Shown: positions 1 through 64,000 of the stretch, in pieces
How the letters are laid out: each line of letters starts with the position of its first letter
How positions within the stretch are numbered: the first letter of the stretch is position 1
Assembly: GCF_030684315.1 (NCBI RefSeq)
Contig: NC_081388.1
Coordinates: 23,233,015 to 23,297,014, forward strand
Direction: 5' to 3'
DNA: 64,000 nucleotides
Origin: Stegostoma tigrinum
Lineage: Eukaryota
Notes under the pieces: model-generated
Database searches by the model: none
What the model was told of the DNA's origin: nothing
What the model saw: the letters and a program-made list of their open reading frames with translations, nothing else
Program-made: the position numbers and the translations under genes

Positions 1-53
1 TGATGAACGGTCTAGGCCCGAAATGTCAGCTTTTGTGCTCCTAAAATGCTGCT
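1..53 (+). mobile_element. Penelope terminal fragment with partial hammerhead motif, cut by the window edge
   Basis: tgatgaacggtctaggcccgaaatgtcagcttttgtgctcc matches the family A terminus. Confidence 0.75.
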
Positions 54-1378
54 AAGATAGATAAAGAACTGGTTTAATCATAGAAAACAGAGACTAGTGG
101 TGGAAAGGTGTTTTTTTGATTGGAGGTCTGTAGCTGGCGATATTCTGCAGGGATGAGTACTGGGACCCTTGCTTTTTGTAATATATATAAATGATTTGGG
201 CGAAAATGTAGATGGCCTGATTAGTAAGTTTGCAGATGACACAAAGGTTGGGGTGTGTGGATAATGAGGAAGATTGACAGACGATGCAGGATATAGGCAG
301 GATGGAGACTTGGACAGTGAAATGACCGCATTTAATCCAGATAAATGAAAAGTGATGTACTTAGGAAGCTTTAATGCAGGAGGGAAGTATACAATAAATG
401 GCAGAAACCTTAGTAGTATTAAAATACAGAAGAATCTAGGCATATAGGTCCACACTTCCCTGAAAGTGGCAACACAAGTGGATACGGTGGTCAGAAATTC
501 ATATGACATGCTTGCCTTCATTGGTCAGGGCAAAGAGTATAAAAATTGGCAAGTCATGCTGCAAATGTATAAAATTTTAATTAGACCTCATTTGGAATAT
601 TGTGCACTGTTCTGGTCAGCACACTATCAGAAGGATGTGGAGGCTTTGGAGAGTGTACAGAAATGGTTTATCAGGATGAAGTTGCAGACTAGCTCGCCGA
701 GCCGGTGTGTTTGGTTGCAGACATTTTGTCACCCTGCTCGGTAACATCGCCAGTGCACCTCCATTGAATTCCAGTGAACTTCACCGGACGTGCACTGACA
801 ATGTCACCTAGCAAGGTGATGAAATGTCTGAAATTAAACGCATTGGCTCGGTGAGCAAATCTACAGCCTCATCCACAACCCAAGCTACAAATCTTCTCAA
901 AAGGTTTATCAGGATGTTGCCTAGCTTGGAGGATATTAGCCATAAGGAGAGATTGGACAAAGTTGGTTTGTTTTCACTTGGTATTGAAGGATGAGAGGTG
1001 GCCCAACTGAAGTTTACAAAATTATGAAACGCATGGATTGAATGGATAGTTGGAGTTTTTTTTCCAGGGTAAAAATGTCAATTACTGTGGGCATAGGTTT
1101 AAGGTAAAAGGAGTCAAGTTTAAAGGAACTGTGAGAGGCAAGTTTTTTTACACAGAGGATATTAAGTGTGTGGAATACACTTCAAGATGAGGTGGTAGAG
1201 ATCAGTCCAATAGCAATGTTTAAGAGGCATCTTCACAGATACATGAATAGGCAGGGAATAGAGGGATATGGACTGTGTAGAGGCAGAAGAGTATTAGTTT
1301 AGAAAATCATCATGTGTCAGTGCAGGCTTGGTGGCCAAAGTGCCTCTTCCTATGCTGTACTGTGTTTTGTTTCTTTCC
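54..1378 (+). mobile_element. CR1 LINE 3' fragment
   Basis: SKFADDTK, IRPHLEYCALFWS, and a CR1 3' tail. Confidence 0.9.
679..902. mobile_element. Fold-back mini-insertion, hammerhead family C
   Basis: Inverted arms ~691-758 / ~790-857 with decayed CTGACGA-T-GTCACC..GGTGAC-GAAACGTC on both strands. TSD ggtttatcaggatg at 665-678 / 903-916, inside a CR1. Confidence 0.8.
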
Positions 1379-1559
1379 AGACTAATACTTGCTAGGAAAT
1401 AATTAACTGGGTAGGCTTGTACCCTCTGTGATTTAGTACTATGGGTGTCCCTAAGCCCTGAAGGCTGAGTGGTATAAGAAAACAGCTCATCAGTACCTTC
1501 TCCATGGTAGTTTGGGATGAGCAATTAATACTGGTCAAGCCAGCAATGGCCACATCTCT

Positions 1560-1950
1560 TGAATGATTAGAAAGAAAGGTTAGAGATGACTTGATTGAAA
1601 CATGCAAGATCCTGAGAGGACTTAACAGTGTATGTGGAAAGGATGTTGCCTGTGTGGGAGAAGCTTGAATGGGGAGGTCATTGTTTAAAAATAAGGGTCA
1701 ATCATTTAAGGTAGAGAGCAGGAAAATTTCTTTTTTTCTGTCTTAGAGGGTTATGAATCTTTGGAATTCTCTTCCTCAGAAAGAAGAAGAGGCAAAATCT
1801 TTGGAGGTTTTAAAGCAAAGACTCTTGATTAGCAAAAGGGTGAAAAGTTATCAGGAATGTACAGACATGTGGAGTTGAGGTTACAATCAAATCAGCCATG
1901 AATTTCTTCAATGGTGCAGCAGGCTCAGGTGGTCTATTCCTATTATTAAT
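1560..1950 (+). mobile_element. CR1 LINE short 3' fragment
   Basis: gatgacttgattgaaacatgcaagatcctg (DLIETxKIL) and a CR1-type 3' UTR. Confidence 0.65.
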
Positions 1951-1951
1951 C

Positions 1952-2168
1952 ATAAACAGAAGTTGTTGGGAAAGCTCAGCATCAGTGAAGCAAAAAAATC
2001 AGAGTTAATGTTTTGGGTCCGATGACCCTTCCTCAGAATTTCTGTGATAACAAGATGTAGAGCTGGATGTACACAGCAGGCAAAGTTCTCCAGCATCTGC
2101 AGTTTCTATTATCTCAGAATTTCTGTTTTTGTTTCTGATTTATGGCATCCGCAGTTCTTTTGGTTTTT
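1952..2168. mobile_element. Family B hammerhead-bearing terminal fragment with a nested family A piece (~2046-2112)
   Basis: Minus strand reads CTGAGGA-A-GGGTC-atcg-GACCC-aAAACATT. Repeat ctcagaatttctgt at 2032-2045 / 2113-2126. Confidence 0.7.
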
Positions 2169-2830
2169 ACTCTATTCATAACTTGTATGTAATTGACAGG
2201 TCTTGTTACAACAACTGATCAGAACTACAAAGTATTTATAGACAGCTTTTAGTTTTAATTCCAAAATATGCTTTTTAAGAAGAAGTGCGACAAAAACAAA
2301 AGCTAATGTAATTCAGTGAGTGACAAAATCTTCTTTGATGTCCATTACATATCGTCCCTATAAAGTGTTAGGGAAACTTCAAACAGGGAGGGACTTAGGA
2401 AGAAAAGATAACAAATGTGCTGAATATCGCCCTGTCTCAGGCAAATGTCAATCTTCCAGCTTTATGTGTTTAACCTTCCAGGAATATATGATTAAAAAGG
2501 GTTAAAAACTGACTACAACACTTGGCTGTATGCGGTATTGGCTGGGCGACCTAATGTATGGACTAGAGTGCTGTGAGGACCATACCCTTGAGAACAGCAT
2601 TATAAACATCCCTGAACTGGAGGTAAAACAAAAGGAAAAACGCTCTTTTACTCTGAATGCTGGAATTCAGTGGATGTCAAATGGAATCAGAACAACAGAA
2701 CTTTCAACAACCTGCAGGACCAAGAATCACAAAATCGACTGCTGAACTGCCAACATCAACACTACTGGTGAAATCCAATGATGACAACAACATCCCCCTA
2801 TCTGCTATTCACAAATGATTCATAGACTGA

Positions 2831-3057
2831 GAGATAATGGGAACTGTAGATGCTGGAGAATCCAAGATAACAAAGTGTGAAGCTGGATGAACACAGCAGG
2901 CCAAGCAGCATCTCAGGAGCACAAAAGCTGATGTTTCGGGCCTAGACCCTTCATCAGAGACTCTGACGAAGGGCCTAGGCCCGAAACGTCAGCCTTTGTG
3001 CTCCTGAGATGCTGCTTGGCCTGCTGTGTTCATCCAGCTACACACTTTGTTATCTTG
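2831..3057. mobile_element. Fold-back Penelope-terminus mini-insertion with two head-to-head hammerheads (family A)
   Basis: Near-perfect ~200-bp palindrome centred at ~2960. TSD gattcatagactga at 2817-2830 / 3058-3071. Confidence 0.92.
2963..2990 (+). ncRNA. Minimal type I hammerhead ribozyme motif
   Basis: CTGACGA-A-GGGCC-TA-GGCCC-GAAAC-GTC, core intact. An inverted copy lies at 2930-2957 on the minus strand. Confidence 0.75.
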
Positions 3058-4058
3058 GATTCATAGACTGATCTGTGTTATTTCTTAACTTTAATCTTTT
3101 TGGACTTAGTGCTTGTTTCTACTGTATGAATGTTTGTTGGACTACTATTTCTATTCACATTTAACAATTAATAAACTTGCTCAATTTGTTAATTCAGGAC
3201 AGCCTTGTTAAGTTAACTGGAGAAGTAGAATAGGGAAGGACCTGGCATCCTGGATGTGGTGTGAGATGGTGGGAACAGTCAGTCAGTCAAAACAAGGAGC
3301 CTAAAGAGCAGAGTCCATTCTGCCCAAATGTCTATTTCAGCTGTTGGTTGGCAGAGTCCTTATAGGGCTTTGAGTTCACCCAGAGGAAATAGTCAGCTAA
3401 GCCTGCAAGTTCAGCTGTGTCCCAAAGTATGGCAAGCCCAAAATTGACATGAATTGATATTCAATAAATAGTGAACTCAAAAATACCTTGCAGTCTTTTC
3501 CACAATAAAGAAATATCCCTAATTTCTGAGTGACTATCAAACTGTAAGCCAACAGGAGGCATGCCAGTTGTAGCTGTCTGACTGAGTTCATCTCAACAAA
3601 TAATGATGATGCACACAAGTAAAGTGAAATGTTTACAAATGAAATTTTAATTTGAAAAACGCTGTGTCAACTTTGTGGTTTCAATAAATCTTATGTTAAT
3701 TGCAGCAACATTGTGATTGTGTTGAGCAACCCATTTGTCCTGGAAGCTCTTCAATAGGAAACCCATTACCTGCTGAATTATAAGTCGATGGCAGATTAAA
3801 TCTGTGAGAATCTTTCCTGATTACGTATTAAATTTAATTGAAATTGCATGGGAAACGTCAAAAAGCAAGAGGTTGCAAGTGGCACCCCTTAATTGTACAT
3901 TACTACATTTTTCATTGTATAGGTCTCACCTGCCCAAGAACTGGTCCTAACGTCTCACAAATTGGAAGCTCTCCCTCCTTCACCATTCTTCAGCCATGTA
4001 TTCATTCACTGCATCCTCTTACTTCTAACACATTGCATTGGGCATAATCCTGAGGTTA

Positions 4059-5986
4059 ACAAAGTGTGGAGCGGGATGAACACAGCAGGCCAAGCAGCAT
4101 CTCAGGAGCACAAAAGCTGATGTTTCAGGCCTAGACCCTTCATCAGAGAGGGGGATGGGGAGAGGGAACTGGAATAAATAGGGAGAGGGGGACTGAAGAT
4201 GGAGAGAAAAGAAGATAGGTGGAGAGGAGAGTATAGGTGGGGAGGTAGGGAGGAGGGGATAGGTCAGTCCGGGGAAGACGGATAGGTCAAAGAGGCAGGA
4301 TGAGGTAGTAGGTAGGAAATGGAGGTGCGGCTTGAGGTGGGAGGAAGGGATTGGTGAGAGGAAGAACAGGTTAGGGAAGCGGAGACAGGCTGGGCTGGTT
4401 TTGGGATGCAGTGGGGGGAGGGGAAGAACTGGGCTGGTTTTGGGATGGGTTGGGGGAAGGGGAGATTTTGAAGCTTGTGAAGACCACATTGATACCATTG
4501 GGCTGCAGGGTTCCCAAGCAGAATATGAGTTGCTGTTCTTGCAACCTTCGGGTGGCATCATTGTGGCACTGCAGGAGGCCCATGATGGACATGTCGTCTG
4601 AGGAATGGGAGGGGGAGTTAAAATGGTTCGCGACTGGGAGGTGCAGTTGTTTAATGCGAACCGAGCGGAGGTGTTCTGCAGGAGACGCGGTCAAGGGTGT
4701 TCTTGATCACTGTGGGGGGAAAGTTGCGGTGCTTGAAGAACGTGGACATCTGGGATTTGCGGGAGTGGAATGCCACATCCTGGGAGCAGATGCGGCGGAG
4801 GCAGAGGAATTGGGAATAGGGGATGGAATTTTTGCAGGAGGGTGGGTGAGAGGAGGTGTATTCTAGGTAGTCTCCCGCATTTCCCGCAACACATCCCTCA
4901 CACCCTGCCCCCGCCATAACCGCCTCAAGAGGATTCCCCTCGACCTCACATACCACCCCACCAACCTCCGGATACAATGCATCATCCTCTGACACTTCCG
5001 CCACCTATAATCCGACCCTACCACCCAAGCCATTTTTCCATCCCCATTCTTGTCTGCCTTCCGAAGAGACCACTCTCTCCACGACTTCCTTGTCAGCTCC
5101 ACACTCCCCTCCAACCCCACCACACCCGACACCTTCCCCTGCAACTGCAGGAAGTACTACACTTGCCCCCACACCACCTCCCTCACCCCCATCCCAGGCC
5201 CCAAGATGACCTTCCATATTAAGCAGATGTTCACCTGCACATCTGCCAATGTGGTATACTGCATCCATTGTACCCGGTGTGGCTTCCTCTACATTGGGGA
5301 AACCAAGCGGAGGCTTGTGGACCGCTTTGCAGAACACCTCCGCTCAGTTCACAATAAACAACTGCACCTCCCAGTCGCGAACCATTTCAACTCCCCCTCC
5401 CATTCTTTAGATGACATGTCCTTCATGGGCCTCCTGCAGTGCCACAATGATGCCACCCGAAGGTAGCAGGAACAGCAACTCATATTCCGCTTGGGAACCC
5501 TGCAGCCCAATGGCATCAATGTGGACTTCACAAGCTTCAAAATCTCCCCTTCCCCTAACCCATCCCAAAACCAGTCCAGTTCTTCCCTTCCACCCACTGC
5601 ATCCCAAAACCAGCCCAGCCTGTCTCTGCCTCCCTAACCTGTTCTTCCTCTCACCCATCCCTTCCTCCTCCCTCAAGCCGCACCTCCATTTCCTACCTAA
5701 TACCTCATCCCGCCTCCTTGACCTATCCGTCTTCCCTGGACTGACCTATCCCCTCCCTACCTCCCCACCTATACTCTCCTCTCTACCTATCTTCTTTTGT
5801 CTCCATCTTCAGTCCCCCTCTCTCCCTATTTATTCCAGAACCCTCTCCCCATCCCCCTCTCTGATGAAGGGTCTAGGCCTGAAACGTCAGCTTTTGTGCT
5901 CCTGAGATGCTGCTTGGCCTGCTGTGTTCATCCAGCCTCACATTTTATTATCTTGGATTCTCCAGCATCTGCAGCTCCCATTATCT
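4059..5986. mobile_element. Rearranged Penelope-like insertion with inverted arms (minus arm ~4059-4870, plus arm ~4871-5986)
   Basis: GIY-YIG C-terminal coding and terminal repeat in both orientations. TSD ataatcctgaggtta at 4044-4058 / 5987-6001. Confidence 0.92.
5861..5888 (+). ncRNA. Minimal type I hammerhead ribozyme motif
   Basis: CTGATGA-A-GGGTC-TA-GGCCT-GAAAC-GTC. The inverted partner is at 4119-4146 on the minus strand. Confidence 0.75.
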
Positions 5987-6418
5987 ATAATCCTGAGGTT
6001 ACTGGCTTTGAAGTCTTGGTTTTTAAATTCATTCCTAATTCTACTTTCAAAATAATTTCTCCCTTCTTATCTATGTTGTTGGTGGTGATATACAGCCATG
6101 TCTTCTGGCTGTTCATCCGTTCCCAATAAGAATATCCTGCAGCTGCTCAGTGACATTCTTGACCCTGGATTTAGGGACACAGTAAATCATGCTGGAGTGG
6201 TATCTTTGGCTGTGGAATCGCTGAAACATCTTGCCATTCATTACCCAGCAGCTGCTGGAAGGAATTGGTAACAGCACAACCAAAAATCTCCAGCGTAGCA
6301 GTAGTGCGATAGACCAGAATAACTCTCCTCCATATCCAGTCAAATGATTTTCTGCTTTAATAAGATGTTTAATGAAATGCTCTGATAACATGAATCTCGT
6401 ACTCACTGTAATATACAA

Positions 6419-6580
6419 CCCAAATTGTACAGTACACTGATGCCCATTCACTTGATGCTCACTGCAAAACGCATCCCAAACAGTACAGCGCTCTGATACC
6501 CATACACCTGGCACCCATCATAACACATCCCAAACCACACAGTGGTCTGATACTCATATCTGCAATGCCCACTGTAACAC
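6419..6580. repeat. Degenerate minisatellite, three units of ~54-56 bp
   Basis: Repeated cccaaa..acag....ctgat(g/a)c.cat..aacac frame. Confidence 0.6.
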
Positions 6581-7126
6581 TCACCGCAGTCTCTATTAGG
6601 TATCTGCGTAGCCCCAGAAATTCATTCCTAAATTACACCATTTTACATCTCTTTTTCTCTCTACAATTGTTAACATCCGTTTTGTCATTTGCACAGTACC
6701 TCTACCCCATCTATTGTCTTAACCCCCCCTCCTCTGCCTCTGTCAAAAGTATAAATAAACAGCATGTTTTAACCCTTTTCAGTTCTGAAGAAGTTATACA
6801 GACTTAACATGTTAATTCTGTTTCTCACTTCACAGATTTTGCCAGATTGGCATTCCCTGTGTTGGTTTGTTTCAAGACTGCATTTTATTTTGCTTTATTC
6901 AGATTTACAGCATTTGTGGTAATTTGGTTTAAATTACGCACCAATTAACATTTATTTTTATCACAAAAAGGAAACAGAAAGAATGCCTTGGATGGTGGAG
7001 TACCATAAGTTTGTGGTTCCTGTTGTCACCTATTTTTGCAGAAGTGGTGTACTTCATTTACTGTTAGATTGTAGTCCAAGCAATCTTACAATAGGTTTAT
7101 CTGTAAACTGATTCCTTATTCATGTG

Positions 7127-7301
7127 ATAGTTGGAACTGCAGATGCTGGAGAATCTGAGATAACAAGGTGTAGAGCTGGATGAACACAGCAGGCCAAGCA
7201 GCACCAGAGGAGCAGGAAGGTCTAGGCCCGGGGCATTGGCCTTCCTGCTCCTCTGGTGCTGCCTGGCCTGCTGTGTGCATCCAGCTCTACGCCTTGTTAT
7301 C
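7127..7301. mobile_element. Fold-back Penelope-terminus mini-insertion, variant subfamily, hammerhead core lost
   Basis: Inverted arms gataacaaggtgtagagctggatgaacac / gtgtgcatccagctctacgccttgttatc, with a flanking repeat ctt(a/g)ttcatgtg. Confidence 0.8.
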
Positions 7302-8359
7302 ACTTGTTCATGTGGTTTTGTATTGTTAGGTCTGTTGTCAGTCACACTCTCTAAACTAAAGACTGCATTCATACATTTCTCATTATTATGATTCATTTCT
7401 ACCATTAGTAAAAGTTCCCATTGCCCCGTGATAGGTTTTTAGATGGCTCCTGTAACTTTTTTTCATAAGTCATCTCTTCGCAAGTAATTGTTTGGTCAGA
7501 ATAGATTGTGATGATCCATTTAAAGTGCCAATGCGAAATGGATAAGCTAAATTAAACTTGTGTACCTCCCCATCACTTCACAAGAGTTCACTCATAGTGC
7601 TTCTGGGAATGCTTCAGGAATTTCCAATTGGCTGTTTTTAAATAAAAATTGTTCATGAAATGCTGGCATCACTGGCTCGGCCAGCACTTTTGCAGATCAT
7701 TACTTACCCTTGACAATGAGCTAGCCTCTTGAACTGCTGCTGTCTTTGGGATGTCGGTACACCCTCCTCTACTTTGAAGGTAATATTTTGTCTTAATTTG
7801 GCCGTTGAATGAGTTTATCATTGTTAACAGGTCAAATCAGGGATAATCCTGACAATTGAGTGCTCGAAAGAACATCCAGCCTTGCCAAAGCCTTGGTGAA
7901 AGGATAAGAGTTAAACTTTAGTCATATTAGCTATAGAACAATGTATATAAGCAGCCCCTCTCTTTCTTTCAATATCATAACATCGTTCAGTTTCTTCCTT
8001 TCAGGGGATTTTGTATTCCTTTTAATTACCCCATCTCCAAGCAGGAATTGTACCTGGCCTCACAATATCTTGTTGGTTGAAGGTGTTGAGCATTTGTAAA
8101 GGAGTATCCTGACCTTCTCCTCTTCCCTGTACTTTGGATAGATCCCCATTATCTGCTGATGCATGGAGGGGAACCTCTGATCTACACACTTTGTAAATTC
8201 TGCACTCAGGATTTTTTTTAGACAAATGCACATTGTGTTCTTCTAAACATAGACCACAGAAGAGGTTTAAGTGTAAATTGTTCTGATTCTTGACCAGATT
8301 TATTTCTTGAGGAGCTTACACAGAGAAATTAGAACTAGAATTGGAGTTTATTGTCATGC

Positions 8360-8717
8360 TTTTTTTCCTTATTCATTTATGGGATGAGGACGTTGCTGGC
8401 TAGGCCAGTATTTATTGTCCCTAATTGCTCAGGGAGCAGTTAAGAGTCAACCACGCTGCAGTGGGTCTGGATTCACATGTCGGCCAGACCAGGTAAGGAT
8501 GGTAGTTTCCTTCCCTAAAGGGTATTAGTGAACCAGATGGGTTTTTACGACAATCGATAATGGACTCACGGTCATCATTAGATTCTTAATTCCAGATATT
8601 TTTATTGAATTCAAATTCCACCATCTGCCGGGATTTGAACCTGGGTCCCCAGAATGTTTTCTGGGCCTCTGGATTAACAGTCCAATGATAATACAATGAG
8701 GCTAGTGCATCCTCCCT
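8360..8717 (-). mobile_element. Deu-type tRNA-derived SINE (SacSINE1-like)
   Basis: Minus strand: tRNA head with ggttcaaatcc, core aaaacccatctggttcactaat..tttagggaaggaaa, LINE-like tail. Confidence 0.75.
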
Positions 8718-9329
8718 CGCATGGAGAACAGTGATACAGGAGGACAATGAGTACAATGTCACCATTCCTGGTGCCATCTTAGGTAAAAAAGTTCCTGTGT
8801 ACAAAATTTTAGGTACAAAATAGAAAAATATGGAAATAAAGTCAAAAATTCAACATGAAAGTCCCTGGCATAAACTGGAAAAATAAAGGAATAAAGTTAA
8901 AAGTTCAACATGACAGTGCTTTCTTAAATGCTTAGCCATGCTGGGCTCGCACTCCCTACAAGGTTTCGACTTCTCTCTGCACTGGGCTCCATTTCCTCTG
9001 CGCTCACCACTGCCACAGATACTTGAAGACCTCGGGCTCACACTCCTCTGCTTTGGGCTTAGTCTCTCACTGTACCCTGTGCTGTCTCACTGTTCCCCTT
9101 GCTGGTTCGATGTCTTTCGCGTTGGCCTCGCTCTCTCACTCTCCCCTAGTGATGGCCTTAGTAAATGTCTATTAGGTGTCCTGTCCCTGGTATGGTAGGT
9201 CTTTTTGGCAGTTTTTGAAGCTTCTTTGTAATGCACATCTTTTCCCTTTCACTGTGTCAAGTGTCATCACAAGCTCCCTAACAATTTGGAACTCTCTTCA
9301 CAAATTCCTTTGACTTAAGCATACAAAAG

Positions 9330-11248
9330 TTCTAGGCGACTTAAAACAGACGAAGCTTTGGAAGAACATCGGGGAAGTAGGCTAAAAGGAGTCTTGAAAT
9401 ATCTTTAGCAAACAGGGTTAAGGAAAATCCCAAAGCCTTTTATTTGTACATAAGGAGCAAGAGAGTAACTAGAGAAAGGGTTGGCCCACTCAAGGACAAA
9501 GGAAGGAAGTTATGTGAGGAGTCAGAGAAAATGACTGAGATTCTTAATGCATACTTTGTATCAGTATTCACTGAGGAGGGGGTCATGATGCATGTTGAGG
9601 TTAGGGATAGACGTTTGATTACTCTAGATCAAGTCAGCATAAGAAGAGGGAAGTGTTGGGTATTCTAAAAGGCATTAGGGTGGACAAGTCCCCTGGTCTG
9701 GATGGGATCTATCCCAGGTTACTGCGGGAAGTAAGAGAGGAAGTAACTTGGGGCCTTAACAGATAATCTTTGCAGCATTCTTGAGCATGGGTGAGGTTCC
9801 AGAGGACTGGAGAATTGCTAATGTTGTCCTCTTGTTTAAGAAGGGTAGCAAGGATAATCCAGGTAATTATCGACCGGTGAGCCTGACATCAGTGGCGGGG
9901 AAGCTGCTGGAGAAGATACTGAGGGATAGGATCTATTTATGTTTGGAAGAAAATGTTCTTATTAGTGATAGGCAGCATGGTTTTGTGCAGGAAAGGTCAT
10001 GTCTTACCAACTTGATAGAATTCTTTGAGGACGTGACAAAGTTGATAGATGAGGGAGGGGCTGTATATGTCATAAGCATGGATTTCAGTAAGGCATTTGA
10101 TTAGGTTCCCCATGGTAGGCTGGTGGAGAAAGTGAAGTCACTGGGGCCCAGGCACTAACCACTAGTTAGATGGATAGAGAACTGGCTGGGTAACATGATA
10201 CAGAAAATCGTAGTGGAAGGGAGTTTCTCAGAATGGAGAACTGTGACCAGTGATGTTCCACAGGGATCCGTGCTGGGACCAATGTTGTCTGTGATATGCA
10301 TTAACAACCTGGAGGAAGGTATAGATGGTCTGATTAGCAAGTTTGCAGATGACACTAAGATTGGTGAAGTAGCAGATAGTGAAGGGGATTGCCGGAGAAT
10401 GCAGCAGAATATAAATAGATTGGAGAGTTGGGCAGAGAAATGGCAGATGGGGTTCAACCCAGGCAAATGCGAGGTGATGTATTTTGGAAGATCCAATTCA
10501 AGAGCGAACTATGTGGTAAATGGAAAAGCCCTGGGGAAAATTGATACACAGAGAGATCTGTGTGTTCAGGTCTATTGTACCCTGAAGGTGGCAACGCAGG
10601 TCGATAAAGTGGTCAAGAGGCATACGGCATGCTTTCATTCATCAGACCGGGTATTGAGTACAAGAGTTGGTAGGTCATGTTGCAGCTGTATAGGACTTTG
10701 GTTTGACCACATTTGAATACTGCGTGCAGTTCTGGTCACCACATTACAAAAGAGTGTGGATGCTTTGGAGAGGGTGCAGAGGAGGTTCACCAGGATGTTG
10801 CCTGGTATGGAGGGTGCTAGCTTTGAAGAGAGGTTAGGTAGATTAGGATTATTTACGTTAGAAATTAGAAGGTTGAGGGGGGACTTGATTGCGGGCTACA
10901 AAATCATGAGAGGTATAGACAGGGTGGAGAGCAAGAAGCTTTTTTTCCCAGAGTGGGGGACTCAATTACTAGGGGTCATGAGTTCAAGGTGAGAGGGAAA
11001 AAGTTTAAGGGAGATATACATGGAAGGGTGGTGGGTGCCTGGAACACGTTGCTAGTGGAGGTGGTCGAGGCGGGCACGATAGTATCATTTGAGATGTATC
11101 TTGGCAGGTACATGAATGGGCAGGGAACAGAGGGATACAGATCCTTGGAAAATAGGTGACAGGTTTAGATAGAGAATCTGGGCTGGTGCAGACTTGGTGC
11201 GCCAAAGGGCCTGTTCCTGTGCTGTAATTTTCCTTGTTCTTTGTTCTT
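9330..11248 (+). mobile_element. CR1 LINE 3' fragment (RT)
   Basis: PEDWRIANVV..NYRPVSLTS, VPQGSVLGP, KFADDTK, tail. Confidence 0.93.
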
Positions 11249-14131
11249 AATATCTACTCTTCTTTCAAAGTTTTCTCTTTGGGTCTGATTTTGTTCAGCT
11301 TCCCTCTTGTCTGTCTCTGCTGATTTACTGTTGCTTTGCTTGGAAGCACTTGGCATGTTCACTGAAAAGCCATGTTCCTAGTTTTAGCAAACAGCTATAT
11401 TATGACACAGTGTGGTGTTGGGGGAGTACAGTTTACATAAATTGGCATTCTAATTTATTATAGGAATTACATGATATAATTCTATTATGTTAGAATTCTA
11501 TTTTATTGTACAAAAATGAACACAAAATGAACAAAACAAACACAAATGAACAACTTGCTCATTCCTGATATTATCCTACAAAAGGCTCATGGAATTGAGG
11601 TGATGCATTGATGAAGAATCTTTCTTCTGCAATTAAGCTACTATTGACTACATCACTTCAACTTGGTCTTTGCAGTCTGGTATGCTTTGGTATATATTTT
11701 GTAGCTCCCATTTGATCAGATAATCTGAATTTAAGTGTGTCTGAGGGCAAGGTTTTGGATAGTGATCTCCTCCAAGTGTGTAAGCATCACACAAACCGTA
11801 TGTATGTCATGCAGGAATGTAAAGGTATGTTAGAAAATAGGAATATTTTAATGTTTAATGCTATTGCCAAGAAGCTACAGTAAAGATAAATCAAGTATTG
11901 GGACATGGTTACAGGGTAATCCATAAAAACATTTTTATACTGTGTTTAGTTAGACTTTGCTACTTTGTTCAGTTTTAGTCCCTTCGCAAGAATTGCACGA
12001 CAGCAGACCTAAGACAAAAATGTTGGCCAGGAAACTTGGTGGCAGGCAATTGGAAGTTCAGGGTCATTTTTATGGACAGAACATAGGTGTTCACAAAGAC
12101 CCAGTCTGTGATTTGTCTCTCAAATGAAGATGACAGAGCTGAATTTCAAGAAGGCATTTAGTGATGTGCCACACCAAAAGTTACTGCACAGAGTAAGAAC
12201 CCATGATATTGGAGGTAACTTATTAGCATGGATTGAGAAGTAGTTAGCTAATTCAGTTAACTGGATGGCAGGTTTGCAATGCAGACAGTTGCAAATGGCA
12301 CAGACTCAGCGTCTGTAGTGTCTGAGGTTACTGTGGAGGTTACACCTTTTCAACTTCACCTGAGATGTGGTGGCTCAGTTAAGACACAACCAAACACCTC
12401 TCTCTTATGAGAGAGCAGCCCAATAATCCTCTGGGACTATGGCAACTTTAACAGGAAGCAAAAAGTAGAGATAAATGGGATAGAGTAACTTTCAGGTTGA
12501 AAGGCTGTAACATGTGGAGTGCCACTCAGGATCAGTGCAACTATGTATAATATATCTCAATGTCTTGGATGAAGACTTTAGGTTGATCAGTAAGTTTTGC
12601 AGGGCCAGTAAGGAGATACAACATCTGGAGTGAGGGGCAGCCTGAATGAGTATGTCATTTCTGGGATTTTGGAGTGTGGGAATTTGGTGCAGAGGGCAAG
12701 AAGTGCCTTTTGCTTGCTTTACAGGTTCATGGCTTATCAATTGAAGTCGAGATTGGGCGCCCAGCAGGAAACAAAGAGTAACATCACTGGAAAATTATTA
12801 AGCTCAATAACCATTAAGCTGCTACTTCGACCATCTATTATGAATTACTTTCAGATTAAAGGTAGATTGGAGAAATATTTTACAGATTGAGAACTAAAAG
12901 ACCAGTGGGAAATTAGAAAAAACATATTAAGAACTAAGTAATTAAAATATAGATGCCAGGCCAGGCAAAGTGTTGTAACTGCATAATATGGAGGTCGGTG
13001 GACCCCATTGTTGTTCATTGTGATCACATCTGTAACAAGTGTTAGAGTCTGAGCTTCAAACACTGTGACACATCAGATATACCTGGACACTATGTTTTAG
13101 GAGACACTTGCATCCCTTAGATTAACAATTGCAAAATTGTCCAATGATCAGGGACAGGGGTATGTGACTATGAACGAGGCAAGTAGGGCTATCTGAGCCT
13201 CAGCCCTCAGACCTGTCTAACAGGTTGGAGGTTCTTGTTCCATGTGTGGATGAGAGCAGGGGCTGTAGGGAGGATGATCAAAATGATCCACTGTGGTACA
13301 GAGAGCCATTATAAAGGGGAGGAGGGGAGGAAAGAGAAATATAGCTGTTACAAGGGATCATATAGTCAGGATGGGGGTTGGTTCAGTTGTGCTAAAAATT
13401 GTGGTATCAAAGACAAAGGAGAAGGTAGGATAGCAGGTTAGTGATGGATTTTGTTGTTCCAGAGAATAAAAGGAAGCGACAATGTGTAAATGTCATATTG
13501 TAGCAAGGACCAATAAAAGTGTAGGGAAATTCAATAATAGAACAAATGTAAAGCTTTGTATTGTAATGCAAGAAGGAAGATGAACTGGCAGCACAAATCG
13601 AGGTAAATAAATATGATCTCATAGCCATTATGGAGGCATGGTTACAAGGAGGTCAAAGCTGGGAACTTAACATTCAGGCATATTTGGCCTTTCAGAAAGT
13701 CAGGAAGGAAGGAAAAGGTGGCAGGGTATCACTGTTAATATGAAATGAAATGAAGATAGTTGTGAGAAATGATCTAGGCTCAAATGATGTAGAGTCATAG
13801 AGTCATACAGCATGGAAACAGACCCTTTGGCCCATGCCAACCAAATTTCCCAGTCTAAACCAGTCCCACGTGCCTGCATTTGGTCCATTTCCCTCTCAAC
13901 CTTTCCTATTCTTGTACCTATCTCATGTCTTGTAAATGTTGTAATTGTACGAACACCTACCACTTCCTCTGGCAGTTCATTTCACACATGTGGGGGCAGG
14001 TAAAATACAGCAAAGGAAAGAAGACATTGATAGGAGTAACTTACAGTTTCCTAAACTGTAGTCACGCTATAGGACAGATTATATATCAACAAATAATAAA
14101 GGCATGTAAAAAGAGTAGAGCAATAATTATG

Positions 14132-14344
14132 AGATAACAAAGTGTGGAGCTGGATGAACACAGCAGGCCAAACAGCATCTTACAAGCACAAAAGCTGACG
14201 TTTCGGGCCTAGACCCTCTGATGAAGAGTCTAGGCCTGAAATGTCAGCTTTTGTGCTCCTAAGATGCTGCTTGGCCTGCTGTGTTCATCCAGCTCCACAC
14301 TTTGTTATCTTGGATTCTCCAGCATCTGCAGTTCCCATTATCTC
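14132..14344. mobile_element. Fold-back Penelope-terminus mini-insertion (family A)
   Basis: Palindrome. TSD agagcaat(a/g)attatg at 14117-14131 / 14345-14359. Confidence 0.9.
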
Positions 14345-14819
14345 AGAGCAATGATTATGGATTACTTCAATCTTCAGGTTGATTAGGTCAATCAAATTCT
14401 GAAGGATAGCTATGTTAACAAATTCAAAGAGTGCATTAGGGATAGTTTCCTAGAGTTATGGCACCAACAATGGAGCAGGCTATCCTGGGTCATGTATAAA
14501 GTAATGAGACAGGTTTAAAATGATCCTTGAGTAAAAGATCTCTTAGGAAGAAGTGATCATAACGTGGTAGAATTTAACATTCAGTTAAAGAGTGTGAAAC
14601 TTGAGTTGGAAAAAATAAAGGGAATTACATTGAAATGAGATAGAATTAGCTAAAGTAAACTGGGCAAATAGTTTAGGAATAAAAATAAGCAAGCAGTAGC
14701 AGGTATTTAAGGAGGTAATTCATGACTGGTCAGCATAGATGCCTTCCAGTAAGGAGGAAGGATTCCAAGAGAGGGATAAACCAACCATGGCTAACCAAGG
14801 AAATTAAGGAGGGTATTTA

Positions 14820-15846
14820 GAGTTAAAGAGTCCTACAGCACGGAGACGGGCCCTTTGGCCCAAACTGGTCCGTGCCGACCAAAACGTCCATCCACACTAA
14901 CCCCATTTCTCTGCACTTGGCCGATATTCTTCTAAACCTTTCGTACCCATGTATTTGTCCAAATGCCTTTTAAATGTTGTTAATATATCCTCCTCAACCA
15001 CTTCCGCTGGCAGCTCATTCCATATGCGCACCACCCTCTGTGTAGAAAAGTTACCCCTCAGGTTCCCCTGTATTCTTTCCCCTCTTACCTTAAACTGATG
15101 CCCTGTCGACCTCGATTCCCAAATCCTGGGAAACAAGACTGAGTGCATTCAACCTATCCATGCTCACATGTTCTTATACACTTCTATCAGATCCCACCTC
15201 AGTCTCCCACATTCTAGAGAAAAATCTATTACCTTGTTCAATCTCGCCCTATATCTCAGACCCTTGAGTCCTGGGAACATCCTTATAAATTTCTTCTGCA
15301 CTCTTTCTAGTTTAATAACATCCTTCCTATAGCAAGGTGACCAAAACTGAACACAATACTCCAAGTGTGGCCTCACTGATGTCATGTACAACTGCATTAT
15401 AACTTCCTAACGTCTATATTTAATATCTTGACTGATGTAGGCCTGTGTGCCAAAAACCTTCTTTACTGCTCTGTCTTCCTGTGACCCAACTTTCAGAGAA
15501 CCGTGCACTTGGACTCCCAGGTCCCTCTGTTCCACTACACTCCTTAAGGCCTTACCATTCACCATGAAACTCCTACCTTGATTTGACTTTCCAAAATGCA
15601 ACACTTCACATTTATCTATATTAAACTCCATTTGCCATTTCTCGGCCCACTTCCCTAGCTGATTAAGACCCTGCTGCAATTTCCGATAACCTTCTTCACT
15701 GTTCATGATACTGCCTATTTTTGTGTCATCAGCAAACTTTCTAATCATATCTTGTACACTCTCATTCAAATTATTGATATTGATAACCAACAGTAATAGG
15801 CCCAGCACTGACCCCTGAGGCACGCCACTAGTCACAGGCCTCCAAG
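14820..15846 (-). mobile_element. CR1 LINE 3' fragment, nested
   Basis: VTSGVPQGSVLG, KFADDTK, VRPHLEYCVQFWSP. Confidence 0.93.
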
Positions 15847-17031
15847 GTTGGTTGAAAGAACATACAAGCAAGTTTAAAGAAAAACCATAAAAGAGGGCAG
15901 TGTCAGCAATAGCCCCGAAGACTGGGATAAATTCTGAATTCAACAAAGGAGATTAAAAAGAAATTAAAGACAAAGAAAGATAAACAATGGGGGCAAACTA
16001 GCAAGGAATTTAAAAACTGACAATAAGAGCTTCTTTAAATATAATAAAAGGAAGAGCATGGACAAAGTGAACTTTGGCCCCTTCGAAAATGAATCTGGGG
16101 AAATGGTAATGGCCAACAAGGAAATGGCAGAAGACCTAAACAGATATTTTGAATTAGTCTTTATGGTAGAAGATGCTTCGAATGCCCCATTAATACTAAG
16201 GAATAGTGGCGAGGAATTAATTATCATCACCATCACCAGAGAAGTTGTATTAGACAAATGGCAAAAGGCAGATAAATCCCTGGCCCTCATGACTTACATC
16301 CTGGAATCCTAAAAGATGTAGCTACAGAAGTAGTGGATGCATTGGATGTAATTTGCCAAAATTCCTTGGATTCTGAAGAAGTACCAGCAGATTGGAAAAC
16401 TGCCAATGTGACAACTTTCTTCAAAAAGGGAGGAAGCCAAAAAGCAGGTTATCAAAGGCTGAATAACCTATCATGCATTGTTAGAAAACAATTGGAATCA
16501 ATTCTTAAGGATGTAATAGCAGAACAACTGGAAAATCATAATCTAATCAAGCAAAGTCAGCATGGCTTCATGAAAGGGAAATAATGTCAGACTAATTTAT
16601 GAGAATTTTTTGAGGAAGACTCAGCGTGGATAGAAGGGAGCCAGTAAATGTGTATTATTTGGAATTCCAGAAGGCGTTCGTCAAGGTACCTCACAAAAGA
16701 TTAAGTCATAAAGAAAGACCACAGTGTTGGAGGTACTACACTGGCTGAATAGAGTATTGACTAATGGGCAGGAACCATCAAGTGGGGAGAAGGGATTCTT
16801 TTTTCAAGTTGGTGATGTGTGGACAGTGGGGTCCCACATTAATCAATCCTGTGGCCATAATTGTTCACAATTTTCATCAATGACTTAGAGGAAAGAAGCA
16901 AATGTAGTGTAGCCACATTTGCAGGCATCACAAAAATAGGTGGAAAGGTAGGTTGCGAGAGGGATGCCAGCAGTTTACAGAGAAATATTGATAGGTTAAA
17001 TAAGTGTACAAGAAGTTGGCTAATGGAGTAT

Positions 17032-18684
17032 TGTAGTAATTGGAACCAGGTGGATCTCATTGACTAGGAGATTCATTGGCCATAGAGAGGGTACTGTGCA
17101 CATGTTAATAAAGGCTGACTTGGTGACACATACCAGCCTTTGTGCAGTTATTTCAGTGGTGATGGGAGCAAGCGGTACGTGCCTGAAGACCATCGCTCGC
17201 GACAGTTGTCTTTGAGTTGGGGGTAGGCATTTCTGGTATGATGCTGTTATTTGGGAAGTTTGACTTGTTTGATCCTGCCATTGATGACTGGGCCCAAGAT
17301 GTGGAAAGAATGCATTATTCTTCCAGGCAAATGACATTGGAGCAGACATAGCTGTGTTAGTAGAGCAGTGCCCAGAATGCAAACTAGGACAAACATTGCC
17401 ACCGGCAGCGCTTGCCCCACTCCCTCCCCCCTCCACTTTAGTGGGAATGGCTTGATAAACCTAGGACTCAGTTACATGTCAACTATGCTGGTCCTTTCAT
17501 GGGCTCAATGTTCCTGGTCATTATGGATGCCCATGAAAAGTGGTTGGACTTATATGGCAAATAGTTCACTCAGAGATGATGATTGAAAAGCTGTGAGCAT
17601 TGTTTGCAATACAAGGATTCCTGGAGTATTGGTCATGGACAACGGGACACCATTTACCAGCAGAGTATTTAAGTAATTCCTAATGTTGAATGGCGTTCGG
17701 TATGTTCAGACAGCTCCATATTATCCATTGTCCGGTGTTCTGGCAGAAAGAGTGGTCCAAATGTTGAATACCGGCTTAAAGAAGCAGCATGGAGCTTCAC
17801 TTCATATCAAACTGTTCTGGTTCCTGTTCAATTACAGGACAAGTCCACATGCAACTGCAGGGATAGCTCCAGCGAAGTTGGCGGTGGGGAGAAAACTCTT
17901 CACCAGGTTAAACCTGATTTTCCTGACCTGGGGACAAGGCAGCGGGAATGTCAATGATGACCACGTGTTTCCTCGAAGGTTTACTTCTTGGGATGAAGTT
18001 TGGTGCCAGAACCATGGGAATGGCCCTGCATGAGTATGATGTGAGGTCGATGCAAGGTCAGCTCCCATGACATACAAAGTTCACGTAGCTGAGGCGGTCC
18101 TGAGCAAACATATGGATCACCTGAAAGCTGTTACCTTGCAAATGGGGCAGGAGCAAAACATACCTGGTTGCTCAGAACGTTCAGAAAGACTGTCAGAATT
18201 CATGGGTTCTCCACCACCACCTAATATCGAGGAAACTGCAGAGTCCGAGACAGATACAGCTTTGATACCGATATCCCTGGAGGAAGAGGAGGAAACCTTC
18301 CTGAGATGCTCCAAATGCAAGTGATGGGCAATGGTAAAGTTCACGCTATTTGTGTCAGAATCCAAGTGAAAGGGACTGGACCAAGGGTGAAAACATCTCT
18401 GCAGAAGTTACGAGAGAAAGACCCAGCTTACATGTCCAGGCTTAGGTTGTGGGTGAGGGAAGGTAGGAATAGTGATTAGAACCAGGTGGATCTTATTGAC
18501 TGTGAGATGCTTGATTGGGGTTGTTAAACAGGGCCGATCATAGAGCTCTGGCTAACAGATATGAGTAGGGATTTAGGGACTTCAGGGACTGACTTCAATC
18601 TGGCTGGCCATAGCCAGTGTACTGTACAAGTGTAAATAAAGAGAGACATGGTGACGGGACACTGGCCACTGTGCTGTTATGTCA
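17032..18684 (+). mobile_element. Internally deleted Gypsy LTR retrotransposon
   Basis: LTRs ~17032-17155 and ~18468-18684, PBS-like gtggtgatgg, gag start joined to an integrase remnant (TAPYYPLSGVLAERVVQ..LFNYRTSPHATAG). Flanks (a/g)gtat. Confidence 0.85.
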
Positions 18685-18743
18685 GGTATAATGTGGGAAA
18701 ATATGAAGTTGTTCATTTTGGAAGGCAATACAATATAGCAGAG

Positions 18744-18887
18744 ATAATAAAATGTGAGGCTGGAAGAACATAGCAGGCCCAGCAGCATCTCAGGAGCTCA
18801 GGAGATGCTGCTGGGCCTGCTGTGTTCATCCAGCCTCACATTTTATTATCTTGGATTCTCCAGCATCTGCAGTCCCCATTATCACTG
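18744..18887. mobile_element. Fold-back Penelope-terminus mini-insertion without hammerhead core
   Basis: Palindrome centred ~18797. TSD atacaatatagcagag at 18728-18743 / 18888-18903. Confidence 0.88.
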
Positions 18888-19974
18888 ATACAATATAGCA
18901 GAGTATTACTGCAGTGATTGGAACCAGCTAGATCTTGTTTATTGTGAGATCCTTGATTAGGGTTTTTATTACCCAGGCCAATCAGGAAGGTCCTGGCTAA
19001 CAAATTCAACCAGGAGATGAGAATCTCCTCAGTTCATGGGACTAACTCCGAGCTGGCTGGCTGGCCGGCCACAGTCTATGATATGGTGCACATGGAAATA
19101 AAGGCTGAGGGGATACCGAACTCTGTGGCAGTGGAAGATAACAGGATGTGCCGGAAGAACATTTGCTTGCAATAGTCATCTTAGAATTAGGGTAGGCATT
19201 TTTGGCATTATGCCTTTGTTTGGGAAACTAGTTCGATTCTCCTGTCGAAGACTGGGTCAAGTGAATGGAAAGAATGCATCATATTTTCTGGGCAGCTGAC
19301 ATTGGGGTAGATGAAATTCAACAATTAATCCTCTGATTGCTTGTGGACAACCCAGTATTTTCGGCTATAAGGGGCTTAACTTTCCCAGAGGTACCAGACA
19401 CTAAAACATTCTAAAAGTTGACGGAGTTAGTTAAGGAATACTACAATGCCAAACCTATAATCCTGAGATGATATCAGTTTTATTCAGCTGTTAGAGAATC
19501 GGGAGAATTTGTATTGGGATTTTTGACAAGGTTAAGATGTCTGGCAGAAGCATGTAATTTTGGTTCACCCTGGATGAGATGCTGAGAGACCATTTGTTAT
19601 GTGGCATTAATGACATTATCCTGCAAAAGCAACTACTAGCAGAATCCCGAATGGACTTGCAACAGGCACTACACTGGCTTTGTCATTGGAAAATGTGGCA
19701 AGTGGGGCATGGGAGTTACAGGGCATCCCAATGGAAGTGGACATCCTCACCTGTCCGACTGATTTTGGGGAACACCACTTGAGTGTAGGCAATTGCAGAG
19801 CTTCATGCAGGGCATATCCTGACACTTGACCAGCCCACAGCGAAACCCAACAAGAAGGCTGATCCTCAGTTAAGTGTCTAGAATATTTTTCAGGATCTGG
19901 GCCAGCAAGCCATTGCGGTTGCTACTGGTATGTAGATGCAAGATAGCACAAGAGTCCTACAAAGTCTGACTTGA

Positions 19975-20207
19975 CCAGTTGGTTAGCTTAATTGGCTGGA
20001 TGGAGGGTTTACAGAGTGCAGAGTGACACCAACAGCATGGGTTCAATCTGGCACTAGCTGAGGTCACCATGAAGGACTCTCCTTCTCAATCTTTCCCCTT
20101 ACCCACCCATTACTTGTGGTGTGGTAACCCTCAGGTTAAACCACCATGGTCATCTCTGTCTCTCATGAGAGAGCAGGCCCATTGTTCAGTAGAACTATGC
20201 TGACTTT
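19975..20207 (+). mobile_element. tRNA-derived SINE, third family (other copies ~12243-12450, ~31468-31570)
   Basis: gttagct(c/t)a(g/a)ttggctg head, gggttcaat box B, shared ctgagg(t/c)taccatgaag and ctct..atgagagagcag tail. Confidence 0.7.
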
Positions 20208-20209
20208 AT

Positions 20210-20531
20210 GGATGGCATGGTGGGTCAATGGCTAGCACTGCTGCCTCCCAGTGCCAGGGACCCAGGTTCAATTCTATCCTCAGGCAACTGTCTGTGTAGA
20301 GTTTGCACATTCTTCCTGTGGCTGTGTTGTTTTCCTTCAGGTGCTCTGATTTCCTCGCACAGTCCAAAAATGTTCAGGTTAGGTGGATTGAACATACTAA
20401 ATGACCCACAGTGTCTAGGGTGGGAAATGTAGGGATACGGTAGGTGGTGAAACTGGGTGGGATGCTCCTTGGAGGGTTGGTGGGGACTTGATGGGCAGAG
20501 TGGTCTGCTTCCACACCACAGGGATGCTATG
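20210..20531 (+). mobile_element. HE1-like V-SINE (tRNA-derived)
   Basis: tRNA-like head (ggcatggtgg..tagcactgctgcctc..ggttcaattc) and V-domain gtctgtgtagagtttgcacattct..cagtccaaaaatgt. Confidence 0.85.
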
Positions 20532-23500
20532 AAAATTCATAGGCCAGTACCTAGGAGAGTGCACAACCTGGAAAGTACCCTGACGTGTGGGTTGGCACAA
20601 TTAGATTGCTTAGTAATGGTTAAATGTTTGGTTAAATGGTCACCCACTTCCCATGGAGGTTGATTCTGGCGCAGCTGTATCCATCGTTGCAGAATCTGTC
20701 TTTAACAAGATTTGCTCTGGACTCCAACCCTTAAATTTACACAACACCTCAACCAGACTGAGAACATACACTGAGGAACGATTGCAGATTAAGAGCATGA
20801 CTTCGGTTCTGGCCTTCAATGAGAAGCAGTTGGTGCAGCTACCACTGAGCGTAATAAAAGGCTCAGACCTAAGCCTATTGGAGTGGAATTGGTTGGGAAA
20901 GATTCACCTTGGCTGGCTCAATAGTCTTCAGTTAGAAAATGGCTGCCTCAGTGAAGTCATAGTGAAATAGCCAGGAGTTTTTCAGGAAGGGCTTAGGACA
21001 ATCAAAGGGGACAAAGCCACTTTACATGTTGACAGGGAAGCAATTCCACAATCTGCAAGGGCTGCCCAGTGCCATTTGCAATGTGGGCAAAAATAGAGGG
21101 GGAAATCAGGAGGCTGGAGAGTGAAGGAATCATCAAACCAGTGCAGTTTGCAGAAAGGGCAGCACTGGTCACACCGATTGTAAAGCCTGATGGCTCAGTT
21201 TGCCTTTGTGGGAATTTTAAACAAATGGTAAACCATTTCTCATAGCTGGATAAATACCTGATCCCTTGCATAGAGTGATTGTACGTAAAACTGGGGTGGG
21301 GTCTGTGCCTTATGAAGCTGGACATGAGCAACGCCTACCTTCAGTTGTGATGAGATGAGGCTTCCCAGAAGTACGCTACAATTAATACCCATAAGGGTTT
21401 GTACCACTAAACGAGGTTGTCTATTGGGGTATCCTCAGCCTGCACCCTTTTCCAGCAGACCATGGAGAACATTTTACAAGGGTTACCCCGGGTTATAATT
21501 TATCTGGATGATGTACTGGTAACAGGAAAGCCAAATAAAGAGCACCTGGAAAACTTGGACATAGTGCTTAAATATTCCTCCCAGGCAAGCGTATGCCTTA
21601 GACAAAAAAATGTTGTCTATCAGGCACCCTAAGTGACCCAGCTGGGTTACAAAGTCAACAAAGCAGGGTTTCACCCTTTGTAGGATAAAGTGAGGGTGAC
21701 CAAAGGAACCACAGCTCCCATGTCTGTACCAGGGCTTAGGACACTCCTTTGGTTAGTGAATTATTACGGAAAATTCATACATAATCTGGCCTCCAACCTG
21801 GCACCCTCATCTTTTCAGCCTTGGAAATGGCCTTGTAGCCAAGAAGTAGTGAAGTGAAAAAGCAGCTACTGTCATCTAAGATGTTGGCTCACTATGATCT
21901 GAGTCGAGTGGTGGTGCTGACATGCAATGGCTCACCGTACAGTATTGGGGTAGTGTTGACTCATGGAGACCCAATGGAGGGGAACACCCGATAACAAATG
22001 CTTCCTGGACTTGGGCTGATGCTGAATGCAAATACGCCCAGATAGAGAAGGAAGGTTTGGTGGTCATTTTTGGTGTGAGAAAGTTCCATCATTAACTTTA
22101 GGAATGGGAACTTGTCATAGTCACAGGTCGCAACCCCCTACTAGGGTTACTGAAGGAAGACAAGGTGGTGCTGCCCATAGCTTCCAGTAGTATTCTGCTT
22201 TGGGCCCTTATTCTCAAGTGCAAGCTAGAACACTGTCCAGGGAGGCAAGTGGCTAAAGTGGATGCCTTGAGCCACCTCACACTGGCAGATACTCCACTGG
22301 TCCTTCCTTCCCTGGAGGAGTCTGCTTTGATTTTAAACTTCCTGGACATCTTTCCAGTCACTGCTGACAATATCTGACTTTGGACATAAAAAGATCATTT
22401 CCTGGCAAAACTAAAACAGATATACCATTGCAAACAGGATTGAAACCTTTCTGGAACTGGTGAGACCAGATTACTGTAGAGGATGGCACATTAGTCTGGG
22501 GAGCAAGGGTGATTGTCCCTAGTAAAGGTCGCTGCCAGATACTGGCTGAACTCTATCAGGGTCATCCAGGGGTTTCTAAGATGAAGCTGCTATGAAGAAG
22601 CTACGTCTGTTGGTCAGGGTTGTATACTGACATAGCTTTGTTAGTGGGGCAGTGCCCAGAGTGCCAACAAGGACAAATATTGCCACCAGCAGTGCCGTCA
22701 CATTCGTGGTAATGGTTGGGTAAACTCCGGATTCGGTTGCATGTTGACTATGCCAGTCCTTTCATGGGCTGTATATTCCTGGTTATTGTGGGTGCCCATT
22801 CAAAGTGGTTGGATGTGCATATAGTACATTCAGTCGACTCAGCGATGATGATTGAGAAACTGCGAGCTTCGTTTTGTGATGCATTGTCACCAGGAAGTAT
22901 TGGTTGTGGACAATGGGACGTCATCTATCGGCAGGTAATTAAATGTTTCCTGAAGTCACACGACATTCGGCACGTAAGCACAGCTCCACACCATCCAGCA
23001 TCCAATAGTCTAGCAGCAAGAGCGGTCCAAACATTGAAGGAAGCAACCTGCAACACCTCTTGATACCAAGCTGTTCCGGTTTTTGTTCGATTATAGGAGC
23101 ACACTCACACAACAACAGGTGCAGCTCCAACAGAGTTGTTCATGGGGAGAAAGTTAAACTTGATAGTTCCAGACACGGGGAGGAGGGTGAAACAGCAGCA
23201 GGAATGCCAATGCCGGCCACATGCTTTCTCTAAGTGAGAGAGATAATTTTATTCAGGGGACGAGGTTTTGTGGTGGAGCCATGGAAATGGCCCTGTATGA
23301 GTACAGCGAGGTTGACTTGAGGTCATGTCTTGTGACTTACAAAGTTTGGGTAGGTGAGATGGTCTCGAACAAACGTGTGGATCGCCTGAAAGCTGTTATC
23401 TGACAAACGGGGAAGGGGCAAAACATACCGGACCTTCAGAACAGCCAGAAGGCCTGTAAGAAACCGTAGGTTGTTCCCCTCCATCTAGCATCAAAGAAAC

Positions 23501-24319
23501 CTCAGAGTCCAAGAGGAATGCGGCCTTGATACCGATATCACAAGAAGAAGAGAAGGAAGCTCTCCTGAGGTGCTCCTTATGCAAGAGACAGACTCCGATC
23601 TGGTACACACTCTCCCTGTGCCAGGCTCTGAGTCGGATTAACTGGACCTGGGGTGAAAATGTTGCAAGAAAAGCTACAAGAGAAAGATCAGGTCTCCATC
23701 CCTTGAGTTATGGGTGGGAGGGGGGGTGATGTAGTGTTTGGAACTAGCTGGATCTTGTTGATGATGAGCTCCTTGATTGGGGTTGTTAGTCTGGGTCAAT
23801 CAGGAAAGCCCTGGCTGATCAATATAACCAGGAGATTAGAATCTCCCCAGTTTGGGGGACTGGCTCTAAGCTGACTGTTTATAGCCAGTGAGCTGTGCAC
23901 TAGTAAATGAAGGGTGACTTGGTAATGGGATACCAGCCTCTTGTGCTGTTAATTCAATTATGTAAGTGGAGACAAAATGTAAAAAGCTTCAACACTAAGG
24001 GACTTGAAAGTGTTGTGCGTGAAAAACAGGCAGCTAGCACACGGGTGCAGTAGGTACAAGATTAAATAGTTTGAGACTATATTCACTGGTGTTCTGAAGA
24101 ATGAAAGGTGATCTTATTGGCTTACTTCTGTCCCTGATACTTATTGCCTAAATTTTCTGAAAGCTAGGCAGGAGAGTAAGTTGTGAAGAGGACATAAATA
24201 TTCTACAAAAGGATGTAGAGTAATTGAAAGAATGATGGATTATGGTATGGGAAAATGTGAACCTGTCCACTTTGGAGGATGAATAGAATATCAACATATT
24301 GTTTAAATGGGGAGAGATT

Positions 24320-25862
24320 AGTCATAGAGTTGTACATCATGGAAACAGACCTTTTGGTCCAACTTGTCCATGCTGACCAGATATCTTAAATTAATCTCGT
24401 CCCATTTGGCGCATATCCTTCTAAACTCTTCCTGTTCATGTACCCATCAAGATGCCTTCTGAATGTTGCAATTGTACCAGCTTTCATCACTTCCTCTGAT
24501 ATTACCACTCTCTATGTGGAAAAAGTTGCCGCTTACGTCGTTTTTATATCTTTTTCCTCTCACTTTAAACTTAACCCAGCGGTTTGGGACTTGCCTACCC
24601 TGGGAAGACAAAAATCTTGGCTATTCACCCTATCCATACCTCTCATGATTTTATAAACCTCTATAAGGTCCTTCCTCAGTCTTCAACGTTCCAGAGAAAA
24701 TAACCCCAGCCTATTCAATCTCTCCCTATAGCTCAAACCCTCCAACCCCTGTAGCATCTTATAAATCTGTCTGCATACTTTCAAGTTTCACAACATCTTT
24801 CCTGAAGCAGGGAGACCAGAAATGAATGTAATATTCCAACAATGGCCTAACTAATATCCTGTACAACCACAACATGACATCCAACTCCTGTACTCAATGC
24901 ACTGATCTCCTGTCTACCTGTGACTCCACCTTCAAGGAATGAACCTGCTCTCCAAGGTCTCTTTGTTTGGCAACTCTCCCCAGGACCTTAACATTAAGTG
25001 TATAAGTTCAGCCCTGACTTACAAAATGCAACACCTCACATTTATCTAAATTAAACTCCAACTGTCACTCCTCAGCCCATCAGCCTATCTGACAAAGATC
25101 CTGGCATACTCTGAGATAATCTTCTTCACTGTCCACTACACCACAAGGTGTAATCTGCAAACTTATTAACTATACCTCCTATATTCATATCAAAATCATT
25201 TTATAATTGACAAAAAGCAGTGGACCCAGAACTGATCCTTGTGATACACTGCTGGTCATAGGCCTCCAGTCTGAAAAACAGTCATCTACCACCACCCCCT
25301 GTCTCCTACCTTCAAGCTAATTTTATATCCAATTGGCTAGCTCCCCCTGGATTCCATGTGATCTAACCATGCTAACCAGTTTATCATGAACAATCTTGTC
25401 AAACACCTTGCTGAATTCCATACAGACAACATTTACTGCTCTGCCTTCATCAATCTTCTTCATCACTTCTTCAAAGGACTCAAGCAAATTAGTGAGACAC
25501 GATTTCCCGTACAAAAAGCCATGCTGACTATCTCTGATCAGTCCTTGCCTTTCCAAATGGACATGGATCTTGTCCCTCATGAATTGTCTCCAACAACTTA
25601 CTCGCCACTGACATCAGTTTCACCAGTCTATAGTTCCTTAGGTTTTCCTAACCATCCTTTTAAAATAACGGCACCACATTAGCCACTTGAGGCTATCAAT
25701 GATACAAACATCTCAGCAAGGAGTCCAGCAAACACTCCGATAGCTTCAGACAAAGTTTTGGGATCCACCTGACAAGGTCCTGGGAATTTATCCACCTTTA
25801 TATGTTGTAAGGCATCCAGCACCTCCTCCTCTGTAATATGAACGCTTTACAAGATGTCACTT
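24320..25862 (-). mobile_element. CR1 LINE 3' fragment, nested
   Basis: SQHGF..KSCLTNLLE..FSKVFDK and a CR1 tail. Confidence 0.9.
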
Positions 25863-26319
25863 TATTGTTTGCAAGCTCGCTTGTTGAACTCTGAGATAAA
25901 GAGATCTCGGTGGCTTGATATATGAATTTCAAAAAGTTAGCATGTTGGTATGGTAAATGATTAAGGAGGCAAATGGAATGCAGTTTTTCATAGTGAGAGG
26001 AATGAATTGTAAAAGTAGGAAAGTTTTGCTACAATTGTACAGTGTATTGGTGAGACCACATCTGGAGGCTTGTATACAATCCTGGCCCTGTTCAAAGCAG
26101 AAAAGGTTCAGCGAACTGGTTCTTGAAATAAAATTCCTTTTTTATTAGGAAAGGGTGGAAAAATGAGGTCTGCATGCGCTAGAGTCTAGACAAATGAGAT
26201 GTGGTCTAATTGAAACATACAAGATTCTATAGGGATTTGACTTTGGGTAGATGTAGAACTGATGTTTTCTTTTATGAAAGAGACTAAACATAGAGGAAAC
26301 AGTTTAAAAATAAGGGATA

Positions 26320-26528
26320 ACAAAGTGTGAAGCTGGATGAACACTGCAGGCCAAACAGCATCTCAGGAGCACAAAAGCTGACGTTTCGGGCCTTATCAGC
26401 TCTGATGAAGGGTCTAGGCCCGAAATGTCAGCTTTTGTGCTCCTGAGATGCTGCTTGGCCTGCTGTGTTCATCCAGCTTCACACTTTGTTATCTTAGTTT
26501 CTCCAGCATCTGCAGTCCCCATTATCTC
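26320..26528. mobile_element. Fold-back Penelope-terminus mini-insertion (family A)
   Basis: Palindrome. TSD taaaaataa(g/t)ggata at 26305-26319 / 26529-26543. Confidence 0.88.
26402..26429 (+). ncRNA. Minimal hammerhead motif (CpG-decayed stem III)
   Basis: agct-CTGATGA-A-GGGTC-TA-GGCCC-GAAAT-GTC-agct, with a 4-bp stem I possible. A similar copy is at 14218-14245. Confidence 0.6.
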
Positions 26529-26919
26529 TAAAAATAATGGATATCCCACTTATGATGGATATTAGGAAAATTTCTTTCTCTCTTTTTCTCTGTCCTTCCC
26601 CAGAGAGCAGAACAGGTGGGGTCACTGAATCTTTTTTAGGTTGCGTGAGATAAATTCTTAACTAACAAGGGAATCACTGGGTTTTAGGGTATGGACAGGA
26701 AAGTAGAGCTAAAGTCAGGTCAGCCAAACTTCTATCCAATGTGAGGCAGACTTGAAGCGTCAAATGGCCTACTGCTGATCCTAATTCAGATGTACATAGA
26801 ACATAAAAAAGTACAGCACAGTACAGGCCCTTCAGCCCACGATGTTGTACCATGGAATAATCCAATCCAAAAATAAAATAACCTAACCTACATTCCCCAT
26901 ATGCATGAACATGTTGCAG

Positions 26920-27750
26920 ATAGTAGACAGGCTTTGAGGAGGCAAATTACCACATTTCTGAGCCTCAGACCTGCTCTTGTAGCCGTAGTGTTTATTTGGC
27001 TGGTCCAGTTTAGTTTCTGGTCAGTGGTAGCCCCAGGATGTTGCTAGTAGGGAATTCACTGATAATAAGGCCATTGAATTTCAAGGGGAGATACTCTCTT
27101 CTTTGAGAGATATTTTAGTTGCCATTTATCAGCTCAAGATCTGAATGCTGTCCAGTCCTTGCTGCATATTTGCATGGTCTGCTTTAGAATCTGAGGAGTT
27201 GCAAATGGTGCTGAATATTGTGTAATCATCAGTGAACGTTTCTGATTTTATTCTGGAGGGAAGGACATTGATGAAATGTCTGAAGATGATTTTGGCAAGA
27301 TACTAATCTGAGGTACTCCTGCTGTAATGTCCTATGGCTGAGACAATATACTTCCAACAACTGCAGTCATCTTCCTTTGTGCCAGATATGATTTCATTCA
27401 ATGGGACGTTTTATCCCTCCTTTCCATTGACTTCAGTTGGCTCCATGATGTTACCCTTGCTCAAGTGTTGCCTTGATGTCAAGGACAGATACTTTCACCA
27501 TATCACTTCAGCATGTTTTTTGTCCATGTTTTGACCAAAACTGCATTGGGTTAAGGAGCCAAGTGGCCCAAACAGATGATGAGTGAGCAGTTTCTTGTGT
27601 GTAAGTGCCCTATGATAACAGAGGGAAATGACTCCTTCTATCACTTCATGAAGGTGTTGATAGGGCAGTAATTGGCTAGTTTGGATTTGTCCTGCTTTTT
27701 GCAGGCAGAAAGTGTCTGGGTATTTTGCATACTGTCAAGTAGGTATTAGC
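26920..27750 (-). mobile_element. Old L2/CR1-group LINE remnant (related pieces ~41110-41630, 29745-29950, 7645-7770)
   Basis: Decayed RT sequence complementary to the plus-strand copy near 39500-40800. Confidence 0.5.
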
Positions 27751-27767
27751 GATGAGTTGTTTATCCT

Positions 27768-27773
27768 TTTATT
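27768..27773 (-). promoter_or_regulatory. Candidate polyadenylation signal of the ICAM-like gene
   Basis: AATAAA on the minus strand ~70 nt after the stop codon. Confidence 0.45.
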
Positions 27774-27840
27774 GTGTCAGCTCTGAGACCATATCATCAT
27801 AAACGTTGATCTTGGCTGCACATACAAAGATTGTTTGCTG

Positions 27841-27956
27841 CTATTTATTTTGCTCTATACAATAAATGATTATGATACATAACAATCCTCCAGCTATGAT
27901 TGCAACAGAGGTGAGGCCAGTGATCTTTGCTGCAAGCCTTCTGGTTGTTGTTTGAT
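27841..27956 (-). CDS. ICAM/VCAM-like gene, terminal transmembrane exon (not in ORF track)
   Basis: Acceptor ttgtctttcattcag. The phase-1 frame reads (Y)QTTTRRLAAKITGLTSVAIIAGGLLCIIIIYCIEQNK*, a ~23-residue hydrophobic span, with TAG at 27843-27841. Confidence 0.82.
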
Positions 27957-28559
27957 CTGAATGAAAGACAAGCAAAGAATGATTAAATTAATATCAGAAG
28001 CTTTCATTACACAATAAAATGTACAAGTATTGTTTTAATTTTCCACTTTTAAGGTTCTTTCATTAAAAGTTGTTTATCCTTTATATTGTCTCTCCTAATT
28101 AAAAGTGCCACTCCCCATTTAAACATCTCTTACTTTCTGTTCACATTATGATTCTTATATTGGTTTTTAAGTCATGTCATCACATTGTCAGTGAGGCCAC
28201 ACCACTTGTGATGCTACAGATAGCATCAATGGTCTGTGCTCTGCAGTTAAAGATCAACATTCTTTTTAAACAGTTCTCTGCTCTGTTACCGAAGTAAACT
28301 TTGTAAAATTTCTCTGCTGTTTGTACCTGCATGGGTAGAGGACCTGCTGTGGACATGGTTTTTAAAATAATTTCAGCTAAGGCTATACTGTACAGTACTT
28401 TACAAAAGCTGTGGAACTTACATTGTAACTGTACTGTACTATAAATTTCTTTTACAACTTCTCTGCAAGCAAGAAGCCCGCTTCCTTCATTGTAGATTTC
28501 CATGTTTCACAAGTTACTTCAGCAAGAAATACACTTACTTCCTCTTTTTTAGATTTACA

Positions 28560-29270
28560 CTTTATTTTCATGTATACTCTGTACAAAAGTACAGGAGTAC
28601 AATGAAAAGTTTTCTATGTTGCCCTATATGGGTACAAATGCACAAGAACAAAGTAGAAAGAAATAAGGAACAAAGTTAAAAGTTAAACATTATAGTTGCT
28701 GTTAGTATATCGTATAAAAAGGATAAAAGTTAAATATTATAGTTTCTTAGTATTGATTCAAAAAATAAAGAAATAAAGCTAAAAGTTCACCCATTGCAGT
28801 CTTTCTTAAGTAGTCCTATGCTGGGAAAACACTTCCTATAATGGATTGATCTCTGCTTTGGCATGCTTTTCCCACACTGGCTCGATTTCCCTTGTTGCTG
28901 CAGATATCACGAGAACCTCCATTGCCTGTGTTGGTCTTGCTTCTGGGATCACCAAAGCCCTGATCCAGGCCTCCAGCTGCTGTCACACATTAGACCATCA
29001 AAGCCCTGATCCTGGCCTTAGCCTCACCTTTGGTATGCATTCTGGGCATCTGGAACTCACCAAGATTCCTGGGTCAGGCTCCTGCAGTGGGCATCTACCC
29101 GACTGCCAAATTCAGTGACCCCGATACTGCTCCTGCTGCTGTCTCTCTCCAGAAGATAAGATAGTAGAAAAACACTAAAGCTAAAAAGAAGAAAGAAAAA
29201 ACAAGAAAAGAAGAAAAAAGGAAAGGAAGAAGAAAAGTGGATGATCCTACTCTGCTGCCATCTTGCAGAA
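28560..29270 (-). repeat. Non-coding dispersed repeat, probably a non-autonomous LINE derivative (related pieces ~8740-9200, ~30000-30150)
   Basis: Starts caagatggcagcagagtagg on the minus strand, and shares ccatcttaggta..gtacaaaa..aaagttaaaagtt blocks among the three loci. Confidence 0.45.
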
Positions 29271-29952
29271 ATGCTTTCTTGTGCAAACACTACCATCAAG
29301 AACCTAACTCTGATTTTAACATTGATTCCTATCTGAAACTGCTTCATTTAAGGTTATCTCACTTAAAGTCACAATTTTCTGGAACACAGCCGGTAAGTGA
29401 GGAGACCCGGCACTTAGAAATTGTGTCTGTAGATTATGGATGAGATGAAGTATCCATTGTCTTTTGTCTATCCATTTTACATAATAGGAAGGAATCAGAT
29501 GTTTGGAAAAGAGGCAGTTCAATAATTCCTTCAAGGAGAATGCCAAGTGAGAGGGATGATGTGTGCCACTAACTTAATGGGGGGTGATAAGGACATACAT
29601 AGTCCTTGCTCTCTGGACAGTTGGTCCTACATACACCTTTCTACTTTATTAAGAGTCAAAGACAATGCTGTTGGGCTATTGGTGTTCTTTTCCTCAAAGC
29701 AGACAAGCCTCCCTTGCCCATTGTTCTGATTACATAGCTTTATTTCTTAATCATCTGTGGGACATAGTCAGCATTTATGCCGTCCCTAGTTGCCCTTGAG
29801 AAGGTGGCGGTGAGCTGCCTTTTTGAACCACTGCAGTCTGCTTGCTGTGGGTTGACACACAATTCCATTAGGGAGGGGATTCCAGCATTTTGACCCAGTG
29901 ACAGTGAAAGAACAGGGATATATTTCCAAGTCAGGTCAGTGAGTCACTTTTC

Positions 29953-29995
29953 TGAATGCATGAATGAATGAATGAATGAATGAATTAGCTTGAAT
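29953..29995. repeat. (TGAA)n microsatellite
   Basis: tgaatgcatgaatgaatgaatgaatgaatgaatt. Confidence 0.85.
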
Positions 29996-30156
29996 GAGTG
30001 CAATGAAACGTGTGCAATCACAGCTTATGATACCATCTTAGGTACAAGATACCTAGATTCAGATACAGAAGTATTTGGTACAAAATTGAAAGAATATTAA
30101 CTGAAAGCCCAGCATAAGAATAAAGAGGGAAAAAAACAAACTCAATTTACAGTCAA

Positions 30157-31101
30157 GAGATAACAAAGTGTGGGGCTGGATGAACACAGCAGGCCAAGCA
30201 GCATCTTAGGAGCACAAAAGCTGACGTTTCAGGCCTAGACCCTTCATCAGAAATGGGGGATGGGGAGAGGGTTCTGAAATAAATAGGGAGAGAGGGGGAG
30301 GTGGATCGAAGATGGATAGAGGAGCAGATAGGTGGAGAGGAGATAGACAAGTTAAAGAGGTGGGGATGGAGCCAGTAGAGGTGAGTGTAGGTGGGGAGGT
30401 AGGGAAGGGATAGGTCAATCTGGGGAAGACGGACAGGTCAAGGGGGTGGGATGAGGTTAGTAAGTAGGAAATGGGGGTGCAGCTTGAGGTGGGAGGAGAG
30501 GATACGTAAGAGGAAGAACAGGATAGGAAGGCGGGGACGAGCTGGACTGGTTTTGGGATGCAGTGGGGGAAGGGGAGATTTTGAAACTGGTGAAGTCCAC
30601 ATTGATACCATTGGGCTGCAGGGTTCCCAAGCGGAATATGAGTTGCTGTTCCTGCAACCTTCGGGTGGCCTCATTGTGGCACTGCAGGAGGCCCATGATG
30701 GACATGTCGTCTGAGGAATGGGAGGGGGAGTGGAAATGGTTTGCGACTGGGAGGTGCAGTTGTTTATTGTGAACCGAGCGTAGGTGTTCTGCAAAGCGGT
30801 CCCCAAGCCTCCGCTTGGTTTCCCCAATGTAGAGGAGGTCACAACGAGTACAGCGGATGCAGTATACCACATTGGCAGATGTGCAGGTGAACATCTGCTT
30901 CATGTAGAAAGTCTTCTTGAGGCCTGGGATGGGGGTGAGGGAGGTGGTGTGGGGGCAGGTGTAGCACTTCCTGCGGTTGCAGGGGCAAGTTCTGGGTGTG
31001 GTGGGGCTGGTGGGGAGTGTGGAGCAGACAAGGGAGTCACGGAGAGAGTGGTCCCACCGGAAAGCATACAAGGGTGGGGATGGAAAAATGTCTTTGGTGG
31101 T
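30157..31101 (-). mobile_element. Penelope-like 3' fragment (GIY-YIG + terminal repeat) in the last intron
   Basis: ORF 30457-31143 carries CNRRKCYTC and VVYCIRC..YIGETKRRLGDRFAEH, with the same terminal sequence as the 53830 copy. Confidence 0.92.
30223..30250 (-). ncRNA. Minimal type I hammerhead motif, sense to the ICAM-like pre-mRNA
   Basis: Minus strand reads CTGATGA-A-GGGTC-TA-GGCCT-GAAAC-GTC. Confidence 0.72.
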
Positions 31102-31364
31102 TGAGAGAAAGCTTGGGACTAGACCAAATGCTTTCGAGGACATGAAAGGAAGTGAGAATGGAAATTACAGAGGCAATTTCAAGAATTGTTCAATCTTGCC
31201 TGGAGTTGAAGTCAGAGCTGGAGGAATTTAGAATTGGAAATCTTCTCCAAAAACGTTGTAAAGATTGAACCAGCAATAGCAGACCAATCAGTTAAACTTC
31301 AAAAATCAGAACACTCCGAAAAACAATTACTCACACGAGAGTCTGAACGGATGTTTTTAGGGGT

Positions 31365-31458
31365 ATCAACATGTGGAGCTGGATGAACACAGTGGGCCAA
31401 GCAGCATCAGAGGAGCAGGAAAGCTGACGTTTCAGGCCTAGACCCTCCTTCAGAAAAT
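31365..31458 (-). mobile_element. Short Penelope terminal fragment (variant subfamily) with mutated hammerhead
   Basis: Minus strand reads ctgaagga-gggtctaggcct-gaaacgtc-agctttcctgctcctctgatgctgc. Confidence 0.75.
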
Positions 31459-31778
31459 CTTTTTAGGGGGTCACGTTAGCTCAGTTGGCTGCATGGTTGG
31501 TTGGCGAAGCAAAGTGATGCTAACAGTGTGGGTTCAATTGCCATCACCAACTCAGGTTACCATGAAGATACTGGGGTAATAATGGACAGTGTCCTCACCT
31601 GGGGATCTCTGTCCCTTTGGCCTCTGTGAGAAAAGAAGCTGCTGCAGGGCAGTCTCTGTGTGAGGAGACCAAATCAATTTGGTTAGGACCAAGAGGAGAA
31701 TCGGTATGAGAATTTCATTGGTGTCCATTTTGACAAAAAATCCCAATGACCTTTCATGAGGTAAATAATGCTACTTAC

Positions 31779-32066
31779 ACAGGACATGGAGGGTTCCAAC
31801 CTGTTGTTTAATAACAGGGCTGGTTATTGACTGATCTTGAAGTTTCAGTTCAGCTTCACAGATAAACTGCTGTCCATCCAGCTTTGCTTGAGCCTGTACT
31901 GTATGAGAGATAGTGAGCCCAGTACTGCTCGATCCTTTCGCTAATATGTCATTTTCTTTCTTCAGTCTGAGTTCAAGATCCCCTGAGACATTTAATACAT
32001 GGCACGTAATGTTAACCAGATTTCCTTCATGGCTGGTTGGTATTTGGATTTCAGGGGAAGAGAAAA
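31779..32066 (-). CDS. ICAM/VCAM-like gene, Ig domain 4 exon
   Basis: Acceptor tctcttgtttttag, donor T|GTAAGT, 288 nt, phase 1-1. FSSPEIQI..EGNLVNITC..DGQQFICEAEL..LHVL. Confidence 0.92.
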
Positions 32067-32755
32067 CTAAAAACAAGAGACAGAAACTGTTAGAAACATT
32101 CCTTTGTCCTGTGGTCCCTCAGTGTGAGGTTAATAACAGTCACACAAAGGCAGACAGCAATTAGTCCTTCTTGCGCAGCCCCTACTTCATTGCTGTATCA
32201 GGATGGTGTACAAAGCCCTACAGCATCTTTCAGTGTTCCTTCAGTATTCCAAATATCTAACACAACATTCATTCCTGACCCAAACTGACCAAAGCTATTG
32301 TAATATTTATTCTGCTCATTTCAGTTTGTAGAATCCTAAAATCTGTGTTTAGTTAAATTGTTCTCAGGGTTTAAGCATTCAACATCTGTCCTTGGTGAGT
32401 TTACTGTAAGTGGTTCACTCCAGAGGATATGTGCTAATGAAACAGTGGAACTGCTCTCAGAGATAATTCTCTGGCTGTGAAACACTTTGAAAATCCCTGA
32501 GAATGAGAAAGGGACTACAGGAATGTACAATTCTTCTTTCATTTGGTCTTGTGGTAACTTGTGTTTGTAACTTTTGAAACGACATTTGTCAGTATTAAAG
32601 ATTAGACAGTGGTCAATGTATTTACTGGTAGCTGCTTCTCTATTGTTTAAAGTGATGAAAGTTCTGACACGTTGCAATGTTGACAGTGATGAACTATCAG
32701 AATGTTGCTGAATGGTAAGCCACCCCAGCCCTCCCCCCACAACCAGAATCCTTAC

Positions 32756-33049
32756 CGTACACCTCAATGAAGACCGTGTGATTCTTTGAGGGAACTGATG
32801 GATACTTCTCAAAATCAGCCATACAGACAACTTCGATCAGACCAGTTTCCTGCGGTGTCCACGCTGCTGTTGATTGGACAGTGTTAGAATTTGGCCTTGT
32901 GGTAACTGAGTTCAGTTCCTCACCATCCTGAAACCATCGTACTCTCATCTTCTCAACTGGATAGACATCTGAGACCTCACATGTTAATATGACCTCTTGC
33001 TTCACTTCTTTGGGCCTTTTGTCCAGGATTCTAGGCTGATCCATGAAAG
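32756..33049 (-). CDS. ICAM/VCAM-like gene, Ig domain 3 exon
   Basis: Acceptor tgtctgtattacag, donor G|GTAAGG, 294 nt, phase 1-1. VILTCEVSDVYP..VRWFQDG..VVCMADF. Confidence 0.92.
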
Positions 33050-34220
33050 CTGTAATACAGACAAGAAATTCACTTCATTTTAATTTGCTGCGGTGTATTT
33101 TAGTTTTTAATGGACAGTGTGGAAAAGGGAGCAATGCAGGTATTGGACAATACATCACCCCAGGGATTTACCACATTCACCCATAGTGAGGAAACTGGAG
33201 GCATCTGCAGTCATCTCACCGCTTTTATTTTCAAATTAATTCTTGCTACCTTTCAGGCACTTCAAATACTAAGTCTGTTTCTTGTGGGCCAGTTCCTCTG
33301 CGTGTCAATGCAGTCCTGATTTAGCTTCACTGTGTTCTTACTTGCATCCGTCTATAACATCCCAACTGAGGTTGGAATTTCAGTGTTCGTGACCTAGGGA
33401 TAAATCTGTGAAGTTTTCTTTGCCCTCCCTGTATCATGAGATTTTCTGAACTTTTTATGATCCCATCTCCTGGTCACTGAGTTATATTTAATGCAGCTCA
33501 GTGAAATTTCTTTCAAAATACCTGCCACTGTCAGGAAACTGCTGGTTCCCCTGTGGCTACCACAATCATCCAGGGCTCCTGTCAGCAGAAAGAGTGCACG
33601 TTAGGGCACTTTAAACAGTGGAATGTCTGCCATGTCAGAAAATCCTCCAATTTGAGCTCTCCACTTCAAAGAAGGAGATTCAACATTTATGGGAATTGGT
33701 AAGGACATGGAGCTACAGTCAAAGATTAGTCGTTGAATAGCAGACCAGGCTCAAGGTGCCCAATAGTGTATTCCAACACCAGTTCCTTCTGTTTCTCTGC
33801 CTTGCAATGACTTTATTGACCTTTTCAAATCAGTTTTTGCACATCCTGCAGCTGTAGAACATTTACAATTACACCATGAACTGGTCATAGAGTCATACAG
33901 CAAGGAAACAGGACAGGTTTCCTTAACTGAATTACTCCCATTTGCCTGCATTTGGTCCGTATCCCTCTCAGCCTTTCGTGTTCTAATGTCTTACAAATGT
34001 TGTATCTGTAGCCTTCTCTACCACTGAAAAGGTTGCATGTTTGCGTCATTGTCCAGGATGTGGAATGTTTATCATCACACTTTGTATTAATGACACAAGG
34101 GGAACTAACGACAACTTTTGTCAACGTAATTTCCCATTGCTAATTCTTAACAAATTATAGATATTTAAACCATGGTATTCTCTAAATGAGGAGAGTGTTT
34201 CTTGTGCAGCTGGAACTTAC

Positions 34221-34535
34221 AGTAGGTTTGCAGAGTGACAGAGGAGTTTGTGATTGACATTGTGGTGTTAGAGCCCAAGTCCACTTCAGCCAAGCAGGTG
34301 TACTCCTGTCCATCATCTGATAGACTTGCAGTGAAATTGAAGACATTTCTCAACCTGTTATCTTCATCCGGAAGACCTTGGTTTTCTGCAGAATTTCTCT
34401 GAACAATCTCACTCCCTCTTATCCATGTGAGAATGAGTTTGTTGTTTGGGTAGACTCTTGGTCCGATGCACTGCAGACTATATCTCCTGTTAACCTCCAG
34501 CACTTCAGGGAGTGATATAATGTTTATCTCTCGAT
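34221..34535 (-). CDS. ICAM/VCAM-like gene, Ig domain 2 exon
   Basis: Acceptor ttctcctttaacag, donor T|GTAAGT, 315 nt, phase 1-1. YSLQCIGPRVYP..LILTWIRG..DDGQEYTCLAEVDL is a typical ICAM/VCAM D2. Confidence 0.93.
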
Positions 34536-35182
34536 CTGTTAAAGGAGAATCACAGTTAATAGGATTCACAGAAATAGTGTGTTTAAAGTTTCAGGCCTCC
34601 ACTTGGTGCAGGTCAGGAATGGAAGTGGACTAACCAGTGTACATCTTCCCAACATTTTGTCAACTCCAGCATGTAGCCTGAACTATGTATGCACCCAGTA
34701 GGAATCCCCAACCCACCTCTGCAGCTACCAATTAGACTCATTCATTCCCTTGTTAAGGGGAATAAGGGAGGCTGTTTGAGATTTTCCATTCAGTCTCCAG
34801 TTTCCCAATACAACAGAGACTGATGAACTGCCTGGAAGCAGACCAGGTTACCAGTACTCAAGGCAGCTTGTGGGCCTTCATGCCTGCGTAAGTGCAAGTC
34901 CCGTTGAAGACTGCCATATGGAAAGGTTCTCCCTGCAATGGTGTTGGATGAGCTGCTTTCTCTTGTTTTTTCCTCCTTTTTTTGAAAATTGCTGAAGCTG
35001 TAGAAGTGAGGAAGTGGCTATGTAGTGGTACTATCACTGACCTGACAATGCTCTGGGGACATGAATTAAATCCCACCACGGCAGCTGGTGCAACTAAATT
35101 CAATTGAAATCTTGTCTAATGACGGTGATTATGAAGTAACTGATATTGATTGTCAGAAAAACCTGTCTGATTTACTAATCTG

Positions 35183-35444
35183 AGATAACAAAGTGTGGAG
35201 CTGATGAACACAGCAGGCCAAGCAGCATCTCAGGAGCACAAAAGCTGACGTTTCAGGCCTAGACCCTTCATCAGAGAGCTCTCTGAGTTTCGGGCCTAGA
35301 CCCTTCATCAGAGAGCTCTCTGATGAAGGGTCTAGGCCCGAAACTCAGCTTTTGTGGTCCTGAGATGCTGCTTGGCCTGCTGTGTTCATCCAGCTCCACA
35401 CTTTGTTATCTTGGATTCTCCAGCATCTGCAGTTCCCATTATCA
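35183..35444. mobile_element. Double fold-back Penelope-terminus mini-insertion with three hammerhead motifs
   Basis: Contains a perfect 66-bp palindrome at 35283-35348. TSD ctgatttact(a/c)atctg at 35167-35182 / 35445-35460. Confidence 0.9.
35247..35274 (-). ncRNA. Minimal type I hammerhead motif, sense to the ICAM-like pre-mRNA
   Basis: Intact core, with a second tandem minus-strand motif at ~35285-35311 lacking one G. Confidence 0.7.
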
Positions 35445-35477
35445 CTGATTTACTCATCTGGTTAGGAAAAGAAATCT

Positions 35478-36048
35478 CTCCCTCCACCTCCCATTCCTTA
35501 GACAACATGTCCATCATGGGCCTCCTGCAGTGCCACAATGATGCCACCCGAAGGTTGCAGGAACAGCAACTCACATTCCGCTTGGGAACGCTGCAGCCCA
35601 ATGGTATCAATGTGGACTTCAGAAGCTTCAAAATCTCCACCTCCCCCACTACATCCCAAAACCAGCCCAGCTCATCCCCGCCTCCCTAACCTGTTCTTCT
35701 TCTCACCTATCCCATCCTCCCACCTCAGGCCGCACCTCCATTCCCCACCTACCAACCTCATCCCGCCTCCTTGACCCGTCCGTCCTCCCCAGACTGACCT
35801 ATCCCCTCCCTACCTCCCCACCTATACTCTCCTCTCCACCTATTTTCTTCACTCTCCATTTTCGGTCCGCCTCCCCCTCTCTCCCTATTTATTCCAGAAC
35901 CCTCTCCCCATCCCCCTCTCTGATGAAGGATCTAGGCCCGAAACGTCAGCTTTTGTGCTCCTGAGATGCTGCTTGGCCTGCTGTGTTCATCCAGCTTCAC
36001 ATTTTATTATCTTGGATTCTCCACCATCTGTAGTTCCCATTATCTCTG
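35478..36048 (+). mobile_element. Penelope-like 3' fragment
   Basis: MSIMGLLQCHNDATRRLQEQQL..QPNGIN plus terminal repeat. TSD agg(a/t)aaagaaatct at 35464-35477 / 36049-36062. Confidence 0.9.
35920..35947 (+). ncRNA. Minimal type I hammerhead motif
   Basis: CTGATGA-A-GGATC-TA-GGCCC-GAAAC-GTC (one stem II mismatch). Confidence 0.65.
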
Positions 36049-36649
36049 AGGTAAAGAAATCTGCTGTCTTTATTTCATCTAGCCTGGAATATCTTACAGG
36101 TAATGCCGCAGAAGACAGCATCACTGTCCCTAGTTATGATCGTCCAACTGGTAAGACATGCAAGCAGGAGTTTCCCTCAGAATCCTCAACACTAACTCTG
36201 GACTCCAGGAAGTCTCATCGCTTCAGATAAAACGTGGGTAAGAAATCCTTCTACTGATTATTACTGTTCCCCTTGTTCAACTGATGAATCAGTACTGCTC
36301 TATTTGAATACAATTGGTCGAAGCACTGAGGGCAGCAAGGGCACACAATGCACTGTGGTGACCAAATTTAGAGTCCATTACCAGGAGTATCTCAGTATCA
36401 CCGCTATTGTTTGAGCTGGCTGAGTTTTAAAGGCCATAATTGCTGGGTTGGTTCTTCAGTAGGTTGTATGGGAACCAAGCAGATACAAAATCATACTTGA
36501 CTTTGTCTCCACCAATTTACCTGTCTCAGATGCACCAGTCAATGACAGTCTCGGTGGAAGTGACTGACACAGAGTCCCTGCGGAGATTCACTCCAATTTT
36601 CACACTGTCACAACTCCGTGAGGTAGTGCACAGGAAATCCGTCCTCATT

Positions 36650-37560
36650 ATACCCAGAATCATTGCAAGTTGCAGCTATCATATTGAAGTTTGGTACAAA
36701 TTTGTAATAAAGCCCACATGTTCCTTAAAATTTCCTAATTCCCCACTCTGTTTTCGGATTGAGGGATTCATTCAGATCCTTCACTTATGCTGTTCCTGGC
36801 AATATTTACCCTGGCTCTATGATATATCCCAAGTAAGTTACCTTTTGCTTTTGTGAATTCAGTTTTGGCCATATTTATTACCAAGCCAGCTGACTACAAT
36901 TGCTTAAAACAGGTCCTCTAACTACCTTACATGATCTTCCCATGTATATCGCAATATTGTCTGATAAACCTGCAGGTACTTCAGCTATGACTTAATGCAA
37001 AAGTCTTTGGAATGTAACTGGGGCCATTTAAAACCCAGATAAGTAACTTTACTAACTGACTTAACAAATTGCTATCGGCCACTGATTGTTGCTTTCAGAG
37101 GTTCATCCTCTTTAAGCATACAAATACCTTTTATCCTGCTTGGAATTATCTAATGTTCTGTTGACAACATGCTTATCTGCCCATTCTTTTCATAATTTCC
37201 TGAGAGGTGTTTAAATGCTGCAGCATAACATTATGTCCTCCTGTAAGATCTGTAGAAACATGGACATATAATCCAACAGTGACCATTCATCTTTTGTCTT
37301 AAGAACTTTTTCCTGATCAATTTTTAATAGGTTATTTTATGGTCATAGATCAGTTCAATTGGATCAAACCCAGATGATTCATTTGACGAATCACTGGTAG
37401 AAAATCTCAAGAAATTTAAACTTTGTCCCATCCTGTGTGTCTTTGTGACAATAAATTTCAATTGTTGTTTCAAGAATTTGAAGATATCTCTCAAAAGCTC
37501 CCTGCGATTGTTTATAATAGGCAACAGATTTCAGTGGAAGCACGGTACCTCATTTTGGTC
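36650..37560 (-). mobile_element. Highly decayed LTR-retroelement integrase remnant
   Basis: NESSGFDPIELIYDH resembles the integrase C-terminal ESTGFSPFELxYGH motif. Confidence 0.45.
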
Positions 37561-38099
37561 TTGGGAACTTTGCACCTTTCTGGATTTAAAATGGAGTTCA
37601 ACGATTTTAAGTGTTTGAGACCACCTCTTTACCCCAACTTCTGCACAACAGGCCTCGTTATCATGCAGGCAGATAACACACACAACTACTAATAGCCCCC
37701 ATTAGGAGGTATTCGATCCCCCAGACTGACTTTTAACCACTTTTGATTCTGTCCAATCGTTTTTCTCTCTCTTTGGTCTCTATCTTCACCTATTGTTTAC
37801 TACTCGGCCTCGTGCCCACTCCATGTCCTGCATTAATGTCAACTTTCTCCTAGCTTTTTCCTATCAGGACTGAAGAAGGGTCCCTGGATCTATAATGTTA
37901 ATTCCGATTTCTCACCACAAATACTGCTAGACCTGCTGAGTTTTCCCAGCAGTTTCTGTTTTTATTTTTGATTACCAGCGACCATACTTCTGTTTTTTTT
38001 TGGTAGACTTCAGCTGTTTTATACCCAATTACCAATGACTGCACTCAGATTCAGTCCTGACTTTCTCATCAAGTCTGAAAAAAAGCATAGTGCCGTTGT

Positions 38100-38990
38100 C
38101 TGCCATATTGACTTCGACATTGCAGAGGCTTGGTGCCAGCTGTTGGACATCTCCATTTATCATACCCTAGGCCACAATCCCAACATCCAGTGTCATACCA
38201 CTGTGTCGACAATTGTGAGTAACCTCATTTTAATCTGGGGATCTCCCCCTAATAGCCTCTAACTCCATACTCTCCAAACTCCCTACACAGACATCTCAAA
38301 TGTTAATGTTGATCTCTCTAACAGCATCTTCTCTGCGGTTGTAATACTGTGTTCTACACACTTTTCTGCTACCCTGATGTACATTGAATGGTACAATCTG
38401 CCTGTACTGCATGAAAAACAACACTTTCCACTGTATCTTAACACATGACAACAATAAATCAAATCAAACCAAATCAAAATGCTGCCTCTTCTTTCTACTT
38501 GCCTGAGCAGGCCCATTGTTTCTGTTTGTTCCTGCCCCACAGAACTTATTTCTTCCTACATCAACTCTTGTTCTCCCATTGTCTAGGCACTCCCCGCCAA
38601 CAACCGTGATTTTCCTGATTCTTTACGTCAGTTTCAGAGTTTCCAGTTTGTGGGCATCAATCTCCTCCTCTTCACCATGGACGTGCAATCCCGTTATATG
38701 TTCATCCCCCATCAGGATATTCTTAGGGTCCTCTACTTCTTCCTGGGAAGAAGACCTGAACAATCCCCATTCACCACCACCACACTCCTCCTCCTGGCTA
38801 AGCTCGTTCTCACTTTCAACAGCTTCTCCTTTAACTCCTATCACTTCCATCATACAAATGAGTATCCACATGGACTCCGGTTATGGCTGTCATTTGTGGG
38901 GTAACATTCCTTGTTCCAATTTACTCAGGTTCCTCCATGTAACTGTTTCTCTGCTATATTGATGACATCATTGGTTCAGTTTTCCTCTGT
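38100..38990 (+). mobile_element. Old degenerate Penelope-like RT fragment (interrupted ~38285-38480)
   Basis: LFTMDVQS..IPHQD..LAKLVLTFNSFSF is homologous to the RT at 54762-55712. Confidence 0.75.
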
Positions 38991-39869
38991 CTTTTTTAGT
39001 ATAATAGTATTCCAGAACTTGTTCAACCTCAGCTTCAGTGTGAAAAGCCTACATTGACCTATGTAATTCTGAATCTGCTTTCTACATTCAAGATTAGGAT
39101 GAGAAAGAATTTCTTTACTCATAAAATTTGAACTTGTGGAATTCTCTCCCATAGGAAGCTGTTGGGGCCAGTTTATTAGATATATTCAACAGGGAACTGG
39201 ACATGGCCCTTGTGGCTAAAGGGATCAAAAGGTATGGAGGGAGGGCAGGAATGAGATATTGAGACATGGCTGACAATTATAAGTTGATCCATAAAACTAA
39301 ATCATGTTTCCCTCAACCACATAAACTTAATGTCCGCAAAGCAGCTAATCACTGCTCCTTAGTCTACTTTCATTAATCAAAATGACAGAAGGGGTTTTTA
39401 ACAGTGCTATCAAACAGGTTTTGCTCAGTGTTAACCTCGCTTCCACTCAATTTAGGCTCCTCTAATGTCACGTAGCTTCTGCTCTCATTACAGTACAACA
39501 ACTAAACTCTTGAGGCGACATGAAATCACTTGACATCAAGGCGGCATTCAATTAAATATGATCTCAAGGAAACCTCATGAAACTGTTGTCAAAAGGAATT
39601 GGGATATCTTTCCATTAGTTGGAGTCTTACTGGACAGGACAGAAGAGGTTGTGTTTGTTGGACGTCAATGATTGTTGTCCAGGATGTCACTAGGTGTCTG
39701 AGGCCCTAAAATTTTGCATTGCTTCAATGACCTTCCTTCCATCATAAAATTATGAATGGGATGTTTATTGATGGTTGCACAATGTTCAGCACCATTTGCA
39801 ACTCCTCACTGAAGCATTCCATGTCCTAATGCAATGAGATTTGGACAAAATCCAGACTTGGGCTGTTGG

Positions 39870-40212
39870 GTTGAGGTTGAGAGGGCGAAGAACATCATGT
39901 TCCTTGGAGTGACGATAACCAAAGACCTGACCTGGACTTCCCACCTAGGTGTGACAGTTAAGAAGGCAAAAAACGCCTCTTCTTCCTCAGGGAGCTCAGG
40001 AAATTTGGCATGCGTGTAAGGTCCCTCACCAACTTCTACAGATGCATCATTGAAAGCATACTGTCCGGGTGCAAAATGGCCTGGTATGACAATTGCTCTG
40101 CCCAGGGCCGTAAAAAAACTACAGAAGATGGTGGCCCAAACCATCACAGAAGGCAACCTCCCATCCATGGACTCCATTTACATGGCTCACTGCCATGGAA
40201 AGGCAGCCAATA
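39870..40212 (+). mobile_element. Rex1/Babar-like LINE fragment nested in an older L2/CR1-group LINE (~39500-40800)
   Basis: FLGVTITKDLTWTSH and LTNFYRCIIESIL..WYDNCSA are characteristic C-terminal motifs. Confidence 0.7.
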
Positions 40213-41639
40213 TCGGGTCAGAGGCTAGAAACTCTGCAGTGAATTACTCAACCCCTGACTGCTCAAAGCCTATCCACTATCAACAAGGCACAGGTCAAAC
40301 ATCTCATCAGATTTTCTTCATTTGCCTGGATGGGTGCAGCTTCAAAAAAACCACTCAGGAAGCATCCAGCAAAAGCAGATAGCTTGATTGAAGGTGGTAT
40401 TTGGGGTGACAACTCCTTAAATTACCAACACACTGTGTCAGTAGCAATATTAACATTCGATGCATTGCAATAACTCACCCTTCCTCCTTTAATAGCATTT
40501 TCCAAACTTATGACATCTACCATCTAGCAACCCAAGGACAACTGATGCAGGTGTGTGGGTTCCCAAAAAGATCCCTCAAGTTACACAACCTCCTCACTTG
40601 TATGTATATCACTGTTCCTTCGCAGGGTAGAAGCCTTGAACTCCCTTCCTTAACAGCACTGTGAGCGTACTTGTACCATGGGCATGAGAGAGTTCGAGAG
40701 GGCAGCTTACTACTACCTTCTCAAGCACAGTTTGGGAAGAATAATAAATGTTGGCTTAGTCAGTGATGCCTTTATCCTGTGAACGATTTTTAAAAAATTA
40801 CTTCCTTACTATCATATGCTTCTTCCAAAATGGAAGAGTTCTGATTGGCCCTTTAATTCTGAAAGTCTACTTGTTGTGCTTAGATGGACAGGGAAATCTC
40901 CATCAGAGTCTTACTGTGTCACTATTTCCCTTTTGGGGGTGTTATTTTCAGGACCCAGAAACCTGTTCCTTCTACCTCTTCCTCCATCACCAGAACCAAA
41001 GCAAAGATTTAGCATGTTTCTGAACATTTATTTGACTCACCCCTAAAGTTCAACAGATGATTCAAACCTAGAGATGATTTGCTGACTAAATTTCTCTCAT
41101 TATTCAATATTTTATTTCTTTGTTTGTGGGATATGGTTACCACTGACAAAGCCAGCATTTATTACCAAATTAGGACTGGGCCATCAAAGATAGCCTAACC
41201 AGGGTTATGGTGCTGCAATCATTGCTGTGTAGGTACATCCAAGCTTTTAGACCAACAACATTGAACATTAATATAATTTTATTTCAGGATGGTGTATAAG
41301 GCTTAGAGCGGACATTGTTGTGGTGATGTTGCCATGGGTCCTCTGTTTAGTTTTTGAGGTGAATTTGGAAGGTGCTGTCAAAGGAACATTGTACCTTGTA
41401 CATGTGCACATTGAAGCTACTGTACCTCAGAGGTGGAGGACAGGCTGATCGCACAGCCTACTTTGTCATAGATGATGTCATATATTATTTTTCAGTGTTG
41501 CTGGATCTTCAACAACAGCTGAAAGAGGCAAGTGGTTAGTATTCCTTCAAAATAATAACTAGTGCATTGTGGTTTTTGGACCCTCTATGGGGAGCCTACA
41601 GGTGAGATACTCTGATCTGCACGTATAACTATATAATAT

Positions 41640-41980
41640 TTTTTCCCTTTATTCATTCTTGGTATGAGGCATTGCTGACCAGGCAGCATTTATTGCCCAG
41701 AAGGTAGTTAAGAGTCAACCACATTGCTGTGGGTCTAGAGTCACATGTTGGCCAGACCAGGTAAGGATGGCAGTTTCTTTCCCTAAAGGACATTAGTGAC
41801 ACAGATGGTTTTTTCCAACAATGGGTTCATGGTCATCATTAGATTCTTAAATCCAGATATTTTAAATGAATTCAAATTCTACCATCTGTCATGGCAGGAT
41901 TCGAACCTGAACCCCAGAATGTCATCTGGGTCTCTCAGTTAACAATCCAGTGATAATACCACTAGGCCAACACCTCCCCT
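41640..41980 (-). mobile_element. Deu-type tRNA-derived SINE (SacSINE1-like); an older split copy lies at ~35010-36090 (+)
   Basis: Close match to 8360-8717. Confidence 0.75.
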
Positions 41981-42499
41981 TTGTCAAATCTGTTATCAAT
42001 CTGTCTCTGTACTGCAGGATGCTAATGGTGCTATCATGTAGAATTGTGATTAGTGAAGGATTGAGCTAATAGCTAATCTTGAAAGGATTTTGCATTAATT
42101 CACAGAACTAGATGTTACCAACATACTTCTCCATCCCCAACAACTATAGTCTCACCCTGTGTCTTGTTTTAGGGATTCAACCAATTCTTGCCAGTTGCTG
42201 CAAACATTGAACATAATTCATAATACATTCAACAGATGATGGGAAATTCAATGTTTGTATTGATGAGTAAGCTTTGCTTGGTCAGGAAGGAGAGATCACA
42301 TCTGAAGTGAGAGAGCCCAAGTGAGTTTATAGTTTGGGGATTTTGGAGGAAGCATGAGAATTTGGTATTAAGAGGAAGAGGTGTTTTTTGTTTGCTTTTT
42401 TGGTTTATAATTTTAAGATTTTATTAAAGAGTAAAAATTGGAGCAGAGGTTTGGATGCCAAGCACAAAGCAAAGTGACATCACTAAGATACATCAGGGA

Positions 42500-45003
42500 G
42501 GGGGAGAGTTACCTGGACACTGTATTTTAGGAGGCTTTCACACACCTTTGACTAACTATCTTGAGTTTGTTTAGTGGTTTAGGACAGGGGATGTACTATG
42601 AGCAAGGCAGGTTAAGGGATCCAGGAGGTAGTGTTGCCTGAGCCTCAGCCCTTGACCTCATTAACAGGTTTGATATTCTTGCTCCTATGTGGATGAGAAC
42701 AGGAGCTATAGGGAAGATGAGCAAGCTGACGAGAGTACCAAGGTACAGGGAGCCATTAAAAAGGGGAGAGTAAAGAGAAATGGGGTTGTAATCAGGGATA
42801 GCATAGTTGGAGGACAGACAGTGTTCTCTGTGGCTTGGATCAAGAGTCCCAAAGGTTTTGCTGCCAGTCTGTTCAGGTTCAAAAAATGTCACCTAGGCTG
42901 CAGAGGAACACAGGAGGGGGAAAGATCCAGTTGTCTTGTGGGATGCAGGTTTCAGTTCAGTTGCACGGAAAATGATAAAGTTAAAGGAGAGGTAGGATTG
43001 CAGGTCAGTAATGAGGTTGATTGTTACCAGAAAATAAAATAAAGTGACAGAATGTGTGAATGTCATACTGTACCAAGGAACCATAAAAGTGTACAAGGTG
43101 ATGAATGGACAACACAAATTGAGGTACATTAATATGATCTCATAGTTGTTATGGATACATGGTTACAAGGAGATCAAAACTAGAAACTTAACATTTAGGG
43201 ATATTTGACCTGTTGGAGAGGAAGATGAAAGGAAACGTTGGTGGAGTAGCACTGCTAATAAGACACTGAATGAGAATAATTGTGGGAGATGAACTCGGCT
43301 CAGGGATGGCATAGAGGTAAAAGAAGGGGAAAAAAGACATTGGTAGGAGTAGCGCACAGACTCCAAAAAGTTGCCCCTCTGTTGTAAAAGCTTTAAGTCA
43401 GAAATTAATTGGAGCATGTAAAAAGAGTAGAACAATAATTATGGATTACTTTATTCTTCATGTTAATTTGGTTAATTGAATTGGAAAAGGAGCTATGACA
43501 ACGAATTGAAAGACTGCATGAGGTATAGTTTGCTGGAGCAGGCTGTCTTGGATCACGTAATGGGTAGTGAGGGAGGTTTAATAAATGATATCTGAGTAAA
43601 AGGTCACTTAGGAAGTAGTGATCGTAACATGATAGAATTTAATACTCAGTTCTAGAGTGAGAAATCTGGGTAAGAAATAAACTATGTTTAACTTAAATAG
43701 GGAACATTATAATGAAATGTCGAGAGAGTTAGCTAAAGTGAACTGGGCAGATAGATTACCAGGAATGACAGTAAGCAAGCAGTGGCAAACATTTAAGGAG
43801 GTAATTCATGACTCTCAGCATAGATGCATCCTAATAGAGATGAAAGATTCTAATAGAGGGATAAACCAACCATGGCTAACCAAGTAAGTTAAGGAGAGCA
43901 GTAAGTTGAAAGGAAAAACATACATGGAGGCCAAATTCAGTGATAGCCTTAAAGACTGGAATAAATTCAGAATCCATCAGAGGAGGACTAAGAAAATAAG
44001 AAGTCAGAGATAACAAACTATGAGGGCAAACTAATGAGAATATGAAAACTTACAATGGGAGATTCTTTAAATATATAACAATGAAGGGACGCTTCAATGT
44101 GGACACAGTATCAGATGCAATAAAGAGGCTAAAAGCAGATAAATACCCTGGCCCTGATGGTTTGCATCCTGGGATCCTAAAAGAAGTCGGTACAGAGGTA
44201 GTAGATGCATTAGTTATAATTTTCAAAAACTCCTTGGATTCTGGAGAAGTGCCAGAGATAGAAAACTGCCAATGTGACACCCCTCTTCAAAACAGGAGGG
44301 AGACAAAGAGCAGCTAATTCTTAGCTGATTAGCGTAACATCTGTTGTAGGAAAAGAATTGGAATCAATTATTAAGGAAGTAACAGCAAAACAATTGGAAA
44401 ATCATAATCTAATCAAGCAAAGTCAACATGGCTTCATGAAAGGGAAATAATATCTGACTAATTTATGAGAGCTTTTTGCCGAAGTCTCAACCAGAGTGGA
44501 TAGAGGAGAACCAGTAAATGTGTAGATTTGCAAACCTAGAAAGCGTTCATCAAGATACCTCACAAAAGATTAAGGCAAAAGATAAGAAACAAAGGTATTG
44601 GAGATAGCATACTGGTATAGATAGAGAATTGACTAATGGGCAGGAAACAACAAGTGGGGATATGGGATTCTTTTTCAGGTTGGCCACCTGTGACCAGTGG
44701 GGTTCCACATGAATTAGTGTTGGGACTGCAACTGTTTACAATATAAATCAATGACTTGAAGGAAGGAAGGAAGCAAAGGTACTGTCGCCAAATTTGCAGA
44801 CGTTACAAAAATGAATGACAAGGCAGTTTGTGAGAGGGATATAAATGATTTACAGAGAGATATTGATATGTTAAGTAAGTTGGCAAATGAGATATAATGT
44901 GGGCAAATGTGAAGTTATTCATTTTGGAAAGGAGTATAAAAAACAGAAAATCACTTTAATGGGGAGCAGCTGCAGAAATCTGCGACACAAGTGCAATAGG
45001 GAA
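42500..45003 (+). mobile_element. Decayed CR1 LINE in the first coding intron
   Basis: ORF1 VVIRDSIV, KYPGPDGLHPGILKE, VGKCEVIHFG. Confidence 0.85.
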
Positions 45004-46200
45004 TCAGAAAGTACAATAGATTGTTGGCATAATTTCAAGGAGGTTAGGGCATTTGATCTCCCAAAATGCATCACTTCTCTGGATTAAATACCATCTGCCA
45101 TTTTTCCACCTAACTTTCCATTTGATCGATGTCCTATTGCCTCCTTTGTATTTTTCCTCATTGTCCACGACTTCATTAAGTTTTATGTCATGTACAAACT
45201 TACTGATCAAACCACTGACATTTTCATCTAAATCATTTATATGTGTTATAATTAACTGAGGTCCTGCCTGCTCTCAATCCTTATGGAACACCACTAGTCA
45301 CAGGCCTCTATAGAAGAATAGCCGTCTAGAAATACTCCCTGCCTTTTGTGGCCAAACCAATTTTGTAACAAACAGCCAATTTTGTATCTAACTGCCGATT
45401 CACCATGGATTCCGTGTGATTTGATTTTCTGAACCAGCATACCATGAGAGACTTTGTAAAACGCTTTTGTAAAGTCGATGTAGCTAACAGCTGCTGCTTT
45501 ATCCTCATCAATAATTTCTGTCACTTCCTCAAAAACTCAATCAAGTTTGTGAGATGTGCATAAAGCCATACTGGCTATGCCTCATAAGCCCATTCTCTTC
45601 CAAATGCAAGTACATCCTGTCCCTAAGCGACTTCTCCAATAATTTCCCTACTGCTAATGTAAAGATCACCAGATTATAATTTACTGAATTATCCCTGTTG
45701 TCCTTCTTAAATAAAGGAGCAGCATTGGCTATTCTCTGGTTTTCTGTGACCTTGCCTGTGGCTAAAGATGAGACAAGGATCTTTCTCAAGGCCCCAGCAA
45801 TGTCCTCCCTTGCCTCCTTCTGTATCCTGGCATAGATACCATCAGGCCCTGGGGACTTACCTACTTTAATGTTTTTCAAGACACCCAGCACCTTTCCTTT
45901 TTAATATTGACATGGCTTATAGTATCAACAAAGCCCGCTGTCCACTTAAGATTATCCAGGTCTTTCTCCTTGGTGAATATTGATATGAAGTACTAACTAA
46001 GGCATCACCCACTTCTGGCTCAATGCATTAATTATCTCCTTTGTCCTTGAGTGGATCTACCCTTTCCCTAGTCACCGTTTTGCTCCTAATATGCATATAA
46101 CATGCCTTGAGGTTCTCCTTAATCCTACTTGCCAAGCATGTTTCATGGCCCTTTCTAGCCCTCCAAATTTCAATTTAAAATTATTTTCTGCTCCTTTATA
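45004..46200 (-). mobile_element. CR1 LINE fragment
   Basis: KSPGPDGIYARI, IDFTKAFYKVSH. Confidence 0.88.
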
Positions 46201-46392
46201 CTGCTCAATAACTCAGCTGTGATCAGGATGAAGCTGCATTTGAGTGTTAATCTGTCTTTCTCCACTCTGAAGCATTGTTCACTTTTAAACCAGTATTAAT
46301 CTACTCTAAATCAGACAGATTCCACTTATCATCATCAATGCTATCCCAAGCCGCTTTATTTTTCTAATGCCAGTTCTAGACTTTTTACTTAC

Positions 46393-46714
46393 TGTATACT
46401 GTGACAGACATTTTCTTCTCCTTCAGCTGAAAATTGTCCAATTTACACATCACAGAACATGCTAGTGTAAAATCCCAATTCTGGACACTTTGGAAATAAT
46501 CATTGTACCAAGTACTGCTATTTGTTCTGGTAGGGTTTACCCCTGGTTTATATTCCACATTCATTGATGGTTTTTGACATGTTGTGCTGCAGTTCATCTC
46601 AATGGAGTCACCAAATTCCACTGCTGGAGGAGTTACATCGATTGAAACTTCAAATCCGGTTACAGTTGCTGCTAAGAAAACAAAGTACAGTAAATACAGA
46701 GACATACGACCCAT
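46393..46714 (-). CDS. ICAM/VCAM-like gene, first coding exon: putative signal peptide + Ig domain 1
   Basis: MGRMSLYLLYFVFLAATVTG|FEV... followed by ICAM-type D1 with CSTTC and CSVMC double-cysteine motifs, ending TVY. Phase-1 donor A|GTAAGT at 46392. The 5' boundary is uncertain (alternative acceptor gives a start at 46671). Confidence 0.85.
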
Positions 46715-47559
46715 TCAAGGCAATGTATTGCATGTAACGCCCTAACATGATAGTACATTTGTAAACTCAGAATTCTTTGACTGCATGCTTTAGGTAGAAG
46801 CAGTCGATCACTTGCTGAAGAGAGGAAGAAGTTGGATAAATATGAGAAGAACCACAACGGAACCAGAGAGAGAAATATGGAAGAGAGACTAGAGAGGAAA
46901 GAAACAGAAGAGGACATTTTTTACTGTAACATTTCACTACATAAAGAGAACAAACTTCAGAGCTGTCTCAATAAGAATGGTTGTCAGAACTATCAGAATG
47001 AATGGTTACCTTTTACCCAGTACTAACTCGATAGATACATGAGCTGCCATAGAGACATGCCCATGTCCAGTGCAAGAAATGCCCTTAAACTTTTTCAACC
47101 CTGGAAATTAACTTTCTAATCCAGGCAACAATTTATTGTTAAGGAACTCCTTTAACATATGTACTTGCTTTGGATCCAGAAGGCCAACACTGCAGGGATT
47201 ATGTTGTTGTACATGCTGCTGAGAAACGTGGATCTCTCAATTTGTCTCCAAGCCCAGACAGTTTCAGATACTGGTGTAACGAAAGACTGTAATGATGGTT
47301 TCCCCATGTTCAAAACAAGTTTGTCTGGTAGTTGATTGATAGTGTGCTGTGTTTTAAACAGCAACGGTTTTATGTTATCTGCAAGTGGCACCCTTTGGTG
47401 TCTCAATATGTGCTATACTGCACCACCCAAAAACAATAAGGACAACTGAATGCATAAACAAAAAAATTGATAGTCTCCTGATAGATCTTTCAACATTAAA
47501 AATGTTAACTTCCAAGGTTTGAAAAGTTTCCAATACATTTCAACATTTTAGAAGGCTCT

Positions 47560-49013
47560 TCAAGTCTTCACATGGTTAGAATTTAAAAACCAAAAAGGAG
47601 TAATTGTATTGCTGGGAGTGTAGTATAGGCCTCCAACAGTCAGACAGAAATAGAAGAGCAGCTATGTAAGCAAATTTCAAAGAAGTGTAGAAGTATTATG
47701 GTAGTGGTGGGGTATTTTGACTTCCTTACACTAACTTGGGTAGACATAGTGTGAAAGATCCAGAGGGAGCAGAATTCTTAAAATGCATTAGGAATTAAGC
47801 CAGCACATAGAAGGTGCTACGAGAGAGAGGGTAGTCCTGGGACATAATTTTAAGAAATGAAGCTGGGCAAGTAGCTGAAGTATCAGTGGAGGAGCACTTT
47901 AGAGCATGGAACATAGAACAATACAGCGCAGAACAGGCCCTTCAGCCCCTGATGTTGTGCCGACCTGTGAACTAGTCTAAGGCCCTCCCCCCCACACTAT
48001 CCCATTATTATCCATATACATTTTGTAGATCATAACTCCCTTTGATACAAGATTGTTATCGAAAAGGACAAGGATGGGCCTGAAATAAAGTTCTTGACTG
48101 CGGGAAGGCTGATTTTAATAAGATCAGACATGACTTAGCTATGGTGGACTGGAAGCATATAGTTTTGTTAAGTTTGTCTCAGAGCAGTCGTATGCATTCA
48201 AGAAGAAAATAGGGAGAGTACATGACCAGTATTTTCCAATAAAGATAAAGTGTAGGACCAACAAATCTAGTGAACCCTGGATATCAAGGGATATGCAGGA
48301 TTGGATTAAGGGGAAAAGGGAGGCTTTTTGTCAATACTGAGGGATCAAAACAGCAGGAGTCCTAGAGGAGTACAGAATGTGCAAGAAGAAATTTTAAAGG
48401 AAATTAGCAGAACAAAGAGAGGGTGTGGCAGGTAAAATAAAGGAAAATCATAAGTTAAAAAAGACCCCGAAAGAACTGTGGATGCTGTAAATCAGGAACA
48501 AAAACAAAATTGCTGGAATAGCTCAGCAGGTCTGGCAGCATCTGTGAAGGAAGAAATAGAGTTAACGTTTCAGGTCCGGTGACCCTTTTTCAGAACTGAT
48601 AAAAGCCACAAGCTATTTTACAAGTACATTAAGGGTAAAAGAATAGCAAGGGAAAGAGCAGGGCCCATTGAGGACCACAGAGGTAAATTGTACGTGGAGT
48701 TGGAGGATATAGGTAGAATTCTGAGTGAATAGTTTGTGTCAGTGTTAATTAGTGAAAGAGACAATGTAATCACCAAGAATGATTGTGAAATAATTTTTAA
48801 AAATCAGCCTGTCCAGTGAGTTCTGCAGGGATCAGTGTTGAGGCTTTGCTGTTTATGGTAAATATAAATGATTTAGACTTAAATGTTGGAGGGTTGATCA
48901 GCAATTTCACAGATGATATGAAAATTAGTTGGTTGTAAATAGAGAGGAAGATAGTGTTAGATTGCAAGAAAAAATAAATAAGCTGGTCAGATGGACTGAC
49001 CAATGGTAAATTG
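47560..49013 (+). mobile_element. Decayed CR1 LINE fragment
   Basis: Endonuclease remnant (YRPP, GxFxFP-like) through RT remnant, with nested short insertions. Confidence 0.8.
48468..48599 (-). mobile_element. Family B hammerhead-bearing terminal fragment (related decayed copies near 6780-6910, 37870-38000, 60299-60361, 62535-62620)
   Basis: Minus strand reads agtt-CTGAAaA-A-GGGTC-accg-GACCT-GAAACGTT-aact, then a shared tail gatgctgccagacctgctgag. Confidence 0.75.
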
Positions 49014-52000
49014 TGCAGTGATTATAATGAGGTCAGCCAGGTGAACATTATAGAATATGAATTCCCTGATTGGGGCTGGTCCAATCAGGCAGCCTTGGCC
49101 GACAGATATAAACAGGAGTGTTAGAGGTTGTGTTCTCTCTGTGAGCTGACTCTGAGGAAGCTGGATCAGCGTCAAAGGCTCCCCAAATGTAAATAAGGGG
49201 TGATGTGATGATGGAATACTAACCTCTATGGAATTATTTGAGTGGTGATGAGAGTGGGATTGATGATGTAACCATACAGAAGTGTCTACTAGCTGAAGTC
49301 CAATTGGACTACAAACAGACACTACAACAGGCTTTTTCATTGGAAAATGTGGCAACTGGAGCATGAGTTGCAGAGTATTCTGAAGGAAGTGGACACCCTG
49401 ACCAGGCCGACTGAGCTTGGGGAGCTCCACTTGAGTGAAGGCAACTGCGTAGCCTCACTCAGGACATATCCTGAACAAAAGGACTCTAGATCAGGCTGCA
49501 GCAAAACTCCAAAAAAGTCAAACCTCAGACAAATGGTTTAAATTTTCTTCAGCATTCGGGCCAGCAGGCCATGGTAATTGCTGCTGGTATGCAGACTGAG
49601 ACTGCAAAAGAATCCCACAAGGCTGGGTGTAAGTAAGAGAACTTGTGGCTGCATCCAAGAGAGTGCACGCTCTGGGAAGGTCACCTACAGCTGGTTTGGA
49701 ACACTTAAATTGCTTAGCAACATCTAAATCAGAACCAATCAAAATAAATGTCTGGTTAAATGGTCACCTGGTTCTAACGAGCATCAATACTGGTGTGACC
49801 ATTTCAGTGATCATAGAACCAGTCTTTAACATAATTCAGTCTGGACTGTAACCCTTACATTTGCACAAGACCTTGGCTAGGCTGACAGCCTATACCAGAC
49901 AATGCCTTCAGATCAAGGATACAATTTTGGTTCTGGCCTCTTATGAGAAGCAGCTGGTTCAGTTACTACTGATTTAAAGTAAATGGTTCAGGCCCAAGCC
50001 TGTTGGGGTGCAATTGGCTGAGAGAGATTTATTTTGACTGGCTCAACATCTTTTTGATAAGAAAATGGTTGCCTGAGTGAAGTCCTAATTAAATAGCTGG
50101 AAGTTTGTCAGGAAGGTCTAGGGACTAACAAAAGAGCCAAGGCCACCTTGCATGTTAACTAAGACGCAATTCCACACCCAGTGCCATTTACCTTAAATGC
50201 AAAATTAGAGGCAGAAATCAGAAGGCTGGAAGCTAAAGAATCATCAAACTGGTACAGTTTGCGGAATGGACAGCACCAGTATCGATTGTGAAGCCTTTTT
50301 TGGGATTTTAAGCAAACAGTACACTGCTTCTTGGAGCTGGATAGAGGACGTATATGCAAAGCTGGTGGGGATGGGGTATCTGTCCTTCACAAAGCTGGAT
50401 GTGAGTCATGCATAGCTGCAACTGTGATTAGATGAGGATTCCAGACGTATGCTACAATTAATAGCCATAAAGGTTTGTTCCAATAAACAAGACTGCCATT
50501 TGGGGTATCTTCAGCCTGTGGAATTCTTCAGTGGACAATGGAAAACGTGATCACATGCTAATAACAAGGTAGACCATTAAAGAGCACTTGGAGAACTTGT
50601 CCAAATTTTTTGACACTTCTCCATGGTGGGTGTATACCTCAGAAGTGAAGAGTGTATGTTCCCAGGCACCCCAAATGACCTACTTGTACTACAGAGTCAT
50701 CAAGGAGGATAAAGTGAGGGCAATTGAGGGTGACCCAATTATTATACCTCTACTGGAGCTTAGGCTATTCCTTGAGCTGATAAATTATATTTAAGAATCA
50801 TCCATTACCTAGTTTTCATCCTTTGCACCAACCCATTAAAAAGGGGCAGCCTTAGAAATGGCCACATAGCCAAGCCATAACTTACAGAGAAGTGAGGAAA
50901 CAGATATCATCCTCTTAGGTGTTGGCACACAATGATCCCCGGGAGATCTGGTATTGACATGCGATGCCTCCCCAAATGACATCTGGATAATATTAGCTTA
51001 TAGGTGGCCCAATGGAGAGTAACACCCAATCCCATAGACATCTAGGACTTTGTCTATTGCAGAGCGTAATGATACCCAGGTGGAGAAGCAAGTCATATTT
51101 GGTGGTCATGTTTGGAGTCAGGAAGTCCCACCAATACATTTGTGGATGTAAATTTGTAATAAAAGACTACAAATGCCTGCTAGGTATACTTAAAGAAGAG
51201 AAAGCAGTGCTGCCTGTAGCTTCAGGCCAAATTCAGCAGTGGGTTCTGATACTAAGTGCATAAATTACAAGTTGGAGAACTGTGCGGGAGGCTCAGTAGC
51301 AAAGGGGGATGTTTAGAGCCACCTCCCACTGGCAGGTACACCACCGGTGGTACCACCGCTAGAAAAGTCCGTAATGGCATTAAATTTTCTGGACATACTT
51401 CCAATCGCAGCTGACATTATCAGACTTTGGATGCAGAAGGATCCAGTCCTGGAAAAGCTGAAACAACTGGTGGCAATGGGGGCGAAGCCACCACAACCAG
51501 AATTGAAAACCTGGTTTGGACCTGAACAGACCAAATCATTGTACAGGATGGCATGTTATTATGGGGGGTAAGTGATTGTCCTGAGCAACAGTCAGCACCA
51601 GGTACCGGCTGAACTCCACCAGGGTCATCCAGGGGTTTCCAAAATGAAGATGTCGATGAGACATTATGTCTGGTGGGGAGGATTAGATGCAGACATAACT
51701 GCTTTGGTAGGCCAGTGCCTGCAGTGCCAACAAGAACAAAAATTACCACCAGATGTTCCCCCATATTTGTGGGAATGGCCGGATAAACCCTGGAATCAGT
51801 TACACTTCAACTTTGAAGGTCCTTTCGTTGGCTGAATGCTCTTAATCATTGTGCATGCCCACTCAAAGTTGCTTGATGTGCATAGAGTTCATTTGTCAAA
51901 CACAGGGATGACGATTAAAAAAAAAACGCATGTATCTTTTACAAAACATGGATTAACAGCAGTGATGGTCACAGATAACATGCAATCGTTTAGCATTGGG

Positions 52001-53440
52001 GAATTTGGGTATTTACTAAAGTTGAATGGTATTCATCATATAAGGACAGCTGCAAACTGCATTGTCCAATGATTCGCAGAAAGAGCAGTCCAAACATTGA
52101 AGGCAGACTTAAAGAAACAGCGTACAGCTTCACGCGATACCAAATTGTCCCGGCTCCAAATTGATTATAGGACCAGGCCTCATGCAACTACAAGGGTAGC
52201 TCCAGCAGTGTTGTTAACAGGGAGAAGACTCCACACCAAGTTAAATCTGATCTTCTCAGTGTGACGATACTGCGGCTTTAAAAGGTGTATTTTGTCCTTT
52301 TTTTAAGAGAAATTTTAAGGCAGAAGTAGTAAACAGTCTACCAGAGCCACTCAAGTAAACAGCCTGTGAGGCTTTGAATTTTTGAAAAAAGTTGGAACAA
52401 TAGAAGCAGCCTTAATATGTGTGATCAATCTCTCACAGAACCAGGATTTTAATTTTTTTGTTGTTTTTGAGTACCAGCAGGTGTTACTGGGGTCTTAGCA
52501 GGATTGGAAACTGCAGTAATTCTCTCCTGACTGCTACACTGTCAGAATTTTCTCTTTATGTTTCTTTCATCCTGGGCTACTGAAGTTGCATGTGAGACAA
52601 ACTGTTTTCTAAATTTGCCTTTTGCCAAGGGTATGTTTATGGGATGTAACTATATTGGAACAGTTAATTAGTAATAGTTACTGTATCTATTATTCTCTTA
52701 AATTTTCCAGTAGAATTAAATTACTCCAATTCTTTCTCTCTTTTGTTGTATTTTAACTATAGTGGATGAATAAAGAGTATTTACTTTAAACCCAGTAGGT
52801 TGACCAATCAGATTGCATCTGGAAAGCAACACCTTACATTCACCTTTAAAATAGGAAATAGTTAGGGACTAGACTAACTTCTGAATATTTTGAAGGGGTT
52901 TAGTCTTGTCCACAACACCGGACCTGGGGCAGGGGAGGTTGATACGGCATCAGGTTTGTCATTGTCAGACAAAAAACTCTACTAAATGAGAGAGAGAGTT
53001 TCCTACAAATCACAAAATTTGGTGTAGGAATCATGGGAATGACCCTGCCTGGGTAAGAGGCAAGTTTAACAAAAAGGCAGGTTCCGTGACATATAAAAGT
53101 GCGATTGTCCTAAATGAGCACATGGACTATGTGAAAACTGCAAACTCAAGCAGTGTGGGAGCAAAATGTGCCTGGCTCCTTGACTGCCTTTCTGATTGTT
53201 CCATAACCCGTTGTTTCTCCTTCTCCATCAAATGTTGGAAGATAGCTTGGAACCTGAGATGGACATGGCGGATGTCACCATCTCAATGTCTTTGCCACCT
53301 GAAGAGGGGAATTAATTTCTTCTGAGATGTTCTGAGTGTAAGAGGTGAGCTGCTGTGTGTTACATGCTGCTCGTATCAGAGGCAGAGTTGGAAGAAACTG
53401 ACCCAGCACTAAAATGCCCCAGTCAGAGCTCCAAAAAAAA
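49014..53440 (+). mobile_element. Decayed Gypsy LTR retrotransposon, related family, 3' LTR missing
   Basis: LTR ~49014-49241, PBS-like tggtgatgag, protease/RT/RNase H remnants, integrase Zn finger LHQGHPG..CLQCQ. Confidence 0.88.
52260..52917. mobile_element. Probable solo LTR of an unrelated family inserted in the Gypsy integrase
   Basis: 658-bp non-coding block with TGT...ACA ends and an internal AATAAA near 52769. It splits the motif LNLIF|PDLG that is contiguous in the sister copies. Confidence 0.65.
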
Positions 53441-53829
53441 CTCGGTTTGGGTACTGTTGGAAAAGATAGTTTCTCAAAGGAAAATAGAAAAGACAGTCAG
53501 ATATTGAGCACTAAGAATGAATCTTATGTTTAGTGGGGTTTGACAAAATTTGGAAGAATAATTATTATTGGGGACTGTTCTGTCAGGGGCACAGACTGGA
53601 GATTCTGTGGCAGTAAGCATGAACCCAGGATAGTATGTTGCTTTTCTAGTGCCAATATTGACGACGCGTCAAAATCTTTAAAGCATATAGTTAAAGAAGA
53701 GAGTGAGAAACCGGAAGTTAGTGTACACATTCATAAGAATGACATAGTTAGGGAAAAGATTAAGGCTTTACAGAGTGAATATTAGAGGTGAGGTAGAAGA
53801 TTATAAAAGAGAACCTCAAAAGTAGTAAT

Positions 53830-56055
53830 AAGATAACAAAGTGTGGATCTGGATGAACACAGCAGGCCAAGCAGCATCTCAGGAGCACAAAAGCTGACGT
53901 TTCAGGCCTAGACCCTTCATCAGAGAGGGGGATGGGGAGAGGGTTCTGGAATAAATAGGGAGAGAGGGGGAGGCGGACCGAAGATGGAGAGAAAACAAGA
54001 TAGGTAGAGAGGAGAGTATAGGTGAAGAGGTGGGGAGGGGATGGGTCAGTCCAGGGAAGACGGACAGGTCAAGGAGGTGGGATGAGGTGGTAGGTAGGAA
54101 ATGGAGGTGCGGCTTCAGGTGGGAGGAAGGAATGGGTGAGAGGACGAACAGGTTAGGGAAGCAGAGACAGGCTGGGCTGGTTTTGGGATGCATGGGGGAA
54201 GGGGAAGAACTGGGCTGGTTTTGGGATGCAGTGGGGGAAGGGGAGATTTTGAAGCTTGTGAAGTCCACATTGATACCATTGGACTGCAGGGTTCCCAAGC
54301 GGAATATGAGTTGCTGTTCCTGCAACCTTCGGGTGGCATCATTGTGGCACTGCAGGAGGCCCATGATGGACATGTCGTCTGAGGAATGGGAGGGGGGAGT
54401 TGAAATGGTTCGTGACTGGGAGGTGCAGTTGTTTGTTGCGAACCGAGCGGAGGTGTTCTGCAAAGCGGTCCCCAAGCCTCCGCTTGGATTCCCCAATGTA
54501 GAGGAAGCCACACTGGGTACAATGGATACAATATACCACATTGGCAGATGTGCAGGTGAACATCTGCTTGATATGGAAGGTCATCTTGGGACCTGGGATA
54601 GGGGTGAGGGAGGAGGTGTGGGGGCAAGTGTAGCACTTCCTGCGTTTGCAGGGGAAGGTGCCAGGTGTGGTGGGGTTGGAGGGCAGTGTGGAGCGAACAA
54701 GGGAGTCACGGAGAGAGTGGTCTCTCCGGAAAGCAGACAAGGGTGGGGATGGAAAAATAGCTTAGGTGGTGGGGTCGGATTGTAGATGGCGGAAGTGTCG
54801 GAGGATGATGCCTTGTATCCGGAGGTTGGTGGGGTGGTATGTAAGGTCGAGGGGGATCCTCTTGGGGCGGTTGTGGCGGGGGCGGGGTGTGAGGGATGTG
54901 TTGTGGGAAATGCGGGAGATGTGGTCAAGGGTGTTCTCGACCACTGTGGGGGGAAAGTTGCGGTCCTTGAAGAACGTGGATATCTGGGATGTGCAGGAGT
55001 GGAATGCCTCATCCTGGGAGCAGATGCGGCGGAGGTGGAGGAATTGGAGATAGGGGATGGAATCTTTGCAGGAGGGTGGGTGGGAGGAGGTGTATTCTAG
55101 GTAGCTGTGGGAGTTAGTGGGCTTGAAATGGACATCAGTTTCTTGCTGGTTACCTGAGATGGAGACTGAGAGGTCCAGGAAGGTGAGGGATGTGTTGGAG
55201 ATGGCCCAGGTGAACTTGAGGTTGGGGTAGAAGGTGTTGGTGAAGTGGATGAACTGTTTGAGCTCCTCTGGGGAGCAAGATGTGGTGCCGATACAGTCAT
55301 CAACGTAACGGAGGAAGAGGTGGGATTTGGGGCCTGTGTAGGTGCGGAAGAGGGACTGTTCCACGTAACCTACAAAGAGGCAGGCATAGCTGGGGCCCAT
55401 GCGGGTACCCATGGCCACCCCCTTTGTCTGTAGGAAGAGGGAGGAATCGAAAGAGAAGTTGTTGAGGGTGAGGACGAGTTCGGCTAGGCGGATGAGGGTG
55501 TTGGTGGAGGGGGATTGGTCGGGCCTGTGGGACAGCAAGAAGTGGAGGGCCTTGAGGCCATCTGCATGAGGAATACAGGTGTATAGGGACTGGACGTCCA
55601 TAGTGAAAATGAGGTGTTGGGGGCCAGGGAGTTGGAAGTCCTGGAGGAGGTGGAGGGCGTGGGTGGTGTCACGGATGTAGGTAGGGAGTTCCTGGACCAA
55701 AGGGGAGAACATGGAGTCCAGTTAGGTGGAGATGAGTTCGGTGGGGCAGGAACAGGCTGAGACAATGGGTCGACCAGGGCAGGCAGGTTTGTGGATTTTG
55801 GGAAGGAGATAGAAACAGGCCGTGCGGGGTTGGGGAACAATGAGGTTGGAGGCTGTGGGTGGGAGGTCCCCTGAGGTGATGAGGTCATGGATGGTGTTGG
55901 AGATGATGGTTTGGTGCTCGGGGGTGGGGTTATGATCAAGGGGGCAGTAGGAGGAGGTGTTGGAGAGTTGGCGTTTGGCCTCAGCGATGTAGAGGTCAAT
56001 GAGCCATACTACCACTGTGCCTCCCTTGTCTGCAGGTTTGATGGTGAAAATATCA
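53830..56055 (-). mobile_element. Penelope-like retroelement (Neptune-like), 5'-truncated, RT + GIY-YIG, recently inactivated
   Basis: IKPADKGG, FTMDVQSLYT, GVAMGTRMGPSYA, RYVDD, Cys linker CKRRKCYTC, VVY..YIGE..R..EH. Two in-frame stops (55722, 54762) and a frameshift near 54390. TSD ctcaaaagtagtaat at 53815-53829 / 56056-56070. Confidence 0.95.
53896..53923 (-). ncRNA. Minimal type I hammerhead motif in the terminal repeat of the long Penelope-like copy
   Basis: CTGATGA-A-GGGTC-TA-GGCCT-GAAAC-GTC, downstream of and co-oriented with the RT/GIY-YIG ORF. Confidence 0.78.
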
Positions 56056-59000
56056 CTCAAAAGTAGTAATTTCTGGCTTACTCTTGGTGCCATGCTTGAA
56101 CGAGAGAAAGAATAAAAGCATAGAGGAGATAAATAAATGGCTGAAGAGATGGTGTAACATTTGGGGATTCAGGGTCTTGGATCACTGGAATCTCTTCTAG
56201 GGCAGAAAAGGCCTGTTCAAAAAGGATAGGTTTCACCTGTACCGGAAAGGGACCAATATCCTTGCTGGAAGATTTGCTAATTTTATTAAGGGATACTGTA
56301 AACTATTAGAGAGAGATGGTGGAGGGGTCCTAAGTGGCAGAGTAAATGGAAAGATAGATGAGAATCATTTTGAATCTGAAAGGAATAAGTTAATTAGACA
56401 AGACAGACAAGACAAGTTAGAGAATGAAATAACTGAAGAATTAAGCTGCATTTATTATAATGCAAGGGGTCTTACAGGTAAGGCAGATAAACTCATGGCA
56501 AGTTTGGGAACATGGGATTGAGATGTCATAGCTATGACAGAAACTTGGATGAGAGAGGACAGGATTGGCAGCTCAATGTTCTGGGTTTTAGATGTTATGG
56601 AAAGGATAGAAAGGGAGGCAAATAAGGAGGGAGAGTGGCATTTTTGATTAAAGAAAACAGAACTGCAGTAACTGGAGTAGATATTTCTGAAAAATCATCC
56701 AGTGAAAATATATAGCTTGAATTTAGAAATAAAAAGGAAATGGTATTGTATTATAAACTTCCCAATAGTCAGACAGAAATTGAGAAACAAATATTTAGAG
56801 AGATCTCAGACACATGTAAGCATAACAAGATTTCAATAATAGGTGATTTTAATTTTCCAAACTTTGACTACCATGGTGTTAAAGGTTTGGTTGGTAAAGG
56901 ATTTGTTAAATATGTTCAAGAAAATTTTCTTTAACAATATGTAACTTTTCCTACTTGAGAAGGAGCAAAATTCGACCTTCTCTTGGGTAATAAGACAGGG
57001 CAAGTGACTGAAGTGATAGTAGGTGAACCCTTTAGGTTTTGTGATTGTAATTCTGCCTATTTTAAAATAGTTGTGGAAAAGGATAAGCCTTCCATAAAAG
57101 TTAATGTTTTTAATTGGAGTGAGGAAAATGTTAATGGTATGAGACAAGAACTTGCAAAAATTGATTGGGCTGTCTGAGAAGTGGGAGGCTTTTAGAAGTG
57201 TGATAATGGGAGTTCAGACTCATTATGTTCCTGTTAGAGTGAAAGGTAAAGCTGGTAGGATTAGAGAATAATGGCTGAATAAAGATATTGAAGTTCTAGT
57301 CAAGAATAAAAGAGAATCATATATTAGTATAAGCAACTGGGTTCAAATAGAACATAACATAGAACATAGAACATTACAGCACAGTACAGGCCCTTCGGCC
57401 CTCGATGTTGCACCGACCTGTGAAACCAATCTGAAGCCCACCTAACCTACACTATTCCATTATCATCCATATGTTTACCCAATGACCATTTAAATGCCTT
57501 TAAAGTTGACGAGCCTACTACTGTTCCAGGCAGGGCATTCCACGCCCTTACTACTCTCTGAGTGAAGAACCTACCTCTGACATTGTCCTATATCTATCAC
57601 CCCTCAATTTAAAGCTACATCCCCTCGTGCTCGCTGTCACCATCCTAGGAAAAAGGCTCTCAATGTCCACCCTATCTAATCCTCTGATCATCCTGTATTA
57701 AGTCACCTCTTAACCTTCTTCTCTCTAACGAAAACAGCCTCAAGTCCCTCAGCCTTTCCTTATAAGACCTTCCCTCCATACCAGCCAACATCCTTGAACA
57801 GTATAAAGAGTGTAGGGGTATTGTTAAGAGGGATATCAGGAAGACAAAAAGAGGATATGAGATCGCCTTGGCAAATAAGGATGAGGATAATCCAAAGGGA
57901 TTCTACAAATACATTAAGAGCAAGAGAGCAACTGGAGAGAGAGTTGGACCCCTTAAAGATCGAAGAGGTCACCTTTGTGTTGAACCTCAGGAGATGGGAG
58001 AAATATTAAATGAATATTTTGCATCAGTTTTTACAGTGGAGGAAGAAATGGAGGCTAGAGAACTCAGGGAAATAAATATTGATGTTTTGAAAACAACTCA
58101 CATTACAAAGGAAGAAGCTCTTGAAGTCTTAGAAAATACAAAGATGGATAAATCTCTGGGACCTGATCTAGTGTATCCCAGGACTTTGTGGAAAGTTAGG
58201 GAGGAAATTGTGAGGCCCATTGCAGAAGTATTTATATCATCTATAACTACAGTGAGATGCCGAATGATAGGAGAATGGCTAATGTTCTGCTTTAGTTTAA
58301 GAAGGGATGTAAGGAGAAGCCTGGGAACTACAGACCTTTGGGTCTGTCTTCAATGATAGGTAAGTTTGTTGGAAGAGATTCTGAATGATAGGATTTACAT
58401 GCATTTGGAGAGGCAAGGAATGCTTGGGATTGCCAGCATGGTTTTGTGTGAGGAAAATCGTGTCTGACAAACTTGACTGAGTTCTTTTTGAGGAAGTACC
58501 AAGAAGATTGACAAGGACAGAGTGGTTGAAATTGTTTACTTGGACTTTGTTAAGCCTTTGACATGTTTCCACATGATAGCCTAATTAGTAAAGTTAGACT
58601 CAGAGTGAGCTTGCCAATTAGCAACAAAATTGGCTTAACAGTAGGAATGATGGAGGAGGGTTGTTCTTCAGCCCATAGACCTGTGACCAGCGGTGTTCTA
58701 CAAGGATTGGTACTGGGTCCACTTTTCTTTGTCATTGATGTAAATGACTTAGATAAGAACATAGAAAGCACAGTTAGTAAGTTTTCAGATGACATAAAGA
58801 TTGATGGTATAGTGGATAGTGAAGAAGGTTATCTTCAGAATACAAAGAGATCTTGATCAGTTGGGTCAATGGACTGAGGCGTGGCAAATGGAGTTTAATT
58901 TGAATAAATGTGACGTATTGCATTTTGGCGAAACAAACGAAAGCAAGACTTATACAATTAAAAGTAGGGCCTTGTCAATGTCATGAAACAGAGAGACCTA

Positions 59001-59419
59001 GGGGCTCAGGTACATAATTCTTTGAAATTTACATCACATATAGTTGGGATGGTTAAGAAGGTGTTTAACACACTTGCCTTCACTGCTCAGACCTTTGAGT
59101 ATAGGAGTTGGGACATTATGTTGAAGTTGTACAGGACATTGGTGAGGCATGATCTGGTCTTCCTGTTATAGGAAGGATATTATGAAGCTGGGGAGATTTC
59201 AGAAATGATTTACTAGGATATTGCCAGGGATGGAGTGTTTGAGTCATAAGGAGAGGCTGGATAGGCTGGACTTTTTTCACTAGAACATAGAGGATTGAGA
59301 GGTGACCTTATAGAGGTTTATAAAGCAATAACAGGTCTGGATAAGGTGAATGGTGAATGTCTTTTCCCAAGGATGGGGGCATATTTTTAAGGTGAGAGGA
59401 GAATTTTTTTTTAAAAATG

Positions 59420-60680
59420 ACGGAATTTTTTTATGTGACGTAGTGCAATTTGGTGAGACAAACAAGGGAAGGACTTATAGAATTGGGCTCAGGAAACCTT
59501 GTGGAACAGAGAGACCTAGGGGTGCAGGTACATAATTCATTTAAAGGGGCATCACAGGTGAAGAAGGTGTTTGGTACACTTGACTTCATTAGTCAGAGCA
59601 TTGAATATAGGAATTAGGACATCATATTGGGACTGTACAGGATGTTGGTGAGGTGTCTTTTGGAGTATTATGTGTAGTGCTGGTAGCCCTGATATAGGAA
59701 GGATATTGGAAGTGATGCAGAAAATATTTACAAGGGTGTTACCAGAGATGGAGGGTTTGTGTTGTACAAAGAGGCTGGATAGGCTGAAGTTTCTTTTTTC
59801 CCCTCGAGCATAGATGGTTGAGGGTTGACCTTAGAGAGGTTTATACAATCATGAGGGGCATAGATAAGATGAATAGTCAAGGTCTTTTTGGTAAGGTGGG
59901 CGAGTCCACAACTAGAAGACATAATATTCAGGTGAGAGGAGAAAGATTTAAAAGGAACTTGAGGGGTAATTGTTTCACATGGACGGTGGTTCATATCTGG
60001 AACAAACTGCCAGATGAACTGGTAGATGCCAGTACAACATTTAAAAGACATTTGGACAGGTACACACATGGGTAGGTTTTACAGGAATATAGGCCAAATG
60101 CTGGCAAATGGGACTAGTTTTGTTTGGGTAACCTTGTTGTTATGGACATGTTGGATAGAAGGGACTGTTTCTGTGCTGATGGCTCTATGACACATTATAG
60201 AAGGGATATGATCACCCTGGAGAGAGTGCAGAGGAAGTTGCTAGCAGGTTGTCTGCTAGGAGAGCTTTAGTTATGAAGAGGGATTGATTAGACTGGTACA
60301 AAAACTGAAATTGGTAGAAAAGCTGAGCAGGCCTGGCAGCATCTGTGAAGAGGAATTTTGGTTAGACTGGTATTTTTCTTGGATCAGAGGAGACTGAGGG
60401 GGACATAACTGAAATGTATAAAGTTAGGAGGGACAGAGTCAGGGTAGACAGGAAGAAACATTTCCACCTTGTGGATGGATTAATGACTGCCTGTAAGGTT
60501 GGTAGAGGCAGAAGAAGTATTTCAATGTGTGCTACTAATTCCAAGGCATAGTTGGCTATGGGCTGGCCAAGTACTACATAATGGGATTAGAATAGAAAAG
60601 TAATTGTTTTTGACTGGTCCAGGCGAGATGGGCCAAAGGCCCTTTCTTTGTGCAGTGGGCCTCAATGCCTCTGTTATCTT
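59420..60680 (+). mobile_element. Two tandem CR1 3' fragments
   Basis: RVDLREVYTIMRGID..WNKLP and tails ending near 60190 and 60680. Confidence 0.8.
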
Positions 60681-61103
60681 GGTTTGACATCTCCAGGTCA
60701 CTGTTTGCAACTATTATCTTCATTCCTTTCTGATTTCAAAAATCATGGGTTTTCGTCTTTATCTGGAGTCTGCATGTTTGGGAATTGAGAAAATAAAACA
60801 TGCAATTCATGGCATCAATTTAAAAATTGACAATCTGTCAAAACTTCAAATCAACCCTGTTTTGAGAAATGTAAAACCTGAAAATTAGAAGGGTAAATTC
60901 GAAGAGCTATGTCTCTTTGAACTGGAGTCTAACTTGGCCTCTGAGAGTTGTTCAGATAGATTCCTGACTGTGAAAGATGTTTGGTTGAAAAAACTTTAGA
61001 TCAGGTCGACACACTGAAACACTAATGTCGAACCAGTTTGTATCCTTGATATTCTGAGTGTTGTTTATTTCTCTGTATATTTTGTCAGTTTGTACTTCTG
61101 TTT

Positions 61104-61304
61104 CAGAGAAAGTAGGAACTGCAGATGCTGGAGAATCCGAGACAACAAAGTGTGGGGCTGGATGAACACAGCAGGCCAAGCAGCATCGGAGGAGCACAAA
61201 TGTTGACGTTTTGGGCCTAGACCCTTCTAGGCCTGAAACATTAGCTTTTGCTCCTCTGATGCAGTTTGGCATGCTGTGTTCATCCAGCCCCACACTTTGT
61301 TGTC
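61104..61304. mobile_element. Fold-back Penelope-terminus mini-insertion, turn point inside hammerhead stem II
   Basis: Inverted arms. TSD ttgtacttctgttt at 61090-61103 / 61305-61318. Confidence 0.85.
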
Positions 61305-61469
61305 TTGTACTTCTGTTTGCTGTTTGTTCTTTTCACGACTGTCGGGAGTATGTAATCCTTAAAATTAACTTCGGAAAGGAAACTGCTAGAGATGGATGTT
61401 TTTGTACAATTTCTGAATTGGAGATGGTTTACTGCACGATTTCTTGGAACTGAAAATTCAAAATGCTCG

Positions 61470-61699
61470 TGAAATAATTCCATGAAGGCCAGTCTCCCAT
61501 CACCAAGTTACGCGTGTTTACACGTGAGGCATCCTTAGCACTGAGCCAGCTCCTTCAGAGTCAGCTCTCAGAGTAAACAGGATGTCTGATACTCCTGTTT
61601 ATTTATATCTGCTGTCCAGGGCTCCCTGATTGTGATTGTCCAATCAGGGAGCTCACATACAATGAAGTCCACCAGGCAGACCTCGTTACAATGATTACA
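61470..61699 (-). mobile_element. Solo Gypsy LTR
   Basis: Reverse complement matches the LTR at 49014-49241 (ccctgattgg..ccaatcagg..ctgactctga), with TG..CA ends. Confidence 0.8.
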
Positions 61700-61744
61700 T
61701 CCAGCACTTTCTGTTTCTGCTACAACTTATGTTTGGGCAACACA

Positions 61745-63005
61745 GCAGTCAGTCTGACATCAGTGGTGGATAAGTTATTGGGGGTTTCTGAGAATTAGGA
61801 TTTACATGAATTTGGAGAGGCAAGGACTGATTACGGAAAGTCAGCATGGCTGTATGCATGTGTAATTGAGTCTTAGAAATTATGATGTGTTGTGTGCAAG
61901 GACTTCTGGTAAGATTCCGCATAATAGACTAATGGTTAAAGTTAGTTTACATGGGATTCAGGAGATTCAATTTGCCAATTGGATACAAAATTGGCTTGTT
62001 GGTAGGAGGCAGAGGGTAGTGTTGGAGGGTTCTTTTTTGGGCTGGAAATGTGTGACCAGCAGCGTTCTGCAAGGATTGGTGCTGGTCCACTTTTGTTTGT
62101 CATTTATGTAAACGATTTGGATGAAAATTTTGGAGACATGGTTAGTAAGTTTGCAGATGACACCAAACTTCGTGACAGTCAACAGTGAAGAAGGTTATGT
62201 AAGAATACAAAAGGATCTTGGTCAGTTTGGCCAATGAACTGAGGAATGGCAAATGGAATATAATTTGGATGAATGTAAGGTACTGCTTTTTGGTAAAACA
62301 AATAAGGGCAGGACTTATGTAATTAATGGTAAAACCCTGAGTAGTGTTGTGAAACAGAGACACCTAGGGGTTCAGGTACATAGTTTGTGCAAATTGCAAC
62401 ACAGGTAGACAGGGTGGTTAAGAAGGTGTTTAGCATGCTTGCCTTCATTGCTCAGACCATTAGGAGTTGAGATGACATGTTGAGACTGACCAAAGGGTCA
62501 GATAGATGGAAAACTCAAGTGATGTATGGGATTGAACAAAAACAGAAATTGCTGGAGAAACTCACGAAGCCTGGCAACATGTATGCGGAGTAAACAGTTA
62601 GTGCTTCAAGTCCAGTTGGAAGCATTCAAGTTGGTAAGGCCATTTTTGGAGTACCTTGCACAATTCTGGTCACCCTGCTTTGTAAGGATTTTCTTAAATT
62701 GGAGAAGGTTCAGAAAAGATTTACTGAAATGTTCCCAGGACTAGAAGGCCTGAGTTATAAGGATAGGCTGGGACCTTCTTCACTGGAGCTTAGAAATTTG
62801 AGGAATGACCTTGTAGAGATTGATAAAGTCATGAGAGCATAGAAAAGGTAGATAGCAAAGGTCTTTCCCCTCTGGTGGGTGAGTTCAAAGCTAGAGGTTA
62901 TATTTATAATGTAAAGAGGAGAATGATTTAAAAGGACCTGTGGGGCAACTTTTTCACACAGAGGGTGGGTGGTATGTGCAATGAACTGCCTGGGTTAGTG
63001 TTGTA
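61745..63005 (+). mobile_element. CR1 LINE 3' fragment
   Basis: WIQNWLVGRRQRVV..VTSSVLQG, VRPFLEYLAQFWSP. Confidence 0.88.
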
Positions 63006-64000
63006 TACAGGTTGCCTACCGTTTGTGGAACTGATGCTCTGGCCATCCAGGTACCCAATGATGAGATTATGTTGGCCTTTCCATCACTGTTCATAGTTGT
63101 TTTGACATTTTACTGGAATTTGGCAATATCATAGCCCCAAACAAACTGATTCTTCTCCAGTGATATTTTCAGTTGGTTGTTCCTACTTATTTTGTACATT
63201 CATTCTTTGAGAGGAAACCTCTGCAGTTTTGGAGGAGCGGTCTGAGAGGAGTGGTGGGCTGAGGAAAAACCTGGGCCAAAGGCCAAAATTTCAGGATCTC
63301 TACAGCAGGATCAATTTTTGCAATTAAGTCTGCCAATCTAAAAGGTGGATTGAACTCCCTGACTGCAGGGCTCAGAAGTCTTCTCTGTATGTATTTCCAT
63401 TTCACTGAAGCAAAATTCCTCAGAATTAAGTGCTCGCTCCTAATTAAGTTCTACCCAGTTGAGAAATCCAGGTCTTTAGGTACCTAACTGCATTTAAGAG
63501 ACATGCACCTGGTGAGACTAACTTCTTCCAGAACTTTGGAGTAAGTACTTGCTGCTTATTGCTTGAAGTGATGCAGCTTTAATTTAAGGTCAGATTGAAT
63601 TGCTTTGCAAGATGTCCAAGTGGAGCAAAAACAGTATAGAGGAAGAAGGTGGCTACGAGTTTCGAACAGGGGTAAGTGAAAGTAGCAAAGGAGAGGGAAG
63701 GATAATGAGGCATTGTCTGGGTATAGAGAGAAGGGGAGCTATGTTTATATCCTGTTAAATTAAGACATATTTAAAATAGTACAGATTATGTGACATCAAA
63801 TGATCACCAATGCCACCCATATACGTTGAATACATCTTTTTCTTTCTTAGCCAACCACTATGTCTGATGCTGCCCTGACATCCACAGCTGGAGTTGATTT
63901 GGGCTCTTTGAAAGGGTCTAAGTGAATGTCTGGACTCCAATTGCCCTTTGTAAACTAGACACCTCCGGGGGTCCTACTTTCACTGGCTGGAGCCTAGTGT

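What the first reader, a model, noticed from the sequence alone, without database searches (positions are those of the whole stretch)
679..48599. Three repeat families share the hammerhead core with different, compensating stem II sequences
Seen: family A is CTGATGA-A-GGGTC-TA-GGCCC-GAAACGTC (5861, 53896). Family B is CTGA(G/A)(G/a)A-A-GGGTC-a(t/c)cg-GACC(C/T)-GAAACGTT with a 4-bp stem I agtt/aact (48564-48597 and ~2005-2036, minus). Family C, reconstructed from its two arms, is CTGACGA-T-GTCACC-tagca(a/g)-GGTGAC-GAAACGTC (795-828). Family C's stem and flanks are unrelated to A and B, yet the catalytic boxes, the one extra base after A9 and the palindromic ACGT replacing stem III are kept. Established: minimal hammerheads lacking stem III can cleave as dimers through that palindrome. 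Inference: the covariation argues for a selected RNA structure in at least three Penelope lineages.
Basis: partly seen in the sequence, partly recalled or inferred. Interest (0 to 1): 0.7.

Follow-up and report, generated by a model that had tools for sequence, protein, structure and literature searches.

The report
Hammerheads of three shark Penelope lineages
The three motifs are mostly decayed copies of the tiny hammerhead RNA that Penelope-type jumping genes are already known to carry in their end repeats, here from two branches of that group in what is likely a shark genome; most short copies were likely made from uncut RNA, and a minority in a sister family begin exactly at the predicted cut, which may record cleavage in living germ cells.

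Summary
Real, and a known kind. Families A, B and C are minimal hammerheads in the end repeats (pLTRs) of Penelope-like elements. I found parents with RT, GIY-YIG and two direct pLTRs for B (Neptune type, sister to A) and C (Poseidon type). The genome holds 151,965 exact cores (control 76). Corrections: all four B and C copies in the window have broken cores; C's majority stem II is GUUACC/GGUGAC; A and B share the same 5' strand; covariation does not beat shuffles (77 and 87 of 500). Beyond the finding: short copies start about 30 nt after a TATA-like box, not at the cut; in C the ORF's AUG is A9 + extra U + G10.1 (published for anole Poseidon) and its stop lies in loop II; in sister family C2, 19 of 80 fold-back arms start exactly after the predicted cut (null 5%), a possible fossil of cleavage in vivo, with RT stalling as rival. 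The scan noted all of this before, in this genome and others.

The parts
679..902 (.). Family C (Poseidon-type) fold-back insertion: two head-to-head pLTR stubs, one with the 3' tail, inside a CR1-like LINE fragment
665..678 (+). Left copy of the 14-bp target site duplication of the C insertion
   Evidence: repeated at 903-916
903..916 (+). Right copy of the 14-bp target site duplication
795..828 (+). Family C hammerhead core, broken (G8>A, C11.1>U, C15.2>U); ATG at 801-803, TAG in loop II; arm begins at 779, 16 nt upstream
720..753 (-). Family C hammerhead core on the other arm, broken (A6>G, G12>A, C15.2>U)
48564..48593 (-). Family B (Neptune-type) hammerhead core, G8>A; 4-bp stem I AGUU/AACU (48560-48597); solo pLTR stub about 48467-48600
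2007..2036 (-). Family B-like hammerhead core, broken (G12>A, G16.2>A)
5861..5888 (+). Family A hammerhead core in the 3' pLTR of a 5'-truncated element; catalytic boxes intact, stem I only 2 bp
5827..5832 (+). TATA-like box (TATTTA) 34 nt before C3 of the family A hammerhead; predicted pLTR promoter
   Evidence: function inferred
5011..5466 (+). GIY-YIG remnant upstream of the 5861 hammerhead
   Evidence: PF01541 E 8.7e-4, below the curated cut-off
53896..53923 (-). Family A hammerhead core in the 3' pLTR of the longest family A copy in the window
54339..56168 (-). Family A parent remnant: RT (54762-55721), CX4CX2C linker and GIY-YIG region (54339-54761); broken by stops and frameshifts, 5'-truncated
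   Evidence: (RVT_1 E 1.7e-6)
30457..31164 (-). Family A linker + GIY-YIG ORF remnant upstream of the hammerhead at 30223-30250
   Evidence: PF01541 E 3.9e-5, above cut-off
2822..3062 (.). Family A fold-back stub, cores at 2930-2957 (-) and 2963-2990 (+)
35183..35449 (.). Family A fold-back stub with a duplicated core (35247-35274 -, 35287-35311 -, 35320-35344 +)
31426..31453 (-). Core of a further Neptune-type group (A2; CUGAAGA majority, G8-A9 region changed in this copy)

Best explanation
Families A, B and C are minimal type I hammerhead motifs in the end repeats of three Penelope-like retrotransposon lineages (A and B Neptune type, C Poseidon type), and the motif likely sits at the 5' end of the element's RNA, where it is predicted to cut only rarely and with the help of the element's own protein. 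Shown here: parents with RT, GIY-YIG and two direct pLTRs; about 152,000 exact cores; neutral decay of copies; a TATA-like box 33-34 nt (A, B) or 47 nt (C group) before the core; short copies starting about 30 nt after that box; in the C group an in-frame AUG made of A9, the extra U and G10.1, and a stop in loop II of the downstream copy. Inferred: transcription starts 30 nt after the TATA-like box; reverse transcription starts internally in the tail region (as shown for anole Poseidon) and runs off the capped end of uncut RNA, giving the solo and fold-back stubs; the RNA mostly folds into an inactive rod in which the first box pairs across the cut site; when cleavage happens in the C group it would remove the cap and the start codon 28 nt upstream, turning an mRNA into a template only, and in tandem transcripts it would release unit-length RNA. 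Selection on the structure acts on the few active parents, not on the copies.
For: Parents: B loci L127, L129, L134 have two direct hammerhead pLTRs about 3.0-3.1 kb apart (3 of 8 extended loci, a fourth partial), RVT_1 E 3.3e-7 and GIY-YIG E 0.0043; C loci L195-L198 have two direct ones 2.4-2.7 kb apart (4 of 5 loci picked from 30). RT tree: A+B one group 100/100 on a branch of 1.8, C+C2+C3+C4 one group 100/99 among linker-less homologues. Counts. Decay: CpG positions of the A core differ in 19-32% of copies, other core positions in 0-7% (124 hits in 390 kb read plus the window). TATA-like boxes. 5' ends: A 55 of 101 at -4..0, B 20 of 22 at -7..0, C2 9 of 120 at -17 and 1 at -4..0; A 65 of 169 at -4..0 with a downstream anchor; 271 C2 fold-backs turn between -6 and -21, 26 of the first 50 listed at one spacing (counted by hand). 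AUG: 23 of 30 loci, 45% identical over 73 aa to the N-terminus of a trematode protein, E 2e-16. Rod: A -11.4 against -3.6 kcal/mol for the hammerhead-like fold. Literature: PMC4209133, PMC11167929.
Against: No RNA data: start sites and cleavage are inferred from DNA only. Covariation is not above shuffles. Family A, by far the most abundant, has only a 2-bp stem I and at most 4 of 169 arms (3 loci) at the cut, and B has none of 34, so cleavage may be absent in the Neptune-type families. The AUG loci were chosen with a query that begins with that Met. C3 has no stop in loop II, so the stop overlap is not general. No intact ORF was found for B or C; Pfam gave no GIY-YIG hit for the C-group fragments, where the domain rests on the visible motif and on homologues. 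Clade names rest on the linker motif as described in PMC8557442, with no named reference in the tree.
Confidence: 0.8

Rival explanations
1. The motif is an active dimer ribozyme whose cleavage routinely makes the template for insertion.
For: ACGU palindrome kept in all family majorities; an intermolecular ACGU duplex adds about 3 kcal/mol in the model; low dimer activity reported; 19 of 80 C2 fold-back arms start at the first base after the cut.
Against: Most short copies keep the sequence upstream of the cut; C2 fold-backs near the predicted start outnumber those near the cut 271 to 59 (anchors differ in length); anole Poseidon uses uncut RNA in vitro.
Confidence: 0.12
2. The motif no longer cuts in these sharks; it is kept as a promoter/Inr, start-codon or protein-binding hairpin, and the ends at the cut site come from RT stalling at the foot of the stable rod.
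For: Predicted rod pairs through C17 so that its foot falls at the cut position in C2 (unpaired probability 0.04 at C17, 0.46 at the next base); A has a 2-bp stem I; the C core is coding in two frames; eight of nine frog dimer elements did not cleave.
Against: All catalytic positions are kept in both clades although A and B are not coding there; changes in stems I and II between lineages keep pairing (stem II 95-98% paired); no end peak at the foot of the stronger A rod (+30: 1 of 169); the anole homologue does cleave with protein.
Confidence: 0.2
3. The short copies are a separate non-autonomous family (SINE or retrozyme) with its own life cycle.
For: Short stubs dominate; retrozymes are proposed to derive from pLTRs.
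Against: Stubs are colinear with pLTRs of full-length parents, carry the PLE tail on one arm and have unrelated flanks with target duplications; no tandem arrays in the window apart from one 37-bp duplication.
Confidence: 0.07

Closest known systems
Minimal hammerheads (min-HHR) in pLTRs of metazoan Penelope-like elements (Cervera & De la Pena 2014, PMC4209133; parts 1-2 of 4 read, two supplement files searched by term, file 1 not held)
   Same: CUGANGA and GAAA boxes, extra base between 9 and 10.1, G10.1-C11.1, palindromic 15.2-16.2 without helix III, several families per genome, mostly solo copies, found in fish Xena, Poseidon and Neptune.
   Different: No shark in the text read or the files searched; count here (151,965 by a pattern without pairing) exceeds the 4,000 and 9,000 given for coelacanth and frog, by a different descriptor; family A has helix I of 2 bp and helix II of 4 bp, shorter than the 4-5 and 7-8 bp described for schistosome motifs.
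Poseidon element of Anolis carolinensis, PAc (PMC11167929; passages and part 2 of the main text read, supplements not seen)
   Same: [quoted passage not shown]
   Different: The passages read report no RNA reads at the cut site and do not mention a stop codon in loop II or loss of the start codon as a role; here C2 insertions show an end peak at the cut.
Neptune and Penelope/Poseidon clades of EN+ PLEs (PMC8557442; passages read)
   Same: Single ORF RT + C-terminal GIY-YIG with CCHH; CX2-5CxxC linker in A and B, absent in C; direct pLTRs, inverted 5'-truncated copy, tail on one end.
   Different: Neptune against Nematis was not tested with named references.
Adineta vaga Penelope pLTRs (PMC3846280; passages read)
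   Same: Putative TATA box and initiator in the pLTR, pLTR overlapping the first codons of the ORF, head-to-head inverted pLTRs with palindromic junctions and TSDs.
   Different: That paper explains the palindromes by self-priming on an antisense template; here the junctions fall 30 nt after the TATA-like box.

Membership tests
min-HHR of metazoan PLEs | CUGANGA and GAAA catalytic boxes in the family majority | tested here: met
   (A 106, B 78+12, C 81 copies); individual B and C copies in the window fail
min-HHR of metazoan PLEs | One extra base between A9 and G10.1, and G10.1-C11.1 | tested here: met
   (A in A/B, U in C group)
min-HHR of metazoan PLEs | Palindromic ACGU instead of helix III | tested here: met
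min-HHR of metazoan PLEs | Helix I of about 4-5 bp | tested here: inconclusive
   B 4 bp, C 3 bp, C3 5 bp, A only 2 bp; 2 bp is described for the D. virilis variant
min-HHR of metazoan PLEs | Located in both pLTRs of a PLE | tested here: met
   B: L127, L129, L134; C: L195-L198; for A only 3' pLTRs were linked to an ORF
min-HHR of metazoan PLEs | Statistically significant covariation | tested here: not met
   77 of 500 and 87 of 500 shuffles reach the score; small alignments, R-scape not available
min-HHR of metazoan PLEs | Self-cleavage | not testable with these tools
   only indirect: end peak at the cut in C2
EN+ Penelope-like element | RT followed by C-terminal GIY-YIG | tested here: met
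   A; B; C group RVT_1, GIY-YIG by motif and homologues only
Neptune type (A, B) | CX2-5CxxC linker before the endonuclease | tested here: met
   CX4CX2C read in ORFs; criterion
Neptune type (A, B) | Groups with named Neptune RTs rather than Nematis | not tested
   no named reference was available, 21 report only Neptune and Poseidon in the vertebrates sampled
Penelope/Poseidon type (C) | No linker zinc finger; DKG motif; CCHH in the endonuclease | tested here: met
Non-LTR retrozyme | Tandem arrays of hammerhead units | tested here: not met
   (window only): one 37-bp duplication inside a fold-back
Rfam hammerhead families | Match to a covariance model | tested here: not met
   no hammerhead family among 16 matches at E <= 1

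The most novel reading that the evidence does not exclude
The genome records both ends of the element's RNA life: copies that ran off the capped start (TATA + 30, moving with the box between clades) and, in Poseidon-type C2, copies that begin exactly at the hammerhead cut, which would be evidence that a minimal PLE hammerhead cleaves in germ cells. Since the cut lies 28 nt after the AUG that the hammerhead itself spells, and the cut needs the element's protein in the anole homologue, the ribozyme would be a feedback switch by which the protein destroys the start of its own mRNA.
Probability: 0.3. Interest if true: 0.55.

Novelty: new member of a known kind. Interest (0 to 1): 0.22.

Why it matters
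As stated, the finding repeats a 2014 result in another vertebrate and matters little. The role of PLE hammerheads is still open, though: RNA reads at the cut were not found in the anole study. A genome with about 150,000 cores from two clades gives a large natural record of where reverse transcription ended, and it points to simple tests: start sites 30 nt after the TATA-like box, protein-assisted cleavage of C2, and loss of translation after the cut.

Tried and rejected
Rfam scan: no hammerhead model matches; the hits are miRNA hairpin models on fold-backs, all below gathering scores. Pair counts on two small alignments: not above shuffles. Pfam on C-group endonuclease fragments: no hit. The sigma-70 promoter scan does not apply to this genome. 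I first took the AUG inside the hammerhead for new; it is published for PAc. A cut-site peak in A and B was looked for and not found beyond 4 of 169 and 0 of 34 arms. Twelve C2 loci whose ORF follows a splice-acceptor-like sequence share their upstream flank and are best read as one insertion inside a duplicated unit. No intact ORF of B or C turned up among the loci fetched. Literature searches listed no paper on shark PLE hammerheads, on insertion ends at the cut site or on TATA + 30 ends; the library lacks most subscription journals, and unseen supplements of PMC4209133 (file 1), PMC11167929 and the 2026 preprint (one chondrichthyan sampled) may hold shark motifs.
Full report
Setting. The window is part of a 3.2-Gb animal genome, G000. 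I take it for a shark from its size, from a 62% identical piece in a bamboo shark gene model among the homologues and from recall of the repeats; this is inferred. The window is rich in repeats: family A stubs, CR1-like LINE pieces and a Penelope-like RT + GIY-YIG remnant at 54339-56168 on the minus strand.

Observation. The strict core pattern has 10 matches in the window against 1.36 expected, all family A. A relaxed scan finds 14 against 0-2 in 10 shuffles and includes the B copy at 48593 and the C copy at 795. The four B and C copies in the window all carry changes in catalytic positions. The C locus 679-902 is a head-to-head pair of pLTR stubs with a 14-bp target duplication (665-678, 903-916). 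Rfam has no matching hammerhead model.

Families. Gap-free clustering of cores in all DNA fetched up to then (221, 176 and 104 cores of three lengths; 12, 18 and 14 left unclustered) gave majorities for A (106), A2 (52, mixed), B (78 + 12), C (81), C2 (94), C3 (19) and C4 (15). All keep CUGANGA, one extra base, G10.1-C11.1 and GAAACGU. Genome counts of exact cores: 151,965 in all (control 76), 11,264 with U as the extra base (control 10), 6,086 of B length (control 3), 1,218 of C length outside the C2 loop type (control 0). Most of the rest is A and its relatives.

Parents. Upstream of B copies lies an ORF remnant 50-63% identical to the A RT, with RVT_1 (E 3.3e-7) and a weak GIY-YIG hit (E 0.0043). 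Of 8 extended B loci, 3 have two direct hammerhead pLTRs about 3 kb apart, one has a partial upstream copy, two have inverted copies only and two have a single copy. For C, 4 of 5 loci picked from 30 for an upstream copy have two direct hammerheads 2,429-2,726 nt apart. A and B carry a CX4CX2C linker, C does not, which by PMC8557442 (passages) marks Neptune (or Nematis) against Penelope/Poseidon. In an RT tree of 40 rows (19 loci, 21 of 45 homologues chosen by hand for spread) A + B form one group (100/100) on a long branch and C, C2, C3, C4 another (100/99) among linker-less proteins of flatworms, corals and unnamed sources (midpoint root, no named references). All B and C ORFs seen are broken.

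Covariation. Between lineages there are pair-keeping changes: stem II pair 3 is U.G in C and C2, U-A in C3 and C-G in C4; stem I pair 3 is G-C in C and U-A in C2; stem I pair 2 is C-G in A, U.G in A2 and U-A in B. Stem II is 95-98% paired and slid controls are not. But the covariation score is reached by 77 and 87 of 500 shuffles, so it is not significant on these small sets. A and B share the 5' strand of stem II, and C is not alignable to them. The better argument for selection is that two distant clades keep the same core. The copies themselves are not selected: in 124 A-type hits from 40 evenly chosen 10-kb stretches (one read N) plus the window, the four CpG positions of the core, G12 among them, differ in 19-32% of copies and the other core positions in 0-7%.

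Coding overlap in the C group. The frame opened by A9 + extra U + G10.1 runs into the conserved N-terminus of the ORF; 23 of 30 loci found with that peptide have ATG there (selection favours this), and the peptide matches the start of a trematode protein at 45% over 73 aa. The endonuclease frame of the upstream unit ends at TAG in loop II in 5 of 5 C2 loci and in C and C4, but not in 3 C3 loci or the one C5 copy. The start at stem II is published for anole Poseidon, whose hammerhead cuts only with the element's protein, is not needed for insertion in vitro, and left no reads at the cut site (PMC11167929).

Where copies end. Prompted by earlier scan notes, I mapped 5' ends. A TATA-like hexamer lies at -34 in A, -33 in B and -47/-48 in the C group. 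Ends: A 55 of 101 at -4..0, B 20 of 22 at -7..0, C2 9 of 120 (6 loci) at -17 with 1 at -4..0 and most others long. So the peak follows the box by 30 nt and not the ribozyme. 271 C2 fold-backs turn between -6 and -21, 26 of the first 50 listed at one spacing (hand count). A TATA box and initiator in a pLTR were already noted for a rotifer element (PMC3846280).

Ends at the cut. With a downstream anchor, 4 of 169 A arms (3 loci) and 0 of 34 B arms start at the cut. In C2, 59 fold-backs turn near the cut. In the first 40 of them, 19 of 80 arms start at the first base after C17 against 5.2% under a uniform null (P 2e-8 if arms are independent; 14 of 40 loci, both arms in 5), with unrelated flanks; 13 more arms meet in the ACGT palindrome, which microhomology explains. 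This test was prompted by note e1-8654706. The rival is RT stalling: the first box pairs with CGUC to extend stem II into a rod whose foot is at the cut in C2. Against stalling, A has the stronger rod and no peak at its foot.

Mechanism. Most likely a pLTR promoter starts the RNA at or just before the hammerhead; the protein binds the tail region, starts reverse transcription there and often runs off the uncut 5' end, giving stubs and fold-backs; the hammerhead is mostly locked and cuts rarely, with protein help; in the C group a cut would remove cap and AUG. Start sites, cleavage and feedback are inferred; no RNA was examined.

Known and new. The 2026 preprint (parts 1-3 of 5) includes one chondrichthyan. 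PMC6155905 (passages) adds nothing on sharks. The finding is a new member of a known kind; interest 0.22. The end peak at the cut in C2 is the one part that bears on an open question, and it concerns a sister family that is not in the window. The scan's index holds 94 findings with these words in at least 17 genomes and notes on each side result in this genome; they are leads, and the numbers above are my own.

Noticed in passing
L238, L288-L295, L297-L299 (G000 contigs C12, C13, C58, C73, C432, C718): Twelve loci share about 600-700 bp of upstream flank (87-93% identical) ending in a splice-acceptor-like pyrimidine run + AG joined exactly at the ATG of a C2 element that has lost its first catalytic box; four carry a nested LINE. 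Probably one insertion inside a duplicated unit; whether it is spliced into a host transcript is untested.
   Followed up: partly
window 34165-34590 (-): Open frame that resembles an immunoglobulin-type exon of a cell-adhesion gene (resemblance recalled); no Pfam hit at E 0.001.
   Followed up: partly
window 78-1300, 10159-10854, 15407-15952, 57766-59795, 62090-62788: CR1-like LINE remnants (RVT_1 E 1.2e-13 for 10159-10716); the family C insertion sits inside one. The CR1 label is recalled.
   Followed up: no
L207:4323, L208:4062, L212:542, L300, L301: Further hammerhead lineages beyond A, B, C: A2, D, E (Neptune-like flanks) and C2-C5 (Poseidon type); C2 is the youngest and commonest Poseidon type.
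   Followed up: partly
window 35245-35323: 37-bp tandem duplication that repeats the hammerhead core inside a family A fold-back.
   Followed up: no
window 7126-7301, 18742-18894, 61100-61307: Fold-back stubs that score as miRNA hairpins in Rfam below gathering thresholds; they are pLTR inversions.
   Followed up: yes
   Followed up: partly
P0008: A bamboo shark MAP3K7 gene model ends in a Poseidon-type thumb and GIY-YIG piece, either an exonised element or an annotation error.
   Followed up: no

What the first reader, a model, noticed from the sequence alone, without database searches (positions are those of the whole stretch)
2817..3071. Palindromic mini-insertions carrying head-to-head hammerhead ribozymes on both strands
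Seen: this ~230-bp insertion is a near-perfect inverted repeat of the Penelope terminal sequence. It has CTGACGA-A-GGGCC-TA-GGCCC-GAAACGTC on + (2963-2990), its mirror on - (2930-2957), and a 14-bp TSD. The same design recurs at 14132, 26320, 35183, 61104, 7127 and 18744, so at least 7 occur in 64 kb. Established: Penelope-like elements carry minimal hammerheads in their pseudo-LTRs and often have inverted termini. Inference: this is an abundant class of protein-free, ribozyme-bearing hairpin elements mobilised by the Penelope RT/GIY-YIG. A transcript from either strand would fold into a long rod containing a self-cleavage motif, like a retrozyme or MITE. I cannot tell whether this class has been described for this lineage.
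Basis: partly seen in the sequence, partly recalled or inferred. Interest (0 to 1): 0.85.

Follow-up and report, generated by a model that had tools for sequence, protein, structure and literature searches.

The report
Palindromic stubs of Penelope retrotransposon insertions
These ~200-bp palindromes are real insertions, but they are best read as by-products of how Penelope-like retrotransposons integrate (copying the end of their RNA from both nicked DNA strands), which is a published architecture and not a new class of self-cleaving hairpin elements.

Summary
The observation largely holds. Window 2831-3057 is a head-to-head inverted repeat of a Penelope-like element (PLE) 3' end with a 14-bp TSD, and a related species has the empty site. 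The window also holds six more palindromes, one non-palindromic twin and one 1.9-kb version. All nine share one design. One arm reaches the element's full 3' terminus (31-nt 'tail'), and the other stops at a second terminus 31 nt further in. Centres differ in every copy, and arms pair by insertion, not by arm type. This is the published PLE insertion architecture. It also fits in-vitro evidence that a PLE protein extends both nicked strands from two adjacent start sites. The hammerhead-like motif meets the PLE 'min-HHR' criteria but matches no Rfam model. Only 2 of 7 palindromes keep both boxes on both arms, and none has two intact cores. No arm starts at the predicted cut. The transcript would be a -182 kcal/mol rod that buries the motif. 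These are probably dead-on-arrival by-products, not ribozyme hairpin transposons. One new detail: arm 5' ends pile up just before CUGAUGA, about 31 nt after a TATA-like box. Unchecked first-stage notes report the same units elsewhere in this genome.

The parts
2817..2830 (.). Left copy of the target-site duplication GATTCATAGACTGA
   Evidence: The related organism has a single copy at the empty site (X5 record 18 joins 2816|3058).
2831..2960 (-). Long ('tailed') arm of P2817: PLE 3'-terminal 130 nt (ref 400-529), including the 31-nt tail at 2831-2861
2930..2957 (-). min-HHR-like motif of the long arm, core mutated (GAAACATC)
2961..3057 (+). Short ('tail-less') arm of P2817: ref 401-497. It joins the target through GATTC microhomology (to 3062).
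2963..2990 (+). min-HHR-like motif with intact boxes: CUGACGA, extra A, helix II GGGCC/GGCCC, GAAACGUC
3058..3071 (.). Right copy of the TSD
2046..2114 (+). Non-palindromic twin insertion. An inverted tail-less arm (ref 495->447, 2046-2085) is joined directly to a tail-only arm (ref 500-528, 2086-2114). TSD CAGAATTTCTGT at 2034-2045 and 2115-2126.
4055..5986 (+). Large version of the same design. Tail-less inverted arm 4055-4870 (-), tailed direct arm 4871-5986 (+), reaching into the RT region. TSD ATAATCCTGAG at 4044-4054 and 5987-5997.
7125..7302 (-). P7127: tailed arm 7125-7214 (-), tail-less arm 7219-7302 (+). Junction ref 437/412, no complete HHR. TSD CATGAA[C/T]AAG.
14132..14344 (+). P14132: tail-less arm 14132-14217 (-), tailed arm 14216-14344 (+). 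Junction ref 410/401. 15-bp TSD.
18744..18887 (+). P18744: arms 18742-18800 (-) and 18796-18883 (+). Junction about ref 437/440, no HHR. 16-bp TSD.
26319..26528 (+). P26320: tail-less arm to 26393 (-), tailed arm 26400-26528 (+). 14-bp TSD.
35183..35444 (+). P35183: tail-less arm 35183-35278 (-), 37-nt flip-back duplication at the centre, tailed arm 35316-35444 (+). 16-bp TSD at 35167-35182 and 35445-35460.
61104..61304 (-). P61104: tailed arm 61107-61227 (-), tail-less arm 61226-61304 (+). Junction ref 410/414, no CUGAUGA box. 13-14-bp TSD.
31364..31456 (-). Single-arm mini-insertion (ref ~400-494) with TSD CCCCTAAAAA[G/C]AT. It has the same 5' boundary as the palindrome centres.
53830..55712 (-). 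Parent-type PLE copy: RT ORF 54762-55712, C/T-rich 3' UTR, TATTTAT box, min-HHR at 53896-53923, tail-less 3' end at 53830
30158..31143 (-). Parent-type PLE copy: GIY-YIG ORF 30457-31143, 3' UTR, min-HHR at 30223-30250, tail-less 3' end at 30158

Best explanation
Each palindrome is one integration event of a Penelope-like element. In that event the two 3'-OH ends of a staggered GIY-YIG cut (10-16 bp apart, giving the TSD) each primed reverse transcription of the element's RNA. One cDNA started at the outer start site (...CCCATTATCT, the 'tailed' arm). The other started at a second site 31 nt upstream that ends in the same TTATCT motif (the 'tail-less' arm). Both cDNAs ran only as far as about 95-130 nt, often to a discrete RNA 5' end 2-4 nt before CUGAUGA. 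They were then joined head-to-head by a template switch or microhomology at a variable point. Shown here: the anatomy, the TSDs, the empty site, the two termini, the variable centres, and arms pairing by insertion. Inferred: priming from both strands (shown in vitro for an Anolis PLE, PMC11167929); that the 5' pile-up is a transcription start driven by the TATTTAT box about 31 nt upstream; and that the products are dead on arrival. The minimal hammerhead sits at the centre only because it lies at the 5' edge of the copied RNA segment. It plays no demonstrable part in forming the palindrome, and a palindromic transcript would lock it in a perfect duplex.
For: (1) The parent is a PLE: RVT_1 and GIY-YIG ORFs lie directly upstream of the arm sequence. 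(2) All 9 two-armed insertions pair one tailed arm (ref ~528) with one tail-less arm (ref 494-497). Ordinary single copies end at the same two termini (30158, 53830 and 31364 tail-less; 36045 tailed). Genome-wide, the best-supported loose ends fall at exactly these places with heterogeneous A/T-rich flanks (table 7: 2830, 2865/2866, 3055). (3) Arm lengths form a continuum inside one design, from a 29-nt tail-only arm (2086-2114) to 0.8-1.1 kb arms (4055-5986). (4) Centre junctions differ in all seven minis, and more than 2,000 alternative joints exist genome-wide (table 5). (5) Arms pair by insertion: 18 differences summed, against a mean of 41.7 for re-pairings, with 2 of 5,040 permutations as low, and no fixed short-type versus long-type difference. 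(6) In P2046, P7127 and the large insertion, the tail-less arm contains sequence absent from the tailed arm, and the tailed arm has the tail that the other lacks. As they now stand, neither arm can be a fold-back copy of the other. (7) Literature. PLE inserts bounded by head-to-head inverted pLTRs, with a 31-bp tail on one of them and a TSD (PMC3846280). [quoted passage not shown] A PLE protein nicks and extends both strands, with two adjacent internal RT start sites whose interval is the tail; HHR mutants do not affect insertion (PMC11167929). (8) None of 17 mini-arm 5' ends lies at the predicted HHR cut (ref 430/431), while 7 lie at ref 399-401.
Against: A constant outer end of the short arm, together with a 5' pile-up, is also what a discrete transcribed unit would show. 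Some alternative centre joints have contig depths tens of times the unique depth, which could mean that particular palindromes were copied. With a family this abundant, recurrent independent junctions are also expected. D. virilis Penelope has an internal promoter downstream of its start site (PMC2377424), so copies beginning at the start site are not necessarily dead. Asymmetric deletions after insertion at palindrome centres could mimic variable junctions. No RNA data were available, so the start-site inference is untested. The arms of the large insertion differ at 5 of their last 25 nt, which a one-RNA model does not predict.
Confidence: 0.72

Rival explanations
1. Self-propagating non-autonomous element. 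The ~100-130-nt segment from the 5' boundary to the RT start sites, or the whole hairpin, is a SINE-like unit with its own internal promoter. PLE protein copies it in trans over and over, and the palindrome is either inherited or regenerated at each cycle.
For: Discrete 5' boundary at ref 399-401 in 7 of 17 mini arms and in a single-arm insertion. 767 contig loose ends at the equivalent place genome-wide. Very high abundance in two species. An internal promoter is known for D. virilis Penelope. Non-autonomous PLE derivatives exist (retrozymes, 10.64898/2026.07.22.740005; MRC1 in PMC8557442).
Against: No two of seven palindromes share a centre. No difference is fixed between arm types, and arms carry variants that match different long-copy subfamilies. 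The minis lack the TATTTAT box and the upstream UTR. Core positions are no better conserved than flanks: 6.8% against 6.4% mismatch.
Confidence: 0.15
2. Self-priming (snap-back) of a single cDNA or of an antisense template, as proposed for PLE inverted repeats in 2013. One arm is a fold-back copy of the other, not a second RNA-templated cDNA.
For: Palindromes at inverted junctions were interpreted this way in PMC3846280. The centre of P35183 shows back-and-forth copying. Arms of one insertion are near-identical.
Against: The short arm always stops at a site that is independently a 3' terminus of single copies. In three insertions each arm holds sequence the other lacks. The 9 of 9 heterotypic termini fit two start sites on a template better than a random stop of fold-back synthesis. 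Extension of both strands has been observed in vitro (PMC11167929).
Confidence: 0.1
3. Functional ribozyme hairpins. Transcripts from either strand self-cleave through the head-to-head hammerheads, and cleavage is part of the element's life cycle.
For: The motif meets the published min-HHR criteria. In P2817 the mirrored arm happens to offer a 7-of-8-bp helix I, read directly from the sequence.
Against: No Rfam hammerhead hit even at E<=10. Five of 7 palindromes lack a complete motif on one or both arms, and none has two intact cores. Each transcript carries one sense motif plus its perfect antisense, so no cis dimer is possible. MFE is -181.8 kcal/mol for the rod, with the motif fully paired. 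In the native context helix I is 2 bp and the fold is no better than shuffles, z=0.39. No arm begins at the cut site.
Confidence: 0.02
4. Assembly artefact: fold-back chimeras of reads.
For: Palindromes are a known artefact class, and no single contig spans the interior.
Against: TSDs at all nine. Empty site in a related organism. Exact contigs across both outer junctions in two samples. The asymmetric tail.
Confidence: 0.01

Closest known systems
Complex PLE insertions: inverted 5'-truncated copy or inverted pLTR plus a one-sided 30-40-bp 'tail' (Arkhipova et al. 2013, PMC3846280; Craig et al. 2021, PMC8557442)
   Same: Head-to-head orientation. One TSD around the whole insert. A 31-nt tail on only one arm. 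Palindromic or microhomology junctions. Hammerhead motif in the terminal repeat. Parent with RT and GIY-YIG.
   Different: Here the commonest form is the minimal one, with two arms of 60-130 nt and no ORF or direct pLTR between them. It occurs at high density (8 minis and 1 large in 64 kb), with many arm 5' ends at one position.
Anolis carolinensis Poseidon (PAc) in vitro (Frangieh et al. 2024, PMC11167929)
   Same: Two RT start sites a tail-length apart, about 90-125 nt downstream of the hammerhead. The AUG of CUGAUGA lies at the hammerhead as in PAc. A/T-rich targets. Hammerhead cleavage is not reflected in insertion ends.
   Different: In vitro, no difference in start site between strands was reported. 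Here every two-armed genomic insertion uses one site of each kind (9 of 9). In this family the reading frame from that AUG closes after 13 codons.
L1 twin priming (5'-inverted L1 insertions)
   Same: Both ends of a staggered break prime cDNA synthesis, giving an inverted and a direct segment inside one TSD.
   Different: In L1 the two segments are adjacent, non-overlapping parts of one RNA, with the second primer annealing by microhomology. Here both arms copy the same RNA segment, each from its own defined start site, which gives a true palindrome.
Animal non-LTR retrozymes (tandem hammerhead repeats; Cervera & de la Pena 2020; Li et al. 2026 preprint 10.64898/2026.07.22.740005)
   Same: Short, protein-free, derived from PLE pLTR sequence, and carrying a type-I or minimal hammerhead.
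   Different: Retrozymes are direct tandem repeats whose adjacent ribozymes can dimerise and release circular RNA. Here there are no direct tandems, and each strand has one sense motif facing its antisense.
PLE minimal hammerheads (min-HHR; Cervera & de la Pena 2014, PMC4209133)
   Same: CUGANGA and GAAA boxes. [quoted passage not shown] G10.1-C11.1. Palindromic 15.2-16.2 (ACGU) with no helix III loop.
   Different: Helix I in the native context is only about 2 bp, as in the D. virilis variant, not 4-5 bp. Activity is untested.

Membership tests
PLE complex insertion (inverted copy + one-sided tail + TSD) | Derived from an element encoding a reverse transcriptase and a GIY-YIG endonuclease | tested here: met
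   Pfam RVT_1 (54762-55712, E 1.9e-6, just under the curated cut-off) and GIY-YIG (30457-31143, above the cut-off). The arm sequence follows these ORFs and a shared 3' UTR.
PLE complex insertion (inverted copy + one-sided tail + TSD) | Head-to-head inverted 5'-truncated copy inside one TSD-flanked insert | tested here: met
   Empty site in a relative.
PLE complex insertion (inverted copy + one-sided tail + TSD) | 30-40-bp tail present at only one end | tested here: met
   31-nt tail on exactly one arm in 9 of 9 two-armed insertions.
PLE complex insertion (inverted copy + one-sided tail + TSD) | Short TSD of variable length at A/T-rich targets | tested here: met
   TSDs of 10-16 bp, 60-79% A+T against about 58% for the window.
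PLE min-HHR (Cervera & de la Pena 2014) | CUGANGA and GAAA boxes with an NUH cleavage triplet | tested here: met
   11 matches with at most 1 mismatch, against 0.01 expected. 6 of 12 full-length motifs are intact.
PLE min-HHR (Cervera & de la Pena 2014) | [quoted passage not shown] | tested here: met
   An extra A follows CUGAUGA in all copies. GGG../..CCC closes helix II in copies that keep the CpG (GGCCCG), and it is U in CpG-decayed copies.
PLE min-HHR (Cervera & de la Pena 2014) | Palindromic 15.2-16.2 with no helix III loop (dimer-competent) | tested here: met
   GAAACGUC gives the self-complementary ACGU.
PLE min-HHR (Cervera & de la Pena 2014) | Helix I of 4-5 bp | tested here: not met
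   In long copies only AG/CU (2 bp) can pair. The MFE of the native context does not form the hammerhead, z=0.39. A 2-bp helix I is known for the D. virilis variant.
PLE min-HHR (Cervera & de la Pena 2014) | Self-cleavage (as dimer or protein-assisted) | not testable with these tools
   No RNA runs available. Needs a bench assay.
Rfam hammerhead families (Hammerhead_1, _3, _II, HH9, HH10) | Covariance-model score at or above gathering | tested here: not met
   No hit in the whole window at gathering, and none at E<=10 in 2700-3200. This is expected for a motif without helix III.
Non-LTR retrozyme | Direct tandem repeats of hammerhead-bearing units | tested here: not met
   The only tandem repeat in 64 kb is a 37-nt duplication at the centre of P35183. 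All adjacent arms are head-to-head.
MITE / fold-back DNA transposon | Symmetric terminal inverted repeats with a TSD of fixed, transposase-specific length | tested here: not met
   TSD length varies from 10 to 16 bp. The termini are asymmetric (one-sided tail). The arms are the 3' end of a retroelement.
L1-type twin priming | Inverted and direct segments are adjacent, non-overlapping parts of the template RNA | tested here: not met
   Both arms cover the same segment (ref ~400-495) in 7 of 9. Only P2046 is non-overlapping.

The most novel reading that the evidence does not exclude
The 100-130-nt segment between the discrete 5' boundary (ref ~400) and the two RT start sites is a self-sustaining, SINE-like parasite of the PLE, with an internal promoter. 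Its obligate double priming seeds the genome with on the order of 10^5 or more perfect hairpin loci. When these are read through, they yield dsRNA (a Dicer/ADAR substrate) homologous to the PLE's own recognition region. That would amount to a built-in brake on the family.
Probability: 0.12. Interest if true: 0.6.

Novelty: new member of a known kind. Interest (0 to 1): 0.3.

Why it matters
This does not appear to be a new kind of mobile element. Its value is as in-vivo genomic support for the PLE integration model. Nine of nine two-armed insertions combine the two alternative start sites. Arms share their source. In three cases each arm holds sequence the other lacks. Insertion 5' ends ignore the hammerhead cut site. 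All of this fits coordinated priming from both strands, probably on one RNA or one dimeric RNP, and it argues that ribozyme cleavage does not shape the inserted copy. For annotation, thousands of such palindromes should be labelled as PLE fragments and not as MITEs, miRNA-like hairpins or novel ribozyme elements. The weak Rfam miRNA hits only reflect hairpin shape.

Tried and rejected
Rfam at gathering on the whole window and at E<=10 on 2700-3200 gave no hammerhead family. It gave only sub-threshold miRNA and sisRNA models that match any long hairpin. Hammerhead cleavage as the origin of arm 5' ends was rejected, because none of 17 ends is at ref 430/431. A 3' splice site as the origin of the ref ~400 boundary was rejected, because there is no AG there; the nearest CAG is about 28 nt upstream. 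Retrozyme and MITE membership were both tested and not met. I looked for RNA evidence of a start site or of hairpin transcripts, but no RNA run holds the sequence, so this stays open. Core-versus-flank conservation across the window's copies shows no difference, but dead copies decaying neutrally would give that result anyway, so it says little about the master element. A test for ADAR-like strand-biased transitions found only one outlier arm, P7127 short arm. The organism's name is coded in the run tables. One unchecked first-stage note calls it a probable cartilaginous fish, and I did not verify that.
Full report
OBSERVATION. The sequence at 2817-3071 is as described. Two arms, 2858-2959 and 2961-3062, are 102 nt long and 95% complementary, with 1 nt between them. 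They are flanked by GATTCATAGACTGA at 2817-2830 and 3058-3071. CTGACGAAGGGCCTAGGCCCGAAACGTC lies at 2963-2990 (+), and a 3-mismatch mirror lies at 2930-2957 (-). With only the conserved boxes specified, the motif occurs 11 times in the window against 0.01 expected.

REALITY OF THE INSERTION. I laid contigs of four public runs on 1700-3700. In two samples of the window's own organism, exact contigs cross both outer junctions: 2141-2855 and 3033-3700, with 0 differences. In a related organism, about 5% diverged in the flanks, one 1,140-nt contig (X5 record 18) runs from 2816 straight to 3058. That is an empty site with a single copy of the 14-mer. The unit is therefore a lineage-specific insertion with a true TSD, not an assembly artefact, although no single contig spans its repetitive interior.

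PARENT ELEMENT. Single arms are the 3' ends of a longer repeat with a C/T-rich region upstream. ORFs directly upstream match GIY-YIG (30457-31143, -) and RVT_1 (54762-55712, -). The parent is a Penelope-like element (PLE). Against a longer reference (window 5459-5995), CUGAUGA is at ref 403-409 and GUC ends at ref 430.

ANATOMY OF THE PALINDROMES. Every one of the seven is asymmetric in the same way. One arm reaches ref ~528, and the other stops at ref 494-497 (...TTGTTATCT). Both termini end in TTATCT. TSDs are 10-16 bp. Three more insertions extend the series.
- 2046-2114 has a tail-less inverted arm (ref 495->447) joined directly to a 29-nt tail-only arm (ref 500-528), with a 12-bp TSD. It is not a palindrome at all.
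- 4055-5986 is a single TSD-flanked insert (ATAATCCTGAG) with the same design but arms of 0.8 and 1.1 kb that reach the RT region. Its junction is at 4870/4871.
- 31364-31456 is a TSD-flanked single arm covering ref ~400-494.
Ordinary single copies end at the same two termini: 30158 and 53830 are tail-less, and 36045 is tailed. Genome-wide, the best-supported contig loose ends with heterogeneous, A/T-rich continuations fall at those termini and at the arm's 5' boundary (table 7: 2830; 2865/2866 and 3055; 2958).

THE CENTRES. They differ in all seven.
- P2817: ref 400/401.
- P35183: ref 399/399, plus a 37-nt flip-back duplication.
- P14132: ref 410/401.
- P26320: ref 417/401.
- P7127: ref 412/437.
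- P18744: about ref 437/440.
- P61104: ref 414/410.
More than 2,000 alternative internal joints are seen in the contigs (table 5). In P2046, P7127 and the large insert, the tail-less arm holds sequence that the tailed arm lacks, while the tailed arm holds the tail. As they stand, neither arm can be a fold-back copy of the other. Asymmetric deletion after insertion cannot be excluded for individual cases.

ONE MASTER HAIRPIN OR MANY INDEPENDENT EVENTS? Over the 54 columns shared by all 14 mini arms, the two arms of an insertion differ at 1-4 sites (sum 18). Arms of different insertions differ at 5-8 on average. Only 2 of all 5,040 re-pairings reach a sum as low as 18, and no column separates short-type from long-type arms. 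The shared variants match different long-copy subfamilies in the window. For example, CAGCCTCACATTTTATTATC appears in both arms of P18744 and in the copy ending at 5986. The palindromes therefore arose repeatedly, each from its own source, and were not copied from one hairpin master.

MECHANISM. This is the architecture published for PLEs.
- Arkhipova et al. 2013 describe inserts completed by an adjacent inverted pLTR, a 31-bp tail on one of the inverted pLTRs, a TSD, and palindromes at head-to-head junctions.
- Craig et al. [quoted passage not shown]
- Frangieh et al. 2024 show in vitro that an Anolis PLE protein nicks and extends both strands. Reverse transcription starts at two adjacent internal sites whose interval is the tail. 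Hammerhead mutants do not change insertion, and no RNA-seq reads start at the ribozyme cut.
The geometry here matches. The start sites lie about 92 and 123 nt after the AUG of CUGAUGA. My reading is that both ends of the staggered cut prime cDNA synthesis, one at each start site, and the two short cDNAs are joined head-to-head. All nine two-armed inserts are heterotypic. If the sites were chosen independently, at the roughly 0.3/0.7 ratio suggested by loose-end counts, nine of nine would have a probability of about 4e-4. This points to coordinated use of one RNA or one dimeric RNP. That last step is inference.

THE 5' PILE-UP. Seven of 17 mini-arm 5' ends, plus the single-arm insertion, lie at ref 399-401, and none lies at ref 431. 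In the long copies a TATTTAT box has its first T 34 nt before CUGAUGA (35 in one copy), which is about 31 nt before ref 399-400. By my own knowledge of canonical TATA-to-start spacing, this suggests that the arms are full-length copies of short transcripts starting there. The minis lack that box. This is untested, because no RNA run holds the sequence. D. virilis Penelope uses an internal promoter, so transcription from within the minis cannot be ruled out.

THE RIBOZYME.
- The motif fulfils the PLE min-HHR criteria of Cervera & de la Pena 2014: both boxes, an extra nucleotide between 9 and 10.1, G10.1-C11.1 where the CpG survives, and a palindromic ACGU with no helix III. Helix I in the native context is only 2 bp.
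- The native context folds no better than shuffles, z=0.39.
- No Rfam hammerhead model matches.
- Of 12 arms with a full-length motif, 6 are intact. Among the seven palindromes only P2817 and P35183 have the first box on both arms, none has two intact cores, and three have no complete motif.
- Core positions are no better conserved than flanks, 6.8% against 6.4%. Decaying dead copies would give this result in any case.
- A transcript of 2831-3057 folds into a rod of -181.8 kcal/mol (z=-24) in which the motif is paired to its complement. Each strand carries one sense motif, so the dimer that min-HHRs need cannot form in cis.
The hammerhead is at the centre because it sits at the 5' edge of the copied segment, not because it acts there.

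COMPARISON AND VERDICT. The units behave like minimal versions of known PLE complex insertions and resemble L1 twin priming in principle. They are not retrozymes, since there are no direct tandems. They are not MITEs, since TSD length varies and the termini are asymmetric. The 2026 retrozyme preprint does not describe head-to-head forms. Other first-stage notes of this scan, all unchecked, report the same units in other windows of this genome. I rate the finding as a new member of a known kind and of modest interest. Its use is as genomic support for two-strand priming and as a caution for annotation.

Noticed in passing
window 7219-7245 (+), short arm of P7127: A dense cluster of transitions next to the junction. 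There are 8 transitions within 15 alignment columns, and 6 A>G plus 4 T>C over the arm (GAAACGTCAGC reads GGGGCATTGGC). No other arm has more than 4 in any 15 columns. Possible RNA editing of a double-stranded template, or error-prone synthesis at the switch point.
   Followed up: partly
window 4055-4080 vs 5925-5955: The two arms of the large inverted insertion differ at 5 of their last ~25 nt (GCTCCACACTTTGTTA vs GCCTCACATTTTATTA), in a pattern that looks like two subfamilies. The arms are 93-97% alike overall. This hints that the two arms may have come from two different RNAs, or from later conversion.
   Followed up: no
window 4677-4870: The inverted arm of the large insertion lacks about 448 nt that the direct arm and the copy at 53830-55712 both contain (4680 corresponds to 54462, and 4677 to 54911). 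This is an internal deletion or an RT template jump.
   Followed up: partly
window 35245-35323: The centre of P35183 holds a 37-nt, 2.1-copy duplication produced by antisense-sense-antisense-sense switching. It is the only tandem repeat scoring >=80 in the 64 kb.
   Followed up: yes
window 1968-2168: A second very-high-copy repeat, with contig depth 10^4-10^5 times the unique flanks in both organisms, hosts the P2046 insertion. I did not establish what it is.
   Followed up: no
window 5827-5833, 53951-53957 (-) and equivalents: A TATTTAT box is conserved in all five long copies, 34-35 nt before CUGAUGA. The sequence at the inferred start (CCCC/TCTCTG) resembles a polypyrimidine (TCT-type) initiator.
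   Followed up: partly
window 35461-36045: P35183 inserted about 20 nt upstream of the 5'-truncated end of another PLE copy in the same orientation. This fits the PLE tendency to land in or next to its own copies.
   Followed up: no
window 1-53: The window opens inside an arm copy (ref 404-456) that breaks off at ref 456 into unrelated sequence. Its 5' side is outside the window.
   Followed up: no
window 5864-5905 and equivalents: As in the Anolis PLE, an AUG lies inside CUGAUGA. In this family that frame closes after 13 codons, so the ORF start of the intact element must lie elsewhere, or all copies here are degenerate. No full-length copy is in the window.
   Followed up: no
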